Virus record (IMG/VR): IMGVR_UViG_3300005512_000001
Coordinates: 160,001-224,000 of that record
DNA from: a virus
Taxonomy: Duplodnaviria > Caudoviricetes
Direction: 5' to 3' (one strand)
DNA: 64,000 nucleotides
Part shown: piece after piece, positions 1 through 64,000 of the stretch
How the letters are laid out: every line of letters starts with the position of its first letter
Numbering within the stretch: the stretch's first letter is position 1
The notes under the pieces: generated by a model
Database searches by the model: none
What the model was told of the DNA's origin: nothing
Seen by the model: only the letters and a program-made list of their open reading frames with translations
Program-made: the position numbers and the translations under genes

Positions 1-263
1 ATCAATGTGATTTGCTAATATCGTCAGACCATATGATGCATTTAGACCCAGATACTGCACAGTTTGTATTGAGGGCAATATGTGATTCATGGAAACCTAA
101 GTATTTTGTTACTAGGGAGTCAAAACGCGACCGCATCGTAAAAGGCAAGGCGATTAAATATGCGCACGATTATTCTGTGCTGAATACAACATATGATTTA
201 GTTGCTGAGAAAGTAAGTGCACAAGATGATAGCTATAACATAAGGATATATCAAAAGAGATGA
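1..263 (+). CDS. 3' part of a gene truncated by the window edge; possibly class I SAM methyltransferase-like
   Basis: Frame is open from position 3 (QCDLLISSDHMMHL), resembling the DL..S.DV.EH motif of class I MTases; overlaps the next ATG (ATGA). Confidence 0.3.
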   Translation, partial: QCDLLISSDHMMHLDPDTAQFVLRAICDSWKPKYFVTRESKRDRIVKGKAIKYAHDYSVLNTTYDLVAEKVSAQDDSYNIRIYQKR

Positions 264-1138
264 GATATTGTTATGTAGCTTGTTTATCAAGGGGTGGATC
301 AAATCTATTAGCAGCCCTGATGCACAACAATCCTGTTGTTTATGCCGTTGCTAAACGAGATTGGCGTAGATTTTATAAATCAAAAGTGCTTACACCAGGT
401 ATATTAGGGCATGTTGCGAAAACTAAAAAATCTATATATTTTAGGGGTGGTTTTTACAAAAATCTTGACGACATAAACGTTTTTATGCTTGATAAGTTTT
501 TAGAGAAGGGTTTCGGTTTTAAAATTCCGCCACATGATAATGTTGTTGGGTTGATTAGGAACCCGTTTGCTATTATTAATTCAATGAATAGGTATGGGCA
601 CAAATACAAATTCAAACAATGGTGCATGACGCCCGCAAAGGTCTATCGTGTCATTAACAACCGATTTGTGTCTTTGATTAGATATTGTAATTCGCATCAA
701 AATGCAAAATTATTCTGGTTTAATGATATTGTTACAGATACTAATGCTGTAATAAATGAGGTATCAGTATTTCTAGGTATTGAACCACACACACACATAA
801 GCTTCTCCAAAACATTCAATGATAATGGTTGTGTGCATTGTGGCGGTGAATTTAGCACAGTAATGTCGGATTGTGCTGATGCCTCGAATGTATTGCTTGA
901 ACGTGGCATGAAGTATCGGCCTAGTAACCATTTTTATTGCCCTAAATGCAAATTGCTTACACTTGGGTATGGTAGTTTTAATCCATGTAAAGAGATAAAA
1001 CAACCCGAAGGGTGGAGCCAAATACCAGATAATCTTAGGAAGGCTGTTAGGTCTGTGTTGATTAAGGAATTTGGCAAGAAAATCGCGACGCGATTTGAGA
1101 AAAATAATATAACAAAAGAAATCATAAGAGGTTTGTAA
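260..1138 (+). CDS. Sulfotransferase-family (P-loop) protein with Cys-rich insert
   Basis: LSRGGSNLLAALM (5'-PSB-like) and LIRNPFAIINS (3'-PB-like) motifs; CxxC...CxxC insert. Confidence 0.55.
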   Translation: MRYCYVACLSRGGSNLLAALMHNNPVVYAVAKRDWRRFYKSKVLTPGILGHVAKTKKSIYFRGGFYKNLDDINVFMLDKFLEKGFGFKIPPHDNVVGLIRNPFAIINSMNRYGHKYKFKQWCMTPAKVYRVINNRFVSLIRYCNSHQNAKLFWFNDIVTDTNAVINEVSVFLGIEPHTHISFSKTFNDNGCVHCGGEFSTVMSDCADASNVLLERGMKYRPSNHFYCPKCKLLTLGYGSFNPCKEIKQPEGWSQIPDNLRKAVRSVLIKEFGKKIATRFEKNNITKEIIRGL

Positions 1139-1196
1139 TATCACATCGTATTTTAAGTATCAGACGCTATTTATATGGGCCAACTGATTTGCTCAC

Positions 1197-1360
1197 TTAG
1201 GCACATTCAGGGCATCCTTGACCATTAAGGTGTCCGTTTGGTTTTTGTGAGAATCCTCCGTGTTTAGTACAGATTTTGCTTTGGTCGATGTATTAAAACC
1301 ATATTGTTGTGAATTTTATTGGTTTTATTAATGAATTCCGCTGCTGGAAGCTTTTGCCAT
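1197..1360 (-). pseudogene. Frameshifted remnant of a DUF723-like zinc-ribbon repeat (homing-endonuclease N-terminal module)
   Basis: Minus-strand reading across frameshifts gives MAK / LPAAEFINKTNKIHNN / ICTKHGGFSQKPNGHLNGQGCPECA*, matching the EFI.K...IH...C..HG.F.Q.P..HL.G.GCP.C repeat. Confidence 0.65.
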
Positions 1361-1406
1361 TATATGAACACCTGTGCTGTATTTATATTGAATAAATGAC
1401 GATACA

Positions 1407-2786
1407 ATGAAAATGCCCGTAAAAGAAATTAAAGCATGCATAAAATACACAGGCCCAACTGAGTTTGTTCACTTACATTGTCATACCGTCTATTCAACTC
1501 TAGATGGTGTGCAGACGCCGGAACAACTATTTGCTGCATGTGCTGAACGCGAATGGCCCGCTATTGCGATCACAGAGCATGGTGTGTTATCGTCTGTACC
1601 TGATAATTATTTTGCGGCGAAAGCGAATGGGGTTAAGTATATCGCAGCTTGTGAGATATACTTTAACGACTTTGAGCCATTAAGGCAAGAAATTATAGCT
1701 AATGGCGATACACTTAGTTCTATAAAACAGTCTGACCCTATGTTGCATTCTAGGATAGTTCGTAATCGGCATCTTACATTATTGGCTAAGAACATGACGG
1801 GCTTCAGTAACCTTATTAGGATGGTTACTGAAGCCCATAAATTTGGATTTTATGGCAGACCTAGAATATGGTTTGATAAACTACTTGAATATAAAGAGGG
1901 TCTGATAGTATTGTCTGGATGTTTAAATGGGCCAGTATCTCATGAGATTAGGCAAGATATATTACGGTCGGACAATGGGCGTGGTGCTATAGATTATGTG
2001 TTGAAATTTAGAGAGGCATTCGGAGATGATTATTATCTAGAATTACAAATGCCATGTCTTCCGGATGCTGATGCTAAAGATAAACCAGCGTTTTGGGTAT
2101 TAGACAAAATCTCTAAGAAGTTCAACATTCCATCTGTTTTGACTAATGATGCGCATTATTTAAACCGGGAAGATTTTCAAATCCAAAAACTAATGATGGC
2201 CATTAGTCAGAATTTGACAATAGATTCTCCTGATTTATTCCACGTCAATAGTGATGAACAATTCCTAAAAACTAGGGCTGAGCTATATGATACTTTCAAG
2301 CGGCATGGTTATGACAAACATACTGGCGATGACCGATTCGAAATCATGTGCGACAATACGTTGGCTGTGGCTGGTAAATGTGAATATTTCGAACCAGACC
2401 TAGAGCCGAAAATACCCACTGGCGACGGCGACCCCGTAAAATTGAAACAAATGGTTGTTCGAGAGCTTATGCGTCGTGGTTTGCATAAATGTGCTGATAA
2501 ATATGTTGTTGATAACCGCGAAGTTACATATTTTGAACAAGCTAAGATTGAACTCAATAGGTTCATAGAAAAGGGGTTCGCTAGTTATTTTTTAATTACC
2601 CGAGATTTGATACAGTTTAGTCTATCTAATGGATGGCCTATAGGGCCTAGAGGTAGTGTGGGTGGCTCGCTAGTATGTTATTTGCTTGGCATCACAGAAT
2701 TAGACCCATTGAAATGGGGGCTATCGTTTAATAGGTTTTTATCGCCATCGCGTGGTGGCTACATGTTAAATATAAAGGCTGAATAA
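1407..2786 (+). CDS. dnaE: DNA polymerase III alpha, N-terminal part (PHP domain plus start of palm)
   Basis: FVHLHCHTVYSTLDG, AITEHG, HLTLLAKN..G..NL, LSGCLNG, TNDAHY, RGSVGGSLVCYLLGIT.LDPL, FNRFLSPSR; ends before the PDID motif. Confidence 0.93.
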   Translation: MKMPVKEIKACIKYTGPTEFVHLHCHTVYSTLDGVQTPEQLFAACAEREWPAIAITEHGVLSSVPDNYFAAKANGVKYIAACEIYFNDFEPLRQEIIANGDTLSSIKQSDPMLHSRIVRNRHLTLLAKNMTGFSNLIRMVTEAHKFGFYGRPRIWFDKLLEYKEGLIVLSGCLNGPVSHEIRQDILRSDNGRGAIDYVLKFREAFGDDYYLELQMPCLPDADAKDKPAFWVLDKISKKFNIPSVLTNDAHYLNREDFQIQKLMMAISQNLTIDSPDLFHVNSDEQFLKTRAELYDTFKRHGYDKHTGDDRFEIMCDNTLAVAGKCEYFEPDLEPKIPTGDGDPVKLKQMVVRELMRRGLHKCADKYVVDNREVTYFEQAKIELNRFIEKGFASYFLITRDLIQFSLSNGWPIGPRGSVGGSLVCYLLGITELDPLKWGLSFNRFLSPSRGGYMLNIKAE

Positions 2787-3247
2787 TGTCTAAATTTACA
2801 AAATTAGCTGCTATGCTTAGGCGAGAATCAGAATATTCGCATTGGGCATATGCAAATGGGTCCGCTGTGTGGTCCAAGATTGTTAAATGGTTGGCGGAAA
2901 TTGAAAAATCATCTGAATTAGACTTTGATGAGTATCAATCAAAATCGCGGGCGACAGCCATTTACCCAAACTTAAATGACAATATTGCATATCCGGCTTT
3001 AGGATTGGCCGGTGAGTCTGGGGAAGTATGTGAGAAAGTCAAAAAGATTATTCGTGATAAAGATGGTGTTATTGATGATGATGATAGGTCAGAATTAGCG
3101 AAAGAGCTTGGGGATGTTTTATGGTACCTATCTAATATAGCATCTGAACTTAATATAAGCCTAGGTGGTGTGGCAAGAATAAATATTGATAAACTTGAAA
3201 GCAGAATGAAGCGTAATGCGCTTCATGGTGATGGTGATAATCGATGA
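2786..3247 (+). CDS. MazG-like NTP pyrophosphohydrolase
   Basis: YPALGLAGESGEVCEKVKK, ELGDVLWY, NIDKL..R...L.GDGDNR. Confidence 0.88.
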   Translation: MSKFTKLAAMLRRESEYSHWAYANGSAVWSKIVKWLAEIEKSSELDFDEYQSKSRATAIYPNLNDNIAYPALGLAGESGEVCEKVKKIIRDKDGVIDDDDRSELAKELGDVLWYLSNIASELNISLGGVARINIDKLESRMKRNALHGDGDNR

Positions 3248-3621
3248 ACAATAAAAATCTTATAGAGCGTTATCCAGAGGCTATTAATGTTCTTAAGCGT
3301 AGTTTACGTATATTGACATCGTTAAAAGTGGAACTTGCCGCTGCGGCGATATCGATGAAATTGGTGGATGTATTAGACTGTCTAGTTAAGAAAGATTTCA
3401 AACAGTCACTTGATGATTTATGGGCATGCTCACTAGTTGTGCAGCGCATTTTGTATGATGCGTTTTCGGAGAAGATTGGGAAAGAGTCTGAGCGAGCTAT
3501 TGTTGCGAAGTGCGCTGCTGATGATGGGGAGTTTGAAAAAGCCGCTAGGCAATATATACTAGCAAACACAGAAATTACTAAATTAACTGGGTTTAGTTCT
3601 CTATTTTTGGATAAAAAATGA
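3244..3621 (+). CDS. Hypothetical protein
   Basis: ORF tightly coupled (ATGA overlaps) within the operon. Confidence 0.6.
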   Translation: MNNKNLIERYPEAINVLKRSLRILTSLKVELAAAAISMKLVDVLDCLVKKDFKQSLDDLWACSLVVQRILYDAFSEKIGKESERAIVAKCAADDGEFEKAARQYILANTEITKLTGFSSLFLDKK

Positions 3622-3998
3622 GGTCGATAGCATACATAGTTACAGGACGCCCTAAGAATAGGGCTGATTGTTTAGATTACGCATTTAAGCGTAATCTAAT
3701 GTATATTTCTTATGAGCTACATGTTAGGGGTGTTGCTAACGAAGATTATGCATATAAAGAATTATATGCGACATTCGTATGGAGATTTGATAGCACAACG
3801 ATAGCATATGATGAGGTGTATGGGGCATGGTATTATCATGAAGATGATGAAAGGAAAGGGATTAGCATTGAAAATGCGAACCGCCGGTTAAAACATGCAG
3901 TTGACGTTATAAATAGCAGAATCGGAACTGATTTACAATATGACAAGCAGTTTGAGCATAGCTTAATTATTGATGGAGATAACGATGAGGCAAATTGA
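3618..3998 (+). CDS. Hypothetical protein
   Basis: ORF coupled to its neighbours. Confidence 0.6.
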   Translation: MRSIAYIVTGRPKNRADCLDYAFKRNLMYISYELHVRGVANEDYAYKELYATFVWRFDSTTIAYDEVYGAWYYHEDDERKGISIENANRRLKHAVDVINSRIGTDLQYDKQFEHSLIIDGDNDEAN

Positions 3999-4401
3999 AA
4001 TTTTTGCAGCAAGTAGTAGAGACAATCAAATGGCAAGTTATGGTGCAGTGCTGCATGATGCCACTTTAGATGAGAAGTTTGAGTCATCGCAAATAATTGG
4101 TGATTATTCAAGGAACCAAGCAGATTTGATTGCTATGGTAATGGCATTGCGATGTGTTAAGACTGAATTTAAAGATGCCGAGATCATATTACATAGTCCG
4201 CCAGCATATGCCTCGCAGGTGGTTGAGAGGAACGACGATAACAAGTGGGTTTCAAACTCAAAAGCGAATATAGATATTGTGCGAGAGGTCCGGGGTTTGA
4301 TTGAAGAGTTTCCCAATTTGATGATTAAAAAATCTAGCGCCAACGAGGCGGCATTCAAAAGATGCATTGAGATTGCTAAAATATGTCTAAACAACAAGTA
4401 A
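3985..4401 (+). CDS. RNase HI-fold protein, catalytic residues degenerate
   Basis: IEIFAASS / SRNQADLIA / IILHSPPAY / KANIDI align to RNase HI IYTDGS / TNNRMELMA / ILSTDSQY / VKNVDL; start re-assigned to ATG 3985. Confidence 0.6.
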   Translation: MRQIEIFAASSRDNQMASYGAVLHDATLDEKFESSQIIGDYSRNQADLIAMVMALRCVKTEFKDAEIILHSPPAYASQVVERNDDNKWVSNSKANIDIVREVRGLIEEFPNLMIKKSSANEAAFKRCIEIAKICLNNK

Positions 4402-6899
4402 GTTGGAGCAAATTAAAAAAGCTCGCCACTATGCTTGCTGAGAAAAGGAAGCTTGATGCTGAGTATGTACGTAGACTCAAATTCGAGATAAAGGAAATTG
4501 AAAAACAGGGTGCCAATACATATTGGACCGAGCAATTTAATGATGGCAATAAATACGATACCAATAAAAACGGATTAGTATTGCCATGGTTAATTGGACT
4601 CACCCCTGTTGACCCCTTGAAGTCTGAACATGAGATTATTAGGTCGACCGATTTGCCAGATATTGATGTTGATTGTTTACCGCAGGCAAGAGATAAGATT
4701 AAAGCATATGCGGCTGAAAAGTATGGCAAAGAATATGTATGTAGTGTTGGCACATGGTTGACATATAAGTTTCGGTCTGCACTTCAGGATGCCGCGAGAG
4801 GTCTTGGTAGTGATTTCCGAGACGCGATGATAGTAACAAAAACGCTGCCTGACGATATAGATGACTTAAAAGATGGTGGGTATGCAGCATGCTCTAATTG
4901 CGGCAATAAGCATAAGCGTGTGCAATGTCCGTCATGTGGTAGTGTCGATACTGAAGGCATCACTATTGGCCAGATGTTGGAAGAACATGAAACTTTAAAT
5001 GCATATTATACACAGAATCCTGATGTTGTTGATAAAGCGGTGCTGCTTGTTGGTAAAATTAGGGCTATGGGCAAGCATGCAGGTGGCGTGATTATAACGA
5101 ATCGTAAGCTCATGGGCAATGTGCCGATGGGAATCAGTAAAGGGTCCGATGGCGAAGCACAATGGACTAGTATGTGGACTGAAGGCCGGAATACTCAACT
5201 ATCCAAACTTGGATATGTAAAATGGGACTTGCTTGGGTTAAAGACACTTCAATATATTCATGATGCTTGTAAGTTAATAGAACAGACACGCGGTTATAAA
5301 TTCAATATTCTACCGTGGCAGGACAATGACCCGACAGCTAATTTGGTTGGTTGGTATTTAGATGATAATGGCGAGCGGCATGATGTACAGATGGACGACC
5401 CAGATGTTTTTAAGATGATAAATGATTTAAGGGTTGAAACGTTATTCCAATTCGAGACCGACGTGCAACGCAATGTGCTGTCTAATGGTGTGAGAAATTA
5501 TTATGATTTACAGGTTTTTAATGCTATGGGCCATCCTGGGCCGATTGCATTTATACCAGAGTATGTGGAACGCAGAGATGATAATAATCAGACCTGGAAG
5601 CGCTTAGAACATCCAGATATAGCTGCGGAATTGGAAGATACGCACGGCATTATTGTTTATCAAGAGCAATTGCAGAAGATATGGCAAAAATTTGCCGGAT
5701 TTACAGCCCCCGAGGCTGAAAAAGCTAGAAAAGCTGTAGCCAAAAAATGGCGCGAACAGCTTAAGGGTATAGAGGCACATTGGAAGACTGGTGCGGCTAA
5801 AACATTAGGTGTCAAATGGGCTGATATAATGTGGGACCGCATGATTAGTTTTGGTAGGTATGCCTTCAACTTAAGCCATAGCTGTGCTTATATTTTGGTG
5901 GCGTATTGGTGTGCATGGTTAAAAGCACATTTCCCGCCAGAGTGGTGGGCAGCGGTAATGAGCGGGTGCCATCCCGATCGAATACCGAAATATATGAACA
6001 CCGCCAGGCTAGAAGGAGTGAAATTCGGTGCTATAAGTGCAGAGGAGCTTACTAAAAACTTTTCTGTGGCACCGAATTTAGAAGTAACACCAGGTCTTAC
6101 GAGCATTAAAGGAATTGGTGCTAAAGCTGCTGTGAAATTAGAAGGCCGCCATGCATTTAAAGACATAGATGAATTTATTACGGTTGTAGGCAAGGACAAA
6201 CGGGTAATGGAGCCTCTTATTAAATTAGGGGCATTTTCAAAATATCATCAAAATCTAAAAGCAACATGGATGTGGTATCAATTCAAGTATTGTACAAGCA
6301 AAGCAATAACGGCGTTAAAGAAGGAAATTAAAGAAAAATTAGTCGCACACTGGACCCCGGAAGCGATTGAAAAGCAACGGAAGCTTTTTGTAGATGGTTT
6401 TAAAGCAGAATTTCCAAAACGCAAAGTTCCAGCGAAGACGCTAAATTGGAAGCCAAAACCAGACCCCACCCGGAAGAATGTGATGGCGTTGTTTGAGGAT
6501 GACTTCTCTTTGAAAGAGCGGTTGGATTTTGAAAGGCAGTATTTAGGATATTATTGGCACTCGCCATTAGACCTCTATGATATTGATGGGTTGACAATAC
6601 AATCTGTTAAAGAAGCGATTGGCAATAGAGGTAGGATTGAAGTAGTGGTTGAGAGTCTGACTATTGGTAAGACTAAAACCCAAAAGAGGATGGGTAGGCT
6701 GAAAGTAACAGATGGGTTAGCGGACTGTACGATTATCTTATGGGCCAACCAGTTAGAAGTGCTGGGGCCATATTTAAAAGAAGGTGTCGGCATACGATTA
6801 GATGTTAAGTATGACCCATCTAGAAATAGTTTTACGTTAGGGCAACGTGATACAGTGCCGATTTTGCTGAGGCCGAGGTCTGATGAAAAATCAGAATAA
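4383..6899 (+). CDS. dnaE: DNA polymerase III alpha, C-terminal part (catalytic palm, thumb, fingers, HhH, OB)
   Basis: LPDIDVD, GKHAGGVII, KWDLLGLKTL, LFQFE, THGIIVYQEQL, FGRYAFNLSHSCAY, GLTSIKGIG, ERQYLGYY; CxxC...CxxC insertion. Confidence 0.93.
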   Translation: MSKQQVSWSKLKKLATMLAEKRKLDAEYVRRLKFEIKEIEKQGANTYWTEQFNDGNKYDTNKNGLVLPWLIGLTPVDPLKSEHEIIRSTDLPDIDVDCLPQARDKIKAYAAEKYGKEYVCSVGTWLTYKFRSALQDAARGLGSDFRDAMIVTKTLPDDIDDLKDGGYAACSNCGNKHKRVQCPSCGSVDTEGITIGQMLEEHETLNAYYTQNPDVVDKAVLLVGKIRAMGKHAGGVIITNRKLMGNVPMGISKGSDGEAQWTSMWTEGRNTQLSKLGYVKWDLLGLKTLQYIHDACKLIEQTRGYKFNILPWQDNDPTANLVGWYLDDNGERHDVQMDDPDVFKMINDLRVETLFQFETDVQRNVLSNGVRNYYDLQVFNAMGHPGPIAFIPEYVERRDDNNQTWKRLEHPDIAAELEDTHGIIVYQEQLQKIWQKFAGFTAPEAEKARKAVAKKWREQLKGIEAHWKTGAAKTLGVKWADIMWDRMISFGRYAFNLSHSCAYILVAYWCAWLKAHFPPEWWAAVMSGCHPDRIPKYMNTARLEGVKFGAISAEELTKNFSVAPNLEVTPGLTSIKGIGAKAAVKLEGRHAFKDIDEFITVVGKDKRVMEPLIKLGAFSKYHQNLKATWMWYQFKYCTSKAITALKKEIKEKLVAHWTPEAIEKQRKLFVDGFKAEFPKRKVPAKTLNWKPKPDPTRKNVMALFEDDFSLKERLDFERQYLGYYWHSPLDLYDIDGLTIQSVKEAIGNRGRIEVVVESLTIGKTKTQKRMGRLKVTDGLADCTIILWANQLEVLGPYLKEGVGIRLDVKYDPSRNSFTLGQRDTVPILLRPRSDEKSE

Positions 6900-7407
6900 T
6901 GATGGAATATTTTGCGATTATTGCGGTAGTGAGGTAAAAGGTGACTTTATATATTATTCATTTGATTTTTATGAAATCAAAATCATGAATAAATTTACAA
7001 GGTCATCTGACGCTACTGTGATGTCTGTTGATTTATGTGAGATGTGTATGGAGTTATTTCGTCAGCGATTATTGAATGTAGCAGGGGTTGTTCAACAATC
7101 ACCAACGCGGTGTGATGTCACTGGCAAAAATTTCGGTACGCATGACCAAGTTTACTATAAATGCAAAATTTCGAGTGTTGAAGTAGATTTATCTGGTCAG
7201 CCGTATTTGTGTGCTAAATGCAATAAACCAAGAGACCCACAAGCAGGGCCATGTGAATGCTCTAGTGATGCTAGAGAATTAATTAAAATTGCAGATGTTC
7301 GCCAAGATGATGGGTATCTTGAGCTAATATTCTGCAGTGAAATATTTGCTAAATTCAAAAAGCATGTGGAATACATAGGAAATTTAGGAGAAGCAGAATG
7401 GTCATAG
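6883..7407 (+). CDS. Cys-rich zinc-binding hypothetical protein
   Basis: Multiple CxxC pairs. Confidence 0.55.
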   Translation: MKNQNNDGIFCDYCGSEVKGDFIYYSFDFYEIKIMNKFTRSSDATVMSVDLCEMCMELFRQRLLNVAGVVQQSPTRCDVTGKNFGTHDQVYYKCKISSVEVDLSGQPYLCAKCNKPRDPQAGPCECSSDARELIKIADVRQDDGYLELIFCSEIFAKFKKHVEYIGNLGEAEWS

Positions 7408-7967
7408 ATGATGTTAATCCATTTAGCCTGGTTGAAATAGTTGTTGGTGGAGCTGCTGTTTATGGTAGGCCAGTAGAATGGAATAAAGAAATAATTGATA
7501 GCGAAGGCCATATTGATGATGGGTCGATAGCGAAAGTTACTATGCTTGAAACGGTTTGCCCACAGTGTGGGCAGATGGTATTGTTTAATACCATCTATGA
7601 TGCCATACAGTGCCCAGAATGTTCGGCTGGTGAGGATGTTTTAGCCGACACTATGACTGCGTTTATGGACCCCGGCAAATACGGAAGTGCCACAGACTCT
7701 GACCCACAAGATGGTGTGGAGGTCATAGAGGCAGAAGAAGTCCCTATCCCTGATGTTGTTATTGATAAAGAAGAAATCTTAGCGATTGTGGAAGAGGAAG
7801 ATATTGTTCCTGACGAAGAGGAAGATGTCGAAGAAGAGCTAGATGAAGAAATAATAGAAGATGTCGTTCCTGGTGATGAAGAACCAGAAAGCCTACAAGA
7901 GGAGCCAGAGGAAGATATTGAAGATATGAATGCGTTATTGGATTCGATTGAAGAGATTTCAGAATGA
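7398..7967 (+). CDS. Zinc-ribbon protein with long acidic tail
   Basis: CPQCG...CPEC followed by an E/D-rich C-terminal half. Confidence 0.6.
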   Translation: MVIDDVNPFSLVEIVVGGAAVYGRPVEWNKEIIDSEGHIDDGSIAKVTMLETVCPQCGQMVLFNTIYDAIQCPECSAGEDVLADTMTAFMDPGKYGSATDSDPQDGVEVIEAEEVPIPDVVIDKEEILAIVEEEDIVPDEEEDVEEELDEEIIEDVVPGDEEPESLQEEPEEDIEDMNALLDSIEEISE

Positions 7968-8854
7968 AAATCATACTTGGTGGTGGTTTAATAGGTTTAA
8001 TCGCACGTGATATATTAGGTAGTGATTGGATTATTATCCCGATTGGAAGAAGTAGGTATTATTCGTTCGACCCACCATTAGCAGATAATTATGTTGTCAG
8101 AGATGACCTGATTGATGAGTATATGCGGGAGTATACTATCGTGCCATGCCTATACAGAATTGGGTATTCTTATGGCGGGCAGATATTATTTAATACTACC
8201 ATACCGTTATCGCCGTACTTAGATAAGCTATATGGCGGCAATGTGCCACCGCATGCATCATCGTATTGGGGCAATAGGATTGATTTGTGGGGTTATGGTA
8301 ATTGTATTGATATGTATATGCGATTACAAGAAAAATACAAAGATGAAATATTAAATAATAATAATATATATGGGGTTCCCAGTAAGATTAGCGACCATAC
8401 CATAACGGCCAATAAGCAGTTCGAATATGATGAGATTATATCGACTGTGCCACTCCCGGCGTTGTTGGGATGGATGAATGTTAGTTGGCCAGAGTTAAAA
8501 GCTAAGGACGTCTATTGTTATCATGTTCGCACCGACTGTCTTGATTTTGAAGGTGCGACACATCTGTTCGTGGCCGACCCGGAAATTGAATTCTTCAAAG
8601 CTAGCATGATAAATAAGCAGAATTACATCTTTTATGCTCAGAAGAAAATAGAACAACCTGGGCAATATTTCATGGGGTTTATGAAGAGGTTTGAGCTAAT
8701 AGCGGAGACATCTGTGCCAGAATCTATATGTTGTGGCCATATCCCTGCTATATCGGACATAGATGATGCAGACATAACATGTGTCGGTAGCTCTGCAGTA
8801 TGGGATGATTGTTTAGATGTTGGTAGCTGTATAAAAAGAATATTAAAATTATGA
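7964..8854 (+). CDS. FAD/NAD-dependent oxidoreductase-like protein
   Basis: N-terminal IILGGGLIG Rossmann motif; YDEIISTVPL; C-terminal VG..A.W. Confidence 0.55.
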   Translation: MKIILGGGLIGLIARDILGSDWIIIPIGRSRYYSFDPPLADNYVVRDDLIDEYMREYTIVPCLYRIGYSYGGQILFNTTIPLSPYLDKLYGGNVPPHASSYWGNRIDLWGYGNCIDMYMRLQEKYKDEILNNNNIYGVPSKISDHTITANKQFEYDEIISTVPLPALLGWMNVSWPELKAKDVYCYHVRTDCLDFEGATHLFVADPEIEFFKASMINKQNYIFYAQKKIEQPGQYFMGFMKRFELIAETSVPESICCGHIPAISDIDDADITCVGSSAVWDDCLDVGSCIKRILKL

Positions 8855-9483
8855 GTGGACTAGATGCTGCTAATGAACGTTATAAGATGTTGGCACATTT
8901 GAAAGATGCGTGTGCTGAATGTAAAATGTGTGAGTTAGGTTGGAGAAAAGCAACACGCGGTGCTTATAATTACAACCCACATGTTTTTAGCAACTACACT
9001 CCTATGTCGCCTACTGCGAAGTTCATGATAGTTGGCCAGAATCCGGGATGGAATGAAGTAAAGGAAGGAATGCCATTTATTGGTGCGGCTGGCAAAAATT
9101 TTGATGATGCATTACTAAAAAATACCAGATGGACACGTGGTGATTTTTATATTACCAATAGCATTAAATGCTTTACAAAAGATAATAAGCCGCCATCACA
9201 CCAGAATTTAAATAGGTGTGAGCCATTCTTAAGAATGGAAATATCGATTATTAAACCGAAGCTAGTAATAACTTTTGGGTCTGTAGCATTTGGGATATTG
9301 TGTGGCTGTAAATTCTCAGACAATATAGGCAAAATTGTTGATAGCGACAAATTTGGGGTTAAGGTCTTCACCACATATCACCCATCGCCACTGAATCTGG
9401 CCAATCCACAACGGAAGAAAAAATTTTATCAAGATATTCGTACTATTGGTAAAATTATGGACCACTATCTGTCACCATTCTAG
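8851..9483 (+). CDS. Uracil-DNA glycosylase, family 4 (Fe-S cluster type)
   Basis: C..C..C, VGQNPG..E...G.PFIGAAG, YITN.IKC, C.PFL..EI, YHPS. Confidence 0.88.
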   Translation: MSGLDAANERYKMLAHLKDACAECKMCELGWRKATRGAYNYNPHVFSNYTPMSPTAKFMIVGQNPGWNEVKEGMPFIGAAGKNFDDALLKNTRWTRGDFYITNSIKCFTKDNKPPSHQNLNRCEPFLRMEISIIKPKLVITFGSVAFGILCGCKFSDNIGKIVDSDKFGVKVFTTYHPSPLNLANPQRKKKFYQDIRTIGKIMDHYLSPF

Positions 9484-9493
9484 GGAGAATATT

Positions 9494-9751
9494 ATGCACC
9501 AACTAGTTGTGCATTGTAAGCGATCTAAATACGATATTTATATTGGTAGACCTTCTAAATGGGGGAATCCATTTAATATTGGAGAAGACGGCACTAGAGA
9601 TGAGGTCATTGAAAAATATAAAAAGTGGATTTTGGCGAGGCCCGATTGGGTGTCACAGTGTAAACTGGAATTAAAAGGTAAAGTTTTAGGGTGTTGGTGT
9701 GCACCGCAAAATTGCCATGGTGATGTATTGGCGGAGATCGCTAACAGCTAG
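9494..9751 (+). CDS. DUF4326-family protein
   Basis: VVHCK..YDIYIGRPSKWGNPF ... LKGKVLGCWCAP..CHGDVL; GGGAG RBS before ATG 9494. Confidence 0.85.
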   Translation: MHQLVVHCKRSKYDIYIGRPSKWGNPFNIGEDGTRDEVIEKYKKWILARPDWVSQCKLELKGKVLGCWCAPQNCHGDVLAEIANS

Positions 9752-9782
9752 GTGTGTATTCAAAAATATATTTGGTGATATA

Positions 9783-10418
9783 ATGGCTATACAAGTAACA
9801 GACACAGCATTTCGCGGTGGTGGGATGACCATGACCTTTAGTGATGGGTCGGTTGCAGAATGCCGCATTCAATTGGTTGATGGTATATTGTCGTTAACCG
9901 GACTGAACGACGAGCAACTCGCAGCAGCAATTGCAATGCAAACAAATGCTAATCATTCATGCGAAGCGGATCCGCGACTATCTAATATGCTAATAAAAAG
10001 AGGAGTATTTGCAGCACTAGAGAGTTCTGCAAATACTACTATTGTAAGTGCCGGGACTTATTATCCGATTAATGGGACTTTTTCAAATTCACCAATGGAA
10101 TCATTTGATTTTGTTAGCGGGCCAGCAATCAGATATACTAATACATATGCTTTTTATGCTGAGATTGATTGGCATGCTACTATAGTCGTGGTCCCTGGAA
10201 ACGCCAACGTAATAGTAGGTATCAAAAAGAATGGGGTACTTATACCATCGAGTCGTATGGGCACATTTGCAGCAGCAATTTTAATACAAATGTCAGGCAC
10301 CGTAGTCGTGCAGTTACAGCATCATGACACTATCCAATTAGTGGTGACATCAGATGCTGATGGGGATGTTGTTACATTTCATAGTTTTACTACCACCATC
10401 CGCAATTTTTTTGGGTAG
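9783..10418 (+). CDS. Probable virion protein with C-terminal beta-sandwich
   Basis: Beta-rich C-terminal domain; late-type motif CAAAAATATAT at 9761 upstream; start re-assigned to ATG 9783. Confidence 0.45.
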   Translation: MAIQVTDTAFRGGGMTMTFSDGSVAECRIQLVDGILSLTGLNDEQLAAAIAMQTNANHSCEADPRLSNMLIKRGVFAALESSANTTIVSAGTYYPINGTFSNSPMESFDFVSGPAIRYTNTYAFYAEIDWHATIVVVPGNANVIVGIKKNGVLIPSSRMGTFAAAILIQMSGTVVVQLQHHDTIQLVVTSDADGDVVTFHSFTTTIRNFFG

Positions 10419-10796
10419 TCAGCCGATATTGCCAATAATTGAAGCTTTAGTGATACAATAAATAGTGGAGACACCACTGCCGCTTTTTGTTAGGGTATAT
10501 AGATTATCTTTTTTAAGGCGGTTCCTGATTCTAATAACTAATGAGATAATATTTTCTGATTCAGAAGCAGCCAGTAGATTTGCCCTGCTGACGCCTTCTG
10601 GGCTTTCCAGAAGCTCTGCTATAGCTGCTTCAGTACCTTTATCTGCTGCCGTTTTTTCATTATTCTTTTGCTGTCTCGCTTTTTGCGCCTCGACGGCTTT
10701 AGATAGAATCGATTTTATAGTGTCTATATTATCATCTGTAAGTTGTGGGTTTGGGATTGGCGGTTCTTCGATTAATTGTATAGGGATATGACTCAT
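10419..10796 (-). CDS. Hypothetical protein, possible winged-HTH
   Basis: LLESPEGVSRANL...IRIRNRLKK...Y pattern; likely start at ATG 10796. Confidence 0.45.
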   Translation of the reverse strand: MSHIPIQLIEEPPIPNPQLTDDNIDTIKSILSKAVEAQKARQQKNNEKTAADKGTEAAIAELLESPEGVSRANLLAASESENIISLVIRIRNRLKKDNLYTLTKSGSGVSTIYCITKASIIGNIG

Positions 10797-11586
10797 GGAA
10801 ATACCAAAACATTGTGTTTTTAGTGGTTCAGATATTAATTTAAATACATCTATGACTGTGAAACTTGACGACGGCACTAAAGTTGAAGCATGGATATCTG
10901 ATGACTACTTAGAATCTGCGACACCGTTGAAAGTAAAAGCTGCAGTTATTGAAATTATAAACAACCAACAAAACAATCAACGAGAAATAGATGAATTATT
11001 GGCGCGGGTTAAAGCACTTGGGTATGAGATAATGCCAAAAGGGGCAGTGCCAACACCTGTGTCAACAGTAGTTGCGCCTATATCGCCGCAGCCTGGCCCA
11101 ATCAATGAGAGTATCGAGTTATTAGACCCATCTCATAGACTTGTTGATGGAAGGATGGCTGATGCACGTAGTGTGTCGCCGAATGTTCAAGGTAATGTTA
11201 GTGCACTTGGTGGGAGTGTTAGTGGTAGTGGGTCGGAATATGCGATAACGTCGGCCGATAAGCCAACTACTGATTTAAAAGAAGGTGAGCAAGCAGAGAT
11301 TGGTACAGTACGTGGCAGGGCTGGGATGGAAATCGCTATACCAGTTAGGCGTGTCGGGAAGACTGGTGAGACCAGGGTGTCTGTTATTAATACTGGTGGC
11401 GATGCTGGGTTGCAACAAAGGTTTAAGGCTTTGGCGAGTCAGTCAGAGATAGACCCGCCGGATTTCATTCATGGTGGATACCAAGTTAAGACCATAACGT
11501 GCGGCTTGTGTCGTGGCCAGGGCAAAACTATGGGTAAGGAATGCCCGAAGTGCCATGGTGCTGGCTCATATGATGTGGAAGCCTAA
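10795..11586 (+). CDS. Hypothetical protein with C-terminal DnaJ-type zinc finger
   Basis: CGLCRGQG...CPKCHGAG (CxxCxGxG repeats). Confidence 0.6.
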   Translation: MEIPKHCVFSGSDINLNTSMTVKLDDGTKVEAWISDDYLESATPLKVKAAVIEIINNQQNNQREIDELLARVKALGYEIMPKGAVPTPVSTVVAPISPQPGPINESIELLDPSHRLVDGRMADARSVSPNVQGNVSALGGSVSGSGSEYAITSADKPTTDLKEGEQAEIGTVRGRAGMEIAIPVRRVGKTGETRVSVINTGGDAGLQQRFKALASQSEIDPPDFIHGGYQVKTITCGLCRGQGKTMGKECPKCHGAGSYDVEA

Positions 11587-12266
11587 TATGGAATTTGCGG
11601 TTTGTCTAGCCCGAAGAATTTTCTATGGCGTGGTTTGTTGGGCACCGGAGATGTATTTATCCTTGGCCCAGACGGATATGCCTGGCCTAATCTTTTGCGC
11701 CGTGTTTTTTGTGTGTCTCTAGCGAATGATTTTTTGCCAAACAGAGCCAGCCCCATTGCTTTAGATATTTTGAGACCCAGATTCTTTGAACTACGAAATG
11801 CTACGCCTTCGGGTGCTTCCTCATATAATGATTGTAGCCTATGCGACGATTCTGTTGTAGTCTTTGGTTCAACAGCTATAGTGATGTGAAATTCATGGCC
11901 GTTCTTCTTTTTCGCCAACCCGTATTTTTGTCGTAGGTTTTCTAGTTCTGGTGACTTTACCGAGATGAAGTATACTTGTTTCATCTCGTCCCAACCATCA
12001 GGGTTGACTTGCTCCATGCGATATAATGTATATTCTATCTCATCGCCTATTTCAGAAACAGTTTGGCCACCCAATTCGTCTGTGTTGGTGACGGAAATAT
12101 GGGCACCGACTTTATTGAACTTTTTTGAGAAATATGGCGGTTTTTTGACATCGCCAGAAAGAATAGTATAGAATCCATGTAATATTTCATCAGGCACATC
12201 TAAATAAACAAACCCATCGCTAGTTTGTTTAAGCTTGCCGGTTAACTTAACTGTTTTATTTGGCAT
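11583..12266 (-). CDS. 2H phosphoesterase superfamily protein
   Basis: Two HxS/T motifs, GAHISV and FHITIA, about 70 aa apart. Confidence 0.7.
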   Translation of the reverse strand: MPNKTVKLTGKLKQTSDGFVYLDVPDEILHGFYTILSGDVKKPPYFSKKFNKVGAHISVTNTDELGGQTVSEIGDEIEYTLYRMEQVNPDGWDEMKQVYFISVKSPELENLRQKYGLAKKKNGHEFHITIAVEPKTTTESSHRLQSLYEEAPEGVAFRSSKNLGLKISKAMGLALFGKKSFARDTQKTRRKRLGQAYPSGPRINTSPVPNKPRHRKFFGLDKPQIPY

Positions 12267-12951
12267 TAGCTTGGTAGTCTGCATGAATTTCTTCGAACAG
12301 TTCGTGCATCCTTGCCCGGATTACATATTCTATAGCTTCATTATCATATGCTTCCCAAAACGCATTATTTGATGTGCACTCGCACCCGATTTCCTCTAAG
12401 AATGGTTTGATGCGTTTGTCGACCGCTTCCCAAAAGTATTGTTTGTTATCAATCCATTTTCTAACATCTTTATCTCTATAGAACCCATGCTCGTGGCTAT
12501 AATTGTCGGTATCTTTTATGATTGATTCATCGATTTGTGGTGGTTGTGATATTTTTACGATTTCATCTAAATCCGGATTCCATCCAGCGTCTTTCTCATC
12601 TTTTTCAGCTAGCATTTTCTCTTTGATTTTGCCCATAGCTTCCAAAGCAGCAGTCATATCTTCCATAGGGACGGCTCTAGCTGTCATCTCTTTTTTAAAT
12701 GATAGGGCAAAGCTTGGGTCATCTAAATATTTATGGCTATGTATTTTAGCAAATGCTGAACATACGGATTCTTGGTGGTCTAAGTCTATGGTTTCCAGCC
12801 TATATGCTTGTTCGATTTCTTCGTGCAAAAATGTGAAGGTGTTTGCCCGTTCTTCATCTTGGCCTTTATGTGCATCGACCCCAAGGGCGGTGTCGTCCAA
12901 CATATTTTTAATTGCCTCGGAGAGCATTTGTTCGTTTCGGTTTAATGACAT
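12256..12951 (-). CDS. Hypothetical protein
   Basis: Long ORF; GAGGAG RBS before ATG 12951. Confidence 0.6.
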   Translation of the reverse strand: MSLNRNEQMLSEAIKNMLDDTALGVDAHKGQDEERANTFTFLHEEIEQAYRLETIDLDHQESVCSAFAKIHSHKYLDDPSFALSFKKEMTARAVPMEDMTAALEAMGKIKEKMLAEKDEKDAGWNPDLDEIVKISQPPQIDESIIKDTDNYSHEHGFYRDKDVRKWIDNKQYFWEAVDKRIKPFLEEIGCECTSNNAFWEAYDNEAIEYVIRARMHELFEEIHADYQANAK

Positions 12952-13002
12952 CTGCGCAACCTCCTCTGGTGTATTTTTGACATAATAAATGGGTTTACAA
13001 TA

Positions 13003-13269
13003 ATGCCATATTATGAAATACGACAATTTGATAAGATTAAATTACGTACCACTAAAAATATCCGTTACTTATCGGCACCGCCCAATGAGATGCCAAGCCC
13101 GCATGGTATCTGGACTGTAGTGGCTAATATAAATAAGGATTTATTAATTTGTAAAGGCGATGCTATATGTAGAGTGCCAGTCTCAGATGTTGTTATCGCC
13201 GGACGATCAGAAATAGACCGTATACTGGAGAGAATAGATGGCAAAAAAGCAAAAGCCAAATCAGAGTAG
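13003..13269 (+). CDS. Hypothetical protein
   Basis: ORF directly upstream of and overlapping recA. Confidence 0.55.
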   Translation: MPYYEIRQFDKIKLRTTKNIRYLSAPPNEMPSPHGIWTVVANINKDLLICKGDAICRVPVSDVVIAGRSEIDRILERIDGKKAKAKSE

Positions 13270-14929
13270 AGAATTTGACAATAAAGAAGATGTCATGAAA
13301 GCTATTGATGACAAATTTGGGAATGGTGCTATAACATTGGGAGCTGGACCGGCACTTGATGTTCCATCTATTAGTACTGGATCGGCTTCACTTGATTTGG
13401 CATTAGGGGTATGGGGAATGCCAAAAGGCCGTATCGCTGAAGTATATGGCCCAGAGAGTAGTGGTAAGACCACATTATGCTTATCAATAATCAAGGAGTG
13501 TCAGAAGCAAGGTGGCGTAGCTGCTTTTGTTGATGCTGAACATGCGTTAGACCCAACATGGGCAAGCAATATAGGTGTTGATATTGACAACCTAATGATT
13601 AGCCAGCCATCATCTGGTGAAGAGGCATTAAGTATTGTTGAGATGCTGGCCGGTTCAAAACAGGTTGATCTTATTGTGGTTGATTCAGTTGCTGCGTTGA
13701 TTCCTCAAGCTGAAATTGATGGTGAGATGGGCGATAGGCAGATTGGTGCCCAGGCTCAATTAATGAGCAAGGCTATGCGTAAGCTTGTTAGTATAACCAA
13801 TAAATCCAATTGTACAATTATATTTATCAACCAAATTAGAATGAAGATTGGTGTTATGTTCGGTTGTTTGCATGGCGATACATTGATTAATTTTGTTGAT
13901 GGTAGTGCATTGCCAATTAAAGATGTTGTTGAAAAGAAAATTGAAGGCGATGTCTGGTGTTATGACGAAGGAAGCAATAACTTTGTTGGACGCAAGATTA
14001 TTGATTGGCACAATAATGGTGATGTTCTTGATAAATGCGATTTTCTGTCTATATTGTTGAGGGGGCCAGGCAATGGCAATGGGCGTATGAATATATGTGT
14101 TACGCCAAATCATCGCGTTTTGACCGATAATGGATGGGCTGAAGCCGGTGACTTGATAATTGGTGATAGAATAATGACGAAGCAAAAGAATATTCTATCT
14201 GGTGATTCGCATTGTATGAGAAGGAAATTACCAGATGGCGTAGATGATTGTAGGGAGTGTACACTACATGTGACTGGCCAATATAGCACCACCTATGCGG
14301 AAGTGGTATCTATTAGAACGGCTAGTAGCAGACAGTTTAGAACAAAAGGGAAATATGATATAACTGTTGATGGCTGCCACAATTATTCCGCTGGTGGTCG
14401 CCATAATGGTGTGATTGTTCATAATTCGCCGGAGACCACACCAGGCGGCCGGGCATTGAAATTCTATTCTTCCATTAGACTTGATATTCGGCGTGCCGGT
14501 GCGATCAAGAAGGGCGATGATAACATTGGGAACTCAATTAAGGTAAAAGTTGTTAAAAATAAGGTTGCGCCGCCATTTAGGCAAGCTGAATTCGGACTAT
14601 ATTTTGGGAGAGATGGATATCCGAGTGGTATTGATTATGCTAGTTCGTTGGTTGATATTGCAGTTGATGTCGGCATTATCAAACAACAAGGGTCGTGGTA
14701 CAATTATGGCGAAATGAGACTTGGGAATGGCCAAGAGAATGCCTATGGCATGATTCGTAGTAATATTGATTTGATGGCAGAGATTAGCGATAAAGTGCGA
14801 GCGGCTTTTAGTCCTGATGGTGTCGATACGGATACAGAAGATACAGAAGATAAAGATATAGAAGATAAAGATATAGAAGATAAAGATATAGAAGATAAGT
14901 CTGATGTATTAGAGGATTTCGAAGAATGA
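13238..14929 (+). CDS. recA: RecA recombinase containing a mini-intein
   Basis: GPESSGKTT, FVDAEHALD, VVDSVAAL, IFINQIRMKIGVMFG|intein|SPETTPGGRALKFY, KNKVAPPF. Confidence 0.97.
   Translation: MAKKQKPNQSREFDNKEDVMKAIDDKFGNGAITLGAGPALDVPSISTGSASLDLALGVWGMPKGRIAEVYGPESSGKTTLCLSIIKECQKQGGVAAFVDAEHALDPTWASNIGVDIDNLMISQPSSGEEALSIVEMLAGSKQVDLIVVDSVAALIPQAEIDGEMGDRQIGAQAQLMSKAMRKLVSITNKSNCTIIFINQIRMKIGVMFGCLHGDTLINFVDGSALPIKDVVEKKIEGDVWCYDEGSNNFVGRKIIDWHNNGDVLDKCDFLSILLRGPGNGNGRMNICVTPNHRVLTDNGWAEAGDLIIGDRIMTKQKNILSGDSHCMRRKLPDGVDDCRECTLHVTGQYSTTYAEVVSIRTASSRQFRTKGKYDITVDGCHNYSAGGRHNGVIVHNSPETTPGGRALKFYSSIRLDIRRAGAIKKGDDNIGNSIKVKVVKNKVAPPFRQAEFGLYFGRDGYPSGIDYASSLVDIAVDVGIIKQQGSWYNYGEMRLGNGQENAYGMIRSNIDLMAEISDKVRAAFSPDGVDTDTEDTEDKDIEDKDIEDKDIEDKSDVLEDFEE
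13865..14425 (+). mobile_element. Mini-intein (187 aa) in RecA, no intact endonuclease
   Basis: Starts CLHGDT, block B VTPNH, ends YDITV...VIVHN followed by Ser +1. Confidence 0.93.
14846..14899 (+). repeat. 15-bp tandem repeat (GAAGATAAAGATATA x3 plus a partial copy) encoding the EDKDI acidic RecA tail
   Basis: Read directly from the sequence. Confidence 0.9.
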
Positions 14930-15264
14930 GCGCACCACTGTTTGAAATAGAAGATGTAGTGTATTTGGTTGAGTCCGCGAAAGTGGGGTCAATTGAATCT
15001 TACCAGATAAGCGGGGTTAGGCAAGGCCCAAGTGGCAGTTGGATGTATAGGATATCAGTAGCCCAACGTCCTCCGAATGGTGCGCCGACATATGGTGACC
15101 GCAACACTTTAAGAAGAACATTAGATTTTGAGTTGTCGGAATCTGAATTGACCACATATTGTGCGGCGCTTGACCTTGCGGAGATTGCTGCGATGTCAAA
15201 TTTGGCCGCTATACGGAGTTTGAAGGCAGCACATTGTACTGATGGAACAGGCGGTACTGGATGA
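14926..15264 (+). CDS. Hypothetical protein
   Basis: ORF coupled between recA and the helicase. Confidence 0.6.
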   Translation: MSAPLFEIEDVVYLVESAKVGSIESYQISGVRQGPSGSWMYRISVAQRPPNGAPTYGDRNTLRRTLDFELSESELTTYCAALDLAEIAAMSNLAAIRSLKAAHCTDGTGGTG

Positions 15265-16607
15265 TTGAAGCATTAAAACGGGCTGATCATAATGCTAAAC
15301 AACCGTTTGGTGAATATGAAGAGGAAGCGATAGTATCGCTTCTTATCGACCACCCGGAATTCTTCACAAATGTTGCTAGATTTCTTACGCATGAATTATT
15401 CAATCGGACTGAAGTACAATATGTAATAGCCCACATCACAGAATATTATGAGCAATATGGGGTGTTTCCGACCAGAGGCATATTGGTTGATAGTATTAAA
15501 CACAGTCTCACTGTCGACGACATAGCATACCAAGATATTATCGACATAGCATCAAGACCCTCAAACCCGCGAGAGGTTCCTTGGCTTAAAGATATAATTT
15601 TGAAATGGGCTAGGTCTAAAGCATATGGCTTAATATATGATGTTGATACTATCGCCAAGTATAAAGATGGTAATTTTGAAGCTATAGAGGCTGTGTTCAA
15701 TCAGGCACGCAATATACAAGATATCGGAAGTGGTACACTCTGGTTTTTTGATGAGTTAGAAAAACTGTTTGCCCACGACCTGATAGAAAAATTTACGACT
15801 GGTTTTGCGCAATTAGATGCATGTATGCATGACGACCAAGATGAGCGTGGCCCAGCACGCAAAGAAATGGTAGTTTGGATGGCACCGACTGGTGTTGGCA
15901 AGTCTATTATGCTGATTAATAATGCGATTTCCAATGTATTGAGGGGCAGGAACGTGTTGTATATCACATTGGAATTGTCAGATGCAATGTCTGCTTTACG
16001 CGGGATGGGTGTTATATCGAATAAACCAATAAAGCGTAGATTCGATTTGAAGAATGAGATTATAGCAATAATAAATCACATTAAAAGTGATGGAAATATT
16101 GGTGACCTTGCGTTTCATGAATTTCCACCAGATGAGATATCAGTTGATGAAATCTATGCATTAGTTGACCATTTAAAAAGGTCAAAAGGCTGGGTGCCAG
16201 ATATCATATGTATTGATTATCTTGAATTGATGATTAGTAGACGCCAATCTGATAATGCTGATTCATATATGAAGCAAAAAGGTGTATCCACTCAAGTTAG
16301 AGGGCTTGCGAAGACTGAAAATGTGTTGGTATTCACCGCGACACAGACAAATAGAGGTGGAAACGATTCCGAGATTATTGATGTAACAAAGATTGCTGAG
16401 AGCTATGGTAAGTCAATGGCGATGGATTATTTGATAAGTCTTAATCAAACCCGCGAAGAATACCAATCAGTTTTAGACCATAATGGCATAGCAGTGCATC
16501 CAGCGCCAGCGCGAATGTATATAGCTAAGAATAGGAATGGAGCTAAATTTGTCACTATTCCTGTGAAGATTAATTATTCAACAATGAAGATACAGGAGAT
16601 GACATGA
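15261..16607 (+). CDS. dnaB: Replicative DNA helicase (DnaB / T4 gp41-like)
   Basis: Walker A APTGVGKS, YITLE, Walker B CIDYLE, TATQTNR, AESYGK, IAKNRNG. Confidence 0.9.
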   Translation: MIEALKRADHNAKQPFGEYEEEAIVSLLIDHPEFFTNVARFLTHELFNRTEVQYVIAHITEYYEQYGVFPTRGILVDSIKHSLTVDDIAYQDIIDIASRPSNPREVPWLKDIILKWARSKAYGLIYDVDTIAKYKDGNFEAIEAVFNQARNIQDIGSGTLWFFDELEKLFAHDLIEKFTTGFAQLDACMHDDQDERGPARKEMVVWMAPTGVGKSIMLINNAISNVLRGRNVLYITLELSDAMSALRGMGVISNKPIKRRFDLKNEIIAIINHIKSDGNIGDLAFHEFPPDEISVDEIYALVDHLKRSKGWVPDIICIDYLELMISRRQSDNADSYMKQKGVSTQVRGLAKTENVLVFTATQTNRGGNDSEIIDVTKIAESYGKSMAMDYLISLNQTREEYQSVLDHNGIAVHPAPARMYIAKNRNGAKFVTIPVKINYSTMKIQEMT

Positions 16608-16933
16608 GTGATGTGATTAAACTGAAGCCAGTTGGGGTTCTTAATGATTATGTTGCTGTTATGAAGCTGCTCGATGTGCCAGATGGCATTGAAGTAGATA
16701 AAGAAGCAATGGCAAAGATGTCGAATGAAGGTGTTGTGGTGGGGGTTGGACCCGATGCGAAAGGCGTGGTAGAACTTGGCGACAGGGTTATTATAAATAA
16801 AAGGCAATACTTGGGCATATGTCCAGCTAGTGGCGGGTATGAAGGCCAAATCGTTGCTATGGTTAAGAAGCCCGATTTAGTAGTGAAACTTGGTGTAAGT
16901 GATAAATACAGATTTATAGATGAGGCAGAATGA
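16604..16933 (+). CDS. GroES-like co-chaperonin
   Basis: LKP..LNDYV.V ... EGVVVGVGP...VELGDRVI. Confidence 0.7.
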   Translation: MSDVIKLKPVGVLNDYVAVMKLLDVPDGIEVDKEAMAKMSNEGVVVGVGPDAKGVVELGDRVIINKRQYLGICPASGGYEGQIVAMVKKPDLVVKLGVSDKYRFIDEAE

Positions 16934-17295
16934 AACGTTATTTTATATGCTTAGAATGTATAGAACGCTCGACCGGCAAATCAGCATATGATTTGCCGGT
17001 CGAGCAATTTAATGAGATTCGAGCTAAGTTAGCGTTTGAATCTGAAACGGCTGTATGCACTTGTTGTGGTAGTAAAAATTTGAAACCTGTGCTTGGCTTA
17101 GAGACTTCCTATGTAAGAGGATACGGTTTTGCCGATAAAAAGGGTGTCAAACGTGATATGGATATTCACGCTATGACCACTGATAGAGACCCTTATAAAG
17201 AGCATCGTCAGCTTGGCGAATCTAGAGAAGTGGTAACTAAATTGCAGCGAGACAGAGAGCATCATAAAAAGCCTAAGACTATTGGCATGGGCTAG
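16930..17295 (+). CDS. FmdB-like zinc-ribbon protein
   Basis: Y.C..C ... CTCCGS..L..V......GYGF. Confidence 0.5.
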   Translation: MKRYFICLECIERSTGKSAYDLPVEQFNEIRAKLAFESETAVCTCCGSKNLKPVLGLETSYVRGYGFADKKGVKRDMDIHAMTTDRDPYKEHRQLGESREVVTKLQRDREHHKKPKTIGMG

Positions 17296-17311
17296 TAGTA
17301 TTGTAAATAAC

Positions 17312-18478
17312 ATGCTATATGTCTATACGTTATTCGATGAACGACGAGATTCATATCCATTAATGTCGGCCATTTATGATGGCGAACTTAGTAAGCTAGA
17401 ATTTTTCACATTTTATTTGCCAGGCACCAAGAAATCGATTTACGATATAGAAGCTACCTGTGATCGATTTTCTAAAATCATATCAAATAATAATGTGATG
17501 CTCAATGATTTCAAGCAGCATTGCGTTGCATTCGCACCGAAGCCCAATTGCAAGGTGTTTGATGTCGACCTCCCGACTTTCACGCCGAAGGATATAAAAT
17601 CGTGTCGTAAGAATATAGCTACTATTATAAATAAAATGAAGCTGATAAAACCACGATACTGGCATCTAGTGCGTGCTATGGCTTCTGAGGTATATGGGCA
17701 TCTACAAACACGTGGGGCTATGTACTCGTACCAATTGAGACACTCAATTTGGGGCCGGGTTTATTCTGGTAGGAGCAAGACTAGTGGGTTTAATATACAA
17801 GGTCTTGGAGAATGCTATTTATCTAATATTAATGGCGATGACATACTTATAAACTTCGACTGGATTGCTGCTGATATGAGAGCAATTGCAATCATGAGTG
17901 GCGATAAGAAGTTAAATATGTCTTTCGATGAGAGTGACCCATATATAGTATTGTTAAACCATTTGAATTCAGGGGTTCAAAACGACAAACTGCGCAGGGA
18001 TGAAGCTAAGAGATTAATGTTCTCATCTATCTATTCTTTCGATGATGATAATCCAGCATTGGATTTTTATAATGGTTTTAGGTCTTGGATACAGGTATGC
18101 CGCAATAGATTAAGAGAAGATAAATATCTCAAGAGCATACTAGGCAGACGATTCTATGTTGGTAGGGGTCGCACTGAACGCTCTGCGTTTAATGCGATGG
18201 TACAGGGCTCAGTTGCTAATGCTATGCAGATATGTATTAGAAAAGTATGGGAATTGTTTCCAGATAGCATATTGACAGAAAACCATGACTCATTAGTAGT
18301 GACATCCAAGAAATCTGATTTAGCCTTCAAATTGCATGAGGTTGCCAAAATAATGACACAACCATTTTGTGGTATTATAAAAAGTAACCCGCAATTTCCG
18401 ATTAAAATTAGCATCGGACGTAAATATAAAGGCTGGAAGGAATATAAAAGATATGACAACTGTGGGCAGGTCAAATAA
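17312..18478 (+). CDS. Family A DNA polymerase, polymerase domain only
   Basis: SGR, motif A FDWIAADMR, motif B RDEAK...FS.IY, ER.AFN..VQGS.A, motif C ENHDSLV. Confidence 0.8.
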   Translation: MLYVYTLFDERRDSYPLMSAIYDGELSKLEFFTFYLPGTKKSIYDIEATCDRFSKIISNNNVMLNDFKQHCVAFAPKPNCKVFDVDLPTFTPKDIKSCRKNIATIINKMKLIKPRYWHLVRAMASEVYGHLQTRGAMYSYQLRHSIWGRVYSGRSKTSGFNIQGLGECYLSNINGDDILINFDWIAADMRAIAIMSGDKKLNMSFDESDPYIVLLNHLNSGVQNDKLRRDEAKRLMFSSIYSFDDDNPALDFYNGFRSWIQVCRNRLREDKYLKSILGRRFYVGRGRTERSAFNAMVQGSVANAMQICIRKVWELFPDSILTENHDSLVVTSKKSDLAFKLHEVAKIMTQPFCGIIKSNPQFPIKISIGRKYKGWKEYKRYDNCGQVK

Positions 18479-18674
18479 AAAACGCAAACATGAACTTAAG
18501 CGTAAGGCGCATAGAACTGTGGTGCGTAAAGCAAGATTGGCCAAGAAGATAAAAGATTCTAAACCTAAGATGAGCGATAAAATGGGTGTTGCTCATTCTA
18601 CAGCTACTAACGCGGGCACCACAAAAATCGCTGAAGGCATTGATAAGGCAGCATGGGGTATACAAAATGGCTAA
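18453..18674 (+). CDS. Small basic hypothetical protein
   Basis: K/R-rich ORF filling the gap between coupled genes. Confidence 0.45.
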   Translation: MTTVGRSNKKRKHELKRKAHRTVVRKARLAKKIKDSKPKMSDKMGVAHSTATNAGTTKIAEGIDKAAWGIQNG

Positions 18675-19167
18675 ACGTCGCAAACAACCAAAATGGTTTG
18701 ATGAATATGTGCCAAGCGAAGTTGCGAATAGTACGCTATTTAAATTTAAAATAAAGATTGGGCCAAGTCAGGTTATCGAAGTTGATATGCGGTCTGACCT
18801 AGAAGTAGATTATAAGATTGTGCAGGACCAATTAGAAGATACACCATCTGAATTCGCTTACTGGGCTGCTATTTATAGCGAATTAAAATTGCAGGTCAAT
18901 AAACTAGAACGCCAGATTAAAGCCAAACGCGGTAAATTAATTGATAAGGCTGTGAAAGAAGCAGCTCAGGCAAATGTAAGGTTGACGGACAAGCAAGTAC
19001 AAGCAATAATAGAAGCAGACAAAGAATTAAATGTGCTAGAAGCGAAATTGATGTTAATGAATAAGCATTGTGGCAAGATGTATTTTATGGTTGAAGCGAT
19101 AAGAATGAAGTCAGACAATCTAAGGTCATTAGCTGGATTTGCACGTATAGAAATGAGCAGCAGCTAA
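18667..19167 (+). CDS. UvsY-like recombination mediator / coiled-coil protein
   Basis: L...PS.FAYWA..Y..L, LTDKQV.A.IE.D, EA.R.K...LRSL; located upstream of the SSB gene. Confidence 0.55.
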   Translation: MAKRRKQPKWFDEYVPSEVANSTLFKFKIKIGPSQVIEVDMRSDLEVDYKIVQDQLEDTPSEFAYWAAIYSELKLQVNKLERQIKAKRGKLIDKAVKEAAQANVRLTDKQVQAIIEADKELNVLEAKLMLMNKHCGKMYFMVEAIRMKSDNLRSLAGFARIEMSSS

Positions 19168-19181
19168 ATCAAACATAAAAT

Positions 19182-20561
19182 ATGAAGAATAATGATGTGA
19201 TAGACGCAAAATGTAGTGTTTGCAACACCATTTCCAAAATAAAATGCGAATCATATAAGCGGACCCTAAAGCGTAGCGGTAAATATCGATGTTTATCTTG
19301 CGCAACTTCACAGGCTCTCAAAAAATCACCACGCAATACAGATAAGCTGATTGGATGGTCCAAGAGCGATGCAGGGCGAGCTGCAGCATCGCGTGTACTA
19401 AAGCAGAGGTGGGAGGATAACTACGACGAACTTTTGGGGTATATTAATGCTAATTGGAAAAACCAAGAGACTATCAACAAGCAAAAAGAAATACATGAAT
19501 TTTCCAATCGCCCTGACCTCCGTGTAAAATTTAGGAAGATATGGGCGTCAAAAGAATATCGGGAAGCTGTTAGTGATGGTGTTCGAAGATTGTGGGAAAA
19601 CCCAAAATATAGAGAAAAAATGGCTGCGTCTAGGATTAGGTATAGAGGCATTGTATCTAATATCCAGAAAATATTGTATTCATTGCTTGATGACTTGGGG
19701 ATAAAGTATTATAGAGAATATAATGGGCATAGTGATCCACAATGTAAAATCGGACCATGGACTTTTGATTGTGTAGTCCCGAGAAGCAATAAACCAGACC
19801 TATTAATAGAGTGCCAAGGCGATTATTGGCATTCTCTGTCAGAAAATATGCAGCGTGACCGGCAAAAGGCATCATATATCTCAAATAATTTGAGTGGTCG
19901 ATATGAATTGAAGTATATTTGGGAACATGAATTTTATGCGAAAGACCGAATACGAATGCTTTTGGCGTATTGGGTTGGTTTGAAGCGACATGATATTATT
20001 GACTTCAATTTTAAAGATGTTGCTATTAGAAAATGCGTAGCTAAAGATTATAAATTGTTGTTGTCTAAATACCACTATCTTGCGAATGCTGGGAGAGGAG
20101 GGATTGCTTATGGGGCATATGTGGGAGATAGACTTGCCTCTATATGTGTTTTCTCACCACTACCTAGACAGAATATTGCTAAATCACTAGGCTGTTTAGA
20201 TAAAGAGGTGCGTGATTTATCTAGATTATGTATTCACCCTAATTATCAAAAGAAAAATTTTGCTTCTTGGTTTGTGAGCCGATGTATAAAACTACTCCCA
20301 CCACAATATGCAATAGTCATCGCATATTGTGATACTACATTTGGGCATAACGGGGTTGTCTATGAAGCGTCTAATTTTAAATTAGATAAAGAAATTAGAC
20401 CCGATTATTGGTACACAAAGCCAGATGGATGGATAATGCATAAAAAGACGTTGTATGATCGTGCTGTGAAAATGGGGATTAAAGAAAGGGAATTTGCTGA
20501 ATTGCATGGATATATTAAAGTAAAGGGTGATAAGAAATATAGATATGTTTTTAAAAGATAA
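19182..20561 (+). CDS. Vsr/DUF559-type endonuclease fused to a Mom-like GNAT acetyltransferase (Hef-like homing endonuclease), copy 1
   Basis: FDCVVP..LIECQGDYWH..RD..K..YIWEHEF, then KYHYL, DLSRLCIHP, IAYCD..GHNG.VY.ASNF. Confidence 0.75.
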   Translation: MKNNDVIDAKCSVCNTISKIKCESYKRTLKRSGKYRCLSCATSQALKKSPRNTDKLIGWSKSDAGRAAASRVLKQRWEDNYDELLGYINANWKNQETINKQKEIHEFSNRPDLRVKFRKIWASKEYREAVSDGVRRLWENPKYREKMAASRIRYRGIVSNIQKILYSLLDDLGIKYYREYNGHSDPQCKIGPWTFDCVVPRSNKPDLLIECQGDYWHSLSENMQRDRQKASYISNNLSGRYELKYIWEHEFYAKDRIRMLLAYWVGLKRHDIIDFNFKDVAIRKCVAKDYKLLLSKYHYLANAGRGGIAYGAYVGDRLASICVFSPLPRQNIAKSLGCLDKEVRDLSRLCIHPNYQKKNFASWFVSRCIKLLPPQYAIVIAYCDTTFGHNGVVYEASNFKLDKEIRPDYWYTKPDGWIMHKKTLYDRAVKMGIKEREFAELHGYIKVKGDKKYRYVFKR

Positions 20562-20632
20562 CAATAATTTGATGTATTTGAAACTCAGCAGCTAATGAGT
20601 GTCAAAAAGCTCAAAGCAGAAAGGAAAATGAA

Positions 20633-21712
20633 ATGAGCAAGTATGATGTAGCAAAAGTACGCAAGAAGTTGCAGGAAAAGCAGGGTAGTCGGTTTAAGGA
20701 CCCCAATGAGTTCAAGCCGCCCCAAGCATCTGATGGGGACACGATCAAGTATCGTTTCTATGTTCTACCGCCACTTAAGAAGGGCGATGTTTGTGCTGAT
20801 GGCACGGCTAGTAGAACCATGGAATTATTCTATGTTCAGAACGGTGCTCATTGGTTGAATAACCGGACGCATGCATGTCCACGTGTGCATGATGAGGAAG
20901 AATGCCCGATTTGTTCGTTGGGGTTCGACCTAATGGGAGAGACTGACGACAAAGACCGTCGTCGTGATATTGCCAGGCAGTGGCTCCCACGCACCCAGTA
21001 CGCCGTAAATGTTTACTTCCCGAAGGATAAGGTTAATCCTGAAGAAGTTGGCGGGAAGGTTATGTGGATGAATGCGTCTAAGCAGCTTTATGACGCATGG
21101 GAAGCATGCATCATGAATGATGATGCTGGCGATCCAGATGACCCGCAAGCATTTGGCGTCTTTTTTGATGAGGAAGATGGATATCTCTTCCAACTCCAAA
21201 TCAAGAAGAAAAATAAATGGAATGATTATAGTACCTCTAAATTCCTTGCTAGCGTTGGAAAGCGTCCAATTGCAAGCAAGGGAGGCAAGCCACTGCCAGA
21301 ACGCATTGAGACTATTTTGAGCCAGCGGCACGATTTGTATACTAAGTTCCAGCCTAGGGACCCAGAGGCTCTGCAGAAGATGCGTACTGTGTTTGAGAGC
21401 GGCGAGCCTGAAGATGACAATGGTTTTGACGAGGACGACACCTCCTCTGCGAGTAAGGTTGCAGACGCTACGACGACAACTGCAACTACGAAACCTGCTA
21501 ATGAGCCTGAAGCAGTTGTTGCAGAAGAAGCCATCTCTGACGCCACTACACCTAAGACAGTCGTGGATGATGCTGTTGATGATGCTGTTGATGATGTTGA
21601 TGACGATGCCGGTGACGATGTTGTTGATGGTGACGATGCCGGTGACGATGCCGGTGATGTTGTTGAAGATGTTGAATTACAAAGTTTGCTCGAGCAGATT
21701 GAAGAAGAGTAG
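20633..21712 (+). CDS. Single-stranded DNA-binding protein (T4 gp32-like)
   Basis: RF..LPP, H...CP......CPIC zinc site, WLPR..Y.VNV, DYS.SKF, long acidic tail. Confidence 0.8.
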   Translation: MSKYDVAKVRKKLQEKQGSRFKDPNEFKPPQASDGDTIKYRFYVLPPLKKGDVCADGTASRTMELFYVQNGAHWLNNRTHACPRVHDEEECPICSLGFDLMGETDDKDRRRDIARQWLPRTQYAVNVYFPKDKVNPEEVGGKVMWMNASKQLYDAWEACIMNDDAGDPDDPQAFGVFFDEEDGYLFQLQIKKKNKWNDYSTSKFLASVGKRPIASKGGKPLPERIETILSQRHDLYTKFQPRDPEALQKMRTVFESGEPEDDNGFDEDDTSSASKVADATTTTATTKPANEPEAVVAEEAISDATTPKTVVDDAVDDAVDDVDDDAGDDVVDGDDAGDDAGDVVEDVELQSLLEQIEEE

Positions 21713-21719
21713 ACAAAAA

Positions 21720-21763
21720 CAGATACACACTGGGGCACCAATTGGTGCCCCAGTGTGTATCTG
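21720..21763. repeat. Perfect 44-bp palindrome with no spacer
   Basis: CAGATACACACTGGGGCACCAATTGGTGCCCCAGTGTGTATCTG is its own reverse complement. Confidence 0.95.
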
Positions 21764-21774
21764 GGGGATTTAAG

Positions 21775-22635
21775 ATGGAAAACATATTGTTGATTGATGG
21801 CAAAAACACTGCTTACAGGGCGCTGTTTGCTTCACGTGGGAATAGAGAATTCAGGACTAAGGGTTATCATCCATTCACAACGTGGGTGAAGCTGTCTCAT
21901 GTATGGTTGGAAAAATTTAAGCCGTCGTCTGCTCATGTTTTCTGGGATTGTCCAAAAAATGAGGTATGGCGCAAGAAGCTACTGTCTGAATATAAAGACC
22001 ATAGAGATGCTATGCCACATTATGATAATGACGTGCAGGAGCAATTACATAAGTTAATCGATGCTGCCAGTGCGATATTGTCGCATATGGGCGTCAGGCA
22101 ATATACCCGGCCGGGACAGGAAGCTGATGATTTGATTTACTCAGCATGCCGACTTTTGACGCCGACAAAATCAGATACGCGTAAATTAATAGTAATATCG
22201 AGTGATTCAGATTTCGCACAATTGCAATGGTATATGCCATATGTTTCAGTTTACGACCCACGGAAAAACAAATTTATTGACTCGCCAGAATGTAATCCCG
22301 CAGTACAAAAAGCTCTGTGTGGCGATCGAGCTGATAATATAGATGGGTTTAGAGGTATAGGGCCAGTTAAGAGCAATCAAATAGCTTCAGACCCTAAAAA
22401 ACTAATTGAATTCCTGGATTTGTCGGATGCGCGTAAATTTAAACGCAATTTAGCTTTAATAGACTTATCAATGAATCCATCAAGGTTAAATAATGAATTA
22501 TATATGTTACGAGTGTTATCTAATGATGCGGAATTTGACAAAGCTGCTATCAACCAATTGAGCATCGACCATAAAATTAGAGGTTTAATGTCTGAATACC
22601 CTAACATATCATTAGAATATAAACGGTTAAAGTAA
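21775..22635 (+). CDS. 5'-3' exonuclease / flap endonuclease (T4 RNase H-like)
   Basis: LLIDG.N..YR, WR.....EYK.HR, EADD, SSDSDF.QL, GDRADNI.G..GIG. Confidence 0.9.
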   Translation: MENILLIDGKNTAYRALFASRGNREFRTKGYHPFTTWVKLSHVWLEKFKPSSAHVFWDCPKNEVWRKKLLSEYKDHRDAMPHYDNDVQEQLHKLIDAASAILSHMGVRQYTRPGQEADDLIYSACRLLTPTKSDTRKLIVISSDSDFAQLQWYMPYVSVYDPRKNKFIDSPECNPAVQKALCGDRADNIDGFRGIGPVKSNQIASDPKKLIEFLDLSDARKFKRNLALIDLSMNPSRLNNELYMLRVLSNDAEFDKAAINQLSIDHKIRGLMSEYPNISLEYKRLK

Positions 22636-23052
22636 ATCTTTATTCTCTTTTAATAAATTAGATAATTCAATATGTTTTTCCATAAAGTTTGTTGATTGCT
22701 CTGTAATAACATCCCAATTGCTAAATTGTGACATCAACCACTCCCATTGTTCTGGATTTTTTTGTTGCAGCAACCATGCCAATCCAAATGCGCCTTTGTG
22801 GCCAGACACCTTACGCCCCCACTTGTGATGTGCTGGGCACAATGAGACGCCATTGAGTGGTTCATGTCTTAGTTGCAAAACCCATCTATCTATAATATGG
22901 TGTGCTTGTAAATTTTGGTCTGTGCCGCAGACAAAGCAGTTATTCCGTCTTATTAATAAAGACCAAGATTTGTCTGCCTTATTCCGCCAATACTTGGAAT
23001 TGGGGTTTGCTTTAGCCTTAGCCAATTTACTTATTTTTTTCTTTTTTGCCAT
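22627..23052 (-). CDS. NinG/HNH-like endonuclease
   Basis: AD..WS..IR...CFVCG....L.AHH......LR....NG..LC..HH. Confidence 0.75.
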   Translation of the reverse strand: MAKKKKISKLAKAKANPNSKYWRNKADKSWSLLIRRNNCFVCGTDQNLQAHHIIDRWVLQLRHEPLNGVSLCPAHHKWGRKVSGHKGAFGLAWLLQQKNPEQWEWLMSQFSNWDVITEQSTNFMEKHIELSNLLKENKDLL

Positions 23053-23187
23053 ATTATTATTTACATATTGTAAGTATTCAGCAAACAAATGCGATATGTG
23101 CGTTTGAGTAAATAAATTGCAGCCGAATCCATCAATATTTCGGTGGAAAGATATATAAATGGTTGCTTATTATATGAGGTTTAAATC

Positions 23188-23475
23188 ATGGGATGCGGTT
23201 GTAGAAAAAAACGTAGTAGTGCTACGGCACGTACTAGAAATGTTGTGAAATCTAAACCAGCTAAAGCCCGCACTATAGCACAACGCAAGGCTACGCGTGC
23301 GGTTTCCAATATTGGGAAACGTGTTGGGAATATTAGAAGCATAGCTATGGATGCGAAAGCTGGCTTACGATGCCCTATTTGCAAGGCCACTATGAAACGT
23401 GTCTCTAGGTCTGGACATGGAGACTTGTTGCAATGTGTCAATCCTAACTGCCGGCATATTAGTAAAAGGAAGTGA
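23188..23475 (+). CDS. Small basic Cys-containing protein
   Basis: MGCGCRKKR start, R/K-rich, CPIC...C...C; GAGG RBS. Confidence 0.6.
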   Translation: MGCGCRKKRSSATARTRNVVKSKPAKARTIAQRKATRAVSNIGKRVGNIRSIAMDAKAGLRCPICKATMKRVSRSGHGDLLQCVNPNCRHISKRK

Positions 23476-23879
23476 TAATGAAGATTAATGCGGACCAGAT
23501 TGTAACAGTTAATACATTGAGTGATATCAAAAGTGCTATTCAAGAATTTTTACCGAGCAGTACGACCGCGCCAGAGGTTCATTCGACTATTAAAGCAGAG
23601 GGCAAGACTTACAAATTGTCTGCGCCGACATCATGTGGTTATAGAGATATGCTGATTGAGGGTTTTGGTATAGTCAAGAAAAGATTGGAAGCTAAGAACC
23701 CATCCCAAAACGCTGAACTGGGAATAGACCCGGTAAGTGTTGATGGGCATATGTGGCTTGACGAACTTATTGGCAGAAGATTAGGTGGCAAACGAGATGG
23801 TGTGAGAGTCAGATGGGATGTCGTAGAAGGCACATTTTATTTTGACCCGTTTTCAGGAAAGCTGACTAAATGTTCATAA
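23472..23879 (+). CDS. Hypothetical protein
   Basis: Coupled ORF. Confidence 0.55.
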   Translation: MIMKINADQIVTVNTLSDIKSAIQEFLPSSTTAPEVHSTIKAEGKTYKLSAPTSCGYRDMLIEGFGIVKKRLEAKNPSQNAELGIDPVSVDGHMWLDELIGRRLGGKRDGVRVRWDVVEGTFYFDPFSGKLTKCS

Positions 23880-24061
23880 CAGACACTATAATCCTAGCAT
23901 TATTTATTACCGGGTTGTGGTCGTTAATCTCAATATTAGTTAAGATACATATGACTTGGCAATACGCTTTGCGGTTTATATTGCCGATGTCCTTTTTTGT
24001 GGCTTTAGGAATGATATATTTCGGGATAATGCAATGGATAGGAAAGTTGATGCTGAGTTAA
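23870..24061 (+). CDS. Small two-helix membrane protein
   Basis: Two hydrophobic segments. Confidence 0.45.
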   Translation: MFITDTIILALFITGLWSLISILVKIHMTWQYALRFILPMSFFVALGMIYFGIMQWIGKLMLS

Positions 24062-24348
24062 TTCGGTATCGCAGCATGCGAGAATGGGTTCCAGCTGTTG
24101 GGGATGTCATTATCAAGCATGGATGGATATTTAGAACAAAATGGTTTGGTGTGATAAATTTTGTTCGGCCAGATGGCACGTTGGATATTATAAAGGATGG
24201 AATGTTGAGATTGCTAGTCACGACAGCGCCAGATTCTGTTCGCAAGAAGGCAATAACTATAGTTCCAGATGTTATACGAGCTGCTGCTGCTGGTAGTTAT
24301 GCTGTAATGCAATATGACCCTAATAATTCGGTGGTGTGGTATGTTTGA
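24034..24348 (+). CDS. Hypothetical protein
   Basis: ORF with start re-assigned to MDRKV. Confidence 0.5.
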   Translation: MDRKVDAELIRYRSMREWVPAVGDVIIKHGWIFRTKWFGVINFVRPDGTLDIIKDGMLRLLVTTAPDSVRKKAITIVPDVIRAAAAGSYAVMQYDPNNSVVWYV

Positions 24349-24874
24349 AGTCCCATCATTATTGCCGTACCCAGTGATTCGCGACCTGAATGAATGCCCG
24401 GAAATTCATGGCATATTTTGTTATATCATAGATAAATATGCTCCTGGTATATCTGCAGTTATTAAATTAGATGCTAATGATGCTGGGATTATTGTTGGAA
24501 ATTGGGATGGTGAAAATGCAAGCCCTAAAAATAAAGATGAATGGGAGAAGGTTGAGCATTTTTTAAATCATACAGCATATGATTTAATTAAAATTATGAG
24601 GCATATACGTTTACAGCAAGCAGAATTCTTCATTTCTGATAATGGTCGTCTCGTTGATGTCCAATTGTCGTTGAATAAATTTATTGGCCCTGGGATGTTA
24701 AAAGATTTATTCGCCCCGGTAGTGAATATACAAAATTCAACAGAACTAGCTGTTTTAGACCCCGATAAAATTGCTGAACTTAATAACGGTGAAAGGCGAT
24801 TTATTTTAAAGCCCAGTAAAAGCAGGCATTATATGCATGATAACAAAGTATTGCCACTCTATGCGTGTATTTGA
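24341..24874 (+). CDS. Hypothetical protein
   Basis: ORF with start re-assigned to MFEV. Confidence 0.55.
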   Translation: MFEVPSLLPYPVIRDLNECPEIHGIFCYIIDKYAPGISAVIKLDANDAGIIVGNWDGENASPKNKDEWEKVEHFLNHTAYDLIKIMRHIRLQQAEFFISDNGRLVDVQLSLNKFIGPGMLKDLFAPVVNIQNSTELAVLDPDKIAELNNGERRFILKPSKSRHYMHDNKVLPLYACI

Positions 24875-25422
24875 TAGATATGTTTATTATACTTGTAGGA
24901 TATCCTGGGGCTGGTAAATCGACATTTGCTGACCTAATTAAATCTAATGATGAGTCGGTCGATATTATGAGGCCAAGCGATTGGTACCCAAATAATATCG
25001 AAGAGATGCCAAGCAAAGCACAGATGGACTATAAAATAGCGTGTTGGGAGCATGCTATAGATAAAACATCTAACTGGTTGGGATCGAATTCACCGAGTAG
25101 CGTTGTTATCTTGGACACATGTGGGGCATCTGCTAAATCACTTACAACACTATTCGCTATGGCCGCATTGCATAAGCATAAGACCATATGTATGATTGTG
25201 CATACGCCGATGTCAATATGTGCATCGAGGTCTGACCCTGGCGTGGTTCAAAAATATACTAATAAATTAAAAGTCGCAATCCCAGAGTATAAAGAAAAAT
25301 GTGATGAGATTATCGTGGTTCGTTATGACTCGCTAGATAAATGGCAAGAATTAAGCAACGAATTATGCCGAAAAATATTAGCACCACAAAACAACCAAAA
25401 GCCAGCTGGCACGAACCAATAA
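24865..25422 (+). CDS. P-loop kinase (AAA_33 / polynucleotide-kinase-like)
   Basis: ILVGYPGAGKST, VILD, TP..IC..R. Confidence 0.7.
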   Translation: MYLIDMFIILVGYPGAGKSTFADLIKSNDESVDIMRPSDWYPNNIEEMPSKAQMDYKIACWEHAIDKTSNWLGSNSPSSVVILDTCGASAKSLTTLFAMAALHKHKTICMIVHTPMSICASRSDPGVVQKYTNKLKVAIPEYKEKCDEIIVVRYDSLDKWQELSNELCRKILAPQNNQKPAGTNQ

Positions 25423-26243
25423 TCGGCAAATATTGCGTTGTGACTGGATGCGATTCAAACCATGATTGGATATTGGAATGGTGGTACAATCACTATAAAC
25501 AAGACAATAAGTATCCATTGTACTTTGCTGATTTTGGGATGAGTCTAGAAGCACGCAAGTGGTGTGCCGAAAGAGGTCAATTAATTGACCTTCGGTTCAA
25601 GCATCGTCGTAAGAATTGGTTTAAAAAGCCATTGGCGATATTGGCTTGCCAATATCAGAAGATATTGTGGGTTGATAGCGATTGTGAAGTTCGCGGTGAC
25701 TTATTGCCACTACTTGAGTTTGCCGACCAAGGTGTGGGCCTCACTCTTGACCCACATAATCCGTGGATTAAGACTGATAATTGCGTTGCGAGCGGTGTTG
25801 TATCAGTATCGCATAGCAATAAACTTATGATAGATTGGGCTAGAGACTGTTTAGCTGCTAATAGGATACGTGGTGACCAAGAAGTTTTAAACCGGCTGAT
25901 ACAAGAGCGAAATCGTAACATAGTTATTATGCCACCGGAATACCAGTGGCTTCGTATTGATGGCGACAATCCAGATGCATTGATAATGCATTGGACTGGT
26001 GTAAGAGGTAAGGATTATATACGAAGAAGCATTGGACTACAACCAACATTTTATAGACAACGTGTTACAACACCTAGAACACGGAGACGCAATCTTAAGG
26101 CTGGTGCTGGAAGAAGCGGTCGCGATGTGGCGAGGGCGCTGTCGCTGAGTACCAAAATCAACAGAAAGCGAGTAAGGCCATTAAAATCGAAGCCAAAGCC
26201 AATTATAGAAGGCAAAATCTCGCTACATAAGCCGAAGCGTTAA
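25341..26243 (+). CDS. GT-A fold glycosyltransferase-like protein with basic tail
   Basis: WFKKP.A, WVDSD (DxD), GDQEVLN, IMHWTG. Confidence 0.65.
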   Translation: MARIKQRIMPKNISTTKQPKASWHEPIIGKYCVVTGCDSNHDWILEWWYNHYKQDNKYPLYFADFGMSLEARKWCAERGQLIDLRFKHRRKNWFKKPLAILACQYQKILWVDSDCEVRGDLLPLLEFADQGVGLTLDPHNPWIKTDNCVASGVVSVSHSNKLMIDWARDCLAANRIRGDQEVLNRLIQERNRNIVIMPPEYQWLRIDGDNPDALIMHWTGVRGKDYIRRSIGLQPTFYRQRVTTPRTRRRNLKAGAGRSGRDVARALSLSTKINRKRVRPLKSKPKPIIEGKISLHKPKR

Positions 26244-26272
26244 AGTGTTGCATCAGCTCGGCTATCTCACAT

Positions 26273-26614
26273 TCATATCTCATTCCATTCACCTTCACCT
26301 GGCGGTGGGCGGTCGTTATTTGGAACTGTAGAATTATTTGATTGCAGGTCTTTTAAGTCTTCTACAGCATCATCGATATTACAGCACGCGATAGTTTCGG
26401 TAAGCTCCAGCCATTCTTGTACACCAAATTTCCCGCCAGCTAGTCTAGCTCCGCCCGTTTTAGCTGTTAGTGATGATATAGCTATATTTGGATTTTCTGT
26501 GACCGCATCATTGAGTGACACTGCGGACTTATTTTTCTCTAGGTTGTTTGGTAGCTGCACGAAGCCGTTAATTATTGGTAACTGTCGTGTTATAGTGATT
26601 GTTTCGAATGACAT
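26273..26614 (-). CDS. Hypothetical protein
   Basis: GAGG RBS and late-type motif CAAAAATAGTATA upstream on the minus strand. Confidence 0.55.
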   Translation of the reverse strand: MSFETITITRQLPIINGFVQLPNNLEKNKSAVSLNDAVTENPNIAISSLTAKTGGARLAGGKFGVQEWLELTETIACCNIDDAVEDLKDLQSNNSTVPNNDRPPPGEGEWNEI

Positions 26615-26654
26615 AATTAATCCTCTTTATACTATTTTTGCTAGTAGATAATAT

Positions 26655-27299
26655 ATGTCTAAAGTATTTATTATTGGCGGCGGCCCCAGCCTGGGGGGAT
26701 TTAATTTTAAGTCCTTAGATGGACATGACTGCATAACTATCAATAAATCGTTATTTAATGTGCCAAACCCAAAATATTTTATTACTATTGACCATAGCTT
26801 TTTGAATAAAACAAAAGGTGTTAGACGACAAATAGCTGAGTCGAGTGCTAATTCATTTTTTGTTTCGAACTATGCTGGTGGGACTCTAAAGGATGATGAT
26901 GGCAGGATATTATGCACGAAGACCAAGCGACATTATAATCTGGCCGGGTTCGATGTAATTATCAAAAGCAAGAAGCATGCTGGAATTGGATTCGATTGGG
27001 GCGATTTTAGGAATGGCAATTGTAGCGGTTATTGTGCGATGCAATTAGCGGTATTATTGAGATATGATGAAATTTATATGCTTGGGATAGATTTAGCAAC
27101 TAGCGGCAATAAAACGCATTATCACAATGGTTATGGCACAAGACTTGACAAAATGGTGTCGTCATTGGACGGATATTTTAAATATTTTAGGGATGGTGTT
27201 AAAGTAGCTCTGAACAACAATATTAAGATATTTTCTTGTTCTAGCATAAGCCGGTTAAATGGGATTATACCATTTGTTGATTCTTCAACGGTTTTATAA
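26655..27299 (+). CDS. DUF115/MptE-like (sialyltransferase-like) transferase
   Basis: IIGGGPSL, I.IN, SGY.A.QLA..L...EIY.LG.D, HYH. Confidence 0.6.
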   Translation: MSKVFIIGGGPSLGGFNFKSLDGHDCITINKSLFNVPNPKYFITIDHSFLNKTKGVRRQIAESSANSFFVSNYAGGTLKDDDGRILCTKTKRHYNLAGFDVIIKSKKHAGIGFDWGDFRNGNCSGYCAMQLAVLLRYDEIYMLGIDLATSGNKTHYHNGYGTRLDKMVSSLDGYFKYFRDGVKVALNNNIKIFSCSSISRLNGIIPFVDSSTVL

Positions 27300-28638
27300 A
27301 GTCATTGAAGAACTCATCTACTTGTTCAACTGCACGGCCCACTAAGATGTCGTTTTGATATTCGCTAATGTCGATGTCTTTTAGCTCTTTCATCGCCGAG
27401 AGTTCCTTTATCAATTCATCGCCAGAATAATTCAATGAGCATTGTCGTAGCTTCTCATGCAATTCTTGTCGGTCAGCTCCACGTTTGACGGCAGCCATTA
27501 GAATTTTTTCGACAGTCATGAGTGCGATTTCGGTGTTGAGATTGTCAGCGATGGCTGTGTGATTTACTACCAGACCACCAAATATTTTTATCATTGTGTT
27601 CAATATGCCATCGACCGATAAGAAGATTTCTGGCAATACTAATCTGCGGGCACTAGAATCATCTAGTGAGCGTTCCAACCATTGTTCTGATGCTGTAATT
27701 AAAGCGGTTGTTGATAACCCAATGGCAAATTTTGCAATACCGCATACTCGTTCGCAATATAGCGGGTTCTTTTTGTATGGCATTGCAGATGAACCAACTT
27801 GTTTAGCTCCAAATCCTTCGGCTAATTCTTTCTTACCGGCTAACAGCCGTATGTCTGTGGCTATTTTTTGACATACTGCGGCCAGTGACGACATCAGACA
27901 TACTAAAATAGAATCGTCTATTCTTGGGTAGACTTGACCAGTAACAGCATACTTGTTTTGCCCAAATCCCATCATATTGCAAATTAGAGTATCCAGCGAC
28001 TTGACTTTGTCGTGATTGCCGTCGAATAATTCCAAATATGATGCTTGCGTTCCTGTCGCCCCTTTTACTCCGCGTGCCTTTAGATTAAGATATTTATGAT
28101 TAATCTCAGACAGAACTAGATATAGGTCATATGCCCACAGCGAGGCTCGTTTGCCAACTGTTGTTGGTTGTGCTGGTTGGAAATGTGTTAGCCCCAGTGT
28201 CGCTACTGACTTATGGTTGTTGGCAAATTCGCCAATATTTACAATTAATGATTTTAATTTTGTGATGATTAGAGACAACGATGTTTTAATTCGCATTGAA
28301 TCAGCATTGTCTACCACGAATTGGCTCGTGGCACCTAGATGGATGATTCCACGCGCAGATGGTGCTTGGTCGCCAAACGCCTTGATATGTGCCATTACAT
28401 CATGATGTAATTCTTTTTCATACTCTTCTGCACGCCCCATATCAGCATCTTTCAGAGCAGACTCTAGTTCATTTAATTGTTTGTTTGTAATAGATAACCC
28501 CAATTGCGATTGTGCGCGTGCTAAATTGCACCACAACTCTCTCCATAAATTGAATTTATATTCATCGCTCCATATATGTGCCATTTCTGGTGATGCACTT
28601 CTGCCGACTAGTGGTGACTGATATATGCTCATAGACAT
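27265..28638 (-). CDS. purB: Adenylosuccinate lyase
   Basis: YQSPL..R.AS.EM, HHDVMAH, IHLGATSQFV.DN, THFQPAQPTTVGKR, GSSAMPYKKNP, QWLERSLDDS. Confidence 0.95.
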   Translation of the reverse strand: MSMSIYQSPLVGRSASPEMAHIWSDEYKFNLWRELWCNLARAQSQLGLSITNKQLNELESALKDADMGRAEEYEKELHHDVMAHIKAFGDQAPSARGIIHLGATSQFVVDNADSMRIKTSLSLIITKLKSLIVNIGEFANNHKSVATLGLTHFQPAQPTTVGKRASLWAYDLYLVLSEINHKYLNLKARGVKGATGTQASYLELFDGNHDKVKSLDTLICNMMGFGQNKYAVTGQVYPRIDDSILVCLMSSLAAVCQKIATDIRLLAGKKELAEGFGAKQVGSSAMPYKKNPLYCERVCGIAKFAIGLSTTALITASEQWLERSLDDSSARRLVLPEIFLSVDGILNTMIKIFGGLVVNHTAIADNLNTEIALMTVEKILMAAVKRGADRQELHEKLRQCSLNYSGDELIKELSAMKELKDIDISEYQNDILVGRAVEQVDEFFNDFIKPLKNQQMV

Positions 28639-28657
28639 CAAATACACTATACTTGTT

Positions 28658-30163
28658 TTATAAGTGCAGGATAAATCGTTTCTTTTGAGACCCATGCACT
28701 TTTGTATATCCGAATTTTTCGGCGAATTCTGATTCTTTCATCCCCATTTTAATAGCGCGATTATATAAAGTTTTTTTATGCATGACCCATTTATCTTGAG
28801 AGACATACCAATAGCTAGGCGGGATTGTTTTATCTAGTTTAAAGTTGCATGCTAGATACAACGACCCCGTGTGGTTAAATGTAGTATCAGTATATGCGAT
28901 AATGCATTTGTATTTCTTGGGCAATTTGTTTATGCATTTAGATATTAACCATGACCCAAAATTTTTCTTCTGGTATTTGGGGTGTATGCAGAATCTTGAC
29001 AATTCTCTTACGCACGACTTGTTATAATTAGCGATTTGGATGTTTTGTCTAACCAATGGCGAGAAAATGCATATAGCAATTAATTTGTTCTCCAAATATG
29101 CCCCGTAAGCGATTCCACCACGTCCTGCGGTCGCTAGATAGTGGTATTTTGCAAGTAGTGGTGTGTATTCGTTCGATTTTGATTTATGTATTGCAACATC
29201 ATCGAAACTAAAGCTTATAAGTTTGGTATTGCTTATATTGAGCCAATATTCTATAGTATTAATAATCTTGTTGTGTTGGTAAAATTCGTGTTCCCATAAG
29301 TATTTAAGCTCATATTCGGATGCCAAATAATTTTTCACATATTCTTGCTTTCTGATGTCTCTTAATTTCGTCTTTGTATTATTGTGCCAATAATCGCCTT
29401 GGCATTCAATTAGTAATGTTTTGCTATTGGGTCTTGGTATAACACAATCGAATGACCATGGCCCTATTCTACATTGTGGGTCATCAGGCTTGTCATTATA
29501 TTCTCTGAAGTATGTTATGTTTAAATCATCTAATATTGAATATAACATACTTTGAATATTGGATACTTTTGGTGTATTGGCGAGCCTAATAGCTTGTTTT
29601 TCTAAATATTCAGTTGTTTTATGCGACTTTATTTGTTTCTCTATGAATCCTGGTTTTCTTATAGCTTTGTAATACTTGCTTCTGTGTTCTGGTGACTTCC
29701 ATAAATGGTTTGATATGCTCCTTAACTTTTCTATTTGCGATGCATTAATTGTGGCCATTTTTTGTTTGAATTCTGGGTCTAGCCATAACTTCCGCAATGA
29801 TTCGGTTATTTTTTGTCCGAATTCTGGGTCTTGCCACAATTTTTTGGATTTTTCGCTTATTTTCTTTTTAGTTGCAGGCGAGTGTGGTTGTTTATTTTTT
29901 GGCACTTTTTTATTGGCCCTATAAGATTGGTCCTGCCATACCCTCTTCATGTTGTCAGATTGCTTTGTTTTGTATTTGTCGCTTTTATTAACACAGGCCC
30001 TACATACATAAATTGGGTTCTTTTTGCGCAGCAATTTATATCCTTTATAATTCTGTTGTGTAATTTTATTGCATTTAGAGCATTGAATAATAACACTGTC
30101 TTTATTTTTTGCAGTTTCCTTTGTGATTCCATATTTTTTCTTGGTTTTGTCCCACAATATCAT
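28658..30163 (-). CDS. Vsr/DUF559 nuclease-Mom-like acetyltransferase fusion, copy 2
   Basis: FDCVIP..IECQGDYWH..LWEHEF; KYHYL, ELSRFCIHP, IAYTD..HTG.LY.A.NF; N-terminal W.DPEF repeats. Confidence 0.75.
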   Translation of the reverse strand: MILWDKTKKKYGITKETAKNKDSVIIQCSKCNKITQQNYKGYKLLRKKNPIYVCRACVNKSDKYKTKQSDNMKRVWQDQSYRANKKVPKNKQPHSPATKKKISEKSKKLWQDPEFGQKITESLRKLWLDPEFKQKMATINASQIEKLRSISNHLWKSPEHRSKYYKAIRKPGFIEKQIKSHKTTEYLEKQAIRLANTPKVSNIQSMLYSILDDLNITYFREYNDKPDDPQCRIGPWSFDCVIPRPNSKTLLIECQGDYWHNNTKTKLRDIRKQEYVKNYLASEYELKYLWEHEFYQHNKIINTIEYWLNISNTKLISFSFDDVAIHKSKSNEYTPLLAKYHYLATAGRGGIAYGAYLENKLIAICIFSPLVRQNIQIANYNKSCVRELSRFCIHPKYQKKNFGSWLISKCINKLPKKYKCIIAYTDTTFNHTGSLYLACNFKLDKTIPPSYWYVSQDKWVMHKKTLYNRAIKMGMKESEFAEKFGYTKVHGSQKKRFILHL

Positions 30164-30192
30164 ATGTGAATTCCTTTATTGAAAGGTTCGCA

Positions 30193-30235
30193 TTATATTA
30201 TTTTTGAATACTGGCACACATCAAAAATAATATAA
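30193..30235. promoter_or_regulatory. Back-to-back identical putative late-promoter motifs (TCAAAAATAATATAA on each strand)
   Basis: 15-bp inverted repeat at 30193-30207 and 30221-30235 between divergent genes. Confidence 0.6.
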
Positions 30236-30265
30236 GGTGTTTGTCCTGAGTAAAGGAGAAAGAAA

Positions 30266-30673
30266 ATGGCAAGTCAGCCACTAAACACACAGATTCAAGT
30301 TTTCCGCAGGGTTAGGGCGCAACGCGAACCGCAGCGTCATGACTCAATCAAGAACATCACGGGCAAGCTTCGTCGGCTAATCTTAATTGCGCCGGGTGAA
30401 GAAGTAAGGACAGCAGTCGTATCGCGTGATACTAGCGTTACCGACTTCTCGACCTACATGGGAGAGGCAAGCGCAGTGGCACAAAGAGGTCATCCAATTG
30501 TTGTTGGGGTCCAGGCGGTCAAGGACTTCAGCGTGGTCCAGCAAATTTCTGGCGTCGATTTCCCAGTCGAAATCGGTGGCGACAAATTTGTTCAGGAAAC
30601 TGCAGCTACCGTTGGTGGCGACGTACATCAGGACGCTCGCGACACTACCGGTGGTACAACCAACAGGCTGTAA
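30266..30673 (+). CDS. Probable highly expressed virion protein
   Basis: AAGGAG RBS, late-type motif upstream, terminator downstream. Confidence 0.55.
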   Translation: MASQPLNTQIQVFRRVRAQREPQRHDSIKNITGKLRRLILIAPGEEVRTAVVSRDTSVTDFSTYMGEASAVAQRGHPIVVGVQAVKDFSVVQQISGVDFPVEIGGDKFVQETAATVGGDVHQDARDTTGGTTNRL

Positions 30674-30704
30674 GCCTGTTAAAATTAAACTTGACAAACA
30701 CCAA

Positions 30705-30740
30705 GAAGGGCCAGGAAACTGGCCCTTCGTTTTGTATTTT
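30705..30740 (+). terminator. Rho-independent terminator
   Basis: GAAGGGCCAG-GAAA-CTGGCCCTTC stem-loop followed by GTTTTGTATTTT. Confidence 0.8.
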
Positions 30741-30762
30741 AATTAACCGATAGAAATGATTA

Positions 30763-32307
30763 ATGGCTAATTTAGAGCGGAAAATTTGGCGTAATTCTGA
30801 ATGGTTATATGACCATTATTATAATAAAAAATTATCATATTCGCAGATGTCAAATATTGTTGGGGTTTCGAAAAGAGCTATGATTTTCGCATGTAAACAA
30901 TTTGGGATTAAATCTAGAAGTACATCAGAATCGTTATCTGCACCTATGCCTACCCGAAAAGATTTAGAGAAGCTATATTGTACTCAACAATTAAGCCAAT
31001 CCCAAATATCTAAAATTTATGGGGTTTCACAATCAGTAGTCCATAAATGGATGAAAAAATATGGCATTAAAAGTAGAGACCATAAAAATGCTACCCAGAT
31101 AAGATTGGGATATGGTAAGAAACCATTATGCGAATGGGCAAATTCGCAATGGTTGATAGAACAATATGAAAGTAAATCTGTATCGGAGATAGCATCGGGT
31201 GTTGGCTGGTCAACTACTTTTGTGCATGACACGATGGCGGAGCTTGGCCTTGAAATGAGGTCCAACTCTGAAGCCATGCTGATGCAATCTAATAAGATAT
31301 CAAAGAGGATGCGTGATAAATGGTGTGACCCTGAATATCGCAAATTTATGCTCGCTAAAATGGCAGCATATCCGAAAGTATCTTCATTGCAGACAAAATT
31401 ATATGGCATATTAGATGAGATGGGAATTGAATACTATAGAGAACATAATGATAAAGAAGACGATGTGCAATGTGTAATTGGGTATTGGCATTTTGATTGT
31501 GTGATTCCGAAGCATGATGCTAAAAATCTTATAATTGAATGTAATGGTGACTATTGGCATTCGCTGCCAGAAGTAGTGGCAAATGACCGCAGAAAATCGA
31601 ATTATATTTATAAATACCAGAATGATGCTTATGACTTAAAATATTTATGGGAACATGATTTCGCTAATATAGATAGAGTGAAACAATTAATTAGATATTG
31701 GGTTGGATTGCATAAACTAGATGTTATTAAGTTCCAATTTAATATGGTAAATATACGTCAAATTAACTATGTTGAGGCTATTAAACTGCTTGGTGCCTAT
31801 CACTATATAGGCACAGCCAGAAAAAATTCCAAAAATTATGGTGCATTCCTTGGAGATGAATTGATTGCAGTTGGGTCGTTTGGTCCAATCACTAGAAAAC
31901 AATCAGCAGATAGACTTGAATTAAAATATGACGAATTAATAGAATATACCAGACTATGTATTCACCCAAGCTATCAGAAGAAGAACTTTGCGACCTGGTT
32001 GACTGCTAAATTTATTAAAAAGATTCGCAACGATTTTCAAAATGCAAAAGCTATAATTGCATTTGCAGATTTGTCGCACAACCATGTTGGTACCATATAC
32101 AAGGCCGGAAATTGGGAGTTCAATGGTGTGGTGCCCCCCAGTTATTGGTATCTTGATGTTGATGGTTTTGTTTGGCACAAGAAAACTGTTTATAATAAAG
32201 CTGTTAAATCAGATATGAAAGAATCTGAATTTGCATGCCAGAATGAGTTATCAAAAATCTATGGCAAGGAAAAATATCGATATATTTATTGGTTGCGACT
32301 GTATTAG
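30763..32307 (+). CDS. Vsr/DUF559 nuclease-Mom-like acetyltransferase fusion, copy 3 (three HTH repeats at N-terminus)
   Basis: HTH repeats; FDCVIP..IECNGDYWH..LWEHDF; YHYI, EYTRLCIHP, IAFAD..HVGTIYKAGNW. Confidence 0.75.
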   Translation: MANLERKIWRNSEWLYDHYYNKKLSYSQMSNIVGVSKRAMIFACKQFGIKSRSTSESLSAPMPTRKDLEKLYCTQQLSQSQISKIYGVSQSVVHKWMKKYGIKSRDHKNATQIRLGYGKKPLCEWANSQWLIEQYESKSVSEIASGVGWSTTFVHDTMAELGLEMRSNSEAMLMQSNKISKRMRDKWCDPEYRKFMLAKMAAYPKVSSLQTKLYGILDEMGIEYYREHNDKEDDVQCVIGYWHFDCVIPKHDAKNLIIECNGDYWHSLPEVVANDRRKSNYIYKYQNDAYDLKYLWEHDFANIDRVKQLIRYWVGLHKLDVIKFQFNMVNIRQINYVEAIKLLGAYHYIGTARKNSKNYGAFLGDELIAVGSFGPITRKQSADRLELKYDELIEYTRLCIHPSYQKKNFATWLTAKFIKKIRNDFQNAKAIIAFADLSHNHVGTIYKAGNWEFNGVVPPSYWYLDVDGFVWHKKTVYNKAVKSDMKESEFACQNELSKIYGKEKYRYIYWLRLY

Positions 32308-32345
32308 GATTTCTTCAAATATATTTACAGAATTGGAGAACAGAT

Positions 32346-32912
32346 ATGCCTAATAGAGTACCATTTACAGCCTATTTCAAGATTGTTCCGGAGCGTGGCA
32401 GCGGAAAGAGATTCGAGATTCAGCGGAGTCGTGAACGATTTGCCCGTTTAGTCTGGAATGATTTAAATACGAACCTGGAAAATGCTATCCCCGGTGCTGG
32501 AACTGGACTAGGAACGACTGTTGGTGCCAATTTCACAGTCCCTGGCGGCTCAATACATTGGGGCTTGGCTGCTAGTGATAGTTCGTTGTCAAGCAATATG
32601 GGTGCTGTTGCGGTAAAACCTCAGTTCGGCGAGTCACCAGATACTCTGACGGTGGTGGGATTCTATGAAGGCTCTAATGTTATTCCGTATAGTGAAAAAC
32701 AATTAATAAGCGGCGGTAGAGTATGGAATGGTCCGGCTACTGGCACACCCGCCTACACTATTAGCACTGAGCCAAATGCAGCTAATAGAAGTGCTGCTAG
32801 AGCATTAAAGACGGCATTAGAAGGTGCCATAGAGTCAGTTGAAGTCGAGATGATTAAACTGGAAATAAACGGCGTTAAATATGGTCGTGGTGGATTACAT
32901 TTTCCGTTATAA
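32346..32912 (+). CDS. Probable virion protein
   Basis: GGAG RBS, late-type motif at 32315, G/T/S-rich. Confidence 0.5.
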   Translation: MPNRVPFTAYFKIVPERGSGKRFEIQRSRERFARLVWNDLNTNLENAIPGAGTGLGTTVGANFTVPGGSIHWGLAASDSSLSSNMGAVAVKPQFGESPDTLTVVGFYEGSNVIPYSEKQLISGGRVWNGPATGTPAYTISTEPNAANRSAARALKTALEGAIESVEVEMIKLEINGVKYGRGGLHFPL

Positions 32913-32918
32913 TCTAAC

Positions 32919-33356
32919 ATGAAACTACCGATGCTATATGAGACAATGGGCAGCGCAGACCCTGTGGTTTTTCGGGCTGGGTCGTCAGAAGGTATTCTTC
33001 TTCATTTTGGAACTATGGCCGCAGCACAAAAAGCATCTATAGGACGTGATATTCATCGTGGAATTTTGAAATTAAATAGCCCGGCAACTATGGTGGATTC
33101 TGGACGGTCTCATAATATTAATCCAGTTGCATTAGCACAAGATATTGTTGCAGGAAACAATCCAGGCATAACAGCGGACCTTATTCCTGTTATTAAGAAG
33201 ATTTTAGATAATAAGGGCATTAAGGCTGCTTTTGAAGGAATCCGAGATGCACTGAAAAATCATGAGTATGATGGTGTTGCGTATGTTAATACTAATGAGG
33301 ACCCTGGGTCAATTTCATATATCGCATTAGATGGTAATCAATTCATGAAAGGATAA
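32919..33356 (+). CDS. ADP-ribosyltransferase-like protein (ART-PolyVal-like)
   Basis: HFGT..AA, L.L..P, L....YDG..Y.N..E..GS.SYI.L...Q. Confidence 0.5.
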   Translation: MKLPMLYETMGSADPVVFRAGSSEGILLHFGTMAAAQKASIGRDIHRGILKLNSPATMVDSGRSHNINPVALAQDIVAGNNPGITADLIPVIKKILDNKGIKAAFEGIRDALKNHEYDGVAYVNTNEDPGSISYIALDGNQFMKG

Positions 33357-33357
33357 G

Positions 33358-33579
33358 ATGATGGCGTTACCAGCATTTGGTTTTGGAAGAGGTTTTGGCT
33401 TTAAGAGAGGTTTAGGTTTGGGTAGAGGCTTCGGTGGCGGTAGAGGCCAAGGCGTGAAAGATGGCACTGGCGGTGGTGTGGGGCGAGGTACTGGCAGACG
33501 TGCACAGTCTCTTGCTAAGAAGCAAGAGCGGGCAGCACGCAGAGCAACATGCCCACGCCGGAATACACCTGAGAAATAA
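33358..33579 (+). CDS. Small Gly/Arg-rich basic protein
   Basis: GRG/GFG repeats; directly follows the previous ORF. Confidence 0.45.
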   Translation: MMALPAFGFGRGFGFKRGLGLGRGFGGGRGQGVKDGTGGGVGRGTGRRAQSLAKKQERAARRATCPRRNTPEK

Positions 33580-33625
33580 GAGCATTGCAAGACGGCAATA
33601 TATGTTGACGCATACCCTGTGATGT

Positions 33626-35089
33626 TTAAAGATGTTTAATGAACCTTAGGACTTCTAGGCCCTTTATTTTATGCAGACCGTTTGTATTTGCATAATCTTG
33701 TTCTTTCATTCTCAGCCGCTTAGCTTGATCCCATACTGATTTTTTGTAATATCTTGTACCATTAGAATCAATATACCAGTAAGACGGTTTTGTCCTCCCG
33801 TCTTCTTGCCACCCAGCTGCTTTATAAACGGTGCCGCTGTGTCCAGCCCCTATGTCTGAAAATGCTATTAATGTTTTGATATGCTTTGGAATAAATTTCA
33901 TAGATTTCGCTATAAACCACGATGCGAAATTCTTTTTATGATATTCAGGGTGGATGCATAACCGTTGCAACTCTAATATTTCTTTGTGTTCTAAATTCAA
34001 TCTAGCGGCCGTCTGTAATCTTGTGATGCCTGTATAATTTATTGCCGCTACTAATTTGTTGTCCAGAAATGCACCAATACCCAACCCCGCTCTACCTTTA
34101 GATAAGTAATGATATAGATTAAAGAAATCATTTATCACGCTTTTACGGATGATTTTAACTTCAACATGTTTGAGGTCAAATTGTTTTGATATATCCTCTT
34201 GATGTAGGACATTCTTTAAGATATGTCTAATACTATTTAAGCCATAAAACTGGTGTTCGTAAATATAATATAATTCCCATTTATCAGACAAATATTTGTC
34301 GAAATATGTCTTCTTTTGTTTGTCTCTAGTTATTCTAGATGGGCGTGAATGCCAATATTCTCCTTGGCATTCGATTAAAATATTGCGATCTTTATAGGAA
34401 AAACCGACATCAAATGACCATGGTCCTAGGCTTATTGGTTGTGCATCGATTCCCATGCTTTGCAGGGAATTAATAATTATGTTATCTAATATGGATATAG
34501 GTGACAAGTTAGATATAGCTGTAGCTTGTTTTTGTCTATATTGTTTTGACTTCCACATCCTCTTTGAATTGGCACTTACTTTTTGTTTGAATTCATCTGA
34601 ACTGGTTGCTAGGTTTATTCCTTGAGTTGTTTTAATAAAGTATTCTGAATCTTTCCACAACTTCACTGCCAGTTCTGATTGCAATTTTTTACGTGCTGGT
34701 GTCCAACTTTTCTTTAATGATTCAGATATCTTCTTCTTTTTTACGTCGGTTGTGGATTTTTTTATGCCAGCAATGATACTATCACGATTCTTTTCCCAAT
34801 TCTTTTTAGCTGATTCTGATAATTTTTGCTTTCTGTTGCTTTGTATCCTTTTCATTATTTCTGAATGTTTTGTCCTATTGGCTTTATTCGACCAGTGGTT
34901 TTTAGAACGTTGCGATATATGGTCGGATTTTAGTAACATTCCTTTACTTATGCTTCTGGTTTTAATGCCAAATTTCTTTACATAATATCGGATTGTAGCT
35001 GGAGACACTGAGCATCGCTTTGCTATGTCTCTGATACTCATTATTGAATATGCGGTTTGTAACTCATCTTTATTTTTGTGATTTATCAT
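33626..35089 (-). CDS. Vsr/DUF559 nuclease-Mom-like acetyltransferase fusion, copy 4
   Basis: HTH plus repeats; FDVGF..IECQGEYWH..IYEHQF; YHYL, ELQRLCIHP, IAFSD..HSGTVYKAAGW. Confidence 0.75.
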   Translation of the reverse strand: MINHKNKDELQTAYSIMSIRDIAKRCSVSPATIRYYVKKFGIKTRSISKGMLLKSDHISQRSKNHWSNKANRTKHSEIMKRIQSNRKQKLSESAKKNWEKNRDSIIAGIKKSTTDVKKKKISESLKKSWTPARKKLQSELAVKLWKDSEYFIKTTQGINLATSSDEFKQKVSANSKRMWKSKQYRQKQATAISNLSPISILDNIIINSLQSMGIDAQPISLGPWSFDVGFSYKDRNILIECQGEYWHSRPSRITRDKQKKTYFDKYLSDKWELYYIYEHQFYGLNSIRHILKNVLHQEDISKQFDLKHVEVKIIRKSVINDFFNLYHYLSKGRAGLGIGAFLDNKLVAAINYTGITRLQTAARLNLEHKEILELQRLCIHPEYHKKNFASWFIAKSMKFIPKHIKTLIAFSDIGAGHSGTVYKAAGWQEDGRTKPSYWYIDSNGTRYYKKSVWDQAKRLRMKEQDYANTNGLHKIKGLEVLRFIKHL

Positions 35090-35188
35090 TTAGTTTCAAT
35101 TTCCTTCATTTTTATATACTATGTTTGATTATGACGATTGCTCATGGGCATAATTGATTATTTGGCAAATATAATATGAGGTGCAACT

Positions 35189-35905
35189 ATGGCGATAGTA
35201 GGTCCGTCAGATTTACCATACATTTTGCAAGTTGATAGCGACCCAATGAAGAAATACGTATTATCTAAATTGGGTCACCCGGTGGTTGAGGTAGAAATCA
35301 CAGAAGACCAGTGGGAAACGGTCCTACGTACTACTGGCAATTTCATAGCTCATTACTTTTCAAAAGAGCAGATGTTTGCTGTTTTCTACACCACGCCTCT
35401 AGAGAACACATATGATTTACCGAATAATGCATATTGGATTCAAGAGGTGGCATGGGATCCAGTAACGACAATGATTGACCAAATATTCGGTGCGGAGAGC
35501 TTTTTATTCTGTTTTGGTCCTGGCACCAAAATTCTGCGGTCAGATGGTGAGATGATTCTTATTGATGAATGGCAAGAGGATTATAAGGCCAAAACACCAT
35601 TTGGCGACAAGAAGATTAAAATAGAAAAACATGATAAAGACCAGCAGTTGCTAGAAATTGAACATGAATATGGGAAAATTGTAGTCACGCCAAACCATCC
35701 ACTAAAGACGAGTAGTTTAGACGATATGATGGATGGATGGGTGCCTGCTGATGAATGTGTTGTTGGCTCCGATATAATGACGAGCGACGGACCATCTAAA
35801 GTTGTTAGTGTTAAAGAATTGAATGGCCCTACCAACTCTATTATTGTGCCTGGGGCACATTGTTTTTGGGCAAGTGTAGATGGACAACCTATATTGGTGA
35901 GTTAG
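35189..35905 (+). CDS. Neck protein (T4 gp13-like), N-terminal half fused to a Hint domain
   Basis: YVLSKLGHPVVEVEITEDQ resembles gp13 Y.LR.LG.PV..I.V..EQ; Hint domain from Cys108. Confidence 0.8.
   Translation: MAIVGPSDLPYILQVDSDPMKKYVLSKLGHPVVEVEITEDQWETVLRTTGNFIAHYFSKEQMFAVFYTTPLENTYDLPNNAYWIQEVAWDPVTTMIDQIFGAESFLFCFGPGTKILRSDGEMILIDEWQEDYKAKTPFGDKKIKIEKHDKDQQLLEIEHEYGKIVVTPNHPLKTSSLDDMMDGWVPADECVVGSDIMTSDGPSKVVSVKELNGPTNSIIVPGAHCFWASVDGQPILVS
35510..35902 (+). mobile_element. Hint/intein domain (131 aa) lacking terminal Asn and C-extein
   Basis: CFGPGTKI, VTPNHP, WVPADEC..G, IIVPGAHCFWA...ILVS then TAG. Confidence 0.8.
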
Positions 35906-36008
35906 ATGAATAATTTTTCGATATATTATGATGGAAGTATAACCGCTGGTGGCGTATTTGGCGATGATTCTGATTATCATACTTATATGGGCAATCAAAT
36001 ATAAATAT

Positions 36009-36995
36009 GTGAGCAATAAAATAGATATACAAGTAGATGAGTTAAAAGAATATTTCAAAAATCATACTTTAAAACAATGTGCAATTAAATTTAATTGCTC
36101 TAAAGTAACTATAAAACGCAAATTGCAGTTTGTTGGTGTCGACACTTCAATTCACAATCATAGTCAATTGGCTTTAGATGCACATCGTAAATCTTTAAAA
36201 GACACTTCTAAATTAACTAAGGAATTTTTATATCAAGAATATGTTGTTCAGAATAAGGATGCTAAGACAATAGCGGAAGAAACTGGATTCCATTTTAATA
36301 CTATTAGGAATCGAACGCGCGAATTTGGGTTTAAAAAAGACCCTAAAAATGCTTCAATTTCAATGCAGTTGCGATATATGAAAAAGACAGGGTATCTTCA
36401 TCCTGGGCATAATCCGATAAATATAGCCAAGATAAACAAAAGACGGTCAAGATTTGAATATCATCCAGTTAAATCAGAAAAGTTAGTATTGTTCAAGTCA
36501 TTGCATGAGCTATGTTATGCATTATTGCTTGATAACGACCCAGATGTTGAGTCATGGGATTATGAACTAATTAAAATCCCATATATGGATGTAATAAAGA
36601 GACGCATGAGAATGTATTATGTTGATTTTTCAATTCAAGCTAAAAGCGGCGACCGATGGGTTGAAGTTAAACCAGCCAATAAAATGGTTCCACATATGAA
36701 GCGGCTATACGCCTCATATGCAGCAAAAAAAGCTGGCATAAAGTTTAGAGGATTGACCAATGATGAACGTAAGTTAGGATATGATTTGTTTATTGGTGGG
36801 TATAATTATGACAGAATTGGTTTTAGAAATGTAAAATCATTAAAATTGGGGTCATGCTATACTTTGTGGCTCAAAGATATTAATGAATTAAAAGAGGTAG
36901 AACATGACCACTATAAATACACAGACCAACTTGGCCCATTTCACCGATGCAAGTTCAAAGCCAAGGCTAAAAATAAATCTGTCGCCTCTCACTAG
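36009..36995 (+). CDS. HTH plus TnsA-like PD-(D/E)xK endonuclease (free-standing homing-endonuclease-like)
   Basis: HTH repeats; FKS.HE......LD.D..V..W.YE...IPY......YYVDF......VEVKP; probable GTG start at 36009. Confidence 0.7.
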   Translation: MSNKIDIQVDELKEYFKNHTLKQCAIKFNCSKVTIKRKLQFVGVDTSIHNHSQLALDAHRKSLKDTSKLTKEFLYQEYVVQNKDAKTIAEETGFHFNTIRNRTREFGFKKDPKNASISMQLRYMKKTGYLHPGHNPINIAKINKRRSRFEYHPVKSEKLVLFKSLHELCYALLLDNDPDVESWDYELIKIPYMDVIKRRMRMYYVDFSIQAKSGDRWVEVKPANKMVPHMKRLYASYAAKKAGIKFRGLTNDERKLGYDLFIGGYNYDRIGFRNVKSLKLGSCYTLWLKDINELKEVEHDHYKYTDQLGPFHRCKFKAKAKNKSVASH

Positions 36996-37659
36996 TGTCA
37001 ATGCGTTTACAGATATTGATGAAGGCACAATTTATCTATCCCAATATCGTTATTGCAACGGTGACTTTCTAGATGTAATTGCTGATGAGATGGCCCATTT
37101 TATTTCTGGCGCAGACCATGATGAAGAATGGAAACAGACTTGCTTGCAGTCGTACGGAAAAATTCCGCCGCACAATTCTGAATTTGATAAGATAAGACGC
37201 AGGCTTGGAATACCGAGCAATATTGCGGGGAACATCGGAAATATTACTGGCATACAGCAAATTCTTACTGATTACCATCTGTTGCAGTCATATAGAAGGT
37301 TCAGTCAACGGTTATTGGGCAATGAGGGCCATTGGGAAGTTTTGGGCGATAATAAAATAAGATTGTATCCAACGCCGAAAGGTTCATTCCCTGTTACTGT
37401 TTTGTACATTCCACCTATTTCCACATGGCGTACCCCTGCCAACAAGCTACTGGCAATGGATATGCTATTGGCTGAAAGCATGATTATGTTAGGGAGCGCT
37501 AGAGGTAAGTTTAGTGGTATACCTAGCCCAGATGGTGGGTCATTGAGCTTAGATGGCGGTGACCTCAAGCAGAAAGGGCAAGAGTTGCGTGATAAAGTCA
37601 TGCAGGATGCTATCCTGCTCTCAGATGACCCATATGCTTCTGCAATTTACAGGTACTAA
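36904..37659 (+). CDS. Neck protein (gp13-like), C-terminal half preceded by a SprT-like zincin domain
   Basis: IYLS...VIADEMAH...H.EEW / H.SEF..I.RRLG, then TDYHLLQSY and LG.ARGKF.GIPSP.G..LSLDG..L (gp13 C-terminal pattern). Confidence 0.7.
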   Translation: MTTINTQTNLAHFTDASSKPRLKINLSPLTSVNAFTDIDEGTIYLSQYRYCNGDFLDVIADEMAHFISGADHDEEWKQTCLQSYGKIPPHNSEFDKIRRRLGIPSNIAGNIGNITGIQQILTDYHLLQSYRRFSQRLLGNEGHWEVLGDNKIRLYPTPKGSFPVTVLYIPPISTWRTPANKLLAMDMLLAESMIMLGSARGKFSGIPSPDGGSLSLDGGDLKQKGQELRDKVMQDAILLSDDPYASAIYRY

Positions 37660-37660
37660 T

Positions 37661-38065
37661 ATGGCTACAATTAATCGCAGATTAAATGTGATACGTGGTG
37701 ATAGGGTTCTTGTCCCAGGATGCGAGCCGACGAGTACATTGACTTCAACCAGGATGATGGCCGAGATGAACCGATTAGGATTGTGTCAATGTGCTATTGT
37801 TGATTTGGCTGATATTTTAGAGGCTATACCAGGTGCATACACTGAGTATATCCCAAATTCAGGCCATATGGGCAGTAGCAAGATATTAATTCTACCTAGT
37901 GAAGACCAAACTTGTCCATGCACCACTCATGAAGATTGGTATGAAACAATAAGAGGACTGTGCTCTGAATCAGCCACTGAGGAAGAGATTAATGAGATAC
38001 TTGGGTGTGATGCTTTTTCTATTGATCCATGTGTTACTAGGCCGCAATGGAGAGGCCAAGAATGA
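37661..38065 (+). CDS. Cys-rich hypothetical protein (late module)
   Basis: ORF coupled within the neck operon. Confidence 0.5.
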   Translation: MATINRRLNVIRGDRVLVPGCEPTSTLTSTRMMAEMNRLGLCQCAIVDLADILEAIPGAYTEYIPNSGHMGSSKILILPSEDQTCPCTTHEDWYETIRGLCSESATEEEINEILGCDAFSIDPCVTRPQWRGQE

Positions 38066-38628
38066 TACACAGATTTTCAAAGTCGGCAGAGACAATCACC
38101 AGAATCGCACCAGGGCAGCAACGCATTGGGCATAGAGATGATATGTCTCAGTCTAATCCGCTTATACAATTACATGACAGCGAAAGTCTGGACCATGGTC
38201 TCGCAGGCAGTATAGCAGAAGAGATTATAAACATAAGCGGCGGCCAGGTTGTAGTATATGTTAGAACAGATAGTGAGGCATTTGATGATGTTTATGAAGA
38301 AGACCCCGACCCAACATATAAAGTTGGTAAAAGATTGAAGGCTTATTTCGTGCCGCAGCCTATCTCTGCACAACTTACACCGTGGGGGGTTGATGTTGAG
38401 AACCAAGCTACTATTGTCTTTTCGAAAGAACAAGTACGCGGTGAGTTTGGCGATAGGATGATACGGATTGGTGATGTGGTTGAGTTGCCATATAATGCGT
38501 CTGCATTGCGGCCTGATCGGTATAGAGTTTTAAATGCTTTTGACTCTGGAAACTTTAGATACAATTGGCTATATTGGAGTTGTACTGTCGAAAACCTGGC
38601 GGACGACATTACTATAGAACCAGAATGA
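38062..38628 (+). CDS. Neck / head-completion protein (T4 gp14-like)
   Basis: E.I.ISG..V.VY, D.VY.ED, L..WG.D, GD..ELPY, Y.W.YW.C; position after gp13. Confidence 0.65.
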   Translation: MIHRFSKSAETITRIAPGQQRIGHRDDMSQSNPLIQLHDSESLDHGLAGSIAEEIINISGGQVVVYVRTDSEAFDDVYEEDPDPTYKVGKRLKAYFVPQPISAQLTPWGVDVENQATIVFSKEQVRGEFGDRMIRIGDVVELPYNASALRPDRYRVLNAFDSGNFRYNWLYWSCTVENLADDITIEPE

Positions 38629-38918
38629 TAAAATTTTCGACAAATTTAGAAGACCCAAAGATTTTAGACGTTATCAAAGAGCGTCTAAAATCTCAGATTG
38701 TCGATAAACTTGAAGCAGTCGGCAATAAGATTGCGATGAAGATGCGCAACGATAGCGGCGGTAAAGTAGAACCAGAAGTGATAGTATATGAGAAGAATCG
38801 CGACGGAAAAGATGCAGTTAAGATTTTCATAGGAAAGCCTGAAGAGGTGAAGGTAGCTGATAAGTTGAACTTGGTTAAACGGTCGTGGTCTGTTCTACCG
38901 ACACTATTGAAAGATTGA
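38625..38918 (+). CDS. Hypothetical protein
   Basis: ORF coupled within the neck operon. Confidence 0.5.
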   Translation: MIKFSTNLEDPKILDVIKERLKSQIVDKLEAVGNKIAMKMRNDSGGKVEPEVIVYEKNRDGKDAVKIFIGKPEEVKVADKLNLVKRSWSVLPTLLKD

Positions 38919-38919
38919 T

Positions 38920-39726
38920 ATGCCAGTTTATGAATTTGGAAGCAGATTTACGTTTGTGAATACTCCGCGTGGCATTGGGCCAGCGGCAGTAGCAGGTGCT
39001 ACACAGCCGAATCCGCATATTAATCCATACGCGCCTGGTATGAGTCAGAATTCTCATGTTCAGAGTGGTCGGGTTGCTAACACTTGGGAGATTCACAGAG
39101 TAGAATCAAGCGATATAGAAGATTTTATAGACCCAGGGTTTAGATACTTAGATGCTGCTATGAAGAACTATTGGTCAGATATAAGAATTCCTACGAAAGA
39201 TTCTTATAGATTTTTAAGGACTAAGATTGCTGGTATGCGTCCGAGCTTACAAATTTGGAATGAAGAATTAAAACATGGTCGTGTGAAGCTGCCGGTTATA
39301 TCAATTAGTAGAACTGGACAAAACTATAACCCAGACAAATTTACCCCGCCATATAGGCCGTTAAGAAGAAGATTTGTTAATAGTGCTAAAACAATGGTGG
39401 CTTTATCATATAGACCAGTCCCATATATTGTAGATTATACGCTGAATATCTGGTCCGAACATAAACGTGATGCTGAATATGCACTATACCAGATACTTAC
39501 TAGATTCAACCCACTCGCTGAATTGGCTGTGACAGATGACCACAACTTTGGCTACGTACAGATGAAATTGATATCTTCATCTGATACCAGTGAAAAAGAG
39601 GCGTCTGCAGAACAACATGCTAAAGTAAAATATGAAATATCGTATTCTGCAGAGGCGTGGTTGTCTCTTCCAGAAAAGGTTATGCCAACTATAGTTGGCA
39701 CAGTCTTATCGATTGAGGTTGAGTAA
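38920..39726 (+). CDS. Tail terminator / sheath stabiliser (T4 gp15-like)
   Basis: LPVISISR.G..Y.P, PVPY.VDY.L.IW, QIL..FNP; position before the sheath. Confidence 0.7.
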   Translation: MPVYEFGSRFTFVNTPRGIGPAAVAGATQPNPHINPYAPGMSQNSHVQSGRVANTWEIHRVESSDIEDFIDPGFRYLDAAMKNYWSDIRIPTKDSYRFLRTKIAGMRPSLQIWNEELKHGRVKLPVISISRTGQNYNPDKFTPPYRPLRRRFVNSAKTMVALSYRPVPYIVDYTLNIWSEHKRDAEYALYQILTRFNPLAELAVTDDHNFGYVQMKLISSSDTSEKEASAEQHAKVKYEISYSAEAWLSLPEKVMPTIVGTVLSIEVE

Positions 39727-39758
39727 ATATAATAAATTCTATTACAAGGGAATTCATC

Positions 39759-39971
39759 ATGCCAGCAAGTACAGATGTAGTGATTACCAACCGTAGCAGA
39801 CAAATGATTCCGTTGCAGGTAAGGCCGCCTAAGGGTGATTTCTTTTATGAGGAACACCAGGTAAGACTTAACCCAAATAAGTCAGTGACCCTACCTAAAA
39901 CGTATCTCAATTGGGCGCAAATCGAAAACTGTCGTGGTCGAGGCGATATTTCAATTATAGAAGAGAAATAA
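39759..39971 (+). CDS. Small protein preceding the tail sheath
   Basis: ORF with late-type motif upstream. Confidence 0.55.
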   Translation: MPASTDVVITNRSRQMIPLQVRPPKGDFFYEEHQVRLNPNKSVTLPKTYLNWAQIENCRGRGDISIIEEK

Positions 39972-40028
39972 TTTAAATTTCATGCTATCGCTCAAATATA
40001 ATGCAGTGATGATTGACAGGAGCTAACA

Positions 40029-42887
40029 ATGGCAGTCTTTCTAAGTCCAGGTGTATTTACGAGAGAAGTTGACCTCAGCATTCTGCCCGCAGCGACAGGT
40101 GCATTGAGGCCAGCTTTTATAGGCGTGGCCAGCAAAGGCCCGTTGAATGAGCCAACATTAATAACATCTGCCCAGCAGTTTGTTGATACTTTCGGCAACC
40201 CATTCCCAGAGAGCTATTTAGGTTATGCTGTGATAGCATTTCTAGAAGAGGGTGCTTCATGTTATGTAGAACGTGTCGGGGTTGAACACCAAGACGGCAT
40301 GGATGCAGATTTGGCAGATATTGCTATTGATACATCTGGAACGAAAGTGGAAGGCTGGGGCCGAAAATCGGTCTTTTCTGGTATTGACCACGGTATTATC
40401 AGGTTCAGGCAGGTCGGGGATGGTACTGGCAATAACCCTGCTCCAGTGGTATTGCATGATGCCGGGATTATTGGTACTACAACTACAGGCGCAGGTGAAT
40501 TACTACAAGGTGCATATAATGACGCAGAGATTGCAGATGAGTCTGCAGGGGCTGTAACTGCAGATGTAGTATTCACTAATGTTGATTATAGCGGATGCTT
40601 GGATGAGGTCTACACCTTTTTAGTAACTGGTGACCCCACTGGCACAGGCCCACTTGAGGGTGCTACATATACAATTACAGACAGTGCTGGTGACACTATA
40701 ACTTCAGGTACTTTGACGGCTGGCACAGGCCCAGATACCCAAAGTGATGTTATCACGCTTCCTGACTTAGGTGTTACTTTTTATATTGTTGTTAGCGGGG
40801 CTGTTGGAACGAATGATACAATTATCTTCACGGCCCAGCCGGATAATATGACTGCGACTGTTGTTGTAGAAGGTGCGACCGCAGAGACTTTGACACTTGC
40901 GGCGGGAACGTACACTACTGCGACAGCCTTCGCAGCAGCCATTAATTCTGCTGGGCCGGTTGATTTTGATGCGGTTGTTTCTGAGGATGCTGATGGCAAT
41001 GAAGTTCCCGCTATCAGGACTGATACAGCTGGAGAATGGATACAATTAACTGGTACTTGCGCATTTGCTGGTGAAGTTGGCATTGATCAATATACTTATG
41101 ATATTCCGAGAAGCTATTTGATTGGCACGAACCAAGAGTTGTATGGGTTTAGTAGTTCAAATAACCGTGTTGTTCTAGATGTGATTGGCGCGGAAGAGAC
41201 TGTGCAATTTGATTTCAGCATTCCTGTTGCTACTGGTACGACAGCTAGTGCAGTTGCGGCTAATATTGATGCCAATAATACTTGGCAGGGTACGGCTTAC
41301 TTTGAGTCGTTCGCGCTAACTGTACCAGGCGGCACTGAGCATGTCGTGATTGTTACGTCAACTACCAGGCATTTTGACCAATTAAAGTTGCAGGCCACAT
41401 TTTCATATTTAGCGACTCTAAGATTTGCTGAAGAGCTTGGCATTAACTTCCCATATACTCTAAATTACAGAACATTTACTGATACGAGAGTAGAACTACC
41501 AACGTCGAGTTCTACCACTCCGAGCCAACCAGCATCATGTGATACTGACCCTCTTAGCACGCAGTGCGAGCTAGACTCAGATTATTACGCCAATATCGTT
41601 GGGTGGTTCGTTGCTAAGTACCCTGGCACTTGGATTGATGACTATACGATTGATTTGGCAGTCTTCACTGAGGGTGTTGGTGATGCGGCTGGTCGGTTTA
41701 AAGTTACTTTAAAGGACGGTAGCGGCACTACTCTGGATGTTGTTGAAGATGTGAGTTTTGATTCTACCGACACTAGATATATTGGAAATGTGGTTAATCC
41801 AGGCACCTCGCTTGGTGGTGAGAATGGTAATGATTTCTATACATGGGAAAATAGACCATCGTACCTAGGGACCACTGTTAGAAATCCAAGCCCATTCTCC
41901 AGTGGCGAATTCACCGGCGGTGCTAATGGCATTCCGACCGAAGCAGCAGATAGTACTGAGCTTGATTCTGTTGTTATTGGCAACCCATCATTGTCGACTG
42001 GCATTTATGCATACCAGAATCCAGAATCATTTGACTTCAATCTGCTATTGATTCCTGGCTTTGCTAGTGGTCCGGTCATCGCCCAAGCAGTCCAATTCTG
42101 CGAGAATAGAGGTGACTGTCTGTATATCGTTGACCCGCCATTTGGTTTGAGGCCGCAGCAAGCCATCGACTGGCATAATGGTATGCTAACTAGTGATTTA
42201 ACGGCTGCGATTAATACCAGCTATGCTGCATTATATTGGAGTTGGCTGAAGACGAATGATGTGTTTAATGGCGGCACTATTTGGGTCCCACCATGCGGCC
42301 ATGTTGCTGCCGTATTCGCACGCACTGAACGCGAAACAGAGCAATGGTTTGCACCTGCTGGCTTGAATAGAGGGCAGCTGTTGAGTGCATTGGATATTGA
42401 ATATAATCCAACCCAAGGCGAGCGGGATGCATTATATGGTAGTGGGAATGCTGTTAACCCAGTCGTAAACTTTATACAACAAGGTATTACGGTTTGGGGT
42501 CAGAGAACGCTCCAAAGAACATCAACAGCTCTTGATAGAGTTAATGTTAGAATGTTATTGATTTATTTGAAGAAGAATCTATCTATAACATTGAATAATT
42601 TTGTGTTCGAGCAGAACGACCAGGCAACTAGAGCACAGATTGTTAGTACTATCAACCCATTCCTGGGCGATATTGCTGCTAGACGTGGTGTGACTGCATT
42701 TAATGTTGTATGCGACGAAACAAACAACACACCGGAGCGTATTGACCGCAACGAGCTTTGGGTGAGCGTATTCATCAAGCCTACTAGGGTTGCTGAATTT
42801 ATCGTGTTAAACTTGGTTGTACTTAGAACTGGTGCAAACTTCGGCGCGCAGGAAGTCCTAGCTGCTGGCGGCGTTGTGACTGCATAA
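40029..42887 (+). CDS. Contractile tail sheath protein (gp18-like)
   Basis: FLSPGVFTREVDLS, KGPLNEPT, WFAPAGLNRG, WGQRTL, DRVNVR, FEQND, IKPTRVAEFI. Confidence 0.95.
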   Translation: MAVFLSPGVFTREVDLSILPAATGALRPAFIGVASKGPLNEPTLITSAQQFVDTFGNPFPESYLGYAVIAFLEEGASCYVERVGVEHQDGMDADLADIAIDTSGTKVEGWGRKSVFSGIDHGIIRFRQVGDGTGNNPAPVVLHDAGIIGTTTTGAGELLQGAYNDAEIADESAGAVTADVVFTNVDYSGCLDEVYTFLVTGDPTGTGPLEGATYTITDSAGDTITSGTLTAGTGPDTQSDVITLPDLGVTFYIVVSGAVGTNDTIIFTAQPDNMTATVVVEGATAETLTLAAGTYTTATAFAAAINSAGPVDFDAVVSEDADGNEVPAIRTDTAGEWIQLTGTCAFAGEVGIDQYTYDIPRSYLIGTNQELYGFSSSNNRVVLDVIGAEETVQFDFSIPVATGTTASAVAANIDANNTWQGTAYFESFALTVPGGTEHVVIVTSTTRHFDQLKLQATFSYLATLRFAEELGINFPYTLNYRTFTDTRVELPTSSSTTPSQPASCDTDPLSTQCELDSDYYANIVGWFVAKYPGTWIDDYTIDLAVFTEGVGDAAGRFKVTLKDGSGTTLDVVEDVSFDSTDTRYIGNVVNPGTSLGGENGNDFYTWENRPSYLGTTVRNPSPFSSGEFTGGANGIPTEAADSTELDSVVIGNPSLSTGIYAYQNPESFDFNLLLIPGFASGPVIAQAVQFCENRGDCLYIVDPPFGLRPQQAIDWHNGMLTSDLTAAINTSYAALYWSWLKTNDVFNGGTIWVPPCGHVAAVFARTERETEQWFAPAGLNRGQLLSALDIEYNPTQGERDALYGSGNAVNPVVNFIQQGITVWGQRTLQRTSTALDRVNVRMLLIYLKKNLSITLNNFVFEQNDQATRAQIVSTINPFLGDIAARRGVTAFNVVCDETNNTPERIDRNELWVSVFIKPTRVAEFIVLNLVVLRTGANFGAQEVLAAGGVVTA

Positions 42888-42898
42888 GAGGAGTTATT

Positions 42899-43438
42899 AT
42901 GCCCGGCTTCGTAATTAATGGTGAAGGAACTGGCCCGAATGCCTTGTCTGAGGTCAGACGTACGCATAGGTGGCTTTTTGAGTCATTAGGCCCAGGGAAT
43001 CTGTTGGCTCGAGAAGTTCGATTAGTTTTAAAATCGGCTTCTAGGCCATCATTGACCTTTGAAGAGCCACCGATGCACCACAATCAAGAACAGGTCTATT
43101 TCGCTGGGAAGCATACATGGGAAGCTCTTGCGCTTTCATGGTATGATATTGAGCAAGACCCGGATGTATCCGGCGCGATGCACGATTGGGTTGAGAAATG
43201 CCTGACATTGGCTGGTGGTAACGCAATGAATGTGAGTGTGCCGAGGGAATATAAGGCCACTGAGTCAATCCTAAAAATGACTAAAGGCGATGGTAGTGAT
43301 AGCGAAAGATGGGCAATCTATAATGGTTGGCCACAGGCTGTCAACTGGGGGGCATTGGATTATACTTCCAGTGACCTGCAGTTAATCGAAGTCAAATTCA
43401 GGTTCGACCGTGCTGTAAGGGTCGGTGGCTCTGCGTAA
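42899..43438 (+). CDS. Tail tube protein (gp19-like)
   Basis: RW.F, SASRPS, YFAGK..W, W..YNGWP..VNWG.LDY.S. Confidence 0.85.
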   Translation: MPGFVINGEGTGPNALSEVRRTHRWLFESLGPGNLLAREVRLVLKSASRPSLTFEEPPMHHNQEQVYFAGKHTWEALALSWYDIEQDPDVSGAMHDWVEKCLTLAGGNAMNVSVPREYKATESILKMTKGDGSDSERWAIYNGWPQAVNWGALDYTSSDLQLIEVKFRFDRAVRVGGSA

Positions 43439-43450
43439 TTAGAGAATGGT

Positions 43451-44020
43451 ATGCCAGGTTTTAATATCAATGGTGATGGCAGCGGCCCTGCCAGTCTTAC
43501 GGAGGTTGTACGCACTCACCGTTGGCGTTTAGAATTTGACCAAATCCATAAGTTGTCGAATGTACAACTATATGCATTGTCGTGTCAGCGACCATCGATG
43601 CAAATAGACACGAATAATATGCACTATAAGCAAAATCAAATTCGTATGCCTGCTAAGTATAGATGGAATCCTATCAATGTCAAATTCTATGAAACTGCAG
43701 ATTTTGAATTAGGTGTTACTACTAGTTCAATATTTGATTATTGGGCCAATAATAACCCAGTAGTTAATTTCAATACTAACACTATAAATAATAAATTTAG
43801 GACTAATACGTCGATTTATTTGGAGACTGGCGATGGCTCAGATATTCATTTATATGTTTTAAATAATGCATGGCCATCGAAAGTAGACCCATCTGAATTA
43901 TCATATGCTAATAGCGACATATCGACGATTCAAGTTACATTGACGTATGATTCTGCATCCGAGAAAAAATTGCTGGAACGGCCAGCGTCACCAACTCCAT
44001 CGACTCCTGGAACAGTATAA
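43451..44020 (+). CDS. Tail tube-like paralogue 2
   Basis: Same fold motifs: RPS, K..W.PI.V.FY, L.NAWP..V....LSY. Confidence 0.75.
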   Translation: MPGFNINGDGSGPASLTEVVRTHRWRLEFDQIHKLSNVQLYALSCQRPSMQIDTNNMHYKQNQIRMPAKYRWNPINVKFYETADFELGVTTSSIFDYWANNNPVVNFNTNTINNKFRTNTSIYLETGDGSDIHLYVLNNAWPSKVDPSELSYANSDISTIQVTLTYDSASEKKLLERPASPTPSTPGTV

Positions 44021-44520
44021 TGCCTGGGTTTGTAATAGCGCAAGAGCAACAAGGCCAAAAACAACTTCCACGGAATGTTGTATATACTTATACTTGGGAT
44101 GTCACTAGGTTGCTTGGTGAAGACGTTGATAAAGCAGTTGTGTTCTTAAAAGAGGCTAATCTACCTAGTTTTACGATCAGTACTGAATCAATTAAAACCG
44201 GGCATGCTACATATGAATTCGCAAAAGGCATCAAATGGCAAGACATAAAACTATCATTTTATGATACGCAGGGTCTTGGTGCTAAGCTTGATGCATTATC
44301 GCGTAAAGTATGGAATCAAGAGCAAGGCATTAAAACAGCAAATTCCTATATGGCACAAACCACTATCGCTATGGAATATATGGATGGCACACCTGCTTAT
44401 AGTTGGGTGTTACATAATAGTTGGGTCAAATCAATTTCATTCTCAAGATTGACATATGAGTCTAGCGGCATTAATAATGCCAATGTGACTCTGGCATATA
44501 CGTGGGCAATCTTGAATTAA
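44020..44520 (+). CDS. Tail tube-like paralogue 3
   Basis: LPSF, FAKG.KW.DI.L.FYD, W.L.N.W......LTY. Confidence 0.7.
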   Translation: MPGFVIAQEQQGQKQLPRNVVYTYTWDVTRLLGEDVDKAVVFLKEANLPSFTISTESIKTGHATYEFAKGIKWQDIKLSFYDTQGLGAKLDALSRKVWNQEQGIKTANSYMAQTTIAMEYMDGTPAYSWVLHNSWVKSISFSRLTYESSGINNANVTLAYTWAILN

Positions 44521-44572
44521 GTAACCATCACATCAGATAGTAAATAAAACCAGCAAATAATGGAGAACTATT

Positions 44573-45562
44573 ATGCTAGATGAGCTTGGCCCAGAAGACC
44601 AAAACGAAGAAGAAGTATCTATGACGCAGCAACCAGAGGAGTCTAAAGTCCCTCAACACAAAGTAGACTTGTCTAATAAAGTAAGGGGTGCTTCTACTGC
44701 TGAATCGTTGTTAGAAGAAATCATTAGTATGAATGAGGATGACTTTATTCCATGGGAAGAAGTCACTCTTCCGAGCCGAGGTGAATATTATAGCGGCAGG
44801 ATACCTGGTGGCGTGGTGCGAGTTCGTGCGATGGGCATACATGCTGATAAAATTTTAGCAACACAGCGTTTGGCTCAAACTGGACAGTCAATTGATTATT
44901 TATTCAAATACTGTGTGCAATTACCAGATGAATTTGACCAATCAGACCTGCTTTCTGGCGATAGAATATTCTTATTGTATGTTTTAAGAGGCATTACGCA
45001 TGGCAATATTTATGAATTCCTTATGAAATGTCCGAATTGCGGAACAAATGCTGTACAGCAATATGATCTCAATGAGTTAGCGCAAACGATTACTTTCCCG
45101 GATTCGTCATTGGGAGACGAGCCGTTTAAAATTGTTCTGCCGTACATGTCCGAAGTTCTTGGTCGAGAGGTATGGGTTAAGGTCAGGTTTATGCGTGGGC
45201 GTGATGTTTCTACTATTGCTGGTAGGCAGAAGTTTAACAAGAGAGTACGCTCTGGGGCACCCAATAAACAACAGAGGCAAATTGTTATTGACCAGACCGT
45301 TACAGAAAATCTGTCATTAGTGATTACAGCGTTTGGTGGGGCTAACGCTGAGGGTGAAGTTCGCAGCAGGGCCAGCATCAAGGCATTAGTTGACCGCATG
45401 CACGCGAAGGATACAGCTACAATTAGGCAATTCTTAAAAGAAAGCAGTCCAGGGATTGACACCACTATAATGGTTGAATGCCCGGATTGTGCGGCAGAAT
45501 TCCGCGCGGAGTTGCCGATTACGGAAAGCTTTTTTCGTCCAACGAGCGATAGACAATCCTGA
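44573..45562 (+). CDS. Baseplate hub assembly / tail assembly chaperone (T4 gp26-like)
   Basis: LPSRG.YY, DL..GDR.FL...LRG.T.G..Y, CPNC, PGID, CPDC, LP....FF. Confidence 0.75.
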   Translation: MLDELGPEDQNEEEVSMTQQPEESKVPQHKVDLSNKVRGASTAESLLEEIISMNEDDFIPWEEVTLPSRGEYYSGRIPGGVVRVRAMGIHADKILATQRLAQTGQSIDYLFKYCVQLPDEFDQSDLLSGDRIFLLYVLRGITHGNIYEFLMKCPNCGTNAVQQYDLNELAQTITFPDSSLGDEPFKIVLPYMSEVLGREVWVKVRFMRGRDVSTIAGRQKFNKRVRSGAPNKQQRQIVIDQTVTENLSLVITAFGGANAEGEVRSRASIKALVDRMHAKDTATIRQFLKESSPGIDTTIMVECPDCAAEFRAELPITESFFRPTSDRQS

Positions 45563-45758
45563 AGAGTTAGAGAATGAATATAACCATGTATTGGAACAAA
45601 TGTTCCAGCTGAAGATGCACGGTAATATGTCTTTTTCCGAAATGGATTCATTGACTGCGGAAGACAGAGAGTGGTGGGTTAATAGGCTAAAGAAGTACCA
45701 CGAAGAGCAAAATAAAGCCGCAAAAAGTCAGGGTCCTGGGAGAACCCAAAGTATCTGA
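45531..45758 (+). CDS. gp51-like small tail assembly protein, possibly a +1 frameshift extension of the upstream chaperone
   Basis: EQ.FQL..HG..SF.E...L...DR.WW..RL; conserved-looking part begins upstream of the first internal ATG (45600). Confidence 0.55.
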   Translation, partial: FFVQRAIDNPEELENEYNHVLEQMFQLKMHGNMSFSEMDSLTAEDREWWVNRLKKYHEEQNKAAKSQGPGRTQSI

Positions 45759-45808
45759 TTGTAGCCAGGCATAATATACATATTCAAATATATAGCAAAG
45801 GATTTATA

Positions 45809-46651
45809 ATGGCTACATATAATCGTATTTCTGCTAGGCGCGGGCAAGATGTGGCGTTAGATGCTACGTTCTATATGGGTGGCCAACTGGCAGACCCATA
45901 TGCAATTTATCGAGTAGAAATATTTAGGGGGAGTGTTTCGGCCCAAAATATTGTTGATGCTATCGATATAGCAGACCCAGCAGCCTCATCTTATCCATCC
46001 CCGTTGGTTAGACAGCCAGACCCAGCAACACCAGCGGAGAATTGTCCGACGCCGCCGGACTGTGATTCTGGCGATATTGAAGGGTCTGATGCGTCTACTG
46101 GCCGATTTAGACTTGTGTGGTCAGTGCCGTCTGATGCTGTTGTCCCTGATGTTTATTTCGACCAATGGTACTTCTTTTCGACCCAACCAAGTGGCACCGA
46201 TGACTTGTCGTCACATGAAGACGAGCTTTTAACACAATGTAATCAATTTTGGGTTTATCCAGATAATTGGTATGTTGATGGCGGCTTGGATACAATTCGG
46301 TTAGGGTTTGAACCATTAGATATTAAGTTCCGCAAGCCAGAGCGAAGACCATTGGAAGTTGGTATAATGCCACTTCCATTATATGACTACAATTACAACT
46401 TAGTTGCACCAATAATACCATATCTAACACCTACAATATCTATATGGACTGATGCGGGTGAAGTGGTTGTTTCTAATGAGGCTGCAACCATTAAGCGAAG
46501 ACAAGGTTCGTTTAGAAGTAATCCGTGGGTTATTAGTTATGTGCTCGATACATGCCGATTTTTTATTGGTACGTATCGATATAGAGTGAAAGTGTTGTTG
46601 CCAGATGGCTCGACTAGAATTAGCGGTGACTTTTATATGACGGTTTCCTAA
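45809..46651 (+). CDS. Probable virion structural protein
   Basis: Late-type motif at 45784; beta-rich. Confidence 0.5.
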   Translation: MATYNRISARRGQDVALDATFYMGGQLADPYAIYRVEIFRGSVSAQNIVDAIDIADPAASSYPSPLVRQPDPATPAENCPTPPDCDSGDIEGSDASTGRFRLVWSVPSDAVVPDVYFDQWYFFSTQPSGTDDLSSHEDELLTQCNQFWVYPDNWYVDGGLDTIRLGFEPLDIKFRKPERRPLEVGIMPLPLYDYNYNLVAPIIPYLTPTISIWTDAGEVVVSNEAATIKRRQGSFRSNPWVISYVLDTCRFFIGTYRYRVKVLLPDGSTRISGDFYMTVS

Positions 46652-46652
46652 C

Positions 46653-47435
46653 ATGAATATATCAAATTACCTAGAACACCAACTCATTAGACATACTTTA
46701 GGGATAGCTGCCTATACCCCACCAACATCTACATATATAGGAATATTATCTGATTTATCTAATGATGGCGACATTATTACAGAATTTTCAGGGTCGAATT
46801 ATCAGCGGCAGCAGGTGACAGCGACTGGATTTTCCTCGGCGGCTAGTGGTGCAACTGCTAATGTCAGTAGTATTGTATGGCCAGCTGCCTTAGCAAATTG
46901 GGGCAGTGCAAGCTATATCGGTGTTTTTGACTCAATTGCAGCTGGAAATCTGCTGTGGTGGGGTGCGCTTACTATTGCAAAGGCTGTGTCAACTAGTGCA
47001 ATATTCCGAATTGATGCTGGTGAGTTAGATATTGGTGCGGCTGGTGCGTTTAGTCTTTATTCTAGGAATGGGATTCTGAATTTAACTTTGCGAAATAATA
47101 GCCCAGCATTTTCTTCACCGGCTGCTATATATGCAGGTATTGGTACGATATCTGGAGCATATAACGATTCTCTTTCCGAACCGTCCGCTGGGTACAGTAG
47201 GACCCTGGTGACTGCATTTACAAGCGCCGGGAACGGTGTCTACACTATTTCTGCACCGCAGATTGAATTCACAGCCTCTGGTGGGAACTGGGGTTTGATG
47301 ACACATCTGGGGTTGTTCGATGCGGCATCGGGTGGGAATTTAATATATGCACTTCAATTAAATCCTAGTAGGTCAGTATATGATGGTGACGGAATATTGT
47401 TTGAGGCAGGTTCTGTAGTTATTAGAGTACAATAA
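46653..47435 (+). CDS. Tail-fibre-associated protein with two tandem homologous domains
   Basis: Two copies of Y.R..V..F......N/I.F.A...NWG....G.FD...GNL. Confidence 0.6.
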   Translation: MNISNYLEHQLIRHTLGIAAYTPPTSTYIGILSDLSNDGDIITEFSGSNYQRQQVTATGFSSAASGATANVSSIVWPAALANWGSASYIGVFDSIAAGNLLWWGALTIAKAVSTSAIFRIDAGELDIGAAGAFSLYSRNGILNLTLRNNSPAFSSPAAIYAGIGTISGAYNDSLSEPSAGYSRTLVTAFTSAGNGVYTISAPQIEFTASGGNWGLMTHLGLFDAASGGNLIYALQLNPSRSVYDGDGILFEAGSVVIRVQ

Positions 47436-48274
47436 TGGCCATTACCAATGTCATCGTTACTAGGACCCCAGCTGGTGATATAGACCAGGGAGATACAGTA
47501 CTTCTGCGCGTTAGGTGGACGGGCATTGCTGCTGACCATGAAGTTCGTATAACTTGGGGTGATGGCGAACATGAGGTCAACACAGTTCTTGCCGCTGGCC
47601 CAGCATACGATGAAACATATGGGCACACTTATAATGATGGTGGGTCGTTTGATATAAGGGCTGATATTTATGCTGGCGCGGCCTCCAATAATGGCGGTCT
47701 GTTGATTGATGTAAATAACAAGCCACCCACAATAACTAGTAGCTCTGGTATATTAAATAATAACACTGGCGTAGTGAATATTGCAGTTATCTTCACTGAC
47801 CCTGGTACTGATGAAGTTTTTACTATTACTATCAACTGGGGTGATGGAAGCTCTGATGTCTCTAGTTTGACGGCAGTTGGCACCTTTAATGCTAGCCATA
47901 CGTATACAACGCGTATTGGCGACACATTTAGGAGGCAGATTATTGCGACTGTGACAGATAGCAGCAATGAAAGTGATATAAGTAGGTTTTATCCTGCGAC
48001 CTCGTACCCAGATGATGTGGACGATACTGGTATTGGTATTGTCACGCCATATGGTATTGTGCTATATGATTTAAGCGTTGATAAATCTGGTGTCGGTGGC
48101 GTGATAGTTGATGGCACTCCATTTTACACACTTGCTGCTGACGACACAATATCTGGTGTAGTGGTCGCGGCAGCTGCTGTTGATTATACATCGGTGTTTG
48201 TAATATCGACAATCGATGTTGAATGTGAGCAGGTTGGCAATATACCATTTACAGAATTGATACCACCAGCATGA
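47435..48274 (+). CDS. PKD/Ig-like domain virion protein
   Basis: Two WGDG...HTY PKD signatures. Confidence 0.65.
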   Translation: MAITNVIVTRTPAGDIDQGDTVLLRVRWTGIAADHEVRITWGDGEHEVNTVLAAGPAYDETYGHTYNDGGSFDIRADIYAGAASNNGGLLIDVNNKPPTITSSSGILNNNTGVVNIAVIFTDPGTDEVFTITINWGDGSSDVSSLTAVGTFNASHTYTTRIGDTFRRQIIATVTDSSNESDISRFYPATSYPDDVDDTGIGIVTPYGIVLYDLSVDKSGVGGVIVDGTPFYTLAADDTISGVVVAAAAVDYTSVFVISTIDVECEQVGNIPFTELIPPA

Positions 48275-49260
48275 CTACAGTAGCACAAAATAGATGGGCG
48301 GAGCTAATTACTATTGAATCAGCGACTGAAGTTGTTGGCTCAAATTCTGAAGTTTTAGGCGGCTGGAGATGGTGTAGAACTTCTACATGTGTTTCTGATG
48401 CTGATGGTGGTACAGCCACTGCGATTGATATAGATTACACTAGCAATACATATGGTAGTGTTGCTTTGCCACGACCGTCATTGAATAGAGGCTCGCTGAT
48501 TGGCTTTTGGGCTGGCACTGATGCAAGCCTATTCCATCTCGAACTTGGGGAATTATATAGACTAAGCGTGGATGAATTGTTTGGCTTATCGTTGGGTGAC
48601 CAAGATGCGATAGTTAGTGAACCTTTCTTTATTGGGTCAGATTACGTGGCTGAAGTCCCATTATCAGCAGATGAGCTGGTGTTGGGGTTTCATGACCAAA
48701 ATCAATGGAATAACAATTATGGGTCGCAAACCGTCACAATAACTTTCGAAGGTTGCAACCCACAGACCCATACGGTCTATGCTACGCAATGTGTATATTT
48801 TAGATATGCCCCTGCTGGTCTATTAGGCCCAGCTCCTTATTATGAAGATATTGATAATGGCACAGCACAAGGCCCTCACAGGCCACAGATTGTAACTGTG
48901 CCATCTGGTGCATTATATGTTGCCATACAATCAAGTAGCGACTCGGTAAGGACAGAACAAGTTCCAAATCAATTTCCATATTTAAAGTTGGAACGGTATT
49001 TATTTGACCGTGCAAAATACCAATCATTGCAGGCTAGAGTCATGCTTTGGAAGCGTGGAAGAAACATAGAAGATTATTATATGTTTGTGTTGCGAAATGA
49101 TACTTTGGATAATATTCCGATTACATATGATGTTACTACATGCTATTTAAATGGTCCGACGATTGTGGCTATTAAAAAAGATGTTCGTTCATCATTGGTA
49201 CATATCATGAACAAGATTAAGCGGTCGCCGATACTACCGCAAAGAACACCAACAATATGA
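48271..49260 (+). CDS. Probable virion protein (possible carbohydrate-binding domain)
   Basis: L.LG.HD....NN.GS..V.I pattern. Confidence 0.4.
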   Translation: MTTVAQNRWAELITIESATEVVGSNSEVLGGWRWCRTSTCVSDADGGTATAIDIDYTSNTYGSVALPRPSLNRGSLIGFWAGTDASLFHLELGELYRLSVDELFGLSLGDQDAIVSEPFFIGSDYVAEVPLSADELVLGFHDQNQWNNNYGSQTVTITFEGCNPQTHTVYATQCVYFRYAPAGLLGPAPYYEDIDNGTAQGPHRPQIVTVPSGALYVAIQSSSDSVRTEQVPNQFPYLKLERYLFDRAKYQSLQARVMLWKRGRNIEDYYMFVLRNDTLDNIPITYDVTTCYLNGPTIVAIKKDVRSSLVHIMNKIKRSPILPQRTPTI

Positions 49261-49496
49261 TAAAACACACTTGGGATTATTGCGGTGTTTGTTGTGACGC
49301 ATTTGTAAGATGCGGAAAATGTGGCAATAACTGTTGCAACGGAGGCTATGGCGAAATAGACGGCAAGCCATGTGACGCTTGTAGCTTTGCTTATGAGATG
49401 CAGTGCAGTGAAAAGCCACCCAAATTCTCTGAAGAATATAAAGCACAAAAAGTTAAAGAATTCGATGCAGTATTTCGCGATCTGTTCAGCTCATAG
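49257..49496 (+). CDS. Small Cys-rich protein
   Basis: Nine Cys in the N-terminal half. Confidence 0.5.
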   Translation: MIKHTWDYCGVCCDAFVRCGKCGNNCCNGGYGEIDGKPCDACSFAYEMQCSEKPPKFSEEYKAQKVKEFDAVFRDLFSS

Positions 49497-49508
49497 TATT
49501 TGACGTAT

Positions 49509-50534
49509 ATGGGTAAACTGAAGTTCAAGCCGAAACCGGCACAAATCCGAGCATGGATAGAGGCGAATTTTGATTACAAAACGCGTAAAAATGGTGACGA
49601 ATATTTAATTAATAGTCCGTTTTGCGATGATACCGGGTATAAATTCAATATATCTATTTCTAAAGCCATAGCACATGATTGGCGCGGCGATGATTGGGCT
49701 AAAGGCAAGTCACGCACATTTCTTAGGTTCGTACAGCTGTATAGAAACTGCTCATTTGTAGAGGCATTTAAAGAGGTCTGTGGTAAAGATGTTACTATGG
49801 GTTCTATATATGCGAAGCTGAGAAACGAACGAAAAGTAGAAGAAGAAGAACGCAAATATGATATTGCATTGCCAGCAGGTAGTGAGCCTTTGGCTGATGC
49901 CAGTACTACAACTGCCAAGATGTTGACGTCGTGGCTTGCTAGTCGTGGTATTAATTTAGATGGCATCGAGAAATATAACCTATACTATCATTCAATGAAT
50001 GTGGTATGGCCATATTATGAATACGATTCATTAGTATATTGGCAAGAGAGAAATAGGCTAAACAAAGTATTTAGGTTTCCTTCTGAAAATGTTGGCGTCA
50101 CGAAGGGCATGTTTTTATATGGCTTTGATATGGTAGAGCCAAGTGATTATGTGATTGTTACTGAAGCTATATTTGATAGCATAACTCTAGATGACCAATG
50201 CATCGCAAGTGGTGGTGCTGTACTTACTAATGCACAAGTTAAGAAGATTCGAATACTAAATCCGGTCAATGGAGTTATATTGTCGCCAGATAACGACAAA
50301 GCTGGGATTGACAGTATAATTTCTAATTACCAATTATTGTCACCATACTTTAATAAGTTATATTACGCCACACCGCCTGTAATAAAATATGGCGACGACC
50401 AATATACTAAAGATTGGAATGATTTAGGCAGCAAGAAAGTAATGGATTGGTCAGAAATCCGTGATATATTTGAAAATTCGATAAGGCCACTGACACAGAG
50501 CGATATAATCGAATTTATTATGAACTCGAATTGA
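49509..50534 (+). CDS. DNA primase (DnaG / T4 gp61-like TOPRIM)
   Basis: WL.SRGI, VYWQER, LYG.D, VTEAIFDS, LSPDNDKAG, KDWND. Confidence 0.85.
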   Translation: MGKLKFKPKPAQIRAWIEANFDYKTRKNGDEYLINSPFCDDTGYKFNISISKAIAHDWRGDDWAKGKSRTFLRFVQLYRNCSFVEAFKEVCGKDVTMGSIYAKLRNERKVEEEERKYDIALPAGSEPLADASTTTAKMLTSWLASRGINLDGIEKYNLYYHSMNVVWPYYEYDSLVYWQERNRLNKVFRFPSENVGVTKGMFLYGFDMVEPSDYVIVTEAIFDSITLDDQCIASGGAVLTNAQVKKIRILNPVNGVILSPDNDKAGIDSIISNYQLLSPYFNKLYYATPPVIKYGDDQYTKDWNDLGSKKVMDWSEIRDIFENSIRPLTQSDIIEFIMNSN

Positions 50535-50808
50535 TACTATATTCTTTGTCGACAACAAAATTACTAGTACTTATTGTTCTGTAGCACTTCATTACGCTTG
50601 GTCTTACATCTCTTAGTTGTGTGATTCGGTCCTCTAGACCTAATTTGCTAAAATAATTATTCCTAGACCTAATAAATTCTTTGTCTGAACTATTCAGTTT
50701 GTCTGTGTCTAGGCAATATAATTTATTATCTTTAGTTCCAAGAACTAACACTAGCATTCGCTTGGGGCTGTTATTGCCACGCTGATATCTAATCCAATAA
50801 AGTTTCAT
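50518..50808 (-). CDS. Hypothetical protein
   Basis: ORF with upstream GTAAATATATATA motif on the minus strand. Confidence 0.5.
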   Translation of the reverse strand: MKLYWIRYQRGNNSPKRMLVLVLGTKDNKLYCLDTDKLNSSDKEFIRSRNNYFSKLGLEDRITQLRDVRPSVMKCYRTISTSNFVVDKEYSINSSS

Positions 50809-50874
50809 AGTATTCGTATATATATTTACTACTAATAAGTGATTGATAAAATATACTTTGGATAAGGAGTATTT

Positions 50875-52257
50875 ATGGGCACGCCTTCAGGCGCAACTTG
50901 GGCAGTTAAGTGCAAAATAGGCGATAGACGCGTAGATGTTAGTGGCCATGTGATTCGGTTAGAATGGAAAAGCATGGTTAATGGCGGATATGTGATTCGT
51001 GTTAAAGTAGAAGACCCATATTTCCAAATTCTAGATACTGTAATTGAAGATAATGGTGCGTTATTGGAGACCGGCAGGCAGTCCGATAAACTCACATTAG
51101 TGGAATTTAAGCTGCAATGGATGTCGCAACCAGTCTTCGAAACTAAGACGATGATTGCGTTGATTTCTGATTTACATGCATCTGGTAAAGATTCAATGCT
51201 TGGGTCGTTTGAATTCATAGCAGTAGACCCAATATCTTATTTTGTTAATTCTGGAGACTGCTCTGGTACAGCTTATAATGGGAAGATTGGTGGGCCTGGT
51301 GGTGTAATAAGCCAAGTGTTGAAAGATTATATTCCGAAGTCAATAGGCGGATTTACAACTAAGTTTGAAGTTGGTGAAACAAATGATGAAGCTAGCACAT
51401 ATTGGATGATGCGGCAGGACCCAAAGACATTTATTTCGTCGTTATTGGATTGGTCTAGCCCATTTACGAAGCATAAAACATCGTGGCTTGTTGCAAATGG
51501 TCAAGATTCACAAGAGAAGATTATTTCTATAAATGTGCAGGAATCATATACTCCGTCATTGAAATATCCAGTTGGGATACCTGGCGATGATGGGCCATTT
51601 GTGTTGTCATATGGTGGCGGTGGCAATAATGCACCTGATATTTTGAAGTGGGAGATTTTGGCTGATAATTTTATATCGGCATTGAATGTTAAATTGCTGA
51701 CGAGTGGTATGTCGGCAATGTCTGGCCAATATTTCGATAAAATTTTGGACGATAAAGAGAATATAGTATATGTAAAAGATGAAAATACTAGCAACAAAGT
51801 AAGCCCAAAAATCAATAAACGACAGAGTTTTACTAAGCCTAAAACAGATACTGGCACAATATCTGGCACTGGTATTTTTCGGCCATATTCGAAGAGAGGT
51901 TGGACGCATATTTCCTCTATTCCTGAGGCTTATAGTGGTGGCGAGATTGGACATAAATATGAAAAGTATATCGATGGCCGTGCCCGCCAAAAGTATATGG
52001 AAATGCTTAATATGTTGATGCGTCTTAGGGTGACTGCTAGAGGGCAACCTAGGTTGTATGATTCTACTGAACTAGGTAGGTCTAAAGTAACTGTTAGATG
52101 GTTAAAGCCTAATGACGAAGATGGCGGCGGAACTAAACCTCGATTTTTGGATGGTGATTGGCTTCTTTATGGTTGGCATCATATTTTGTCGGCTCGTGGG
52201 TGGGACACTGATGTGTATCTTGCGAGGCTCGACTGGAATGCTAGTGCGATAGGATAA
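50875..52257 (+). CDS. Baseplate hub (gp27 / late control D-like)
   Basis: YW.MRQD...FI..L, V..RG.P.L, LDG.WL..G.HH; GGAG RBS; position. Confidence 0.55.
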   Translation: MGTPSGATWAVKCKIGDRRVDVSGHVIRLEWKSMVNGGYVIRVKVEDPYFQILDTVIEDNGALLETGRQSDKLTLVEFKLQWMSQPVFETKTMIALISDLHASGKDSMLGSFEFIAVDPISYFVNSGDCSGTAYNGKIGGPGGVISQVLKDYIPKSIGGFTTKFEVGETNDEASTYWMMRQDPKTFISSLLDWSSPFTKHKTSWLVANGQDSQEKIISINVQESYTPSLKYPVGIPGDDGPFVLSYGGGGNNAPDILKWEILADNFISALNVKLLTSGMSAMSGQYFDKILDDKENIVYVKDENTSNKVSPKINKRQSFTKPKTDTGTISGTGIFRPYSKRGWTHISSIPEAYSGGEIGHKYEKYIDGRARQKYMEMLNMLMRLRVTARGQPRLYDSTELGRSKVTVRWLKPNDEDGGGTKPRFLDGDWLLYGWHHILSARGWDTDVYLARLDWNASAIG

Positions 52258-52261
52258 TAGT

Positions 52262-55144
52262 ATGGACGGCGTTAGTGAATTATCTATAATGATGTCTATT
52301 GATGAGCAAAGCCTTGGCGATATGTTTAAGGCTTTACAGCAAGCTGCGCAAGAAGTGCAGGCTCTAAATGTGGCTTTTGACGAAATGCATAAGGTTGGTG
52401 GCGAGCAAGTCAAACAGACTCAAACCATACTCGCGCTTCAGGAGGATTTAATTAAACGTGCCGATATGATGGTTAGGTTGCATAAAGACGACACTGAGGA
52501 GATGCAAAATGTCTTGCGAACTTTGGAAGGTGTCGAAGTTATATTGAAGGGAATTTCCAAAGAAGATATGGAGTTATTCCCAGGTCAGCCAGCCAAAATA
52601 TCTACTTTGGCTGGTGATATAACTAGGATTAGGAAAGAGATTAATGGTGCTGTGGACTCCACTAGCGCATGGGCTAAGGCATTTGAAGAGGTTGGATTAG
52701 GGAAGCAATATGATAATCTAGTAAAATTTGGAACGTTGCTTGGGCAGATATCGTTTTGGTCTAAGATGTTCGCTGAGAATGCAAAACAGGCTGCAAACTG
52801 GAGGAATCAAAACTATCAACTATATGGCAGTTTGCAAGATATGGCAAGTATGACACGCAAAATAGCTACGGAATCTGCTTTGCTTCAAAAGGAAGCTGAG
52901 GCTGCAGCTAAAGCACTGGCTGATGTGGCGATAGACAAGGATAGCATGAAAGCGGCGGCTACGACGATTGGGCTATTCACGCTTAGAACAGGGGCGTCTG
53001 TAGAACAAACAGCCAAACTCGCAAAGTCATGGCAGGCATTGGGGATAGAGAATGCCTCGCTACAGAAACATTTAGATAAGACTGAAAATGCTATGGCGCA
53101 GTACGGCATTACAGGCAAAGATGCTGATGTACTCAATAAAGTTATGGCGGACAATGCTAGATTGCTGGCAACTGGGTTTGATGATATTGAAGAAGGAATA
53201 ACAAAAGCATCAGAACAGATGGTGATTTGGGCCGGAGAAGCTAAGGCTGCTGGTATGGATATGAGTGAATTATCTCAAATATTCGACCAATTAAATAAAG
53301 ATGCTAAGAAATATATTGTTTTGTTAGGGGAAGCAATAGATTTAGAGGACCCTGGCCAGCAATTTGCTATTATGGCTAGCAACGCTGGTGAGTGGATGAA
53401 TATAATAGATGGCCTGCCGAAGCATATGCGAGAGAGTTTCTCCAAAGATATGCTTGGTGTATCGGTCAAGCAGTTGTCAGAGATGACTGATGCGTTCGAA
53501 AATGCTGCTAAGGCCAGGGGGATAGATACTGCTGAATTACAGAAGCGAATAGATGCTGGGCAGGTATCTATAGAACAAATCAGTGAAGAGGCACGTAAAG
53601 AGCGAATATTACAAGATGCTACACGATCGCTTGCTGGGGCATTGGATTATCTTAAACAAGAGTTTGTCGAATTCATTACACCAATAGTAATAGCGACTGC
53701 TAAGTTTACGATATGGGTTAAGACCCTTCAAGACACATACCCAACGATATCTGGTATTGTTATGTGGATAATGAAATGGGGTATGGCTGCGGTCGCTTTG
53801 GGTGTTGTGTTGAAGAAATTAATGATATTGAAGTTTGTTGGTTGGCTTTGGAGTCTTCGTAGTGCTGCCAAGGGCGCAAGCACAGCAATTGAAAGTGTTG
53901 CTAAGCCAAGCCTATTTAAGAAGCTTGGGCAGGGCATAAGGGCTTTTATCGACTCATTCCAAGGTGCTATGAAATCTGCCGCAGCTATGGTGGTGGTTGG
54001 TGCAGCGATTCTGATATTCGCTGGCGCTTTGATTCTTATGGGTTGGGGATTTAAAACCTATGGCGCAGATATGTGGTATGGGCTGATAGCAATAATAGCA
54101 CTGATGGCTGCGGCAGCTATTACAATGTCATTATTGGCACCGCTTGGGCCAGCATTAATAGTGGTTGCTGCTGCATTTGTGGTATTCGGCGTTGCGTTGA
54201 TTCTTATAGCCACCTCAATTTTAATTGCTGCACATGCATTTTCTGTGATGGCAGAGATTCCACTAGTTCAGCTTGGCACAGATTTGTTATTCTTTGGCAC
54301 CACTTCAGTTGCGGCTGGTGTATTGCTGGTGGCAGGCATGGCTATGTTATCAGCAGCAATGTTGGTGGGTGCTGCACTCATAGTGCCAGGTGCAATATTT
54401 TATGCAGCTAGCATAATAATGGCTGGCGGAATTAATAATATATTTGGTGCATTGTCTGGCCGAGAGGCTACATTGGAAGCAACTAGTAAGCATTTTTATA
54501 ATGCTATGCGGGCTATCAATGCTGGCTCTTGGCAAATAGCAGACGCCTCGTGGGTTAAGTTCCGGGCTGGGGCTAAAATTCTATCTGGTGGTATAGAGCA
54601 GATTCTTGATGCTATAGATTCATCAGCTGTCGATAGGCTGCCAACATTTAATGCTGAATTTGCTAAGCTCGCGAGACTACCAGATGAAATAACTAGTAGC
54701 AATAAGATGCTGCATATGGCACGTGGAATTTCCATGGCTTTATGGACTATTAGCAACGGAATGCGGGCATATGCATATTATGTTGAGAATTCTGCTGCGC
54801 GGGTTAGCTCTGCGATAATGGAAGTAACTCGTTCAATGTGGCTACTGAAATTGTCTGGGCTAGATGAGATGGTACGCACAGCGGCCACTGTGACTGTTAA
54901 GACAGAACTCGAAGATAAACAAAGAGAGGCTGAAGATAGGGCTGGACAGACCGAACTACTTGAGGACATAAAGGGTGCGTTAGGAACATTAACATCTATA
55001 GTTGCAGATATAATTGTTGGTGGTGAAACTACAGCACACCTTGAAGAAATTAGGAAGCAGGTAGTACTGTGGCTGCCTGAGATTGCTGAAAAAGACAAGG
55101 GTTTGGCGACACAAACTAACCAATGGGGTTCTGGTCTTGGGTGA
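52262..55144 (+). CDS. Tape measure protein
   Basis: 960 aa, Ala-rich helical, with a long hydrophobic central region; in the tail module. Confidence 0.8.
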   Translation: MDGVSELSIMMSIDEQSLGDMFKALQQAAQEVQALNVAFDEMHKVGGEQVKQTQTILALQEDLIKRADMMVRLHKDDTEEMQNVLRTLEGVEVILKGISKEDMELFPGQPAKISTLAGDITRIRKEINGAVDSTSAWAKAFEEVGLGKQYDNLVKFGTLLGQISFWSKMFAENAKQAANWRNQNYQLYGSLQDMASMTRKIATESALLQKEAEAAAKALADVAIDKDSMKAAATTIGLFTLRTGASVEQTAKLAKSWQALGIENASLQKHLDKTENAMAQYGITGKDADVLNKVMADNARLLATGFDDIEEGITKASEQMVIWAGEAKAAGMDMSELSQIFDQLNKDAKKYIVLLGEAIDLEDPGQQFAIMASNAGEWMNIIDGLPKHMRESFSKDMLGVSVKQLSEMTDAFENAAKARGIDTAELQKRIDAGQVSIEQISEEARKERILQDATRSLAGALDYLKQEFVEFITPIVIATAKFTIWVKTLQDTYPTISGIVMWIMKWGMAAVALGVVLKKLMILKFVGWLWSLRSAAKGASTAIESVAKPSLFKKLGQGIRAFIDSFQGAMKSAAAMVVVGAAILIFAGALILMGWGFKTYGADMWYGLIAIIALMAAAAITMSLLAPLGPALIVVAAAFVVFGVALILIATSILIAAHAFSVMAEIPLVQLGTDLLFFGTTSVAAGVLLVAGMAMLSAAMLVGAALIVPGAIFYAASIIMAGGINNIFGALSGREATLEATSKHFYNAMRAINAGSWQIADASWVKFRAGAKILSGGIEQILDAIDSSAVDRLPTFNAEFAKLARLPDEITSSNKMLHMARGISMALWTISNGMRAYAYYVENSAARVSSAIMEVTRSMWLLKLSGLDEMVRTAATVTVKTELEDKQREAEDRAGQTELLEDIKGALGTLTSIVADIIVGGETTAHLEEIRKQVVLWLPEIAEKDKGLATQTNQWGSGLG

Positions 55145-55149
55145 TAATT

Positions 55150-55758
55150 ATGGGATTTGAACTAACTACAATTGATAATAAACTGATAAGCCAGGTTGTC
55201 TTAGATATGAGGGGTGAGGTAGAGCCATGGGTTGTTAAGTTTCAATTTCCGCCTGTCCTTAAATCAGATAATAAGGGCATAGATTATGAAGAGCGGAGTA
55301 TGTTTAATGTTGAACCAATGGCCATATTCAAAGGGTCTAAACCAAGGTCCATAACACTCAAATGGGTGTATATAGTTACTGGCTCGAAGCATAGTAATAA
55401 CTATGTGTGGAATTGTGAAAATATCGCTAAGGCAGTTAAGAGGATTCGCGGTTTTTATTACCAAACGAATAATGCATTTAAGAGTAAAGACCAAAGTATT
55501 CATTTCCAATGCTATGATGTTATCGGTTTGGTTACAAGCACAGATGGGATATCATTTAGGTCAGAGAGCATTGATATTAGCCATAGTGATACTATAGTCA
55601 ATGACGGTACTGGTGTCTATCCACTAAAGACTGAATTTTCCATGAAATTAAAATTGTGGTCAAATGGAGAGATACGAGAAGGCGGAGAAATAAAAGAAAT
55701 GATTAAACTTCCGTGGTTAAGTGAAGTCTCGACTATATTGCAACCTCAATGGAGATAA
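55150..55758 (+). CDS. Baseplate / tube-initiator protein
   Basis: FQFPP, D.K...Y, EP...F.GS..RSITL; directly after the tape measure gene. Confidence 0.55.
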   Translation: MGFELTTIDNKLISQVVLDMRGEVEPWVVKFQFPPVLKSDNKGIDYEERSMFNVEPMAIFKGSKPRSITLKWVYIVTGSKHSNNYVWNCENIAKAVKRIRGFYYQTNNAFKSKDQSIHFQCYDVIGLVTSTDGISFRSESIDISHSDTIVNDGTGVYPLKTEFSMKLKLWSNGEIREGGEIKEMIKLPWLSEVSTILQPQWR

Positions 55759-56054
55759 TGATGGTTGATGTGCCGTTAAATTCTAGATATTTGAATACCA
55801 GTGCTATCAAACACAATGGGAAAGAAACATTAGGTTTGTGGTCTGGCGAAGATTGGTTGGAATCAACACCAACATCTACTATAGTAGCTACTGCAAGCCA
55901 AGCTGGTAGGGCAGATTTGATTGCTGCCCAATATTTGGGTTCAGTAGATTTCTGGTGGGCTATTTTGTACTACAATAACAAGACAGATATAAATTGGCCT
56001 AGGGCTGGTGACGAAGTGCAAATACCCAGTGCTGCTTATGTGCTTGGAACATAA
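55758..56054 (+). CDS. LysM-like baseplate wedge protein (gp53 / gpX-like)
   Basis: GRADLIA..YLG...WWAI..YN.......G..V.IP. Confidence 0.75.
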   Translation: MMVDVPLNSRYLNTSAIKHNGKETLGLWSGEDWLESTPTSTIVATASQAGRADLIAAQYLGSVDFWWAILYYNNKTDINWPRAGDEVQIPSAAYVLGT

Positions 56055-58150
56055 TGAGCGACAACCTTTCGCAAGTTTGGGACAGCTTTTTTGCCCAACG
56101 AATTAAGCCGCTGCAGATTCGGTTTAATGGGACATATCGTGCCGTGGTTGTCGAAACAAACGACCCACTACGGATGCGGCGTGTTCGGTTTAAAATGCCG
56201 GAATTGCATGACTGGGACCTAAAACCAGATGATTGCCCGTGGGCGGTGCCAGCATATGATTTGGGCACGAAAAGATGCGGTCGATTCTCTTATCCATGCA
56301 TAGGGGACCATATATGGATAACTTTTGAGAAGAACCATCCATATGGCCCTATTTATACTGGATTCGCCGACCCAACAAGGCGAAAATTTTATGCGCTACC
56401 ATCTCTGTACGGCAAAACACAAATCCCAGTGGACCAGAATAGCAATGTCACTCAACCACCAGATGATTATGATGAAGCATATCTACCAAAAGATGAAAGG
56501 CCAATGAGCCATGGTTGGCAAGACCGATATGGAAGTTTAGATATCCACAATGCAACGGGGTTTTTCCCGGCTGAGCATGCCGAGAAGACGCCGCCGCCGG
56601 ATGCAGACCCACTGACTAAGAGCGATTTCAAGCAATCGCAACATATACCAGAATCAAACAATCCTGATTCTAAAATGATGTGTCGTCTTACTAAGTATGG
56701 GATGCTGATTCTGCAAGCTGATATGGGCTATGTTTGGAAAAAAGAAGGCGGGTTGGGTGAATTTGAAGGTGATTTTGATAATGATGAAGAATTTGAAATC
56801 GCACGTTGGAAATACATGCAGCGAGTCTTGCATGAAGATAACCCAACAGGCCATGACCAACGCCGCATAATGCAACTCACAAGATATGGCCACAAGTTTG
56901 AAATGCGTGACGTTGGGTGGAACAAAACCAGAGAGGGTGAATTTTCGTCTGATGTGCGTATTATTGGTGATGGGGACGACCAGCGTTGGGTTAAAATGCG
57001 CACCAAAGGTGGTCATTTAATCCAATTATGTGATGTTGGCTCAGACCCAGAAGAAGATGAATTTATAAAGCGGCTGCTGATAGATGAAGCTAAAGAGCCA
57101 AATCTTGATGATGAAGACAAATTTGGTGACGATGCTAGATTTATTCGTTTCGTCACTAGGAGCGGCATAAAAATAGCTTTAGATGACCGCACTAGTGATA
57201 ATAAAAAAGCACAGAATCCAGATTTAAAGAATACCGACATTGGTATAGGGGTGTTGGTTAAAGGCCGAGCGACTCCTGGTACTATAGCTGACCCATATAG
57301 TGAGCAGTCTGGCAACCCAATTGGGTATTATTGGCAATTTGATGAACGCCCAGATAGAAATAGCACTACTTGGGGCACACCGATGGGCCAATTGATGGAG
57401 ATGGATGATAACGAAGAATTCTTGGCTATTTGTAGTAGGCTTCCATCTTTCCCGTCGTCTTGGAAAAATTTAGAAGACAATGAATTTCTAGAAAGTTCTG
57501 CTGAGGGCCAGAATCTGGCTTCATCTACACACCATCTTATTTTAGACCATGGCAGGGAGGCGATTAGATTAAAAAGTAGGGCTGGTTCTGGCGACCCGTC
57601 AAGAACCCAGAAATTGGGGGCTGCTGCGTCTGGTGAACACGCTGGGATTGAAATCCATGACGCGCCAGAAGACAACCCATGGACTGAAATTGTTGACATA
57701 GATAAACGTGGTATCTGGTTTAGTAGGCAAGAATCTGTTGGGATATGGCGGGCCAAAGATGGTTCGAATATTCATATTTGGCTCGACGACAATGATAATA
57801 ATATAGTACTACATAATGCAGAATCATCTGGGAAAGTACAAATATATTGTGCTGGGAATGTAGAAATTATATCTGATAAAGTAGTTGGATTGCGTGGTAA
57901 TGCTATAGAGATGAGTGGTAACCAGATACGGATGGATGCTGGCGGAACGAATTATACATTTGGGCCAGATGCTTTGCGTACAAATGGCAGTATTCACGCA
58001 ACAAATGTTTTTGCACGACTTCCGAACGCAGAACGGCCCGCAGTGGTTAGTGGCAGAGGGATTGGTGAGGCATCTGGAGGTGGAGACCCAGTATCAAATT
58101 TACAAGTGGAAGCATTACCTGGTAAAGTAGAACCAGAAAATAGACTATGA
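56054..58150 (+). CDS. Baseplate spike (gp5 / VgrG-like OB-fold)
   Basis: YRAVVV...DPL...RVR...P.L, WA.P, P.IGD..WI.FE. Confidence 0.8.
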   Translation: MSDNLSQVWDSFFAQRIKPLQIRFNGTYRAVVVETNDPLRMRRVRFKMPELHDWDLKPDDCPWAVPAYDLGTKRCGRFSYPCIGDHIWITFEKNHPYGPIYTGFADPTRRKFYALPSLYGKTQIPVDQNSNVTQPPDDYDEAYLPKDERPMSHGWQDRYGSLDIHNATGFFPAEHAEKTPPPDADPLTKSDFKQSQHIPESNNPDSKMMCRLTKYGMLILQADMGYVWKKEGGLGEFEGDFDNDEEFEIARWKYMQRVLHEDNPTGHDQRRIMQLTRYGHKFEMRDVGWNKTREGEFSSDVRIIGDGDDQRWVKMRTKGGHLIQLCDVGSDPEEDEFIKRLLIDEAKEPNLDDEDKFGDDARFIRFVTRSGIKIALDDRTSDNKKAQNPDLKNTDIGIGVLVKGRATPGTIADPYSEQSGNPIGYYWQFDERPDRNSTTWGTPMGQLMEMDDNEEFLAICSRLPSFPSSWKNLEDNEFLESSAEGQNLASSTHHLILDHGREAIRLKSRAGSGDPSRTQKLGAAASGEHAGIEIHDAPEDNPWTEIVDIDKRGIWFSRQESVGIWRAKDGSNIHIWLDDNDNNIVLHNAESSGKVQIYCAGNVEIISDKVVGLRGNAIEMSGNQIRMDAGGTNYTFGPDALRTNGSIHATNVFARLPNAERPAVVSGRGIGEASGGGDPVSNLQVEALPGKVEPENRL

Positions 58151-58872
58151 TAATTAATTATCCAACAGGCTCGTATGTAACAGTTCTCCCACAAGACCCG
58201 GATGAGTCTACTAGTGTGGTGTATACTGTAAGTGATACTGACCCGCCAAGATTGCCATTAAATACTAGCCAAATACCAACTGGTATCGAGGCTAGAGCAA
58301 GAAGCCCAAGAACTATGTCTGATGCTGTTCGAAGGGCAAATTTGGGTGAGTTGATATTTACTATTAAGAATAATCAACCAGCAGATACAGTCGTGGGCGG
58401 CCAATTGTTTTATGTGGGGGAGGTTTTAGAATTTACTAATGAGACCACTAATTCTGTGGGAACAATAAATAGTGCTATTGAGACACAACACGATTTATTG
58501 CGGGTTGGGCCAGAAAATATTGGGCTAAATAATGATGAACTTTTAAATATCGAGGCAAATGCTGTTGCAGTACAAACACAAACTTTGTTAGAATTGGAAG
58601 GTTTGCAGAAGCGCAAAGATGATTTAGAAGTTGATATTATAAGCCAACAAAAAATTATCAACGAGGCTAATAGGGTTATTAGTGGTTTGGATATCATTTT
58701 AGATAAAGACCCTGGCAATATAGGAATTCAGAATGCAAAGGCTCAAGTAGAACAATCAAAAAACACTGCACAGGAAACCATAGATAATGATATTGTAGAA
58801 TTGAACACGTTGCCCGACTCAATCAGGGCTAAGCACGACGAACTTAGGTCTCTAGCTACGTTGATAACTTAA
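58147..58872 (+). CDS. Coiled-coil protein of the baseplate module
   Basis: C-terminal heptad-rich region. Confidence 0.5.
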   Translation: MIINYPTGSYVTVLPQDPDESTSVVYTVSDTDPPRLPLNTSQIPTGIEARARSPRTMSDAVRRANLGELIFTIKNNQPADTVVGGQLFYVGEVLEFTNETTNSVGTINSAIETQHDLLRVGPENIGLNNDELLNIEANAVAVQTQTLLELEGLQKRKDDLEVDIISQQKIINEANRVISGLDIILDKDPGNIGIQNAKAQVEQSKNTAQETIDNDIVELNTLPDSIRAKHDELRSLATLIT

Positions 58873-58873
58873 T

Positions 58874-59263
58874 ATGGCAATTAATTACTACGGTTATAAT
58901 CCGCCTTTTTTCGGAGGCCATCAGAATGTTATGTCAAGGCAATCTGGTGACCAAATTATTGTTAATGATGTTTTGCAATTACTATTAACGAATAAAGGTG
59001 AACGTGTGATGCGTCCTGATTGGGGCACATTAATCAATGCGTCTGTATTCGACCCATTAGATGACCAGTTAACTAACCAATTAAAAGGCGACATCATAAG
59101 GCAATTGTCGGTAAATGAGCCACGTGTGGATATTAATGTTTCATTTGTTGTGAATGAAGATGAGTCTATACTGCGTATTAAGTTGAGTGGCACATTTACT
59201 AATGAGCCCAATCATATATTCGAAGAAGAGATAGAAGTACCTATCGTTAGGTTGGAGACATAA
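58874..59263 (+). CDS. Baseplate wedge protein gp25-like
   Basis: LLLT.KGERVMRPD.G, FDP, EPRV. Confidence 0.9.
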   Translation: MAINYYGYNPPFFGGHQNVMSRQSGDQIIVNDVLQLLLTNKGERVMRPDWGTLINASVFDPLDDQLTNQLKGDIIRQLSVNEPRVDINVSFVVNEDESILRIKLSGTFTNEPNHIFEEEIEVPIVRLET

Positions 59264-59264
59264 T

Positions 59265-60842
59265 ATGACAAGTGAAGGCACGTTATTTCAGCTACCAACT
59301 GACCCAGAAGAGTTTAGTGTACTTCTTCCGCCATCAGAACTTCGGAAAATAGATTTTAGTGCATTAGAATTTTCTACTGCAAGACGTGCATTAATTGAGT
59401 ATATCAAGACGTATTTCCCAAATGATTTTAATGATTTTGTTAATAATAATGGCGTGATGATGTTGGTAGAATTACTGTCGTATCTTACGGCAGTTCTTAG
59501 TTTGCGGTCCGATATGCTAACGAATGAGTCATTCTTGCCAACTGCTACTACAGAGGAAGCGGTTGCAAATCATTTGGCATTGATTGGGCAAGCTGTTCGG
59601 CGTGCGACACCAGCAGTTACTGATGTTGAATGTTCGGTTGTGAACCCAGTTGGCTCTGATGTGCGTATTACTGCCGGGTCGCAATTTTCAATTATTGGTG
59701 AAGATGGTGATGCTGTGGTGTATGAGTTGTTTAGGTCGCCCACTGATTTGACTAGCCAAATAGTAATTCCGTCTGGAAAACGTGGTGTGGTTGCATATGG
59801 TGTTGAGGGTACTACTACCAACACTAAAGTCACCAGTGATGGCGGGGCAAATCAAAAGATAACCATCAATTTGAGCGATAATGCTATTGAATCACCTATT
59901 AAAGTTGAAATCACTAGTAGTGGCATCACAGAAGAATGGAATCAAATTGACTTTATAGAACGTGCTAATGCTAATGATAAAGCTTATGAAGTTAGATTTT
60001 TTGATAATCGAATAGAGTTTATATTCGGCGACAATAGCACCGGTGTCATCCCTGTAGCTGGCTCAGAAATTTCGATGACATACCGCGTGGGCGGTGGTCT
60101 TAGAGGTCGCATTGGTGCTGGAGTTATAAATGAACAGCGGTCCGCTACGCCTGATTTCCCATTTACAGCCCCAGTGATAGTCACTTTTAGGAATATCACC
60201 CCGAGTTCTGGTGGCACTGATAAAGAGAATATTGAAGAAGCAAAAAAGAGGGCACCACGAGATTTTGCTACGCATGAAGCGATTATTACTGAAACCGATT
60301 ATGCACAATTGGTGGGGTCTTACAGCCATCCTGTGTTTGGTACAGTATCTAAAGCAGTTGCGACAGTTCGTACTGGTTTAAATGCGAATAGAGTTGAATT
60401 ATATATCCTGGCTGAGGGCGCTAGTGGGCCGATAGCACCGACCGCCGGATTGAAACGTGCAGTTGAAAGCTATGTTGATGAATTAAATGCGTTAACTGAT
60501 GACGCTGTGGTTCTAGACGGTAAGATAAGAGCTATAGATATAGACGCTACTGTGGCTATTAGTAGGAGTTCTGATGCGTCTATCGTGAGGATTAATGTTG
60601 ATAAGGCCATTGAAGATTTCTTCGCCTTGAAGAATTGGGAATTGGGCGAAGCGTTGTTCGTTTCTCAATTATATGATGCAATTAACCAGGTTGATGGTGT
60701 CAAATATGTTGATATCTTCGCGCCAGCTGACAATATTCTGGTGACTGGCAAAGTAGATAGTGGCGACCCCGGTGTTGATATCAATGAATTAATCTCTTTA
60801 GGGAACAAAGAGATTAAATATTATTATGAAGCAGCAAGATAA
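59265..60842 (+). CDS. Baseplate wedge protein gp6 / baseplate J-like
   Basis: DF..L....L.EYI...FP...NDF, ESFL.TA, FGD...G..P, YR.GGG..G, GG.D.E..EE.K..AP. Confidence 0.88.
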   Translation: MTSEGTLFQLPTDPEEFSVLLPPSELRKIDFSALEFSTARRALIEYIKTYFPNDFNDFVNNNGVMMLVELLSYLTAVLSLRSDMLTNESFLPTATTEEAVANHLALIGQAVRRATPAVTDVECSVVNPVGSDVRITAGSQFSIIGEDGDAVVYELFRSPTDLTSQIVIPSGKRGVVAYGVEGTTTNTKVTSDGGANQKITINLSDNAIESPIKVEITSSGITEEWNQIDFIERANANDKAYEVRFFDNRIEFIFGDNSTGVIPVAGSEISMTYRVGGGLRGRIGAGVINEQRSATPDFPFTAPVIVTFRNITPSSGGTDKENIEEAKKRAPRDFATHEAIITETDYAQLVGSYSHPVFGTVSKAVATVRTGLNANRVELYILAEGASGPIAPTAGLKRAVESYVDELNALTDDAVVLDGKIRAIDIDATVAISRSSDASIVRINVDKAIEDFFALKNWELGEALFVSQLYDAINQVDGVKYVDIFAPADNILVTGKVDSGDPGVDINELISLGNKEIKYYYEAAR

Positions 60843-60845
60843 TAT

Positions 60846-61580
60846 TTAAATGCTTTTGAGCCTATTTAAAATATTTTGGGTGTAATTGGGGCTTAGCTCA
60901 ACACCAAAATAATTCCTATCTTCTTGTTTGGCCGCTATTAGACTTGCACCACTGCCTGGGAATGGGTCAAAAACTGTACCGCCAGGTTTGCACATGGAAC
61001 GAACCCAAATTCTTAATAAAGCAACTGGCATTTGAGTGGCAATACCTTTCACCCTCTCATGGTGGGTCCCGGCAATGCGTTTGAATACAAATGTATCATC
61101 TGGGCATTTCCCACGAGGGTCTGCACGCTTGTCGTTATATTGTCGTTGTCGGTCTGACGGAATTGCTACACTAGCGGCGTCGAAATACGGAGTTCGGCTT
61201 TTTGTATATCGCAATATGTGTACTTTGCTTTTAGTAAATCTTTTGCGTGTATCTAGTTTTCCGCTTTGCCCGAATTTATAATGCCATATAATCCAATTTT
61301 CGCGATTTAATTTCAGTTTACGGCACAAGATATCAATATCTGACACATATTCGTCGCCCATGCATACAAGCATATTGCCATCTGCGTGTAGCAATCTCTT
61401 GCATTCTGTTAACCATTTCCCACACCAACCAAGGTAATCGCTATCAGACCTATCATCATTATAGGAATCATATTGATATCCTATATTGAATGGAGGGTCT
61501 GCAATAATTAAGTCAGCAAAGGGATTGGTAGTCGATTGCATCCAACTGAGGCTGTCACTATTTAAACATGTATTTAACAT
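60846..61580 (-). CDS. DNA methyltransferase (N4-C/N6-A, beta class)
   Basis: DLIIADPPFN (motif IV) precedes FDPFPGSG (motif I). Confidence 0.88.
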   Translation of the reverse strand: MLNTCLNSDSLSWMQSTTNPFADLIIADPPFNIGYQYDSYNDDRSDSDYLGWCGKWLTECKRLLHADGNMLVCMGDEYVSDIDILCRKLKLNRENWIIWHYKFGQSGKLDTRKRFTKSKVHILRYTKSRTPYFDAASVAIPSDRQRQYNDKRADPRGKCPDDTFVFKRIAGTHHERVKGIATQMPVALLRIWVRSMCKPGGTVFDPFPGSGASLIAAKQEDRNYFGVELSPNYTQNILNRLKSI

Positions 61581-61861
61581 TATACTTCCAACTCTTGGTT
61601 TAAACGCGTTTTAAAATACTTCGCCATATCTACTGTGACTTTGGCTAGTTGGTATGTCGTTCCTCGACAGTATAAAATTGGTTGTTTTGATTTGGGGTCT
61701 ATAATAAATACAAACGCAACTTTGACATCTTCAGTGTTTAATTTCTCATCTAACTCTTTTACGAAAAAGTCACCACGTTGCTCATCTGTAGTGGTTGCGT
61801 CGTCGTTAGTATTTTGAGGTTGTTTAGTTTCTATTTGAGGGTCAATTATGTCATCTGACAT
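61580..61861 (-). CDS. Hypothetical protein
   Basis: Coupled to the MTase start; likely begins MSDDI at 61861. Confidence 0.5.
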   Translation of the reverse strand: MSDDIIDPQIETKQPQNTNDDATTTDEQRGDFFVKELDEKLNTEDVKVAFVFIIDPKSKQPILYCRGTTYQLAKVTVDMAKYFKTRLNQELEV

Positions 61862-62489
61862 TGTGCAAACTCCTGATATTAAAATTTGGAAGATTTTTAA
61901 ATACTGCCAAGATAAGTTCAGAAAGGCAGGTATTTCTTTAACATTTCCAAAGAATACTGACCCTAAAAAGACATATAAGTGGCGATATTTAGTTGGGTTT
62001 GTTAAAAAATTGGAAGAGATGGAGGCATCAACTGATGCTATACACCAACTAATTGAAGCGATAATTAAATATGCTACTAAAAACAAACAATTGCATAAGG
62101 GGCTTTCTCTATTAACGTCAGAGAGAGTGTTGTCAGAATGCTGCGATGTGATTTTGCAGGGTCATATTTCAGAAGATAAGTTAATAGATAGAGTTAAAGC
62201 GGATTATAAGTTGGTTGCACACGCTGATTTATTGGGGAAAAAGTATGCACGTGGTATGTCTAATATAGTACGATGGTATATTGAAGGGAATATTTCAGAA
62301 GTATATTTGTCATTGTCTGAGAAATGCCATGAGGCGATGATAAAGTTAGATAAATTAGAGCGGTGCATGATGCCTAGTGGCAAAGAATTGATATTGGCGC
62401 GTATGGATATTTTGAGTAATCATAAATTAAAAGGCAAGATTAAACGGGCTATGTTGAATGACTGGCGGAGAATTTTTGATGCTAGCTAG
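61848..62489 (+). CDS. Hypothetical protein
   Basis: ORF overlapping the helicase start. Confidence 0.55.
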   Translation: MSSDIVQTPDIKIWKIFKYCQDKFRKAGISLTFPKNTDPKKTYKWRYLVGFVKKLEEMEASTDAIHQLIEAIIKYATKNKQLHKGLSLLTSERVLSECCDVILQGHISEDKLIDRVKADYKLVAHADLLGKKYARGMSNIVRWYIEGNISEVYLSLSEKCHEAMIKLDKLERCMMPSGKELILARMDILSNHKLKGKIKRAMLNDWRRIFDAS

Positions 62490-64000
62490 GATTATTGACG
62501 ACAAATGGATATATATTGAACAAGCCTCGGTGGCTGAAGAAGGTATCTTAGATGATGAATTTAGTGTTAAGCATCCAAGAGCACAATATATAGATGCTGG
62601 TGTTGGGTTTTTTGATGGCGTATATCATAAATATAACAAATTTCATCATAGGTTGGCACGCCCGTTCTTACATGAATTGGAGGCTGCTTGTAATAAGCAT
62701 GGGCTGCCATTGATGATTGTGGATAATAGGCCATCGCCAAAATACAAACCAAAGGCATCAGATGTTACACCAGATTTGTTATCTGGGATTACATTAGACC
62801 AGCACCAGATAGATGGAATCAAATCAGTGTGTACTGAGGAAGTTGGGATTATTTCATGTCCTACTGGCGGTGGCAAATCGGAGATGATGGCTGGTATAGC
62901 CAAAATCATGAATTGCCCGACCATTATTTTATGTGATATGACAGTGGTGGTTGACCAGCTTAAAAATCGTCTTGAGTTAAGGGGCGTTACAGAAGAAGTT
63001 GGTATGTTTTATGCTGGTAGGAGGCCGAATGGGCAACAGATTATAGTTGGTTCGTTCCAATCATTGACTATACCATCAGTACCAAAGAAAACCAAAAAAG
63101 ATACGCCAGAGACGTATGCCAAGAAATTGAAAGCATTTAAAACTCGTCGCAGAAATGCCAGGAAGCTGCGAGAGATAGTTAGCAAATGCGATTTGTTATT
63201 AGTAGATGAATGTGACGTTGCTGGACGGCATTGGCGGAATTTATTCTGGCATTGGTTTAAAGGGCGTAGAAGATATGGCTTTTCGGGGACTCCATATGAC
63301 CCCAGCAAGCCTGTAAATAATATGCTTCTTAGGGAACATCTTGGGAATATAATTTTTGAAGTTGATCGCAGAGAATTAGAAAAAATTGGCAGAATCATCC
63401 CTGTGTCATATACAGCACTTGCAGTTGGCGACGATGCGAATATCAAAGACAAATCTGCTTATGATATTGCTATGAAAGAACATCTCATTGAAAGCCCATC
63501 ATTCCATAAGCTCGTTAAGGTAGTGACAGAAAAAAGCTTGATCGACCCATCATATGGTGCGTTAATTTTAGTTGAGAGCAAGCCGCTAGGTTATGCGTTA
63601 GAGAGTATAATAAGCGACTCTAAATTTATATGTGGCGACCATCGTATGACTGAACGCAAAAAAACAATACAAAGTTTTGAAAATCGAGAAACTAGAGTAT
63701 TGATAGGCGGTAAGATTGTCAAGCGTGGATTGGATTTGAAAGGTGGCTGTGAAATCCTAGTAATAGCAACTGGCGGCAAGCTGCAATCGGATTTTAATCA
63801 AAAAGTCGGGCGAGCTGTACGCAAAAATAAGCGTGGATGTGCACAGATATATGATTTCTTTTTTCTATGTAACCACTATTTATATGGGCATTCAAGAAAA
63901 AGATTAAAAACCATAGTTAGTATGGGATATGATGCTAAAGTAATATTTAAAAAAGGTGTTATTGATGCACAGAAATTCATTAAATCAAGATTTAGAAGAC
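62479..64000 (+). CDS. uvsW: SF2 helicase (UvsW-like), runs off the window end
   Basis: Read manually (absent from the ORF track): MLARIIDDKW..., CPTGGGKS, LLVDECD, GFSGTP, RGLDL, QKVGRAVR. Confidence 0.8.
   Translation, partial: MLARIIDDKWIYIEQASVAEEGILDDEFSVKHPRAQYIDAGVGFFDGVYHKYNKFHHRLARPFLHELEAACNKHGLPLMIVDNRPSPKYKPKASDVTPDLLSGITLDQHQIDGIKSVCTEEVGIISCPTGGGKSEMMAGIAKIMNCPTIILCDMTVVVDQLKNRLELRGVTEEVGMFYAGRRPNGQQIIVGSFQSLTIPSVPKKTKKDTPETYAKKLKAFKTRRRNARKLREIVSKCDLLLVDECDVAGRHWRNLFWHWFKGRRRYGFSGTPYDPSKPVNNMLLREHLGNIIFEVDRRELEKIGRIIPVSYTALAVGDDANIKDKSAYDIAMKEHLIESPSFHKLVKVVTEKSLIDPSYGALILVESKPLGYALESIISDSKFICGDHRMTERKKTIQSFENRETRVLIGGKIVKRGLDLKGGCEILVIATGGKLQSDFNQKVGRAVRKNKRGCAQIYDFFFLCNHYLYGHSRKRLKTIVSMGYDAKVIFKKGVIDAQKFIKSRFRR

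Follow-up and report, generated by a model that had tools for sequence, protein, structure and literature searches.

What are genes that fuse a nuclease to a relative of the phage Mu protein Mom, and how did one phage come to carry several of them? The question arises from a 64,000-nucleotide stretch (the window) of a 341,434-bp jumbo phage genome with direct terminal repeats (DTR), in which the initial annotation described four ORFs of one architecture, all between genes and in both orientations. Translations, alignment and Pfam confirmed that architecture and the quoted motifs, which align in register: for the nuclease FD...IE.(Q/N)G.YWH...D..K, and for the C-terminal domain YHY, R(L/F)CIHP and D..(H).G..Y.A. 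The likeness is far beyond chance, because all four proteins score 54–89 bits against Pfam Mom and BLASTP between paralogues gives E values of 1e-42 to 1e-160. The intergenic placement also held, with two genes on each strand. The count did not: a PF25680 profile search of the genome gave eight matches above the cut-off, and the whole genome holds eight nuclease–Mom fusion genes, four of them fully inside the window (Table 1). All eight reading frames are intact, without frameshifts.

Table 1. Fusion genes in the window and the conserved genes that flank them
Feature	Position in window	Strand	Details
UvsY-like recombination mediator, conserved flank of copy 1	18586..19167	+	phrog_231; 76% identical in relatives
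Copy 1, Hef-like/Mom, 459 aa	19182..20561	+	Zn ribbon C11..C14, C37..C40; helical W..P.. region; Vsr-like nuclease ~155-272; Mom ~273-459
gp32-like ssDNA-binding protein, conserved flank of copy 1, candidate target-bearing gene	20633..21712	+	
Adenylosuccinate lyase (PurB) homologue, conserved flank of copy 2	27265..28695	-	PF00206, PF10397
Copy 2, Hef-like/Mom, 501 aa	28658..30163	-	Zn ribbon; three W..P(E)(F/H) repeats; nuclease; Mom
Conserved 135-aa ORF, bracketed by copies 2 and 3	30266..30673	+	79-80% identical in relatives
Copy 3, Hef-like/Mom, 514 aa	30763..32307	+	tandem HTH modules; nuclease; Mom
Copy 4, Hef-like/Mom, 487 aa	33626..35089	-	N-terminal HTH (MerR/HTH_24-like); basic helical region; nuclease; Mom
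Fifth copy, start only, runs past window end	63956..64000	+	genome 223956-225593, 545 aa

In sequence as in fold, the nuclease comes nearest to I-Bth0305I, a homing endonuclease of the EDxHD family, to which phage Hef also belongs (PMC3239194). It matches the I-Bth0305I structure 3r3p by phmmer (E 8e-4) and by profile (E 1e-4). With an AF2 model of copy 1 residues 150–272 (pLDDT 91.5), the top Foldseek matches are 3r3p_A/B (E 1.7e-4, TM 0.63/0.78, rmsd 3.3), followed by Vsr (1cw0, TMq 0.69, and 1vsr) and also the endonuclease-like protein 3hrl, in keeping with the Vsr-like nuclease first proposed. All eight copies share FD, E, G, YWH and D..K without variation. In a register set by HMMER alignment to 3r3p, the D of FD, E of IE.QG, H of YWH and D of D..K are equivalents of I-Bth0305I D196, the acidic residue in I-E-x-N-G, H213 and D222; all four are invariant or at least 90% conserved in 85 homologues. 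The predicted structure thus shows the I-Bth0305I/Vsr fold, and the Asp, Glu, His and Asp of its active site are present. At the position of the first EDxHD Glu (I-Bth0305I E170/Vsr E25), seven of the eight copies seem to have Gln: MAFFT sets the Glu of T-K-P-E-L in copy 278692 opposite the Gln of V-S-x-I-Q in the others, in a register that is uncertain because this region is described as weakly conserved (PMC3239194).

The C-terminal domain is a Mom-family GNAT, as had been suggested. Copies 1–4 score 75.4, 54.5, 89.1 and 73.4 bits against PF25680 (Pfam Mom; cut-off 27.1), copy 3, at 89 bits, being the best in the window. For copy 1, Foldseek (E 2.6e-10, 202 columns) and the structure comparison by VIA (Z 14.4, rmsd 3.1, 159 residues, model 123–305 on chain 37–221; next GNAT Z 12.4) both place Mu Mom (8bv8) first, and the fold match includes the inserted helices between the last strands. 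H58, Y59, R111, N121, S124 (as Ser or Thr), D149, G156 and Y159 are retained in the alignment of the four window copies, and among 85 close homologues the catalysis-relevant Mom residues are invariant or nearly so except for R151. Mutating these residues abolishes or cripples Mu Mom, where R151 is essential (PMC13219725). The fusion copies have T, S, G or H instead of that arginine, and six stand-alone phage Mom-like proteins have I, M, S, E or G there, so R151 is, by this alignment, Mu-specific rather than family-defining. Model and alignment together show a domain with the predicted fold of Mu Mom and the residues that Mom activity needs.

The initial annotation called this domain an acetyltransferase and made its reading depend on an acyl-CoA pocket. 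That picture is outdated: Mu Mom transfers glycine from Gly-tRNAGly, not from acyl-CoA (PMC13219725), and in the fusion proteins, as in Mom, K-K-N-F-A-S occupies the place of the GNAT Q/RxxGxG/A CoA loop. A missing CoA pocket therefore refutes nothing, Mom itself being without the CoA loop and using Gly-tRNA. The phage's set of 44 tRNAs includes tRNA-Gly(GCC) and tRNA-Gly(UCC), neither of which adjoins a fusion gene.

In front of this nuclease–Mom core stands an interchangeable DNA-reading module, made either of a Zn ribbon with helical repeats or of tandem HTHs: copies 1 and 2 have CxxC...CxxC Zn ribbons and copies 3 and 4 HTH modules, and the number of W..P(E/D)(Y/F) repeats differs between the window copies. 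The core itself, as the sequence comparison shows, evolved as a single unit, with nuclease and Mom identities tracking each other in all 28 pairs. Core identity is 21–72% across the eight copies and 31–60% among the four in the window, where copy 4 is the most diverged; on the tree the eight are not monophyletic and interleave with homologues from other phages. The earlier idea of a gene amplified four times in 16 kb is thus not borne out. Judged by divergence and branching, the copies are old lineages rather than local or recent amplifications.

Comparison with relatives shows that the fusion genes are clean intergenic insertions beside conserved replication and nucleotide-metabolism genes. 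Three collinear relatives (L002, L003 and L004), all from one metagenome and all element-less, lack the four genes at the same intergenic sites (two or three relatives per site), and the junctions are tight. Copy 1, whose cassette is bounded by the direct repeat CAGCAGCTAA, lies between the uvsY-like gene and gp32 and is absent there in L003 and L004. Copy 2 immediately precedes purB, in the same orientation, and is absent between purB and the 135-aa ORF in all three relatives; alignments of the PurB ORF to relatives start at residue 18–22, and translation of purB probably begins some 20 codons into the listed ORF. Copy 3, which is inserted between a terminator hairpin (30705–30728) and a conserved promoter-like box belonging to the following gene, is likewise absent in all three; the variable spacer that holds copy 4 has no such gene in L002 and L004. 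No Mom domain was found anywhere in the 82-kb relative, and homologues in other phage contigs occupy unrelated loci, often antiparallel to their neighbours. The initial annotation had raised the possibility of fixed, syntenic core genes; because they are absent from the same sites in three collinear relatives, they are not. The four window copies carry the signature of free-standing homing genes, namely a set site next to conserved genes that is filled in some genomes and empty in others.

On balance, we consider it fairly probable that the fusion genes are free-standing Hef-like/EDxHD homing endonuclease genes whose nuclease has become permanently coupled to a Mom-type GNAT. During a mixed infection, the N-terminal module would direct cleavage within or close to the conserved neighbour gene of an element-less phage, and repair of the break from the element-bearing genome would copy the gene across. 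The Mom domain, to judge from its residues, is probably catalytically active and, tethered to the same DNA sites, would, if it works as Mu Mom does, modify a nearby adenine at N6 with an aminoacyl group taken from a tRNA. Its most economical role would be to mark the carrier's own sites and so spare them from the fused nuclease, a logic like that of type IIG enzymes. It could also contribute to general anti-restriction, a role for which eight separate modifiers seem redundant. A stronger version, which we hold only tentatively and think unlikely, is a self-immunising homing element in which, in each of the eight proteins, a shared N-terminal reader brings two activities, the nuclease and a tRNA-dependent aminoacyl-transferase for adenine, to a single long site. 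If so, genomes packaged already marked would be spared while unmarked competitors would be cut and converted, and this would be the first homing endonuclease to guard its host genome with an epigenetic mark instead of a disrupted or varied target. U5 Hef is said, in work by Sandegren and colleagues from 2005, to have also cut its own phage's DNA, which speaks against self-immunity in that enzyme. Finally, the phage may replace adenine with 2-aminoadenine (it has a PurZ-like gene as well as PurB), in which case the Mom domain must act on Z, or only on foreign, A-containing DNA.

Two rival readings are each less likely. A single-chain restriction–modification weapon, in which Mom momylates the phage genome broadly and the REase-fold nuclease degrades unmodified host or superinfecting-phage DNA, is exactly what the accessible text of PMC7824862 proposes for jumbo-phage REase–Mom fusions. 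It would suit the two intact active sites and the size of the family in big phage contigs (460 representatives at E<=1e-30, the best 150 of these 460 all having the full core). We nevertheless doubt it here: the nuclease is nearest to a proven homing endonuclease and the Hef lineage, the long, variable sequence-reading N-termini are typical of homing endonucleases, presence and absence are precise at intergenic sites beside conserved genes, and eight diverged copies, each nearer to foreign copies than to one another, fit selfish spread better than a single defence function.

The other reading keeps the homing endonuclease and gives up the modification, so that the Mom-like domain would serve the nuclease in DNA binding, base flipping or dimerisation. 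Mu Mom forms a tight dimer, and its HTH-like DNA-binding insertion has been modelled lying in the major groove of DNA (PMC13219725); I-Bth0305I is also dimeric (PMC3239194), and the coevolution of nuclease and Mom domain as one unit would be in line with such a service. Relatives matter here, and Hef-type proteins are also a precedent for the favoured homing reading. Hef34 of Campylobacter phage NCTC12673, annotated as similar to U5 Hef, aligns over nuclease and GNAT (28% identity, E 9e-13), and its C-terminal domain is Mom-related (hhalign probability 97%), which substantiates the kinship with Hef-like phage endonucleases first suggested. Unlike the full Mom-type tail of the fusion copies here, the Campylobacter Hef-type tail falls below the Pfam Mom cut-off, with HL for HY and V-x-G-G-A-S-K for P-R-N-S-E-S. 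The domain persists in this tail despite the loss of Y59 and the N-x-E-S motif and a D149 that is not conserved, so across the wider family it may have a role other than catalysis. For the phage copies we think such a role improbable: outside R151, the catalytic residues are invariant or nearly so in them and in the 85 close homologues, which would be unexpected of a purely structural domain.

Very unlikely, in our view, is that these are domesticated nucleases, beneficial to the phage (in marker exclusion or processing of its own DNA, for example) and now fixed in its lineage, with relatives having lost or never had them: the eight intact frames and a comparison resting on only three relatives from one metagenome would allow it, but four independent clean presence/absence differences within 16 kb, the scatter of the copies among those of other phages and the different contexts of homologues elsewhere argue otherwise.

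The fusions resemble several known systems. Type IIG/IIL single-chain restriction–modification enzymes such as MmeI also unite cutting and base modification under a shared target reader in one polypeptide. Those are cellular defence genes that pair a SAM-dependent methyltransferase with a PD-(D/E)xK nuclease of another lineage; the fusion proteins matched no methyltransferase family in Pfam or NCBIfam, and the likeness is one of analogy only, without homology. Mu Mom (PF25680; PDB 8bv8; PMC13219725) shares the fold, the helical insertion, the key residues and the missing canonical CoA-binding GxG loop. It is, however, a stand-alone 231-aa late protein under Com/Dam control that modifies the whole genome in a loose motif, whereas the domain here lacks R151 and is joined to both a nuclease and a sequence reader; a com-like gene was not seen.

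I-Bth0305I (PDB 3r3p; PMC3239194), prototype of the EDxHD family, has the I-E-x-N/Q-G-x-Y-W-H and D..K motifs and modular N-terminal DNA-binding repeats, but is intron-encoded and stops right after the nuclease, without a GNAT domain. The layout is shared by Hef of the T4-like phage U5, which cleaves nrdB (PMC2988022), and the Hef-like proteins of Campylobacter, Dickeya and other myoviruses (PMC2988022; PMC3296691): these are also free-standing, lie between conserved genes, occur several per genome and run from a Zn-ribbon or other DNA-binding N-terminus through a Vsr-like nuclease to a GNAT-like C-terminal domain. Dickeya F-LimIII has Vsr/DUF559 matches; BLASTP found no similarity between it and copy 1.

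The family is not wholly new, as the initial annotation had anticipated. REase–Mom fusions of group 2 jumbo phages were described by Iyer et al. (2021, Viruses 13:63; PMC7824862), likewise with a Mom-family GNAT and a restriction-endonuclease-fold DNase in one polypeptide of a phage genome >200 kb, and the idea of modifying self and cutting others was already proposed for them there. The kind of fusion is thus known, and the genes here are further members. In its accessible text, that account treats the fusions as restriction-like conflict systems; we instead place the nuclease in the Hef/EDxHD homing lineage and add to that text presence/absence polymorphism at four loci, which points to selfish mobility.

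This jumbo-phage genome of 341,434 bp, which carries direct terminal repeats and whose bases 160001–224000 form the window, encodes eight nuclease–Mom fusion proteins, and their genes are very probably mobile Hef-like homing endonuclease genes. The initial annotation had described four of them; open reading frame (ORF) listing and translation place all four where it reported them, and the observation is both real and richer than it described. Searching the whole genome with Pfam Mom (PF25680) gave eight matches that exceed the cut-off, and the open frames that hold them are 460–549 amino acids long; ORF listing together with BLASTP confirmed eight paralogues (Table). The copies share a conserved core of roughly 305 residues, comprising a Vsr-like nuclease and a Mom domain, C-terminal to DNA-reading modules that are unlike among the copies: some have CxxC...CxxC zinc ribbons together with W..P(E/D)(Y/F) helical repeats, one to three in number, and others have tandem HTH modules. 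An NCBIfam search of the fusion proteins returned no match above any curated cut-off, and megablast of window 17–37 kb against phage records returned no match.

Table. Coordinates of the nuclease–Mom paralogues, the pieces of a split gene and a conserved box
Feature	Position	Strand	Remarks
Paralogue	genome 59054–60679	−	
Paralogue, copy 1	genome 179182–180561	+	
Paralogue, copy 2	genome 188658–190163	−	
Paralogue, copy 3	genome 190763–192307	+	
Paralogue, copy 4	genome 193626–195089	−	
Paralogue	genome 223956–225593	+	first 45 bases are the window's last bases
Paralogue	genome 239608–241101	+	
Paralogue	genome 278692–280200	−	additional C-terminal zinc ribbons
ORF	window 35189–35905		249-aa gene residues 1–107 plus Hint/mini-intein-like domain (C-F-G-P-G-T-K-I-L ... 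T-P-N-H-P ... I-L-V-S-stop)
ORF	window 35949–36995		HTH plus TnsA-like PD-(D/E)xK nuclease (PF08722, 32 bits)
ORF	window 36904–37659		249-aa gene residues 108–249 behind an unrelated leader of ~109 aa
T-C-A-A-A-T-A-T-A..T-A-T-A-G box	window 32305–32345, 35150–35188		matching places in L002, L003 and L004

The nuclease half resembles a known homing endonuclease. Its Pfam matches, to REase_MTES_1575, were sub-threshold, and phmmer (E 8e-4) and a profile search (E 1e-4) matched it to PDB 3r3p, the catalytic domain of I-Bth0305I. Because GNAT matches fill the structure-search lists of the whole-core model, we modelled and searched this half alone; the AlphaFold model (pLDDT 91.5) has 3r3p as its best Foldseek match (E 1.7e-4, TM 0.63/0.78) and also recovers the Vsr structures 1cw0 and 1vsr and the endonuclease-like protein 3hrl. 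The active site is intact: all eight copies have the same residues at the positions that align with I-Bth0305I D196, the acidic residue of I-E-x-N-G, H213 and D222, and across 85 homologues these positions are invariant or at least 90% conserved. The first motif Glu aligns as Gln in seven of the eight, at a point where the alignment register is uncertain. The EDxHD family, as defined by Taylor et al. in 2011, explicitly takes in phage 'Hef type' homing endonucleases (PMC3239194).

Evidence of mobility comes from related genomes. Two viral-contig scans, with gp32 and a conserved 135-aa ORF as queries, gave three distinct relatives, L002, L003 and L004, from one metagenome (contigs IMGVR_UViG_3300035698_018700, _019395 and _020047; L001 and L004 are one contig), all collinear with window 13–46 kb at 40–87% amino-acid identity and all lacking the four window genes at the matching sites. 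Where copy 1 would stand, gp32 follows the uvsY-like gene after ~35 bp; at the copy 2 site, 44 bp separates purB from the 135-aa ORF in two relatives; at the copy 3 site, ~100 bp leads from the 135-aa ORF to its neighbour; and the copy 4 site is a spacer unlike in every genome. The junctions are clean. Copy 1 follows the stop codon of uvsY and precedes the ribosome-binding site of gp32, with a 10-bp direct repeat flanking it, and copy 3 is bounded by a terminator hairpin on one side and by a conserved promoter-like box on the other. Because the relatives lack all four genes, the junctions are clean and no Mom domain occurs in the 82-kb relative, these are not the fixed, syntenic core genes that the initial annotation had named as the finding that would count against it.

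The surrounding spacers hold further variation. L002 has ~450 bp extra between purB and the 135-aa ORF (L002:5770–6218) and ~1.5 kb extra after an intact 249-aa gene (L002:8366–9845), neither present in the window or the other relatives, so these intergenic sites also take up other cargo. Adjoining copy 4, the variable spacer holds a short Gly/Arg-rich ORF with repeated G-F-G-R-G and G-L-G-R-G units (window 33358–33600), which unrelated small ORFs replace in the relatives. In the window and all relatives, a conserved box approximating T-C-A-A-A-T-A-T-A..T-A-T-A-G precedes several gene starts by 15–25 bp; it may be a promoter of the phage late type, with copy 3 just upstream of one. Promoter and terminator scans showed no enrichment over shuffles, and Rfam (gathering threshold) and ARAGORN found nothing in the window, with no tRNA-Gly or intron signal adjoining the genes.

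One nearby gene is split, and another may be in pieces. The 249-aa gene, intact in relatives (L004:11411–12160, L002:7616–8365; weak SU10-adaptor match), is split at window 35189–37659 into three ORFs in three different frames, with no Rfam intron match at the split. Its TnsA-like nuclease ORF and copy 3 both match phrog_8446, phrog_9759 and phrog_12058, and BLASTP between their N-terminal modules was not significant (E 0.27). The match of a 398-aa ORF (window 17282–18478) to the family A DNA polymerase model is confined to the model's C-terminal third (profile 248–376 of 381); because relatives carry a 393-aa counterpart, this polymerase may be in pieces throughout the phage group.

Core identity among the eight copies ranges from 21 to 72%, and from pair to pair the nuclease identity rises and falls with the Mom identity, so that the two domains co-evolve and travel together while N-termini are swapped. 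In a FastTree of 87 cores, with homologues picked by similarity to copy 1 and the root on the most divergent copy, the eight are not monophyletic; several have a foreign sister, with support of 0.91–0.95 for two, and among them copy 179182 pairs with a foreign protein at 0.95. The tree shows interleaving with foreign copies and no direction. This divergence and non-monophyly led us to reject recent local amplification, and with it the proposal that the element had been amplified four times. The family is also large: a word-index search gave 530 homologues, the top 120 of which (43–61% identity) all have PF25680 with varied N-terminal domains, many on contigs of 100–360 kb. A profile search run exhaustively over 1.84 billion cluster representatives gave 7,397 matches at E<=1e-3, of which 460 reach E<=1e-30, and the best 150 all span the entire nuclease–Mom core in one stretch. 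Two homologues that we examined, in other phage contigs, occupy unrelated loci and run antiparallel to the adjacent genes; one of these contigs has a second Mom-domain gene within 4 kb.

The C-terminal domain is of Mom type, as the initial annotation had proposed from motifs. The four window copies score 54–89 bits against Pfam Mom (cut-off 27.1), this half matches PHROG 1384 'Mom-like DNA modification protein', and a model of copy 1 residues 155–459 (pLDDT 91.6) has Mu Mom 8bv8 as its top match both by Foldseek (E 2.6e-10) and, independently, by VIA (Z 14.4, rmsd 3.1, 159 residues), with generic GNATs next. Here too the active site is intact. Aligned with Mu Mom and six stand-alone phage Mom-like proteins, all four window copies keep H58, Y59, R111, N121, S124 (as Ser or Thr), D149, G156 and Y159 (Mu Mom numbering); mutation of H58, Y59, R111, S124, D149 or Y159 abolishes or cripples Mom, and R151 is likewise essential in Mu Mom (2026 study, PMC13219725). 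R151 is missing from the copies, which says little because stand-alone homologues do not conserve it either. Mom draws glycine from Gly-tRNAGly, not from an acyl-CoA (PMC13219725), and the copies, like Mom, lack the GNAT Q/RxxGxG/A loop, so a missing acyl-CoA pocket, which the initial annotation had named as grounds for refutation, no longer counts against the domain. An acyl-CoA acetyltransferase reading was set aside, given the replaced CoA loop and weak Acetyltransf_1 matches, of which only that of the 28658 ORF exceeds the cut-off (27.7 versus 20.7 bits).

Across the genome, ARAGORN predicts 44 tRNA genes, 41 of them in one region of ~30 kb (genome 305849–335210), including tRNA-Gly(GCC), tRNA-Gly(UCC) and one predicted tRNA-Ile(UAU); the two tRNA-Gly genes, at 310 and 320 kb in the cluster, adjoin no copy, and none of these tRNA genes lies beside a Mom-domain gene. 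The phage also encodes PurB (adenylosuccinate lyase; window 27265–28695) and a PurA-family ORF with confirmed G-S-S-G-K-G and N-F-I-N motifs (genome 136256–137569, ~22 kb upstream of the window). If the genome has 2-aminoadenine in place of adenine, the substrate of both the Mom domain and the nuclease would change.

We envision that, during co-infection, the nuclease would cleave empty alleles site-specifically, the cut allele would be repaired by recombination with the gene copied across, and the Mom domain, if catalytically active, would spare the carrier genome. The kept residues tilt us slightly towards an active modifier; self-immunity conferred by its activity is a more doubtful proposition. 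Of the three main rivals, one is a restriction-like weapon, proposed by Iyer et al. (2021, PMC7824862), in which momylation guards phage DNA and the nuclease attacks host or superinfecting DNA; against it stand the filled and empty sites and the I-Bth0305I-like nuclease. A second holds that the Mom domain is catalytically silent and serves to bind DNA or to form dimers; for the wider family, the degenerate Hef-type tails lend this reading plausibility. Domestication, the third, is to be weighed against presence and absence at four loci.

Free-standing homing endonucleases have their target in a neighbouring gene, where insertion does not destroy it, and because the target stays intact the carrier's escape from cutting is only partly understood. 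A homing nuclease with a Mom-type modifier fused to it suggests an answer to this carrier-protection problem that can be tested, and one phage with eight natural variants that have swapped their DNA readers, together with four sites matched between filled and empty genomes, makes a good test set from nature. A compact adenine hypermodifier that is site-directed and whose readers can be exchanged could also serve as a tool.

The work is confirmation and refinement rather than discovery, because the architecture and the cut-and-modify idea, central to the initial annotation's partly correct interpretation, are already in print, the latter in Iyer et al. (2021, PMC7824862). By tblastn against phage records, the genes show 25–28% identity to 'Hef-like homing endonuclease' genes of Campylobacter myoviruses, and copy 1 aligns over both nuclease and GNAT (E 9e-13) with NCTC12673 Hef34, whose annotation notes a similarity to U5 Hef. 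Experiments have shown U5 Hef (ABI48935) to be an endonuclease with nrdB as its target (PMC2988022); its sequence was not among the best 120 homologues of Hef34, and Dickeya F-LimIII ('Hef-like') had no significant BLASTP similarity to copy 1. The Hef34 tail is not detected by Pfam Mom, and a profile of 32 Hef34-like tails matches a stand-alone Mom-like profile (97% probability, E 1e-10, 156 columns). Hef-type tails have lost Y59 and the N-x-E-S motif, and the D149 position is not conserved. Our literature search found no paper tying the Hef name to Mom. 'Hef-like homing endonucleases' (2005 onward) and 'REase–Mom fusions' (2021) appear to be one family under two names, whose GNAT tail comes in two forms, one Mom-type and one diverged Hef-type.

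Follow-up and report, generated by a model that had tools for sequence, protein, structure and literature searches.

Inteins and split inteins are confined to sites before Cys, Ser or Thr, which limits both their insertion and their use in engineering. In fractured genes, split inteins flank a free-standing homing endonuclease gene, and the Hint fold consists of two fragments, an N-intein and a C-intein of ∼35 to 50 aa that ends in Asn and is followed by Cys, Ser or Thr (Dassa et al. 2009, PMC2677866). That an amine can resolve a Hint thioester is known from BIL2 of Tetrahymena BUBL, which makes a Lys isopeptide bond (PMC8616854). Here, we describe a phage neck gene that is split by a three-part insert composed of a Hint domain, a nuclease gene and a zincin-like leader.

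The locus belongs to the complete genome, 341 kb long, of a giant phage and lies in the window, which is the whole stretch of 64,000 nucleotides that was analyzed. An earlier note on this DNA had placed three ORFs here, with a nuclease gene between the two halves of a gp13-like neck gene. All three ORFs were present at those positions, on the plus strand, and their order confirmed the split gene and its insert. ORF1 (35189 to 35905, 238 aa) encodes the N-half of the neck protein (residues 1 to 107, ending GAESFLF; 35189 to 35509), recognized by its match to uninterrupted homologues, and then a Hint domain of 131 aa (residues 108 to 238; 35510 to 35905). The gene of a free-standing putative homing endonuclease, with HTH and TnsA-like PD-(D/E)xK regions, extends from 36009 to 36995. 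ORF3 (36904 to 37659, 251 aa) starts with a leader of 109 residues that resembles minigluzincin and SprT-like metallopeptidases (36904 to 37230), reads ...IPSNIAG|NIGNITG... and continues into the C-half of the neck protein (residues 110 to 251, starting NIGNITGIQ; 37231 to 37659, stop codon included), which was assigned by its match to the uninterrupted homologue L004. The insert spans ∼1.7 kb, nearly all of it protein-coding. The first 92 nt of the leader coincide with the end of the nuclease gene, and AAGAGG is found 7 nt upstream of the ORF3 ATG. The close packing or overlap of ORF1, the nuclease gene and ORF3 makes their joint expression probable. Promoter-like sites at the locus were no more numerous than in shuffled sequence. 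Among cultured-phage records, the region, each half and the nuclease had no match in DNA or protein searches, and we found no published description of a split gene with a Hint / nuclease / zincin architecture.

The N-half is 89% identical to residues 1 to 107 of the uninterrupted homologues L004 and L001, and the C-half is 89% identical to residues 108 to 249 of L004. A profile of the uninterrupted gp13 family matched the N-half and the C-half with E values of 5.8e-64 and 3.3e-63, respectively, and gave a collinear match to T4 gp13 chains (E 0.06). A fold search of the ESM Atlas with the C-half returned PF26809 (Phage_T4_gp13) clusters with a TM score of 0.53, and PF26809 matches are also precomputed for related loci. 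Downstream of the neck gene lies a gp15-like gene (PF16724, 2.6e-12), with a sheath gene after it in related loci. By its similarity and its place in the neck/tail module, the split gene is of the T4 gp13 type. The native junction had been guessed to be FLF|NIGN, and the alignment bore this out: uninterrupted relatives read GAESFLF|NIGNITG at this point, and more than 20 uninterrupted homologues read ...GAESFLFNIGNI[ST]GIQ... across the junction. The break therefore falls between native F107 and N108, in the motif that varies least across the family. The existence of an intact gp13 elsewhere would have spoken against the interpretation given in the earlier note. However, a search with the profile of the uninterrupted family detected in the complete 341-kb genome just the two halves and no second copy.

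The Hint domain starts with CFGPGTK, contains VTPNH and ends with ILVS, followed by TAG at 35903 to 35905. Its catalytic positions are C108 (Cys1) and, in block B, T167-x-x-H170. The AlphaFold2 (AF2) model of the domain had pLDDT values of 79 to 96, and Foldseek matched it to BIL2 (the top match), Cth BIL, gp41-1 and DnaB inteins with E values of 3e-7 to 1e-4. Comparison with the gp41-1 intein (PDB 6riz) gave a TM score of 0.81, normalized to the target, and an rmsd of 2.4 A. By sequence, a profile matched the Prp8 intein (E 0.0097) with Cys1 and TxxH in register, and the best Pfam match was Vint, whose E value of 1.6e-4 lies below the curated cut-off and gives a weak family assignment. The domain, described at first as near-complete, proved to have the whole fold, short of the last residue alone; aligned to the RecA intein of the same phage, it ends at the penultimate intein position. 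It was also correctly read as devoid of a terminal Asn and of a +1 nucleophile, since ORF1 ends with ILVS-TAG and the native +1 residue is Asn in uninterrupted homologues. Without a terminal Asn and a +1 Cys, Ser or Thr, canonical splicing is impossible. Thus, the domain shares with class-1 inteins the Hint fold, the N-terminal Cys and the block-B TxxH, but it has neither the C-terminal Asn nor an in-frame Cys, Ser or Thr at +1. Nor do the two halves carry the N- and C-intein fragments of a split intein, as the Hint is whole on ORF1 and the ORF3 leader is zincin-like. A Hint with an N-terminal nucleophile and a block-B His but no C-terminal splice junction corresponds to the BIL/Hog type.

We then compared the Hints of related cassettes, which share 28 to 33% identity. 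Cys1 and the block-B Thr and His were invariant, and variation was seen at the block-F His and at the penultimate residue of block G; among the splicing residues of the aligned Hints, only those of the first step (Cys1 and the block-B T..H) are invariant. A block-F Cys was considered as a class-3-type nucleophile and rejected, for it aligns to the Asn of "HNF" and not to F:4, and is replaced by Val in L045. The Hint ended one residue short of the intein Asn in 10 of 10 loci, all independent assemblies, with TAG, TGA or TAA as the stop codon. An error in the TAG or a frame break, which the earlier note had recognized as fatal to its reading, is countered by this identical stop position, reached with three different stop codons.

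Such an assembly error belongs with a set of explanations that we consider very improbable, in which the gene is dead or the insert is removed at the RNA or DNA level by a group I intron, precise excision or bypassing. Endonuclease ORFs are common in phage introns, and the borders of the insert would formally be compatible with the U/G splice-site rules. However, an Rfam scan gave no intron match even at E<=10 (noise only), terminal direct or inverted repeats were not found at the borders, and nearly the whole 1.7-kb insert codes for protein under purifying selection in three frames. This selection acts on the Hint, the nuclease and the leader alike, since the parts of the cassette show the same constraint as the host halves (pN of 0.15 to 0.24 versus a saturated pS of 0.64 to 0.82), and the three parts co-diverge. 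As for a dead gene, the genome has no other gp13 copy, so the loss of this one would kill the phage.

The leader of ORF3 carries D61-E62-M-A-H65 and H72 (DEMAH...DH), and its C-terminal end reads ...RRRLGIPSNIAG. The suggestion that it is a SprT-like zincin was upheld with middling scores, as a zincin-like fold of the minigluzincin/SprT kind is supported by four agreeing lines, each weak or middling. A profile compared to PDB sequences matched selecase (E 0.07), and Foldseek returned proabylysin, selecase and projannalysin (4jiu, 4qhf and 4jix) with probabilities of 0.97 to 1.0. VIA-align ranked proabylysin at the top (Z 6.8), with further scores of 6.7 and 6.3, SPRTN (6mdx) being at Z 6.3, and a fold search of the ESM Atlas retrieved SprT-like and YgjP-like clusters. 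The feature search of the ESM Atlas gave no usable match. Two proteins, P0009 and P0012, were discarded as leader matches in spite of seemingly high scores, because they are internally repetitive and their scores were inflated by 13 to 14 repeats. The leader has the same size as proabylysin, in which the C-terminal residue of the protein itself sits at the zinc in a product-complex-like manner (PMC5557861), and the leader ends exactly at the native junction.

In an alignment of 12 leaders (A8), E62, H65, H72, R100, G102 and I103 were invariant. The first zinc ligand was His in 4 leaders and Asp in the other 8, including that of the window, which has DEMAH where relatives have HELAH or HEVTH. 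With Asp as the first ligand, the leader of the window could be weakened or inactive. Accordingly, a DExxH leader might be an inactive relic, or one or both extra domains might stay on as decorations of the neck, with partial processing or none. We regard this as unlikely, since the catalytic Glu and the two His are invariant even in the DExxH clade, as are Cys1 and TxxH of the Hint, and since the domain borders match the native junction to the residue. In addition, two extras of 13 kDa at the best-conserved motif of a ring-forming neck protein would probably clash.

The nuclease gene matched the Pfam family Tn7_TnsA-like_N (PF08722) at 1.4e-7 and also gave HTH-type matches. Its longest ORF starts at GTG 35949, but relatives share the start at GTG 36009. 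L031, L035, L036, L040, L045 and L046 all retain the motif ...YVDF...WVEVKP, and D...EVK is kept in all the relatives that were read. Homologues of the nuclease form 42 clusters, and each homologue with context read lies between gp13 halves, so that, as in fractured genes, a free-standing endonuclease is found between the halves of a conserved gene. The search for this architecture at other loci, advocated in the earlier note, uncovered it in other gp13 genes. A profile of the leader retrieved gp13 C-half fusions only and no other host gene, and the nuclease homologues that were checked all lay in gp13; the leader and nuclease searches need shared 5-residue words and are weak evidence for the absence of a second type of locus. 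The cassette is sporadic among close relatives and always at one gp13 site. The halves of the window are 89% identical to uninterrupted L004 but 75 to 79% identical to interrupted L031, and interrupted L046 is 88 to 90% identical to uninterrupted L028. This pattern of presence and absence is consistent with mobility driven by the nuclease.

The restriction to one site also bears on whether the cassette serves another purpose. The N-half could be joined to a different acceptor, for example a Lys of another virion protein, in the way that BIL2 of BUBL transfers its N-terminal flank onto Lys, or the leader could act in trans. We hold this to be quite unlikely, as the cassette was found only at one gp13 site with both borders exactly at the native junction, as one would expect of an element whose task is to restore gp13.

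The explanation that we favor, tentatively and at somewhat less than even confidence, is that the Hint thioester and an alpha-amine freed by the protease would together allow ligation of the halves. In this reading, a mobile cassette with three co-evolving parts (the Hint, the TnsA-like nuclease as homing enzyme and the mini-zincin leader) lies inside a single gp13 gene. After folding of ORF1, Cys108, assisted by the block-B Thr and His, would shift the F107-C108 bond to a thioester. The zincin leader would cut its own C-terminal tail at G109|N110 and free the native N terminus NIGN.... The halves would then dock, and the alpha-amine of Asn110 would attack the thioester to yield ...FLF-NIGN... 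with release of the Hint, so that the restored junction peptide would read ...AESFLFNIGNITG.... If the amine did not attack, hydrolysis would leave two trimmed halves that associate noncovalently. Finally, the nuclease would cut uninterrupted alleles and spread the whole cassette. We infer every chemical step of this scheme, ligation above all. A stop codon after F107 (Cys TGT to TGA, one change) and a start codon before N110 would yield the same halves, so the persistence of both catalytically equipped domains through deep divergence suggests that an activated carboxyl and an exact free amine are required. To our knowledge, direct aminolysis by an alpha-amine has been described for no intein-like element that rejoins a split protein.

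A competing view, doubtful but still a serious possibility, is that the halves are only trimmed. The Hint would hydrolyze its thioester, the zincin leader would cut itself off and the two-piece neck would assemble noncovalently, the two domains serving as solubility or assembly helpers, or as timers, before releasing themselves. The same anatomy and conservation are expected as for ligation. Hint and zincin domains (BIL, Hog, pre-toxin) are known elsewhere purely as self-releasing peptidases, which fits trimming and counts against ligation. The middling evidence for the zincin (Z 6.8; sequence E ∼0.07) also counts against ligation. Endonuclease-split phage genes, such as Aeh1 nrdA, can function in pieces that are not joined (discussed in PMC2677866). 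Besides, the N-half alone was not folded by AF2 (pLDDT ∼30), so a fused soluble domain could help its folding. Yet trimming gives no reason to retain a Hint whose thioester residues are intact: the single base change from TGT to TGA would suffice to dispose of it, but the Hint has been lost in no sampled lineage. Trimming alone is further disfavored by the location of the break, within the family's most invariant motif.

The conserved layout may represent a new way to rebuild one protein from two genes. The cassette sits at a site with Asn at +1, and the problem of its removal has apparently been solved by two unrelated autoprocessing domains. If ligation occurs, this would be a natural scarless joining that needs no nucleophilic junction residue, of relevance to protein engineers and to the evolution of selfish elements. 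It is a real possibility, at somewhat less than even confidence, that the locus represents an undescribed route of protein splicing, in which an Asn-less Hint forms a thioester, a mini-zincin unmasks an amine, aminolysis takes place at a site without Cys, Ser or Thr, and a homing nuclease spreads the cassette; in other words, an "intein" independent of a +1 nucleophile. If the halves are merely trimmed, the cassette would still offer a homing nuclease a novel means of residing in an essential structural gene without harm.

Among known systems, fractured genes share with this locus a conserved phage gene broken at a highly conserved site, tightly packed genes, an intein-type domain after the N-half and a free-standing endonuclease of the PD-(D/E)xK type between the halves. 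At this locus, by contrast, the entire Hint follows the N-half and ends one residue short of the Asn, and the C-half is preceded by a zincin-like domain where fractured genes have a C-intein. The residue at +1 is Asn, which precludes canonical trans-splicing, and the host is a structural protein rather than an enzyme of DNA metabolism. Class-1 mini-inteins, such as gp41-1 and the RecA intein of the window (13865 to 14425), have the same fold with Cys1 and the block-B TxNH in register. In contrast to these, the reading frame of ORF1 ends with the Hint, the block-F His and the penultimate residue vary, and both the terminal Asn and the +1 nucleophile are missing. As in BIL and Hedgehog Hints, including BIL2 (PDB 6y75; PMC8616854), no +1 side chain is there to resolve an N-terminal thioester, a role filled in those proteins by water, a sterol or an amine. 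However, BIL and Hedgehog Hints do not belong to a mobile endonuclease cassette, interrupt no essential gene and have no partner protease to unmask an acceptor. The leader resembles the minigluzincins proabylysin, projannalysin and selecase, relatives of SprT/Wss1, in its length of ∼105 to 110 aa, three-stranded sheet, active-site helix with (H/D)ExxH and downstream His, and proabylysin has its C-terminal tail in its own cleft. It differs from them by its fusion in front of a neck-protein half and, in this clade, by Asp as the first ligand; we know of no role as a self-cleaving leader described for the minigluzincin family. Lastly, in Aeh1 nrdA/mobE (cited in PMC2677866), an endonuclease insertion has likewise broken an essential phage gene into a pair of ORFs, but the halves of that protein simply associate and need no autoprocessing domains.

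The phage record of 341,434 bp, which has direct terminal repeats and is rated complete, contains the window as its bases 160001-224000. At 35189-37659, we found three ORFs, all on the + strand and each in a different frame. ORF1 (35189-35905, 238 aa) reads ...GAESFLF, then CFGPGTK...VTPNHPL...HCFWASVDGQPILVS, and stops at a TAG. ORF2 begins at the earliest at GTG 35949, with a start conserved in relatives at GTG 36009, and ends at 36995; alongside HTH-type matches, it carries a TnsA-like endonuclease domain (PF08722, 1.4e-7). ORF3 (36904-37659, 251 aa) starts 7 nt downstream of AAGAGG, shares its first 92 nt with the end of ORF2, and reads ...ADEMAHFISGADHDEEW...RRRLGIPSNIAG, then NIGNITGIQQ.... 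The layout described in an earlier note, a gp13-like gene split by a Hint domain, a nuclease, and a zincin-like leader, was confirmed. In PHROGs, the TnsA-like domain matched phrog_218 (5.4e-14) and phrog_14892 (2.7e-08), both labelled "head closure," probably a mis-annotation inherited from nucleases inside neck/head-completion genes.

Searching each half against IMG/VR revealed contigs in which both matches abut to the base. The uninterrupted homologues (249-278 aa) all read ...FGAESFLFNIGNI[ST]GIQ..., and nowhere else is the family so invariant. Since they read straight through the junction, the insert lies exactly between native F107 and N108, and the native +1 residue is Asn; the earlier guess of FLF-NIGNITG was right. 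The host gene encodes a gp13-like neck protein: a profile of uninterrupted members gave a collinear, marginal match to T4 gp13 chains (E 0.06), an ESM Atlas fold search led to PF26809 clusters, and relatives carry precomputed PF26809 matches. A gp15-like gene (PF16724, 2.6e-12) lies downstream, as does a sheath gene in related loci. Searching the whole 341,434-bp genome by protein and by profile for an intact second gp13 gene, a possibility raised beforehand, turned up no copy besides the two halves.

With an alignment of relatives, AF2 modeled ORF1 residues 108-238 at pLDDT 79-96. Among 58 PDB matches from Foldseek (E<=0.001), the best were BIL2 of Tetrahymena BUBL, a BIL domain of Clostridium thermocellum, and the gp41-1 intein (TM 0.81 normalised to the target, rmsd 2.4 A, 136 columns), so the model is that of a whole Hint fold rather than an N-intein fragment. 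In a sequence-profile match to the Prp8 intein (E 0.0097), Cys1 and TxxH line up. Within the phage RecA homologue (13238-14929, + strand; PF00154, 4.8e-114) sits a canonical mini-intein of 187 aa (13865-14425, + strand; C...VIVHN, then S); therefore, this phage has both a normal intein and an Asn-less Hint cassette. The two are recognizably related in block B (E 5e-5), and Cys1 and T-x-N-H are invariant in their joint alignment. There, the final residues of the gp13 Hints (...P[IV]L[VIAL][SH]) align with ...GVIVH in the RecA intein, one residue short of Asn, in agreement with the proposed lack of a terminal Asn and +1 nucleophile. At this position, ten loci, each from an independent assembly, have a stop codon (TAG, TGA, or TAA), and all three codons also terminate long ORFs within the window; hence, the stop is real rather than an error, and the genetic code is standard. 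Only thioester-step residues are fixed across gp13 Hints; the block-F His and penultimate His, which serve later splicing steps, vary between clades.

An exhaustive single-sequence search over 1.84 billion representatives gave three real matches to the leader, each a fusion of leader and gp13 C-half or a fragment of such a fusion, and searching longer proteins with a profile yielded nine, all gp13 C-halves (210-251 aa). In 12 aligned leaders, E62, H65, H72, R100, G102, and I103 are invariant, and the sequence near the junction is [RK]R.GI...[IL][AG][AG] followed by N[IV]GN. The first ligand position is His in 4 of the 12 (HELAH, HEFAH) and Asp in 8 (DEMAH and similar); beyond these, the L045 and L046 leaders have HEVTH and HELAH. 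The profile matched selecase and projannalysin weakly (E 0.07-0.24), with the motif in register. AF2 modeled residues 21-100 at pLDDT 73-85, and Foldseek ranked proabylysin, selecase, and projannalysin highest (prob 0.97-1.0, target-normalised TM about 0.5). VIA-align placed proabylysin first (Z 6.8; model 19-117 on chain residues 16-103 of 105), followed by selecase (Z 6.7), human SPRTN (Z 6.3), and projannalysin (Z 6.1), and the ESM Atlas gave SprT-like and YgjP-like clusters. Each line is middling, but all are mutually consistent, pointing to a zincin-like (minigluzincin/SprT) fold, in line with the "SprT-like" leader first proposed. Wss1 and Spartan are classed as minigluzincins (PMC4559962).

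As the earlier note had suggested looking for, the architecture recurs at other loci between gp13 halves. The full three-gene layout is present in L031, L035, L040, L045, L046, and two ENA loci, and partial copies occur in L027, L032-L034, L036, and L041-L043. Nuclease homologues form 42 clusters, down to 37% identity, and the three most distant placeable ones also lie between gp13 halves. By pairwise identity, the three cassette parts (Hint, nuclease, leader) fall into the same two clades, {window, L031, then L040} and {L045, L046, L035}, between which Hint identity is 28-38%. The host halves follow a different pattern: those of the window are 89% identical to uninterrupted L004 versus 75-79% to interrupted L031, and those of L046 are 88-90% identical to uninterrupted L028. 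Such presence/absence among close relatives is expected for a homing element and fits the suggestion that the nuclease would provide mobility. Between the window and L031, pN was 0.13-0.24 and pS 0.64-0.82 (saturated), with similar ratios in three further pairs; constraint on Hint and leader, including the leader part outside the nuclease-gene overlap, about equals that on the essential halves. Removal of the insert at the RNA or DNA level is very improbable, given that the 1.7-kb insert is almost wholly constrained coding sequence, that Rfam detected no intron in it even at E<=10, and that its borders, examined for repeats, have none. The cassette is a conserved, mobile, three-part element, a variation on the intein/fractured-gene theme.

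Individual copies differ. L036 (368-709) has a leader with canonical HELAH and a C-half that stops after ...NIGQISGIQEILIKPSI on a 1-kb contig, reflecting either allele decay or a chimeric assembly. The L045 nuclease (2501-3880, 459 aa) has an extra C-terminal YunG-like domain (PF24585). At the ENA locus of the homologous protein P0062, a 642-aa Mom-like selfish gene on the opposite strand separates the nuclease (TnsA-like) from the leader plus C-half gene, so the cassette itself can be invaded. Just upstream of the neck gene, a 487-aa ORF (33626-35089, - strand) has an HTH, a weak match to a Vsr-like nuclease (MTES_1575), and a Mom-like GNAT domain (PF25680, 2.5e-20); its family is labelled "homing endonuclease" in PHROGs. 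It also adjoins gp13 in L031, L032, and L045; in L002 and L040, ORFs resembling it follow gp13. The gp13 gene appears to be a selfish-gene hotspot. A putative Gly/Arg-rich ORF of 73 aa (GFGRGFGFKRGLGLGRGFGGGRG...; 33358-33579, + strand) is flanked by a 145-aa ORF and the Mom-like gene.

Because Asn, +1 nucleophile, and C-intein are all lacking, canonical cis- and trans-splicing are excluded. The Hint, still equipped for it, would form a thioester at F107, and the leader, suitably placed, would cut between G109 and N110. Aminolysis of the thioester would then ligate the halves; alternatively, hydrolysis would leave two trimmed pieces that assemble non-covalently. We tentatively favor ligation, since trimming alone needs no Hint, yet both catalytic sets are kept through deep divergence; a single-base substitution turning the Cys codon into TGA would yield the same N-half, and adding a start codon would come close to yielding the C-half. 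Trimming is a somewhat less likely but serious possibility. Several points speak against ligation: Hint and zincin domains serve elsewhere simply as releasing peptidases, the first ligand of the window's leader is Asp, and split phage genes are able to function in pieces (PMC2677866). For ligation, BUBL BIL2 is a precedent for an amine resolving a Hint thioester (PMC8616854). Speculatively, since the Hint breaks off just where the Asn would follow and the incoming N-terminal residue is itself Asn, the freed N-terminus may dock where the intein's own end would be. The original interpretation is partly supported: the junction, the Asn-less Hint, the SprT-like leader, and the signs of mobility agree with it, and ligation is a leaning.

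Full-text literature searches on split inteins/metalloproteases, fractured genes, minigluzincins, and Hint plus homing endonucleases yielded no description of this layout, and there is a substantial chance that the cassette embodies new ligation chemistry. Proabylysin keeps the final residue of its C-terminal tail on the zinc, within its own cleft (PMC5557861), which resembles what a cut at the domain end would leave; the leader is about as long as proabylysin, and its end is the native neck junction.
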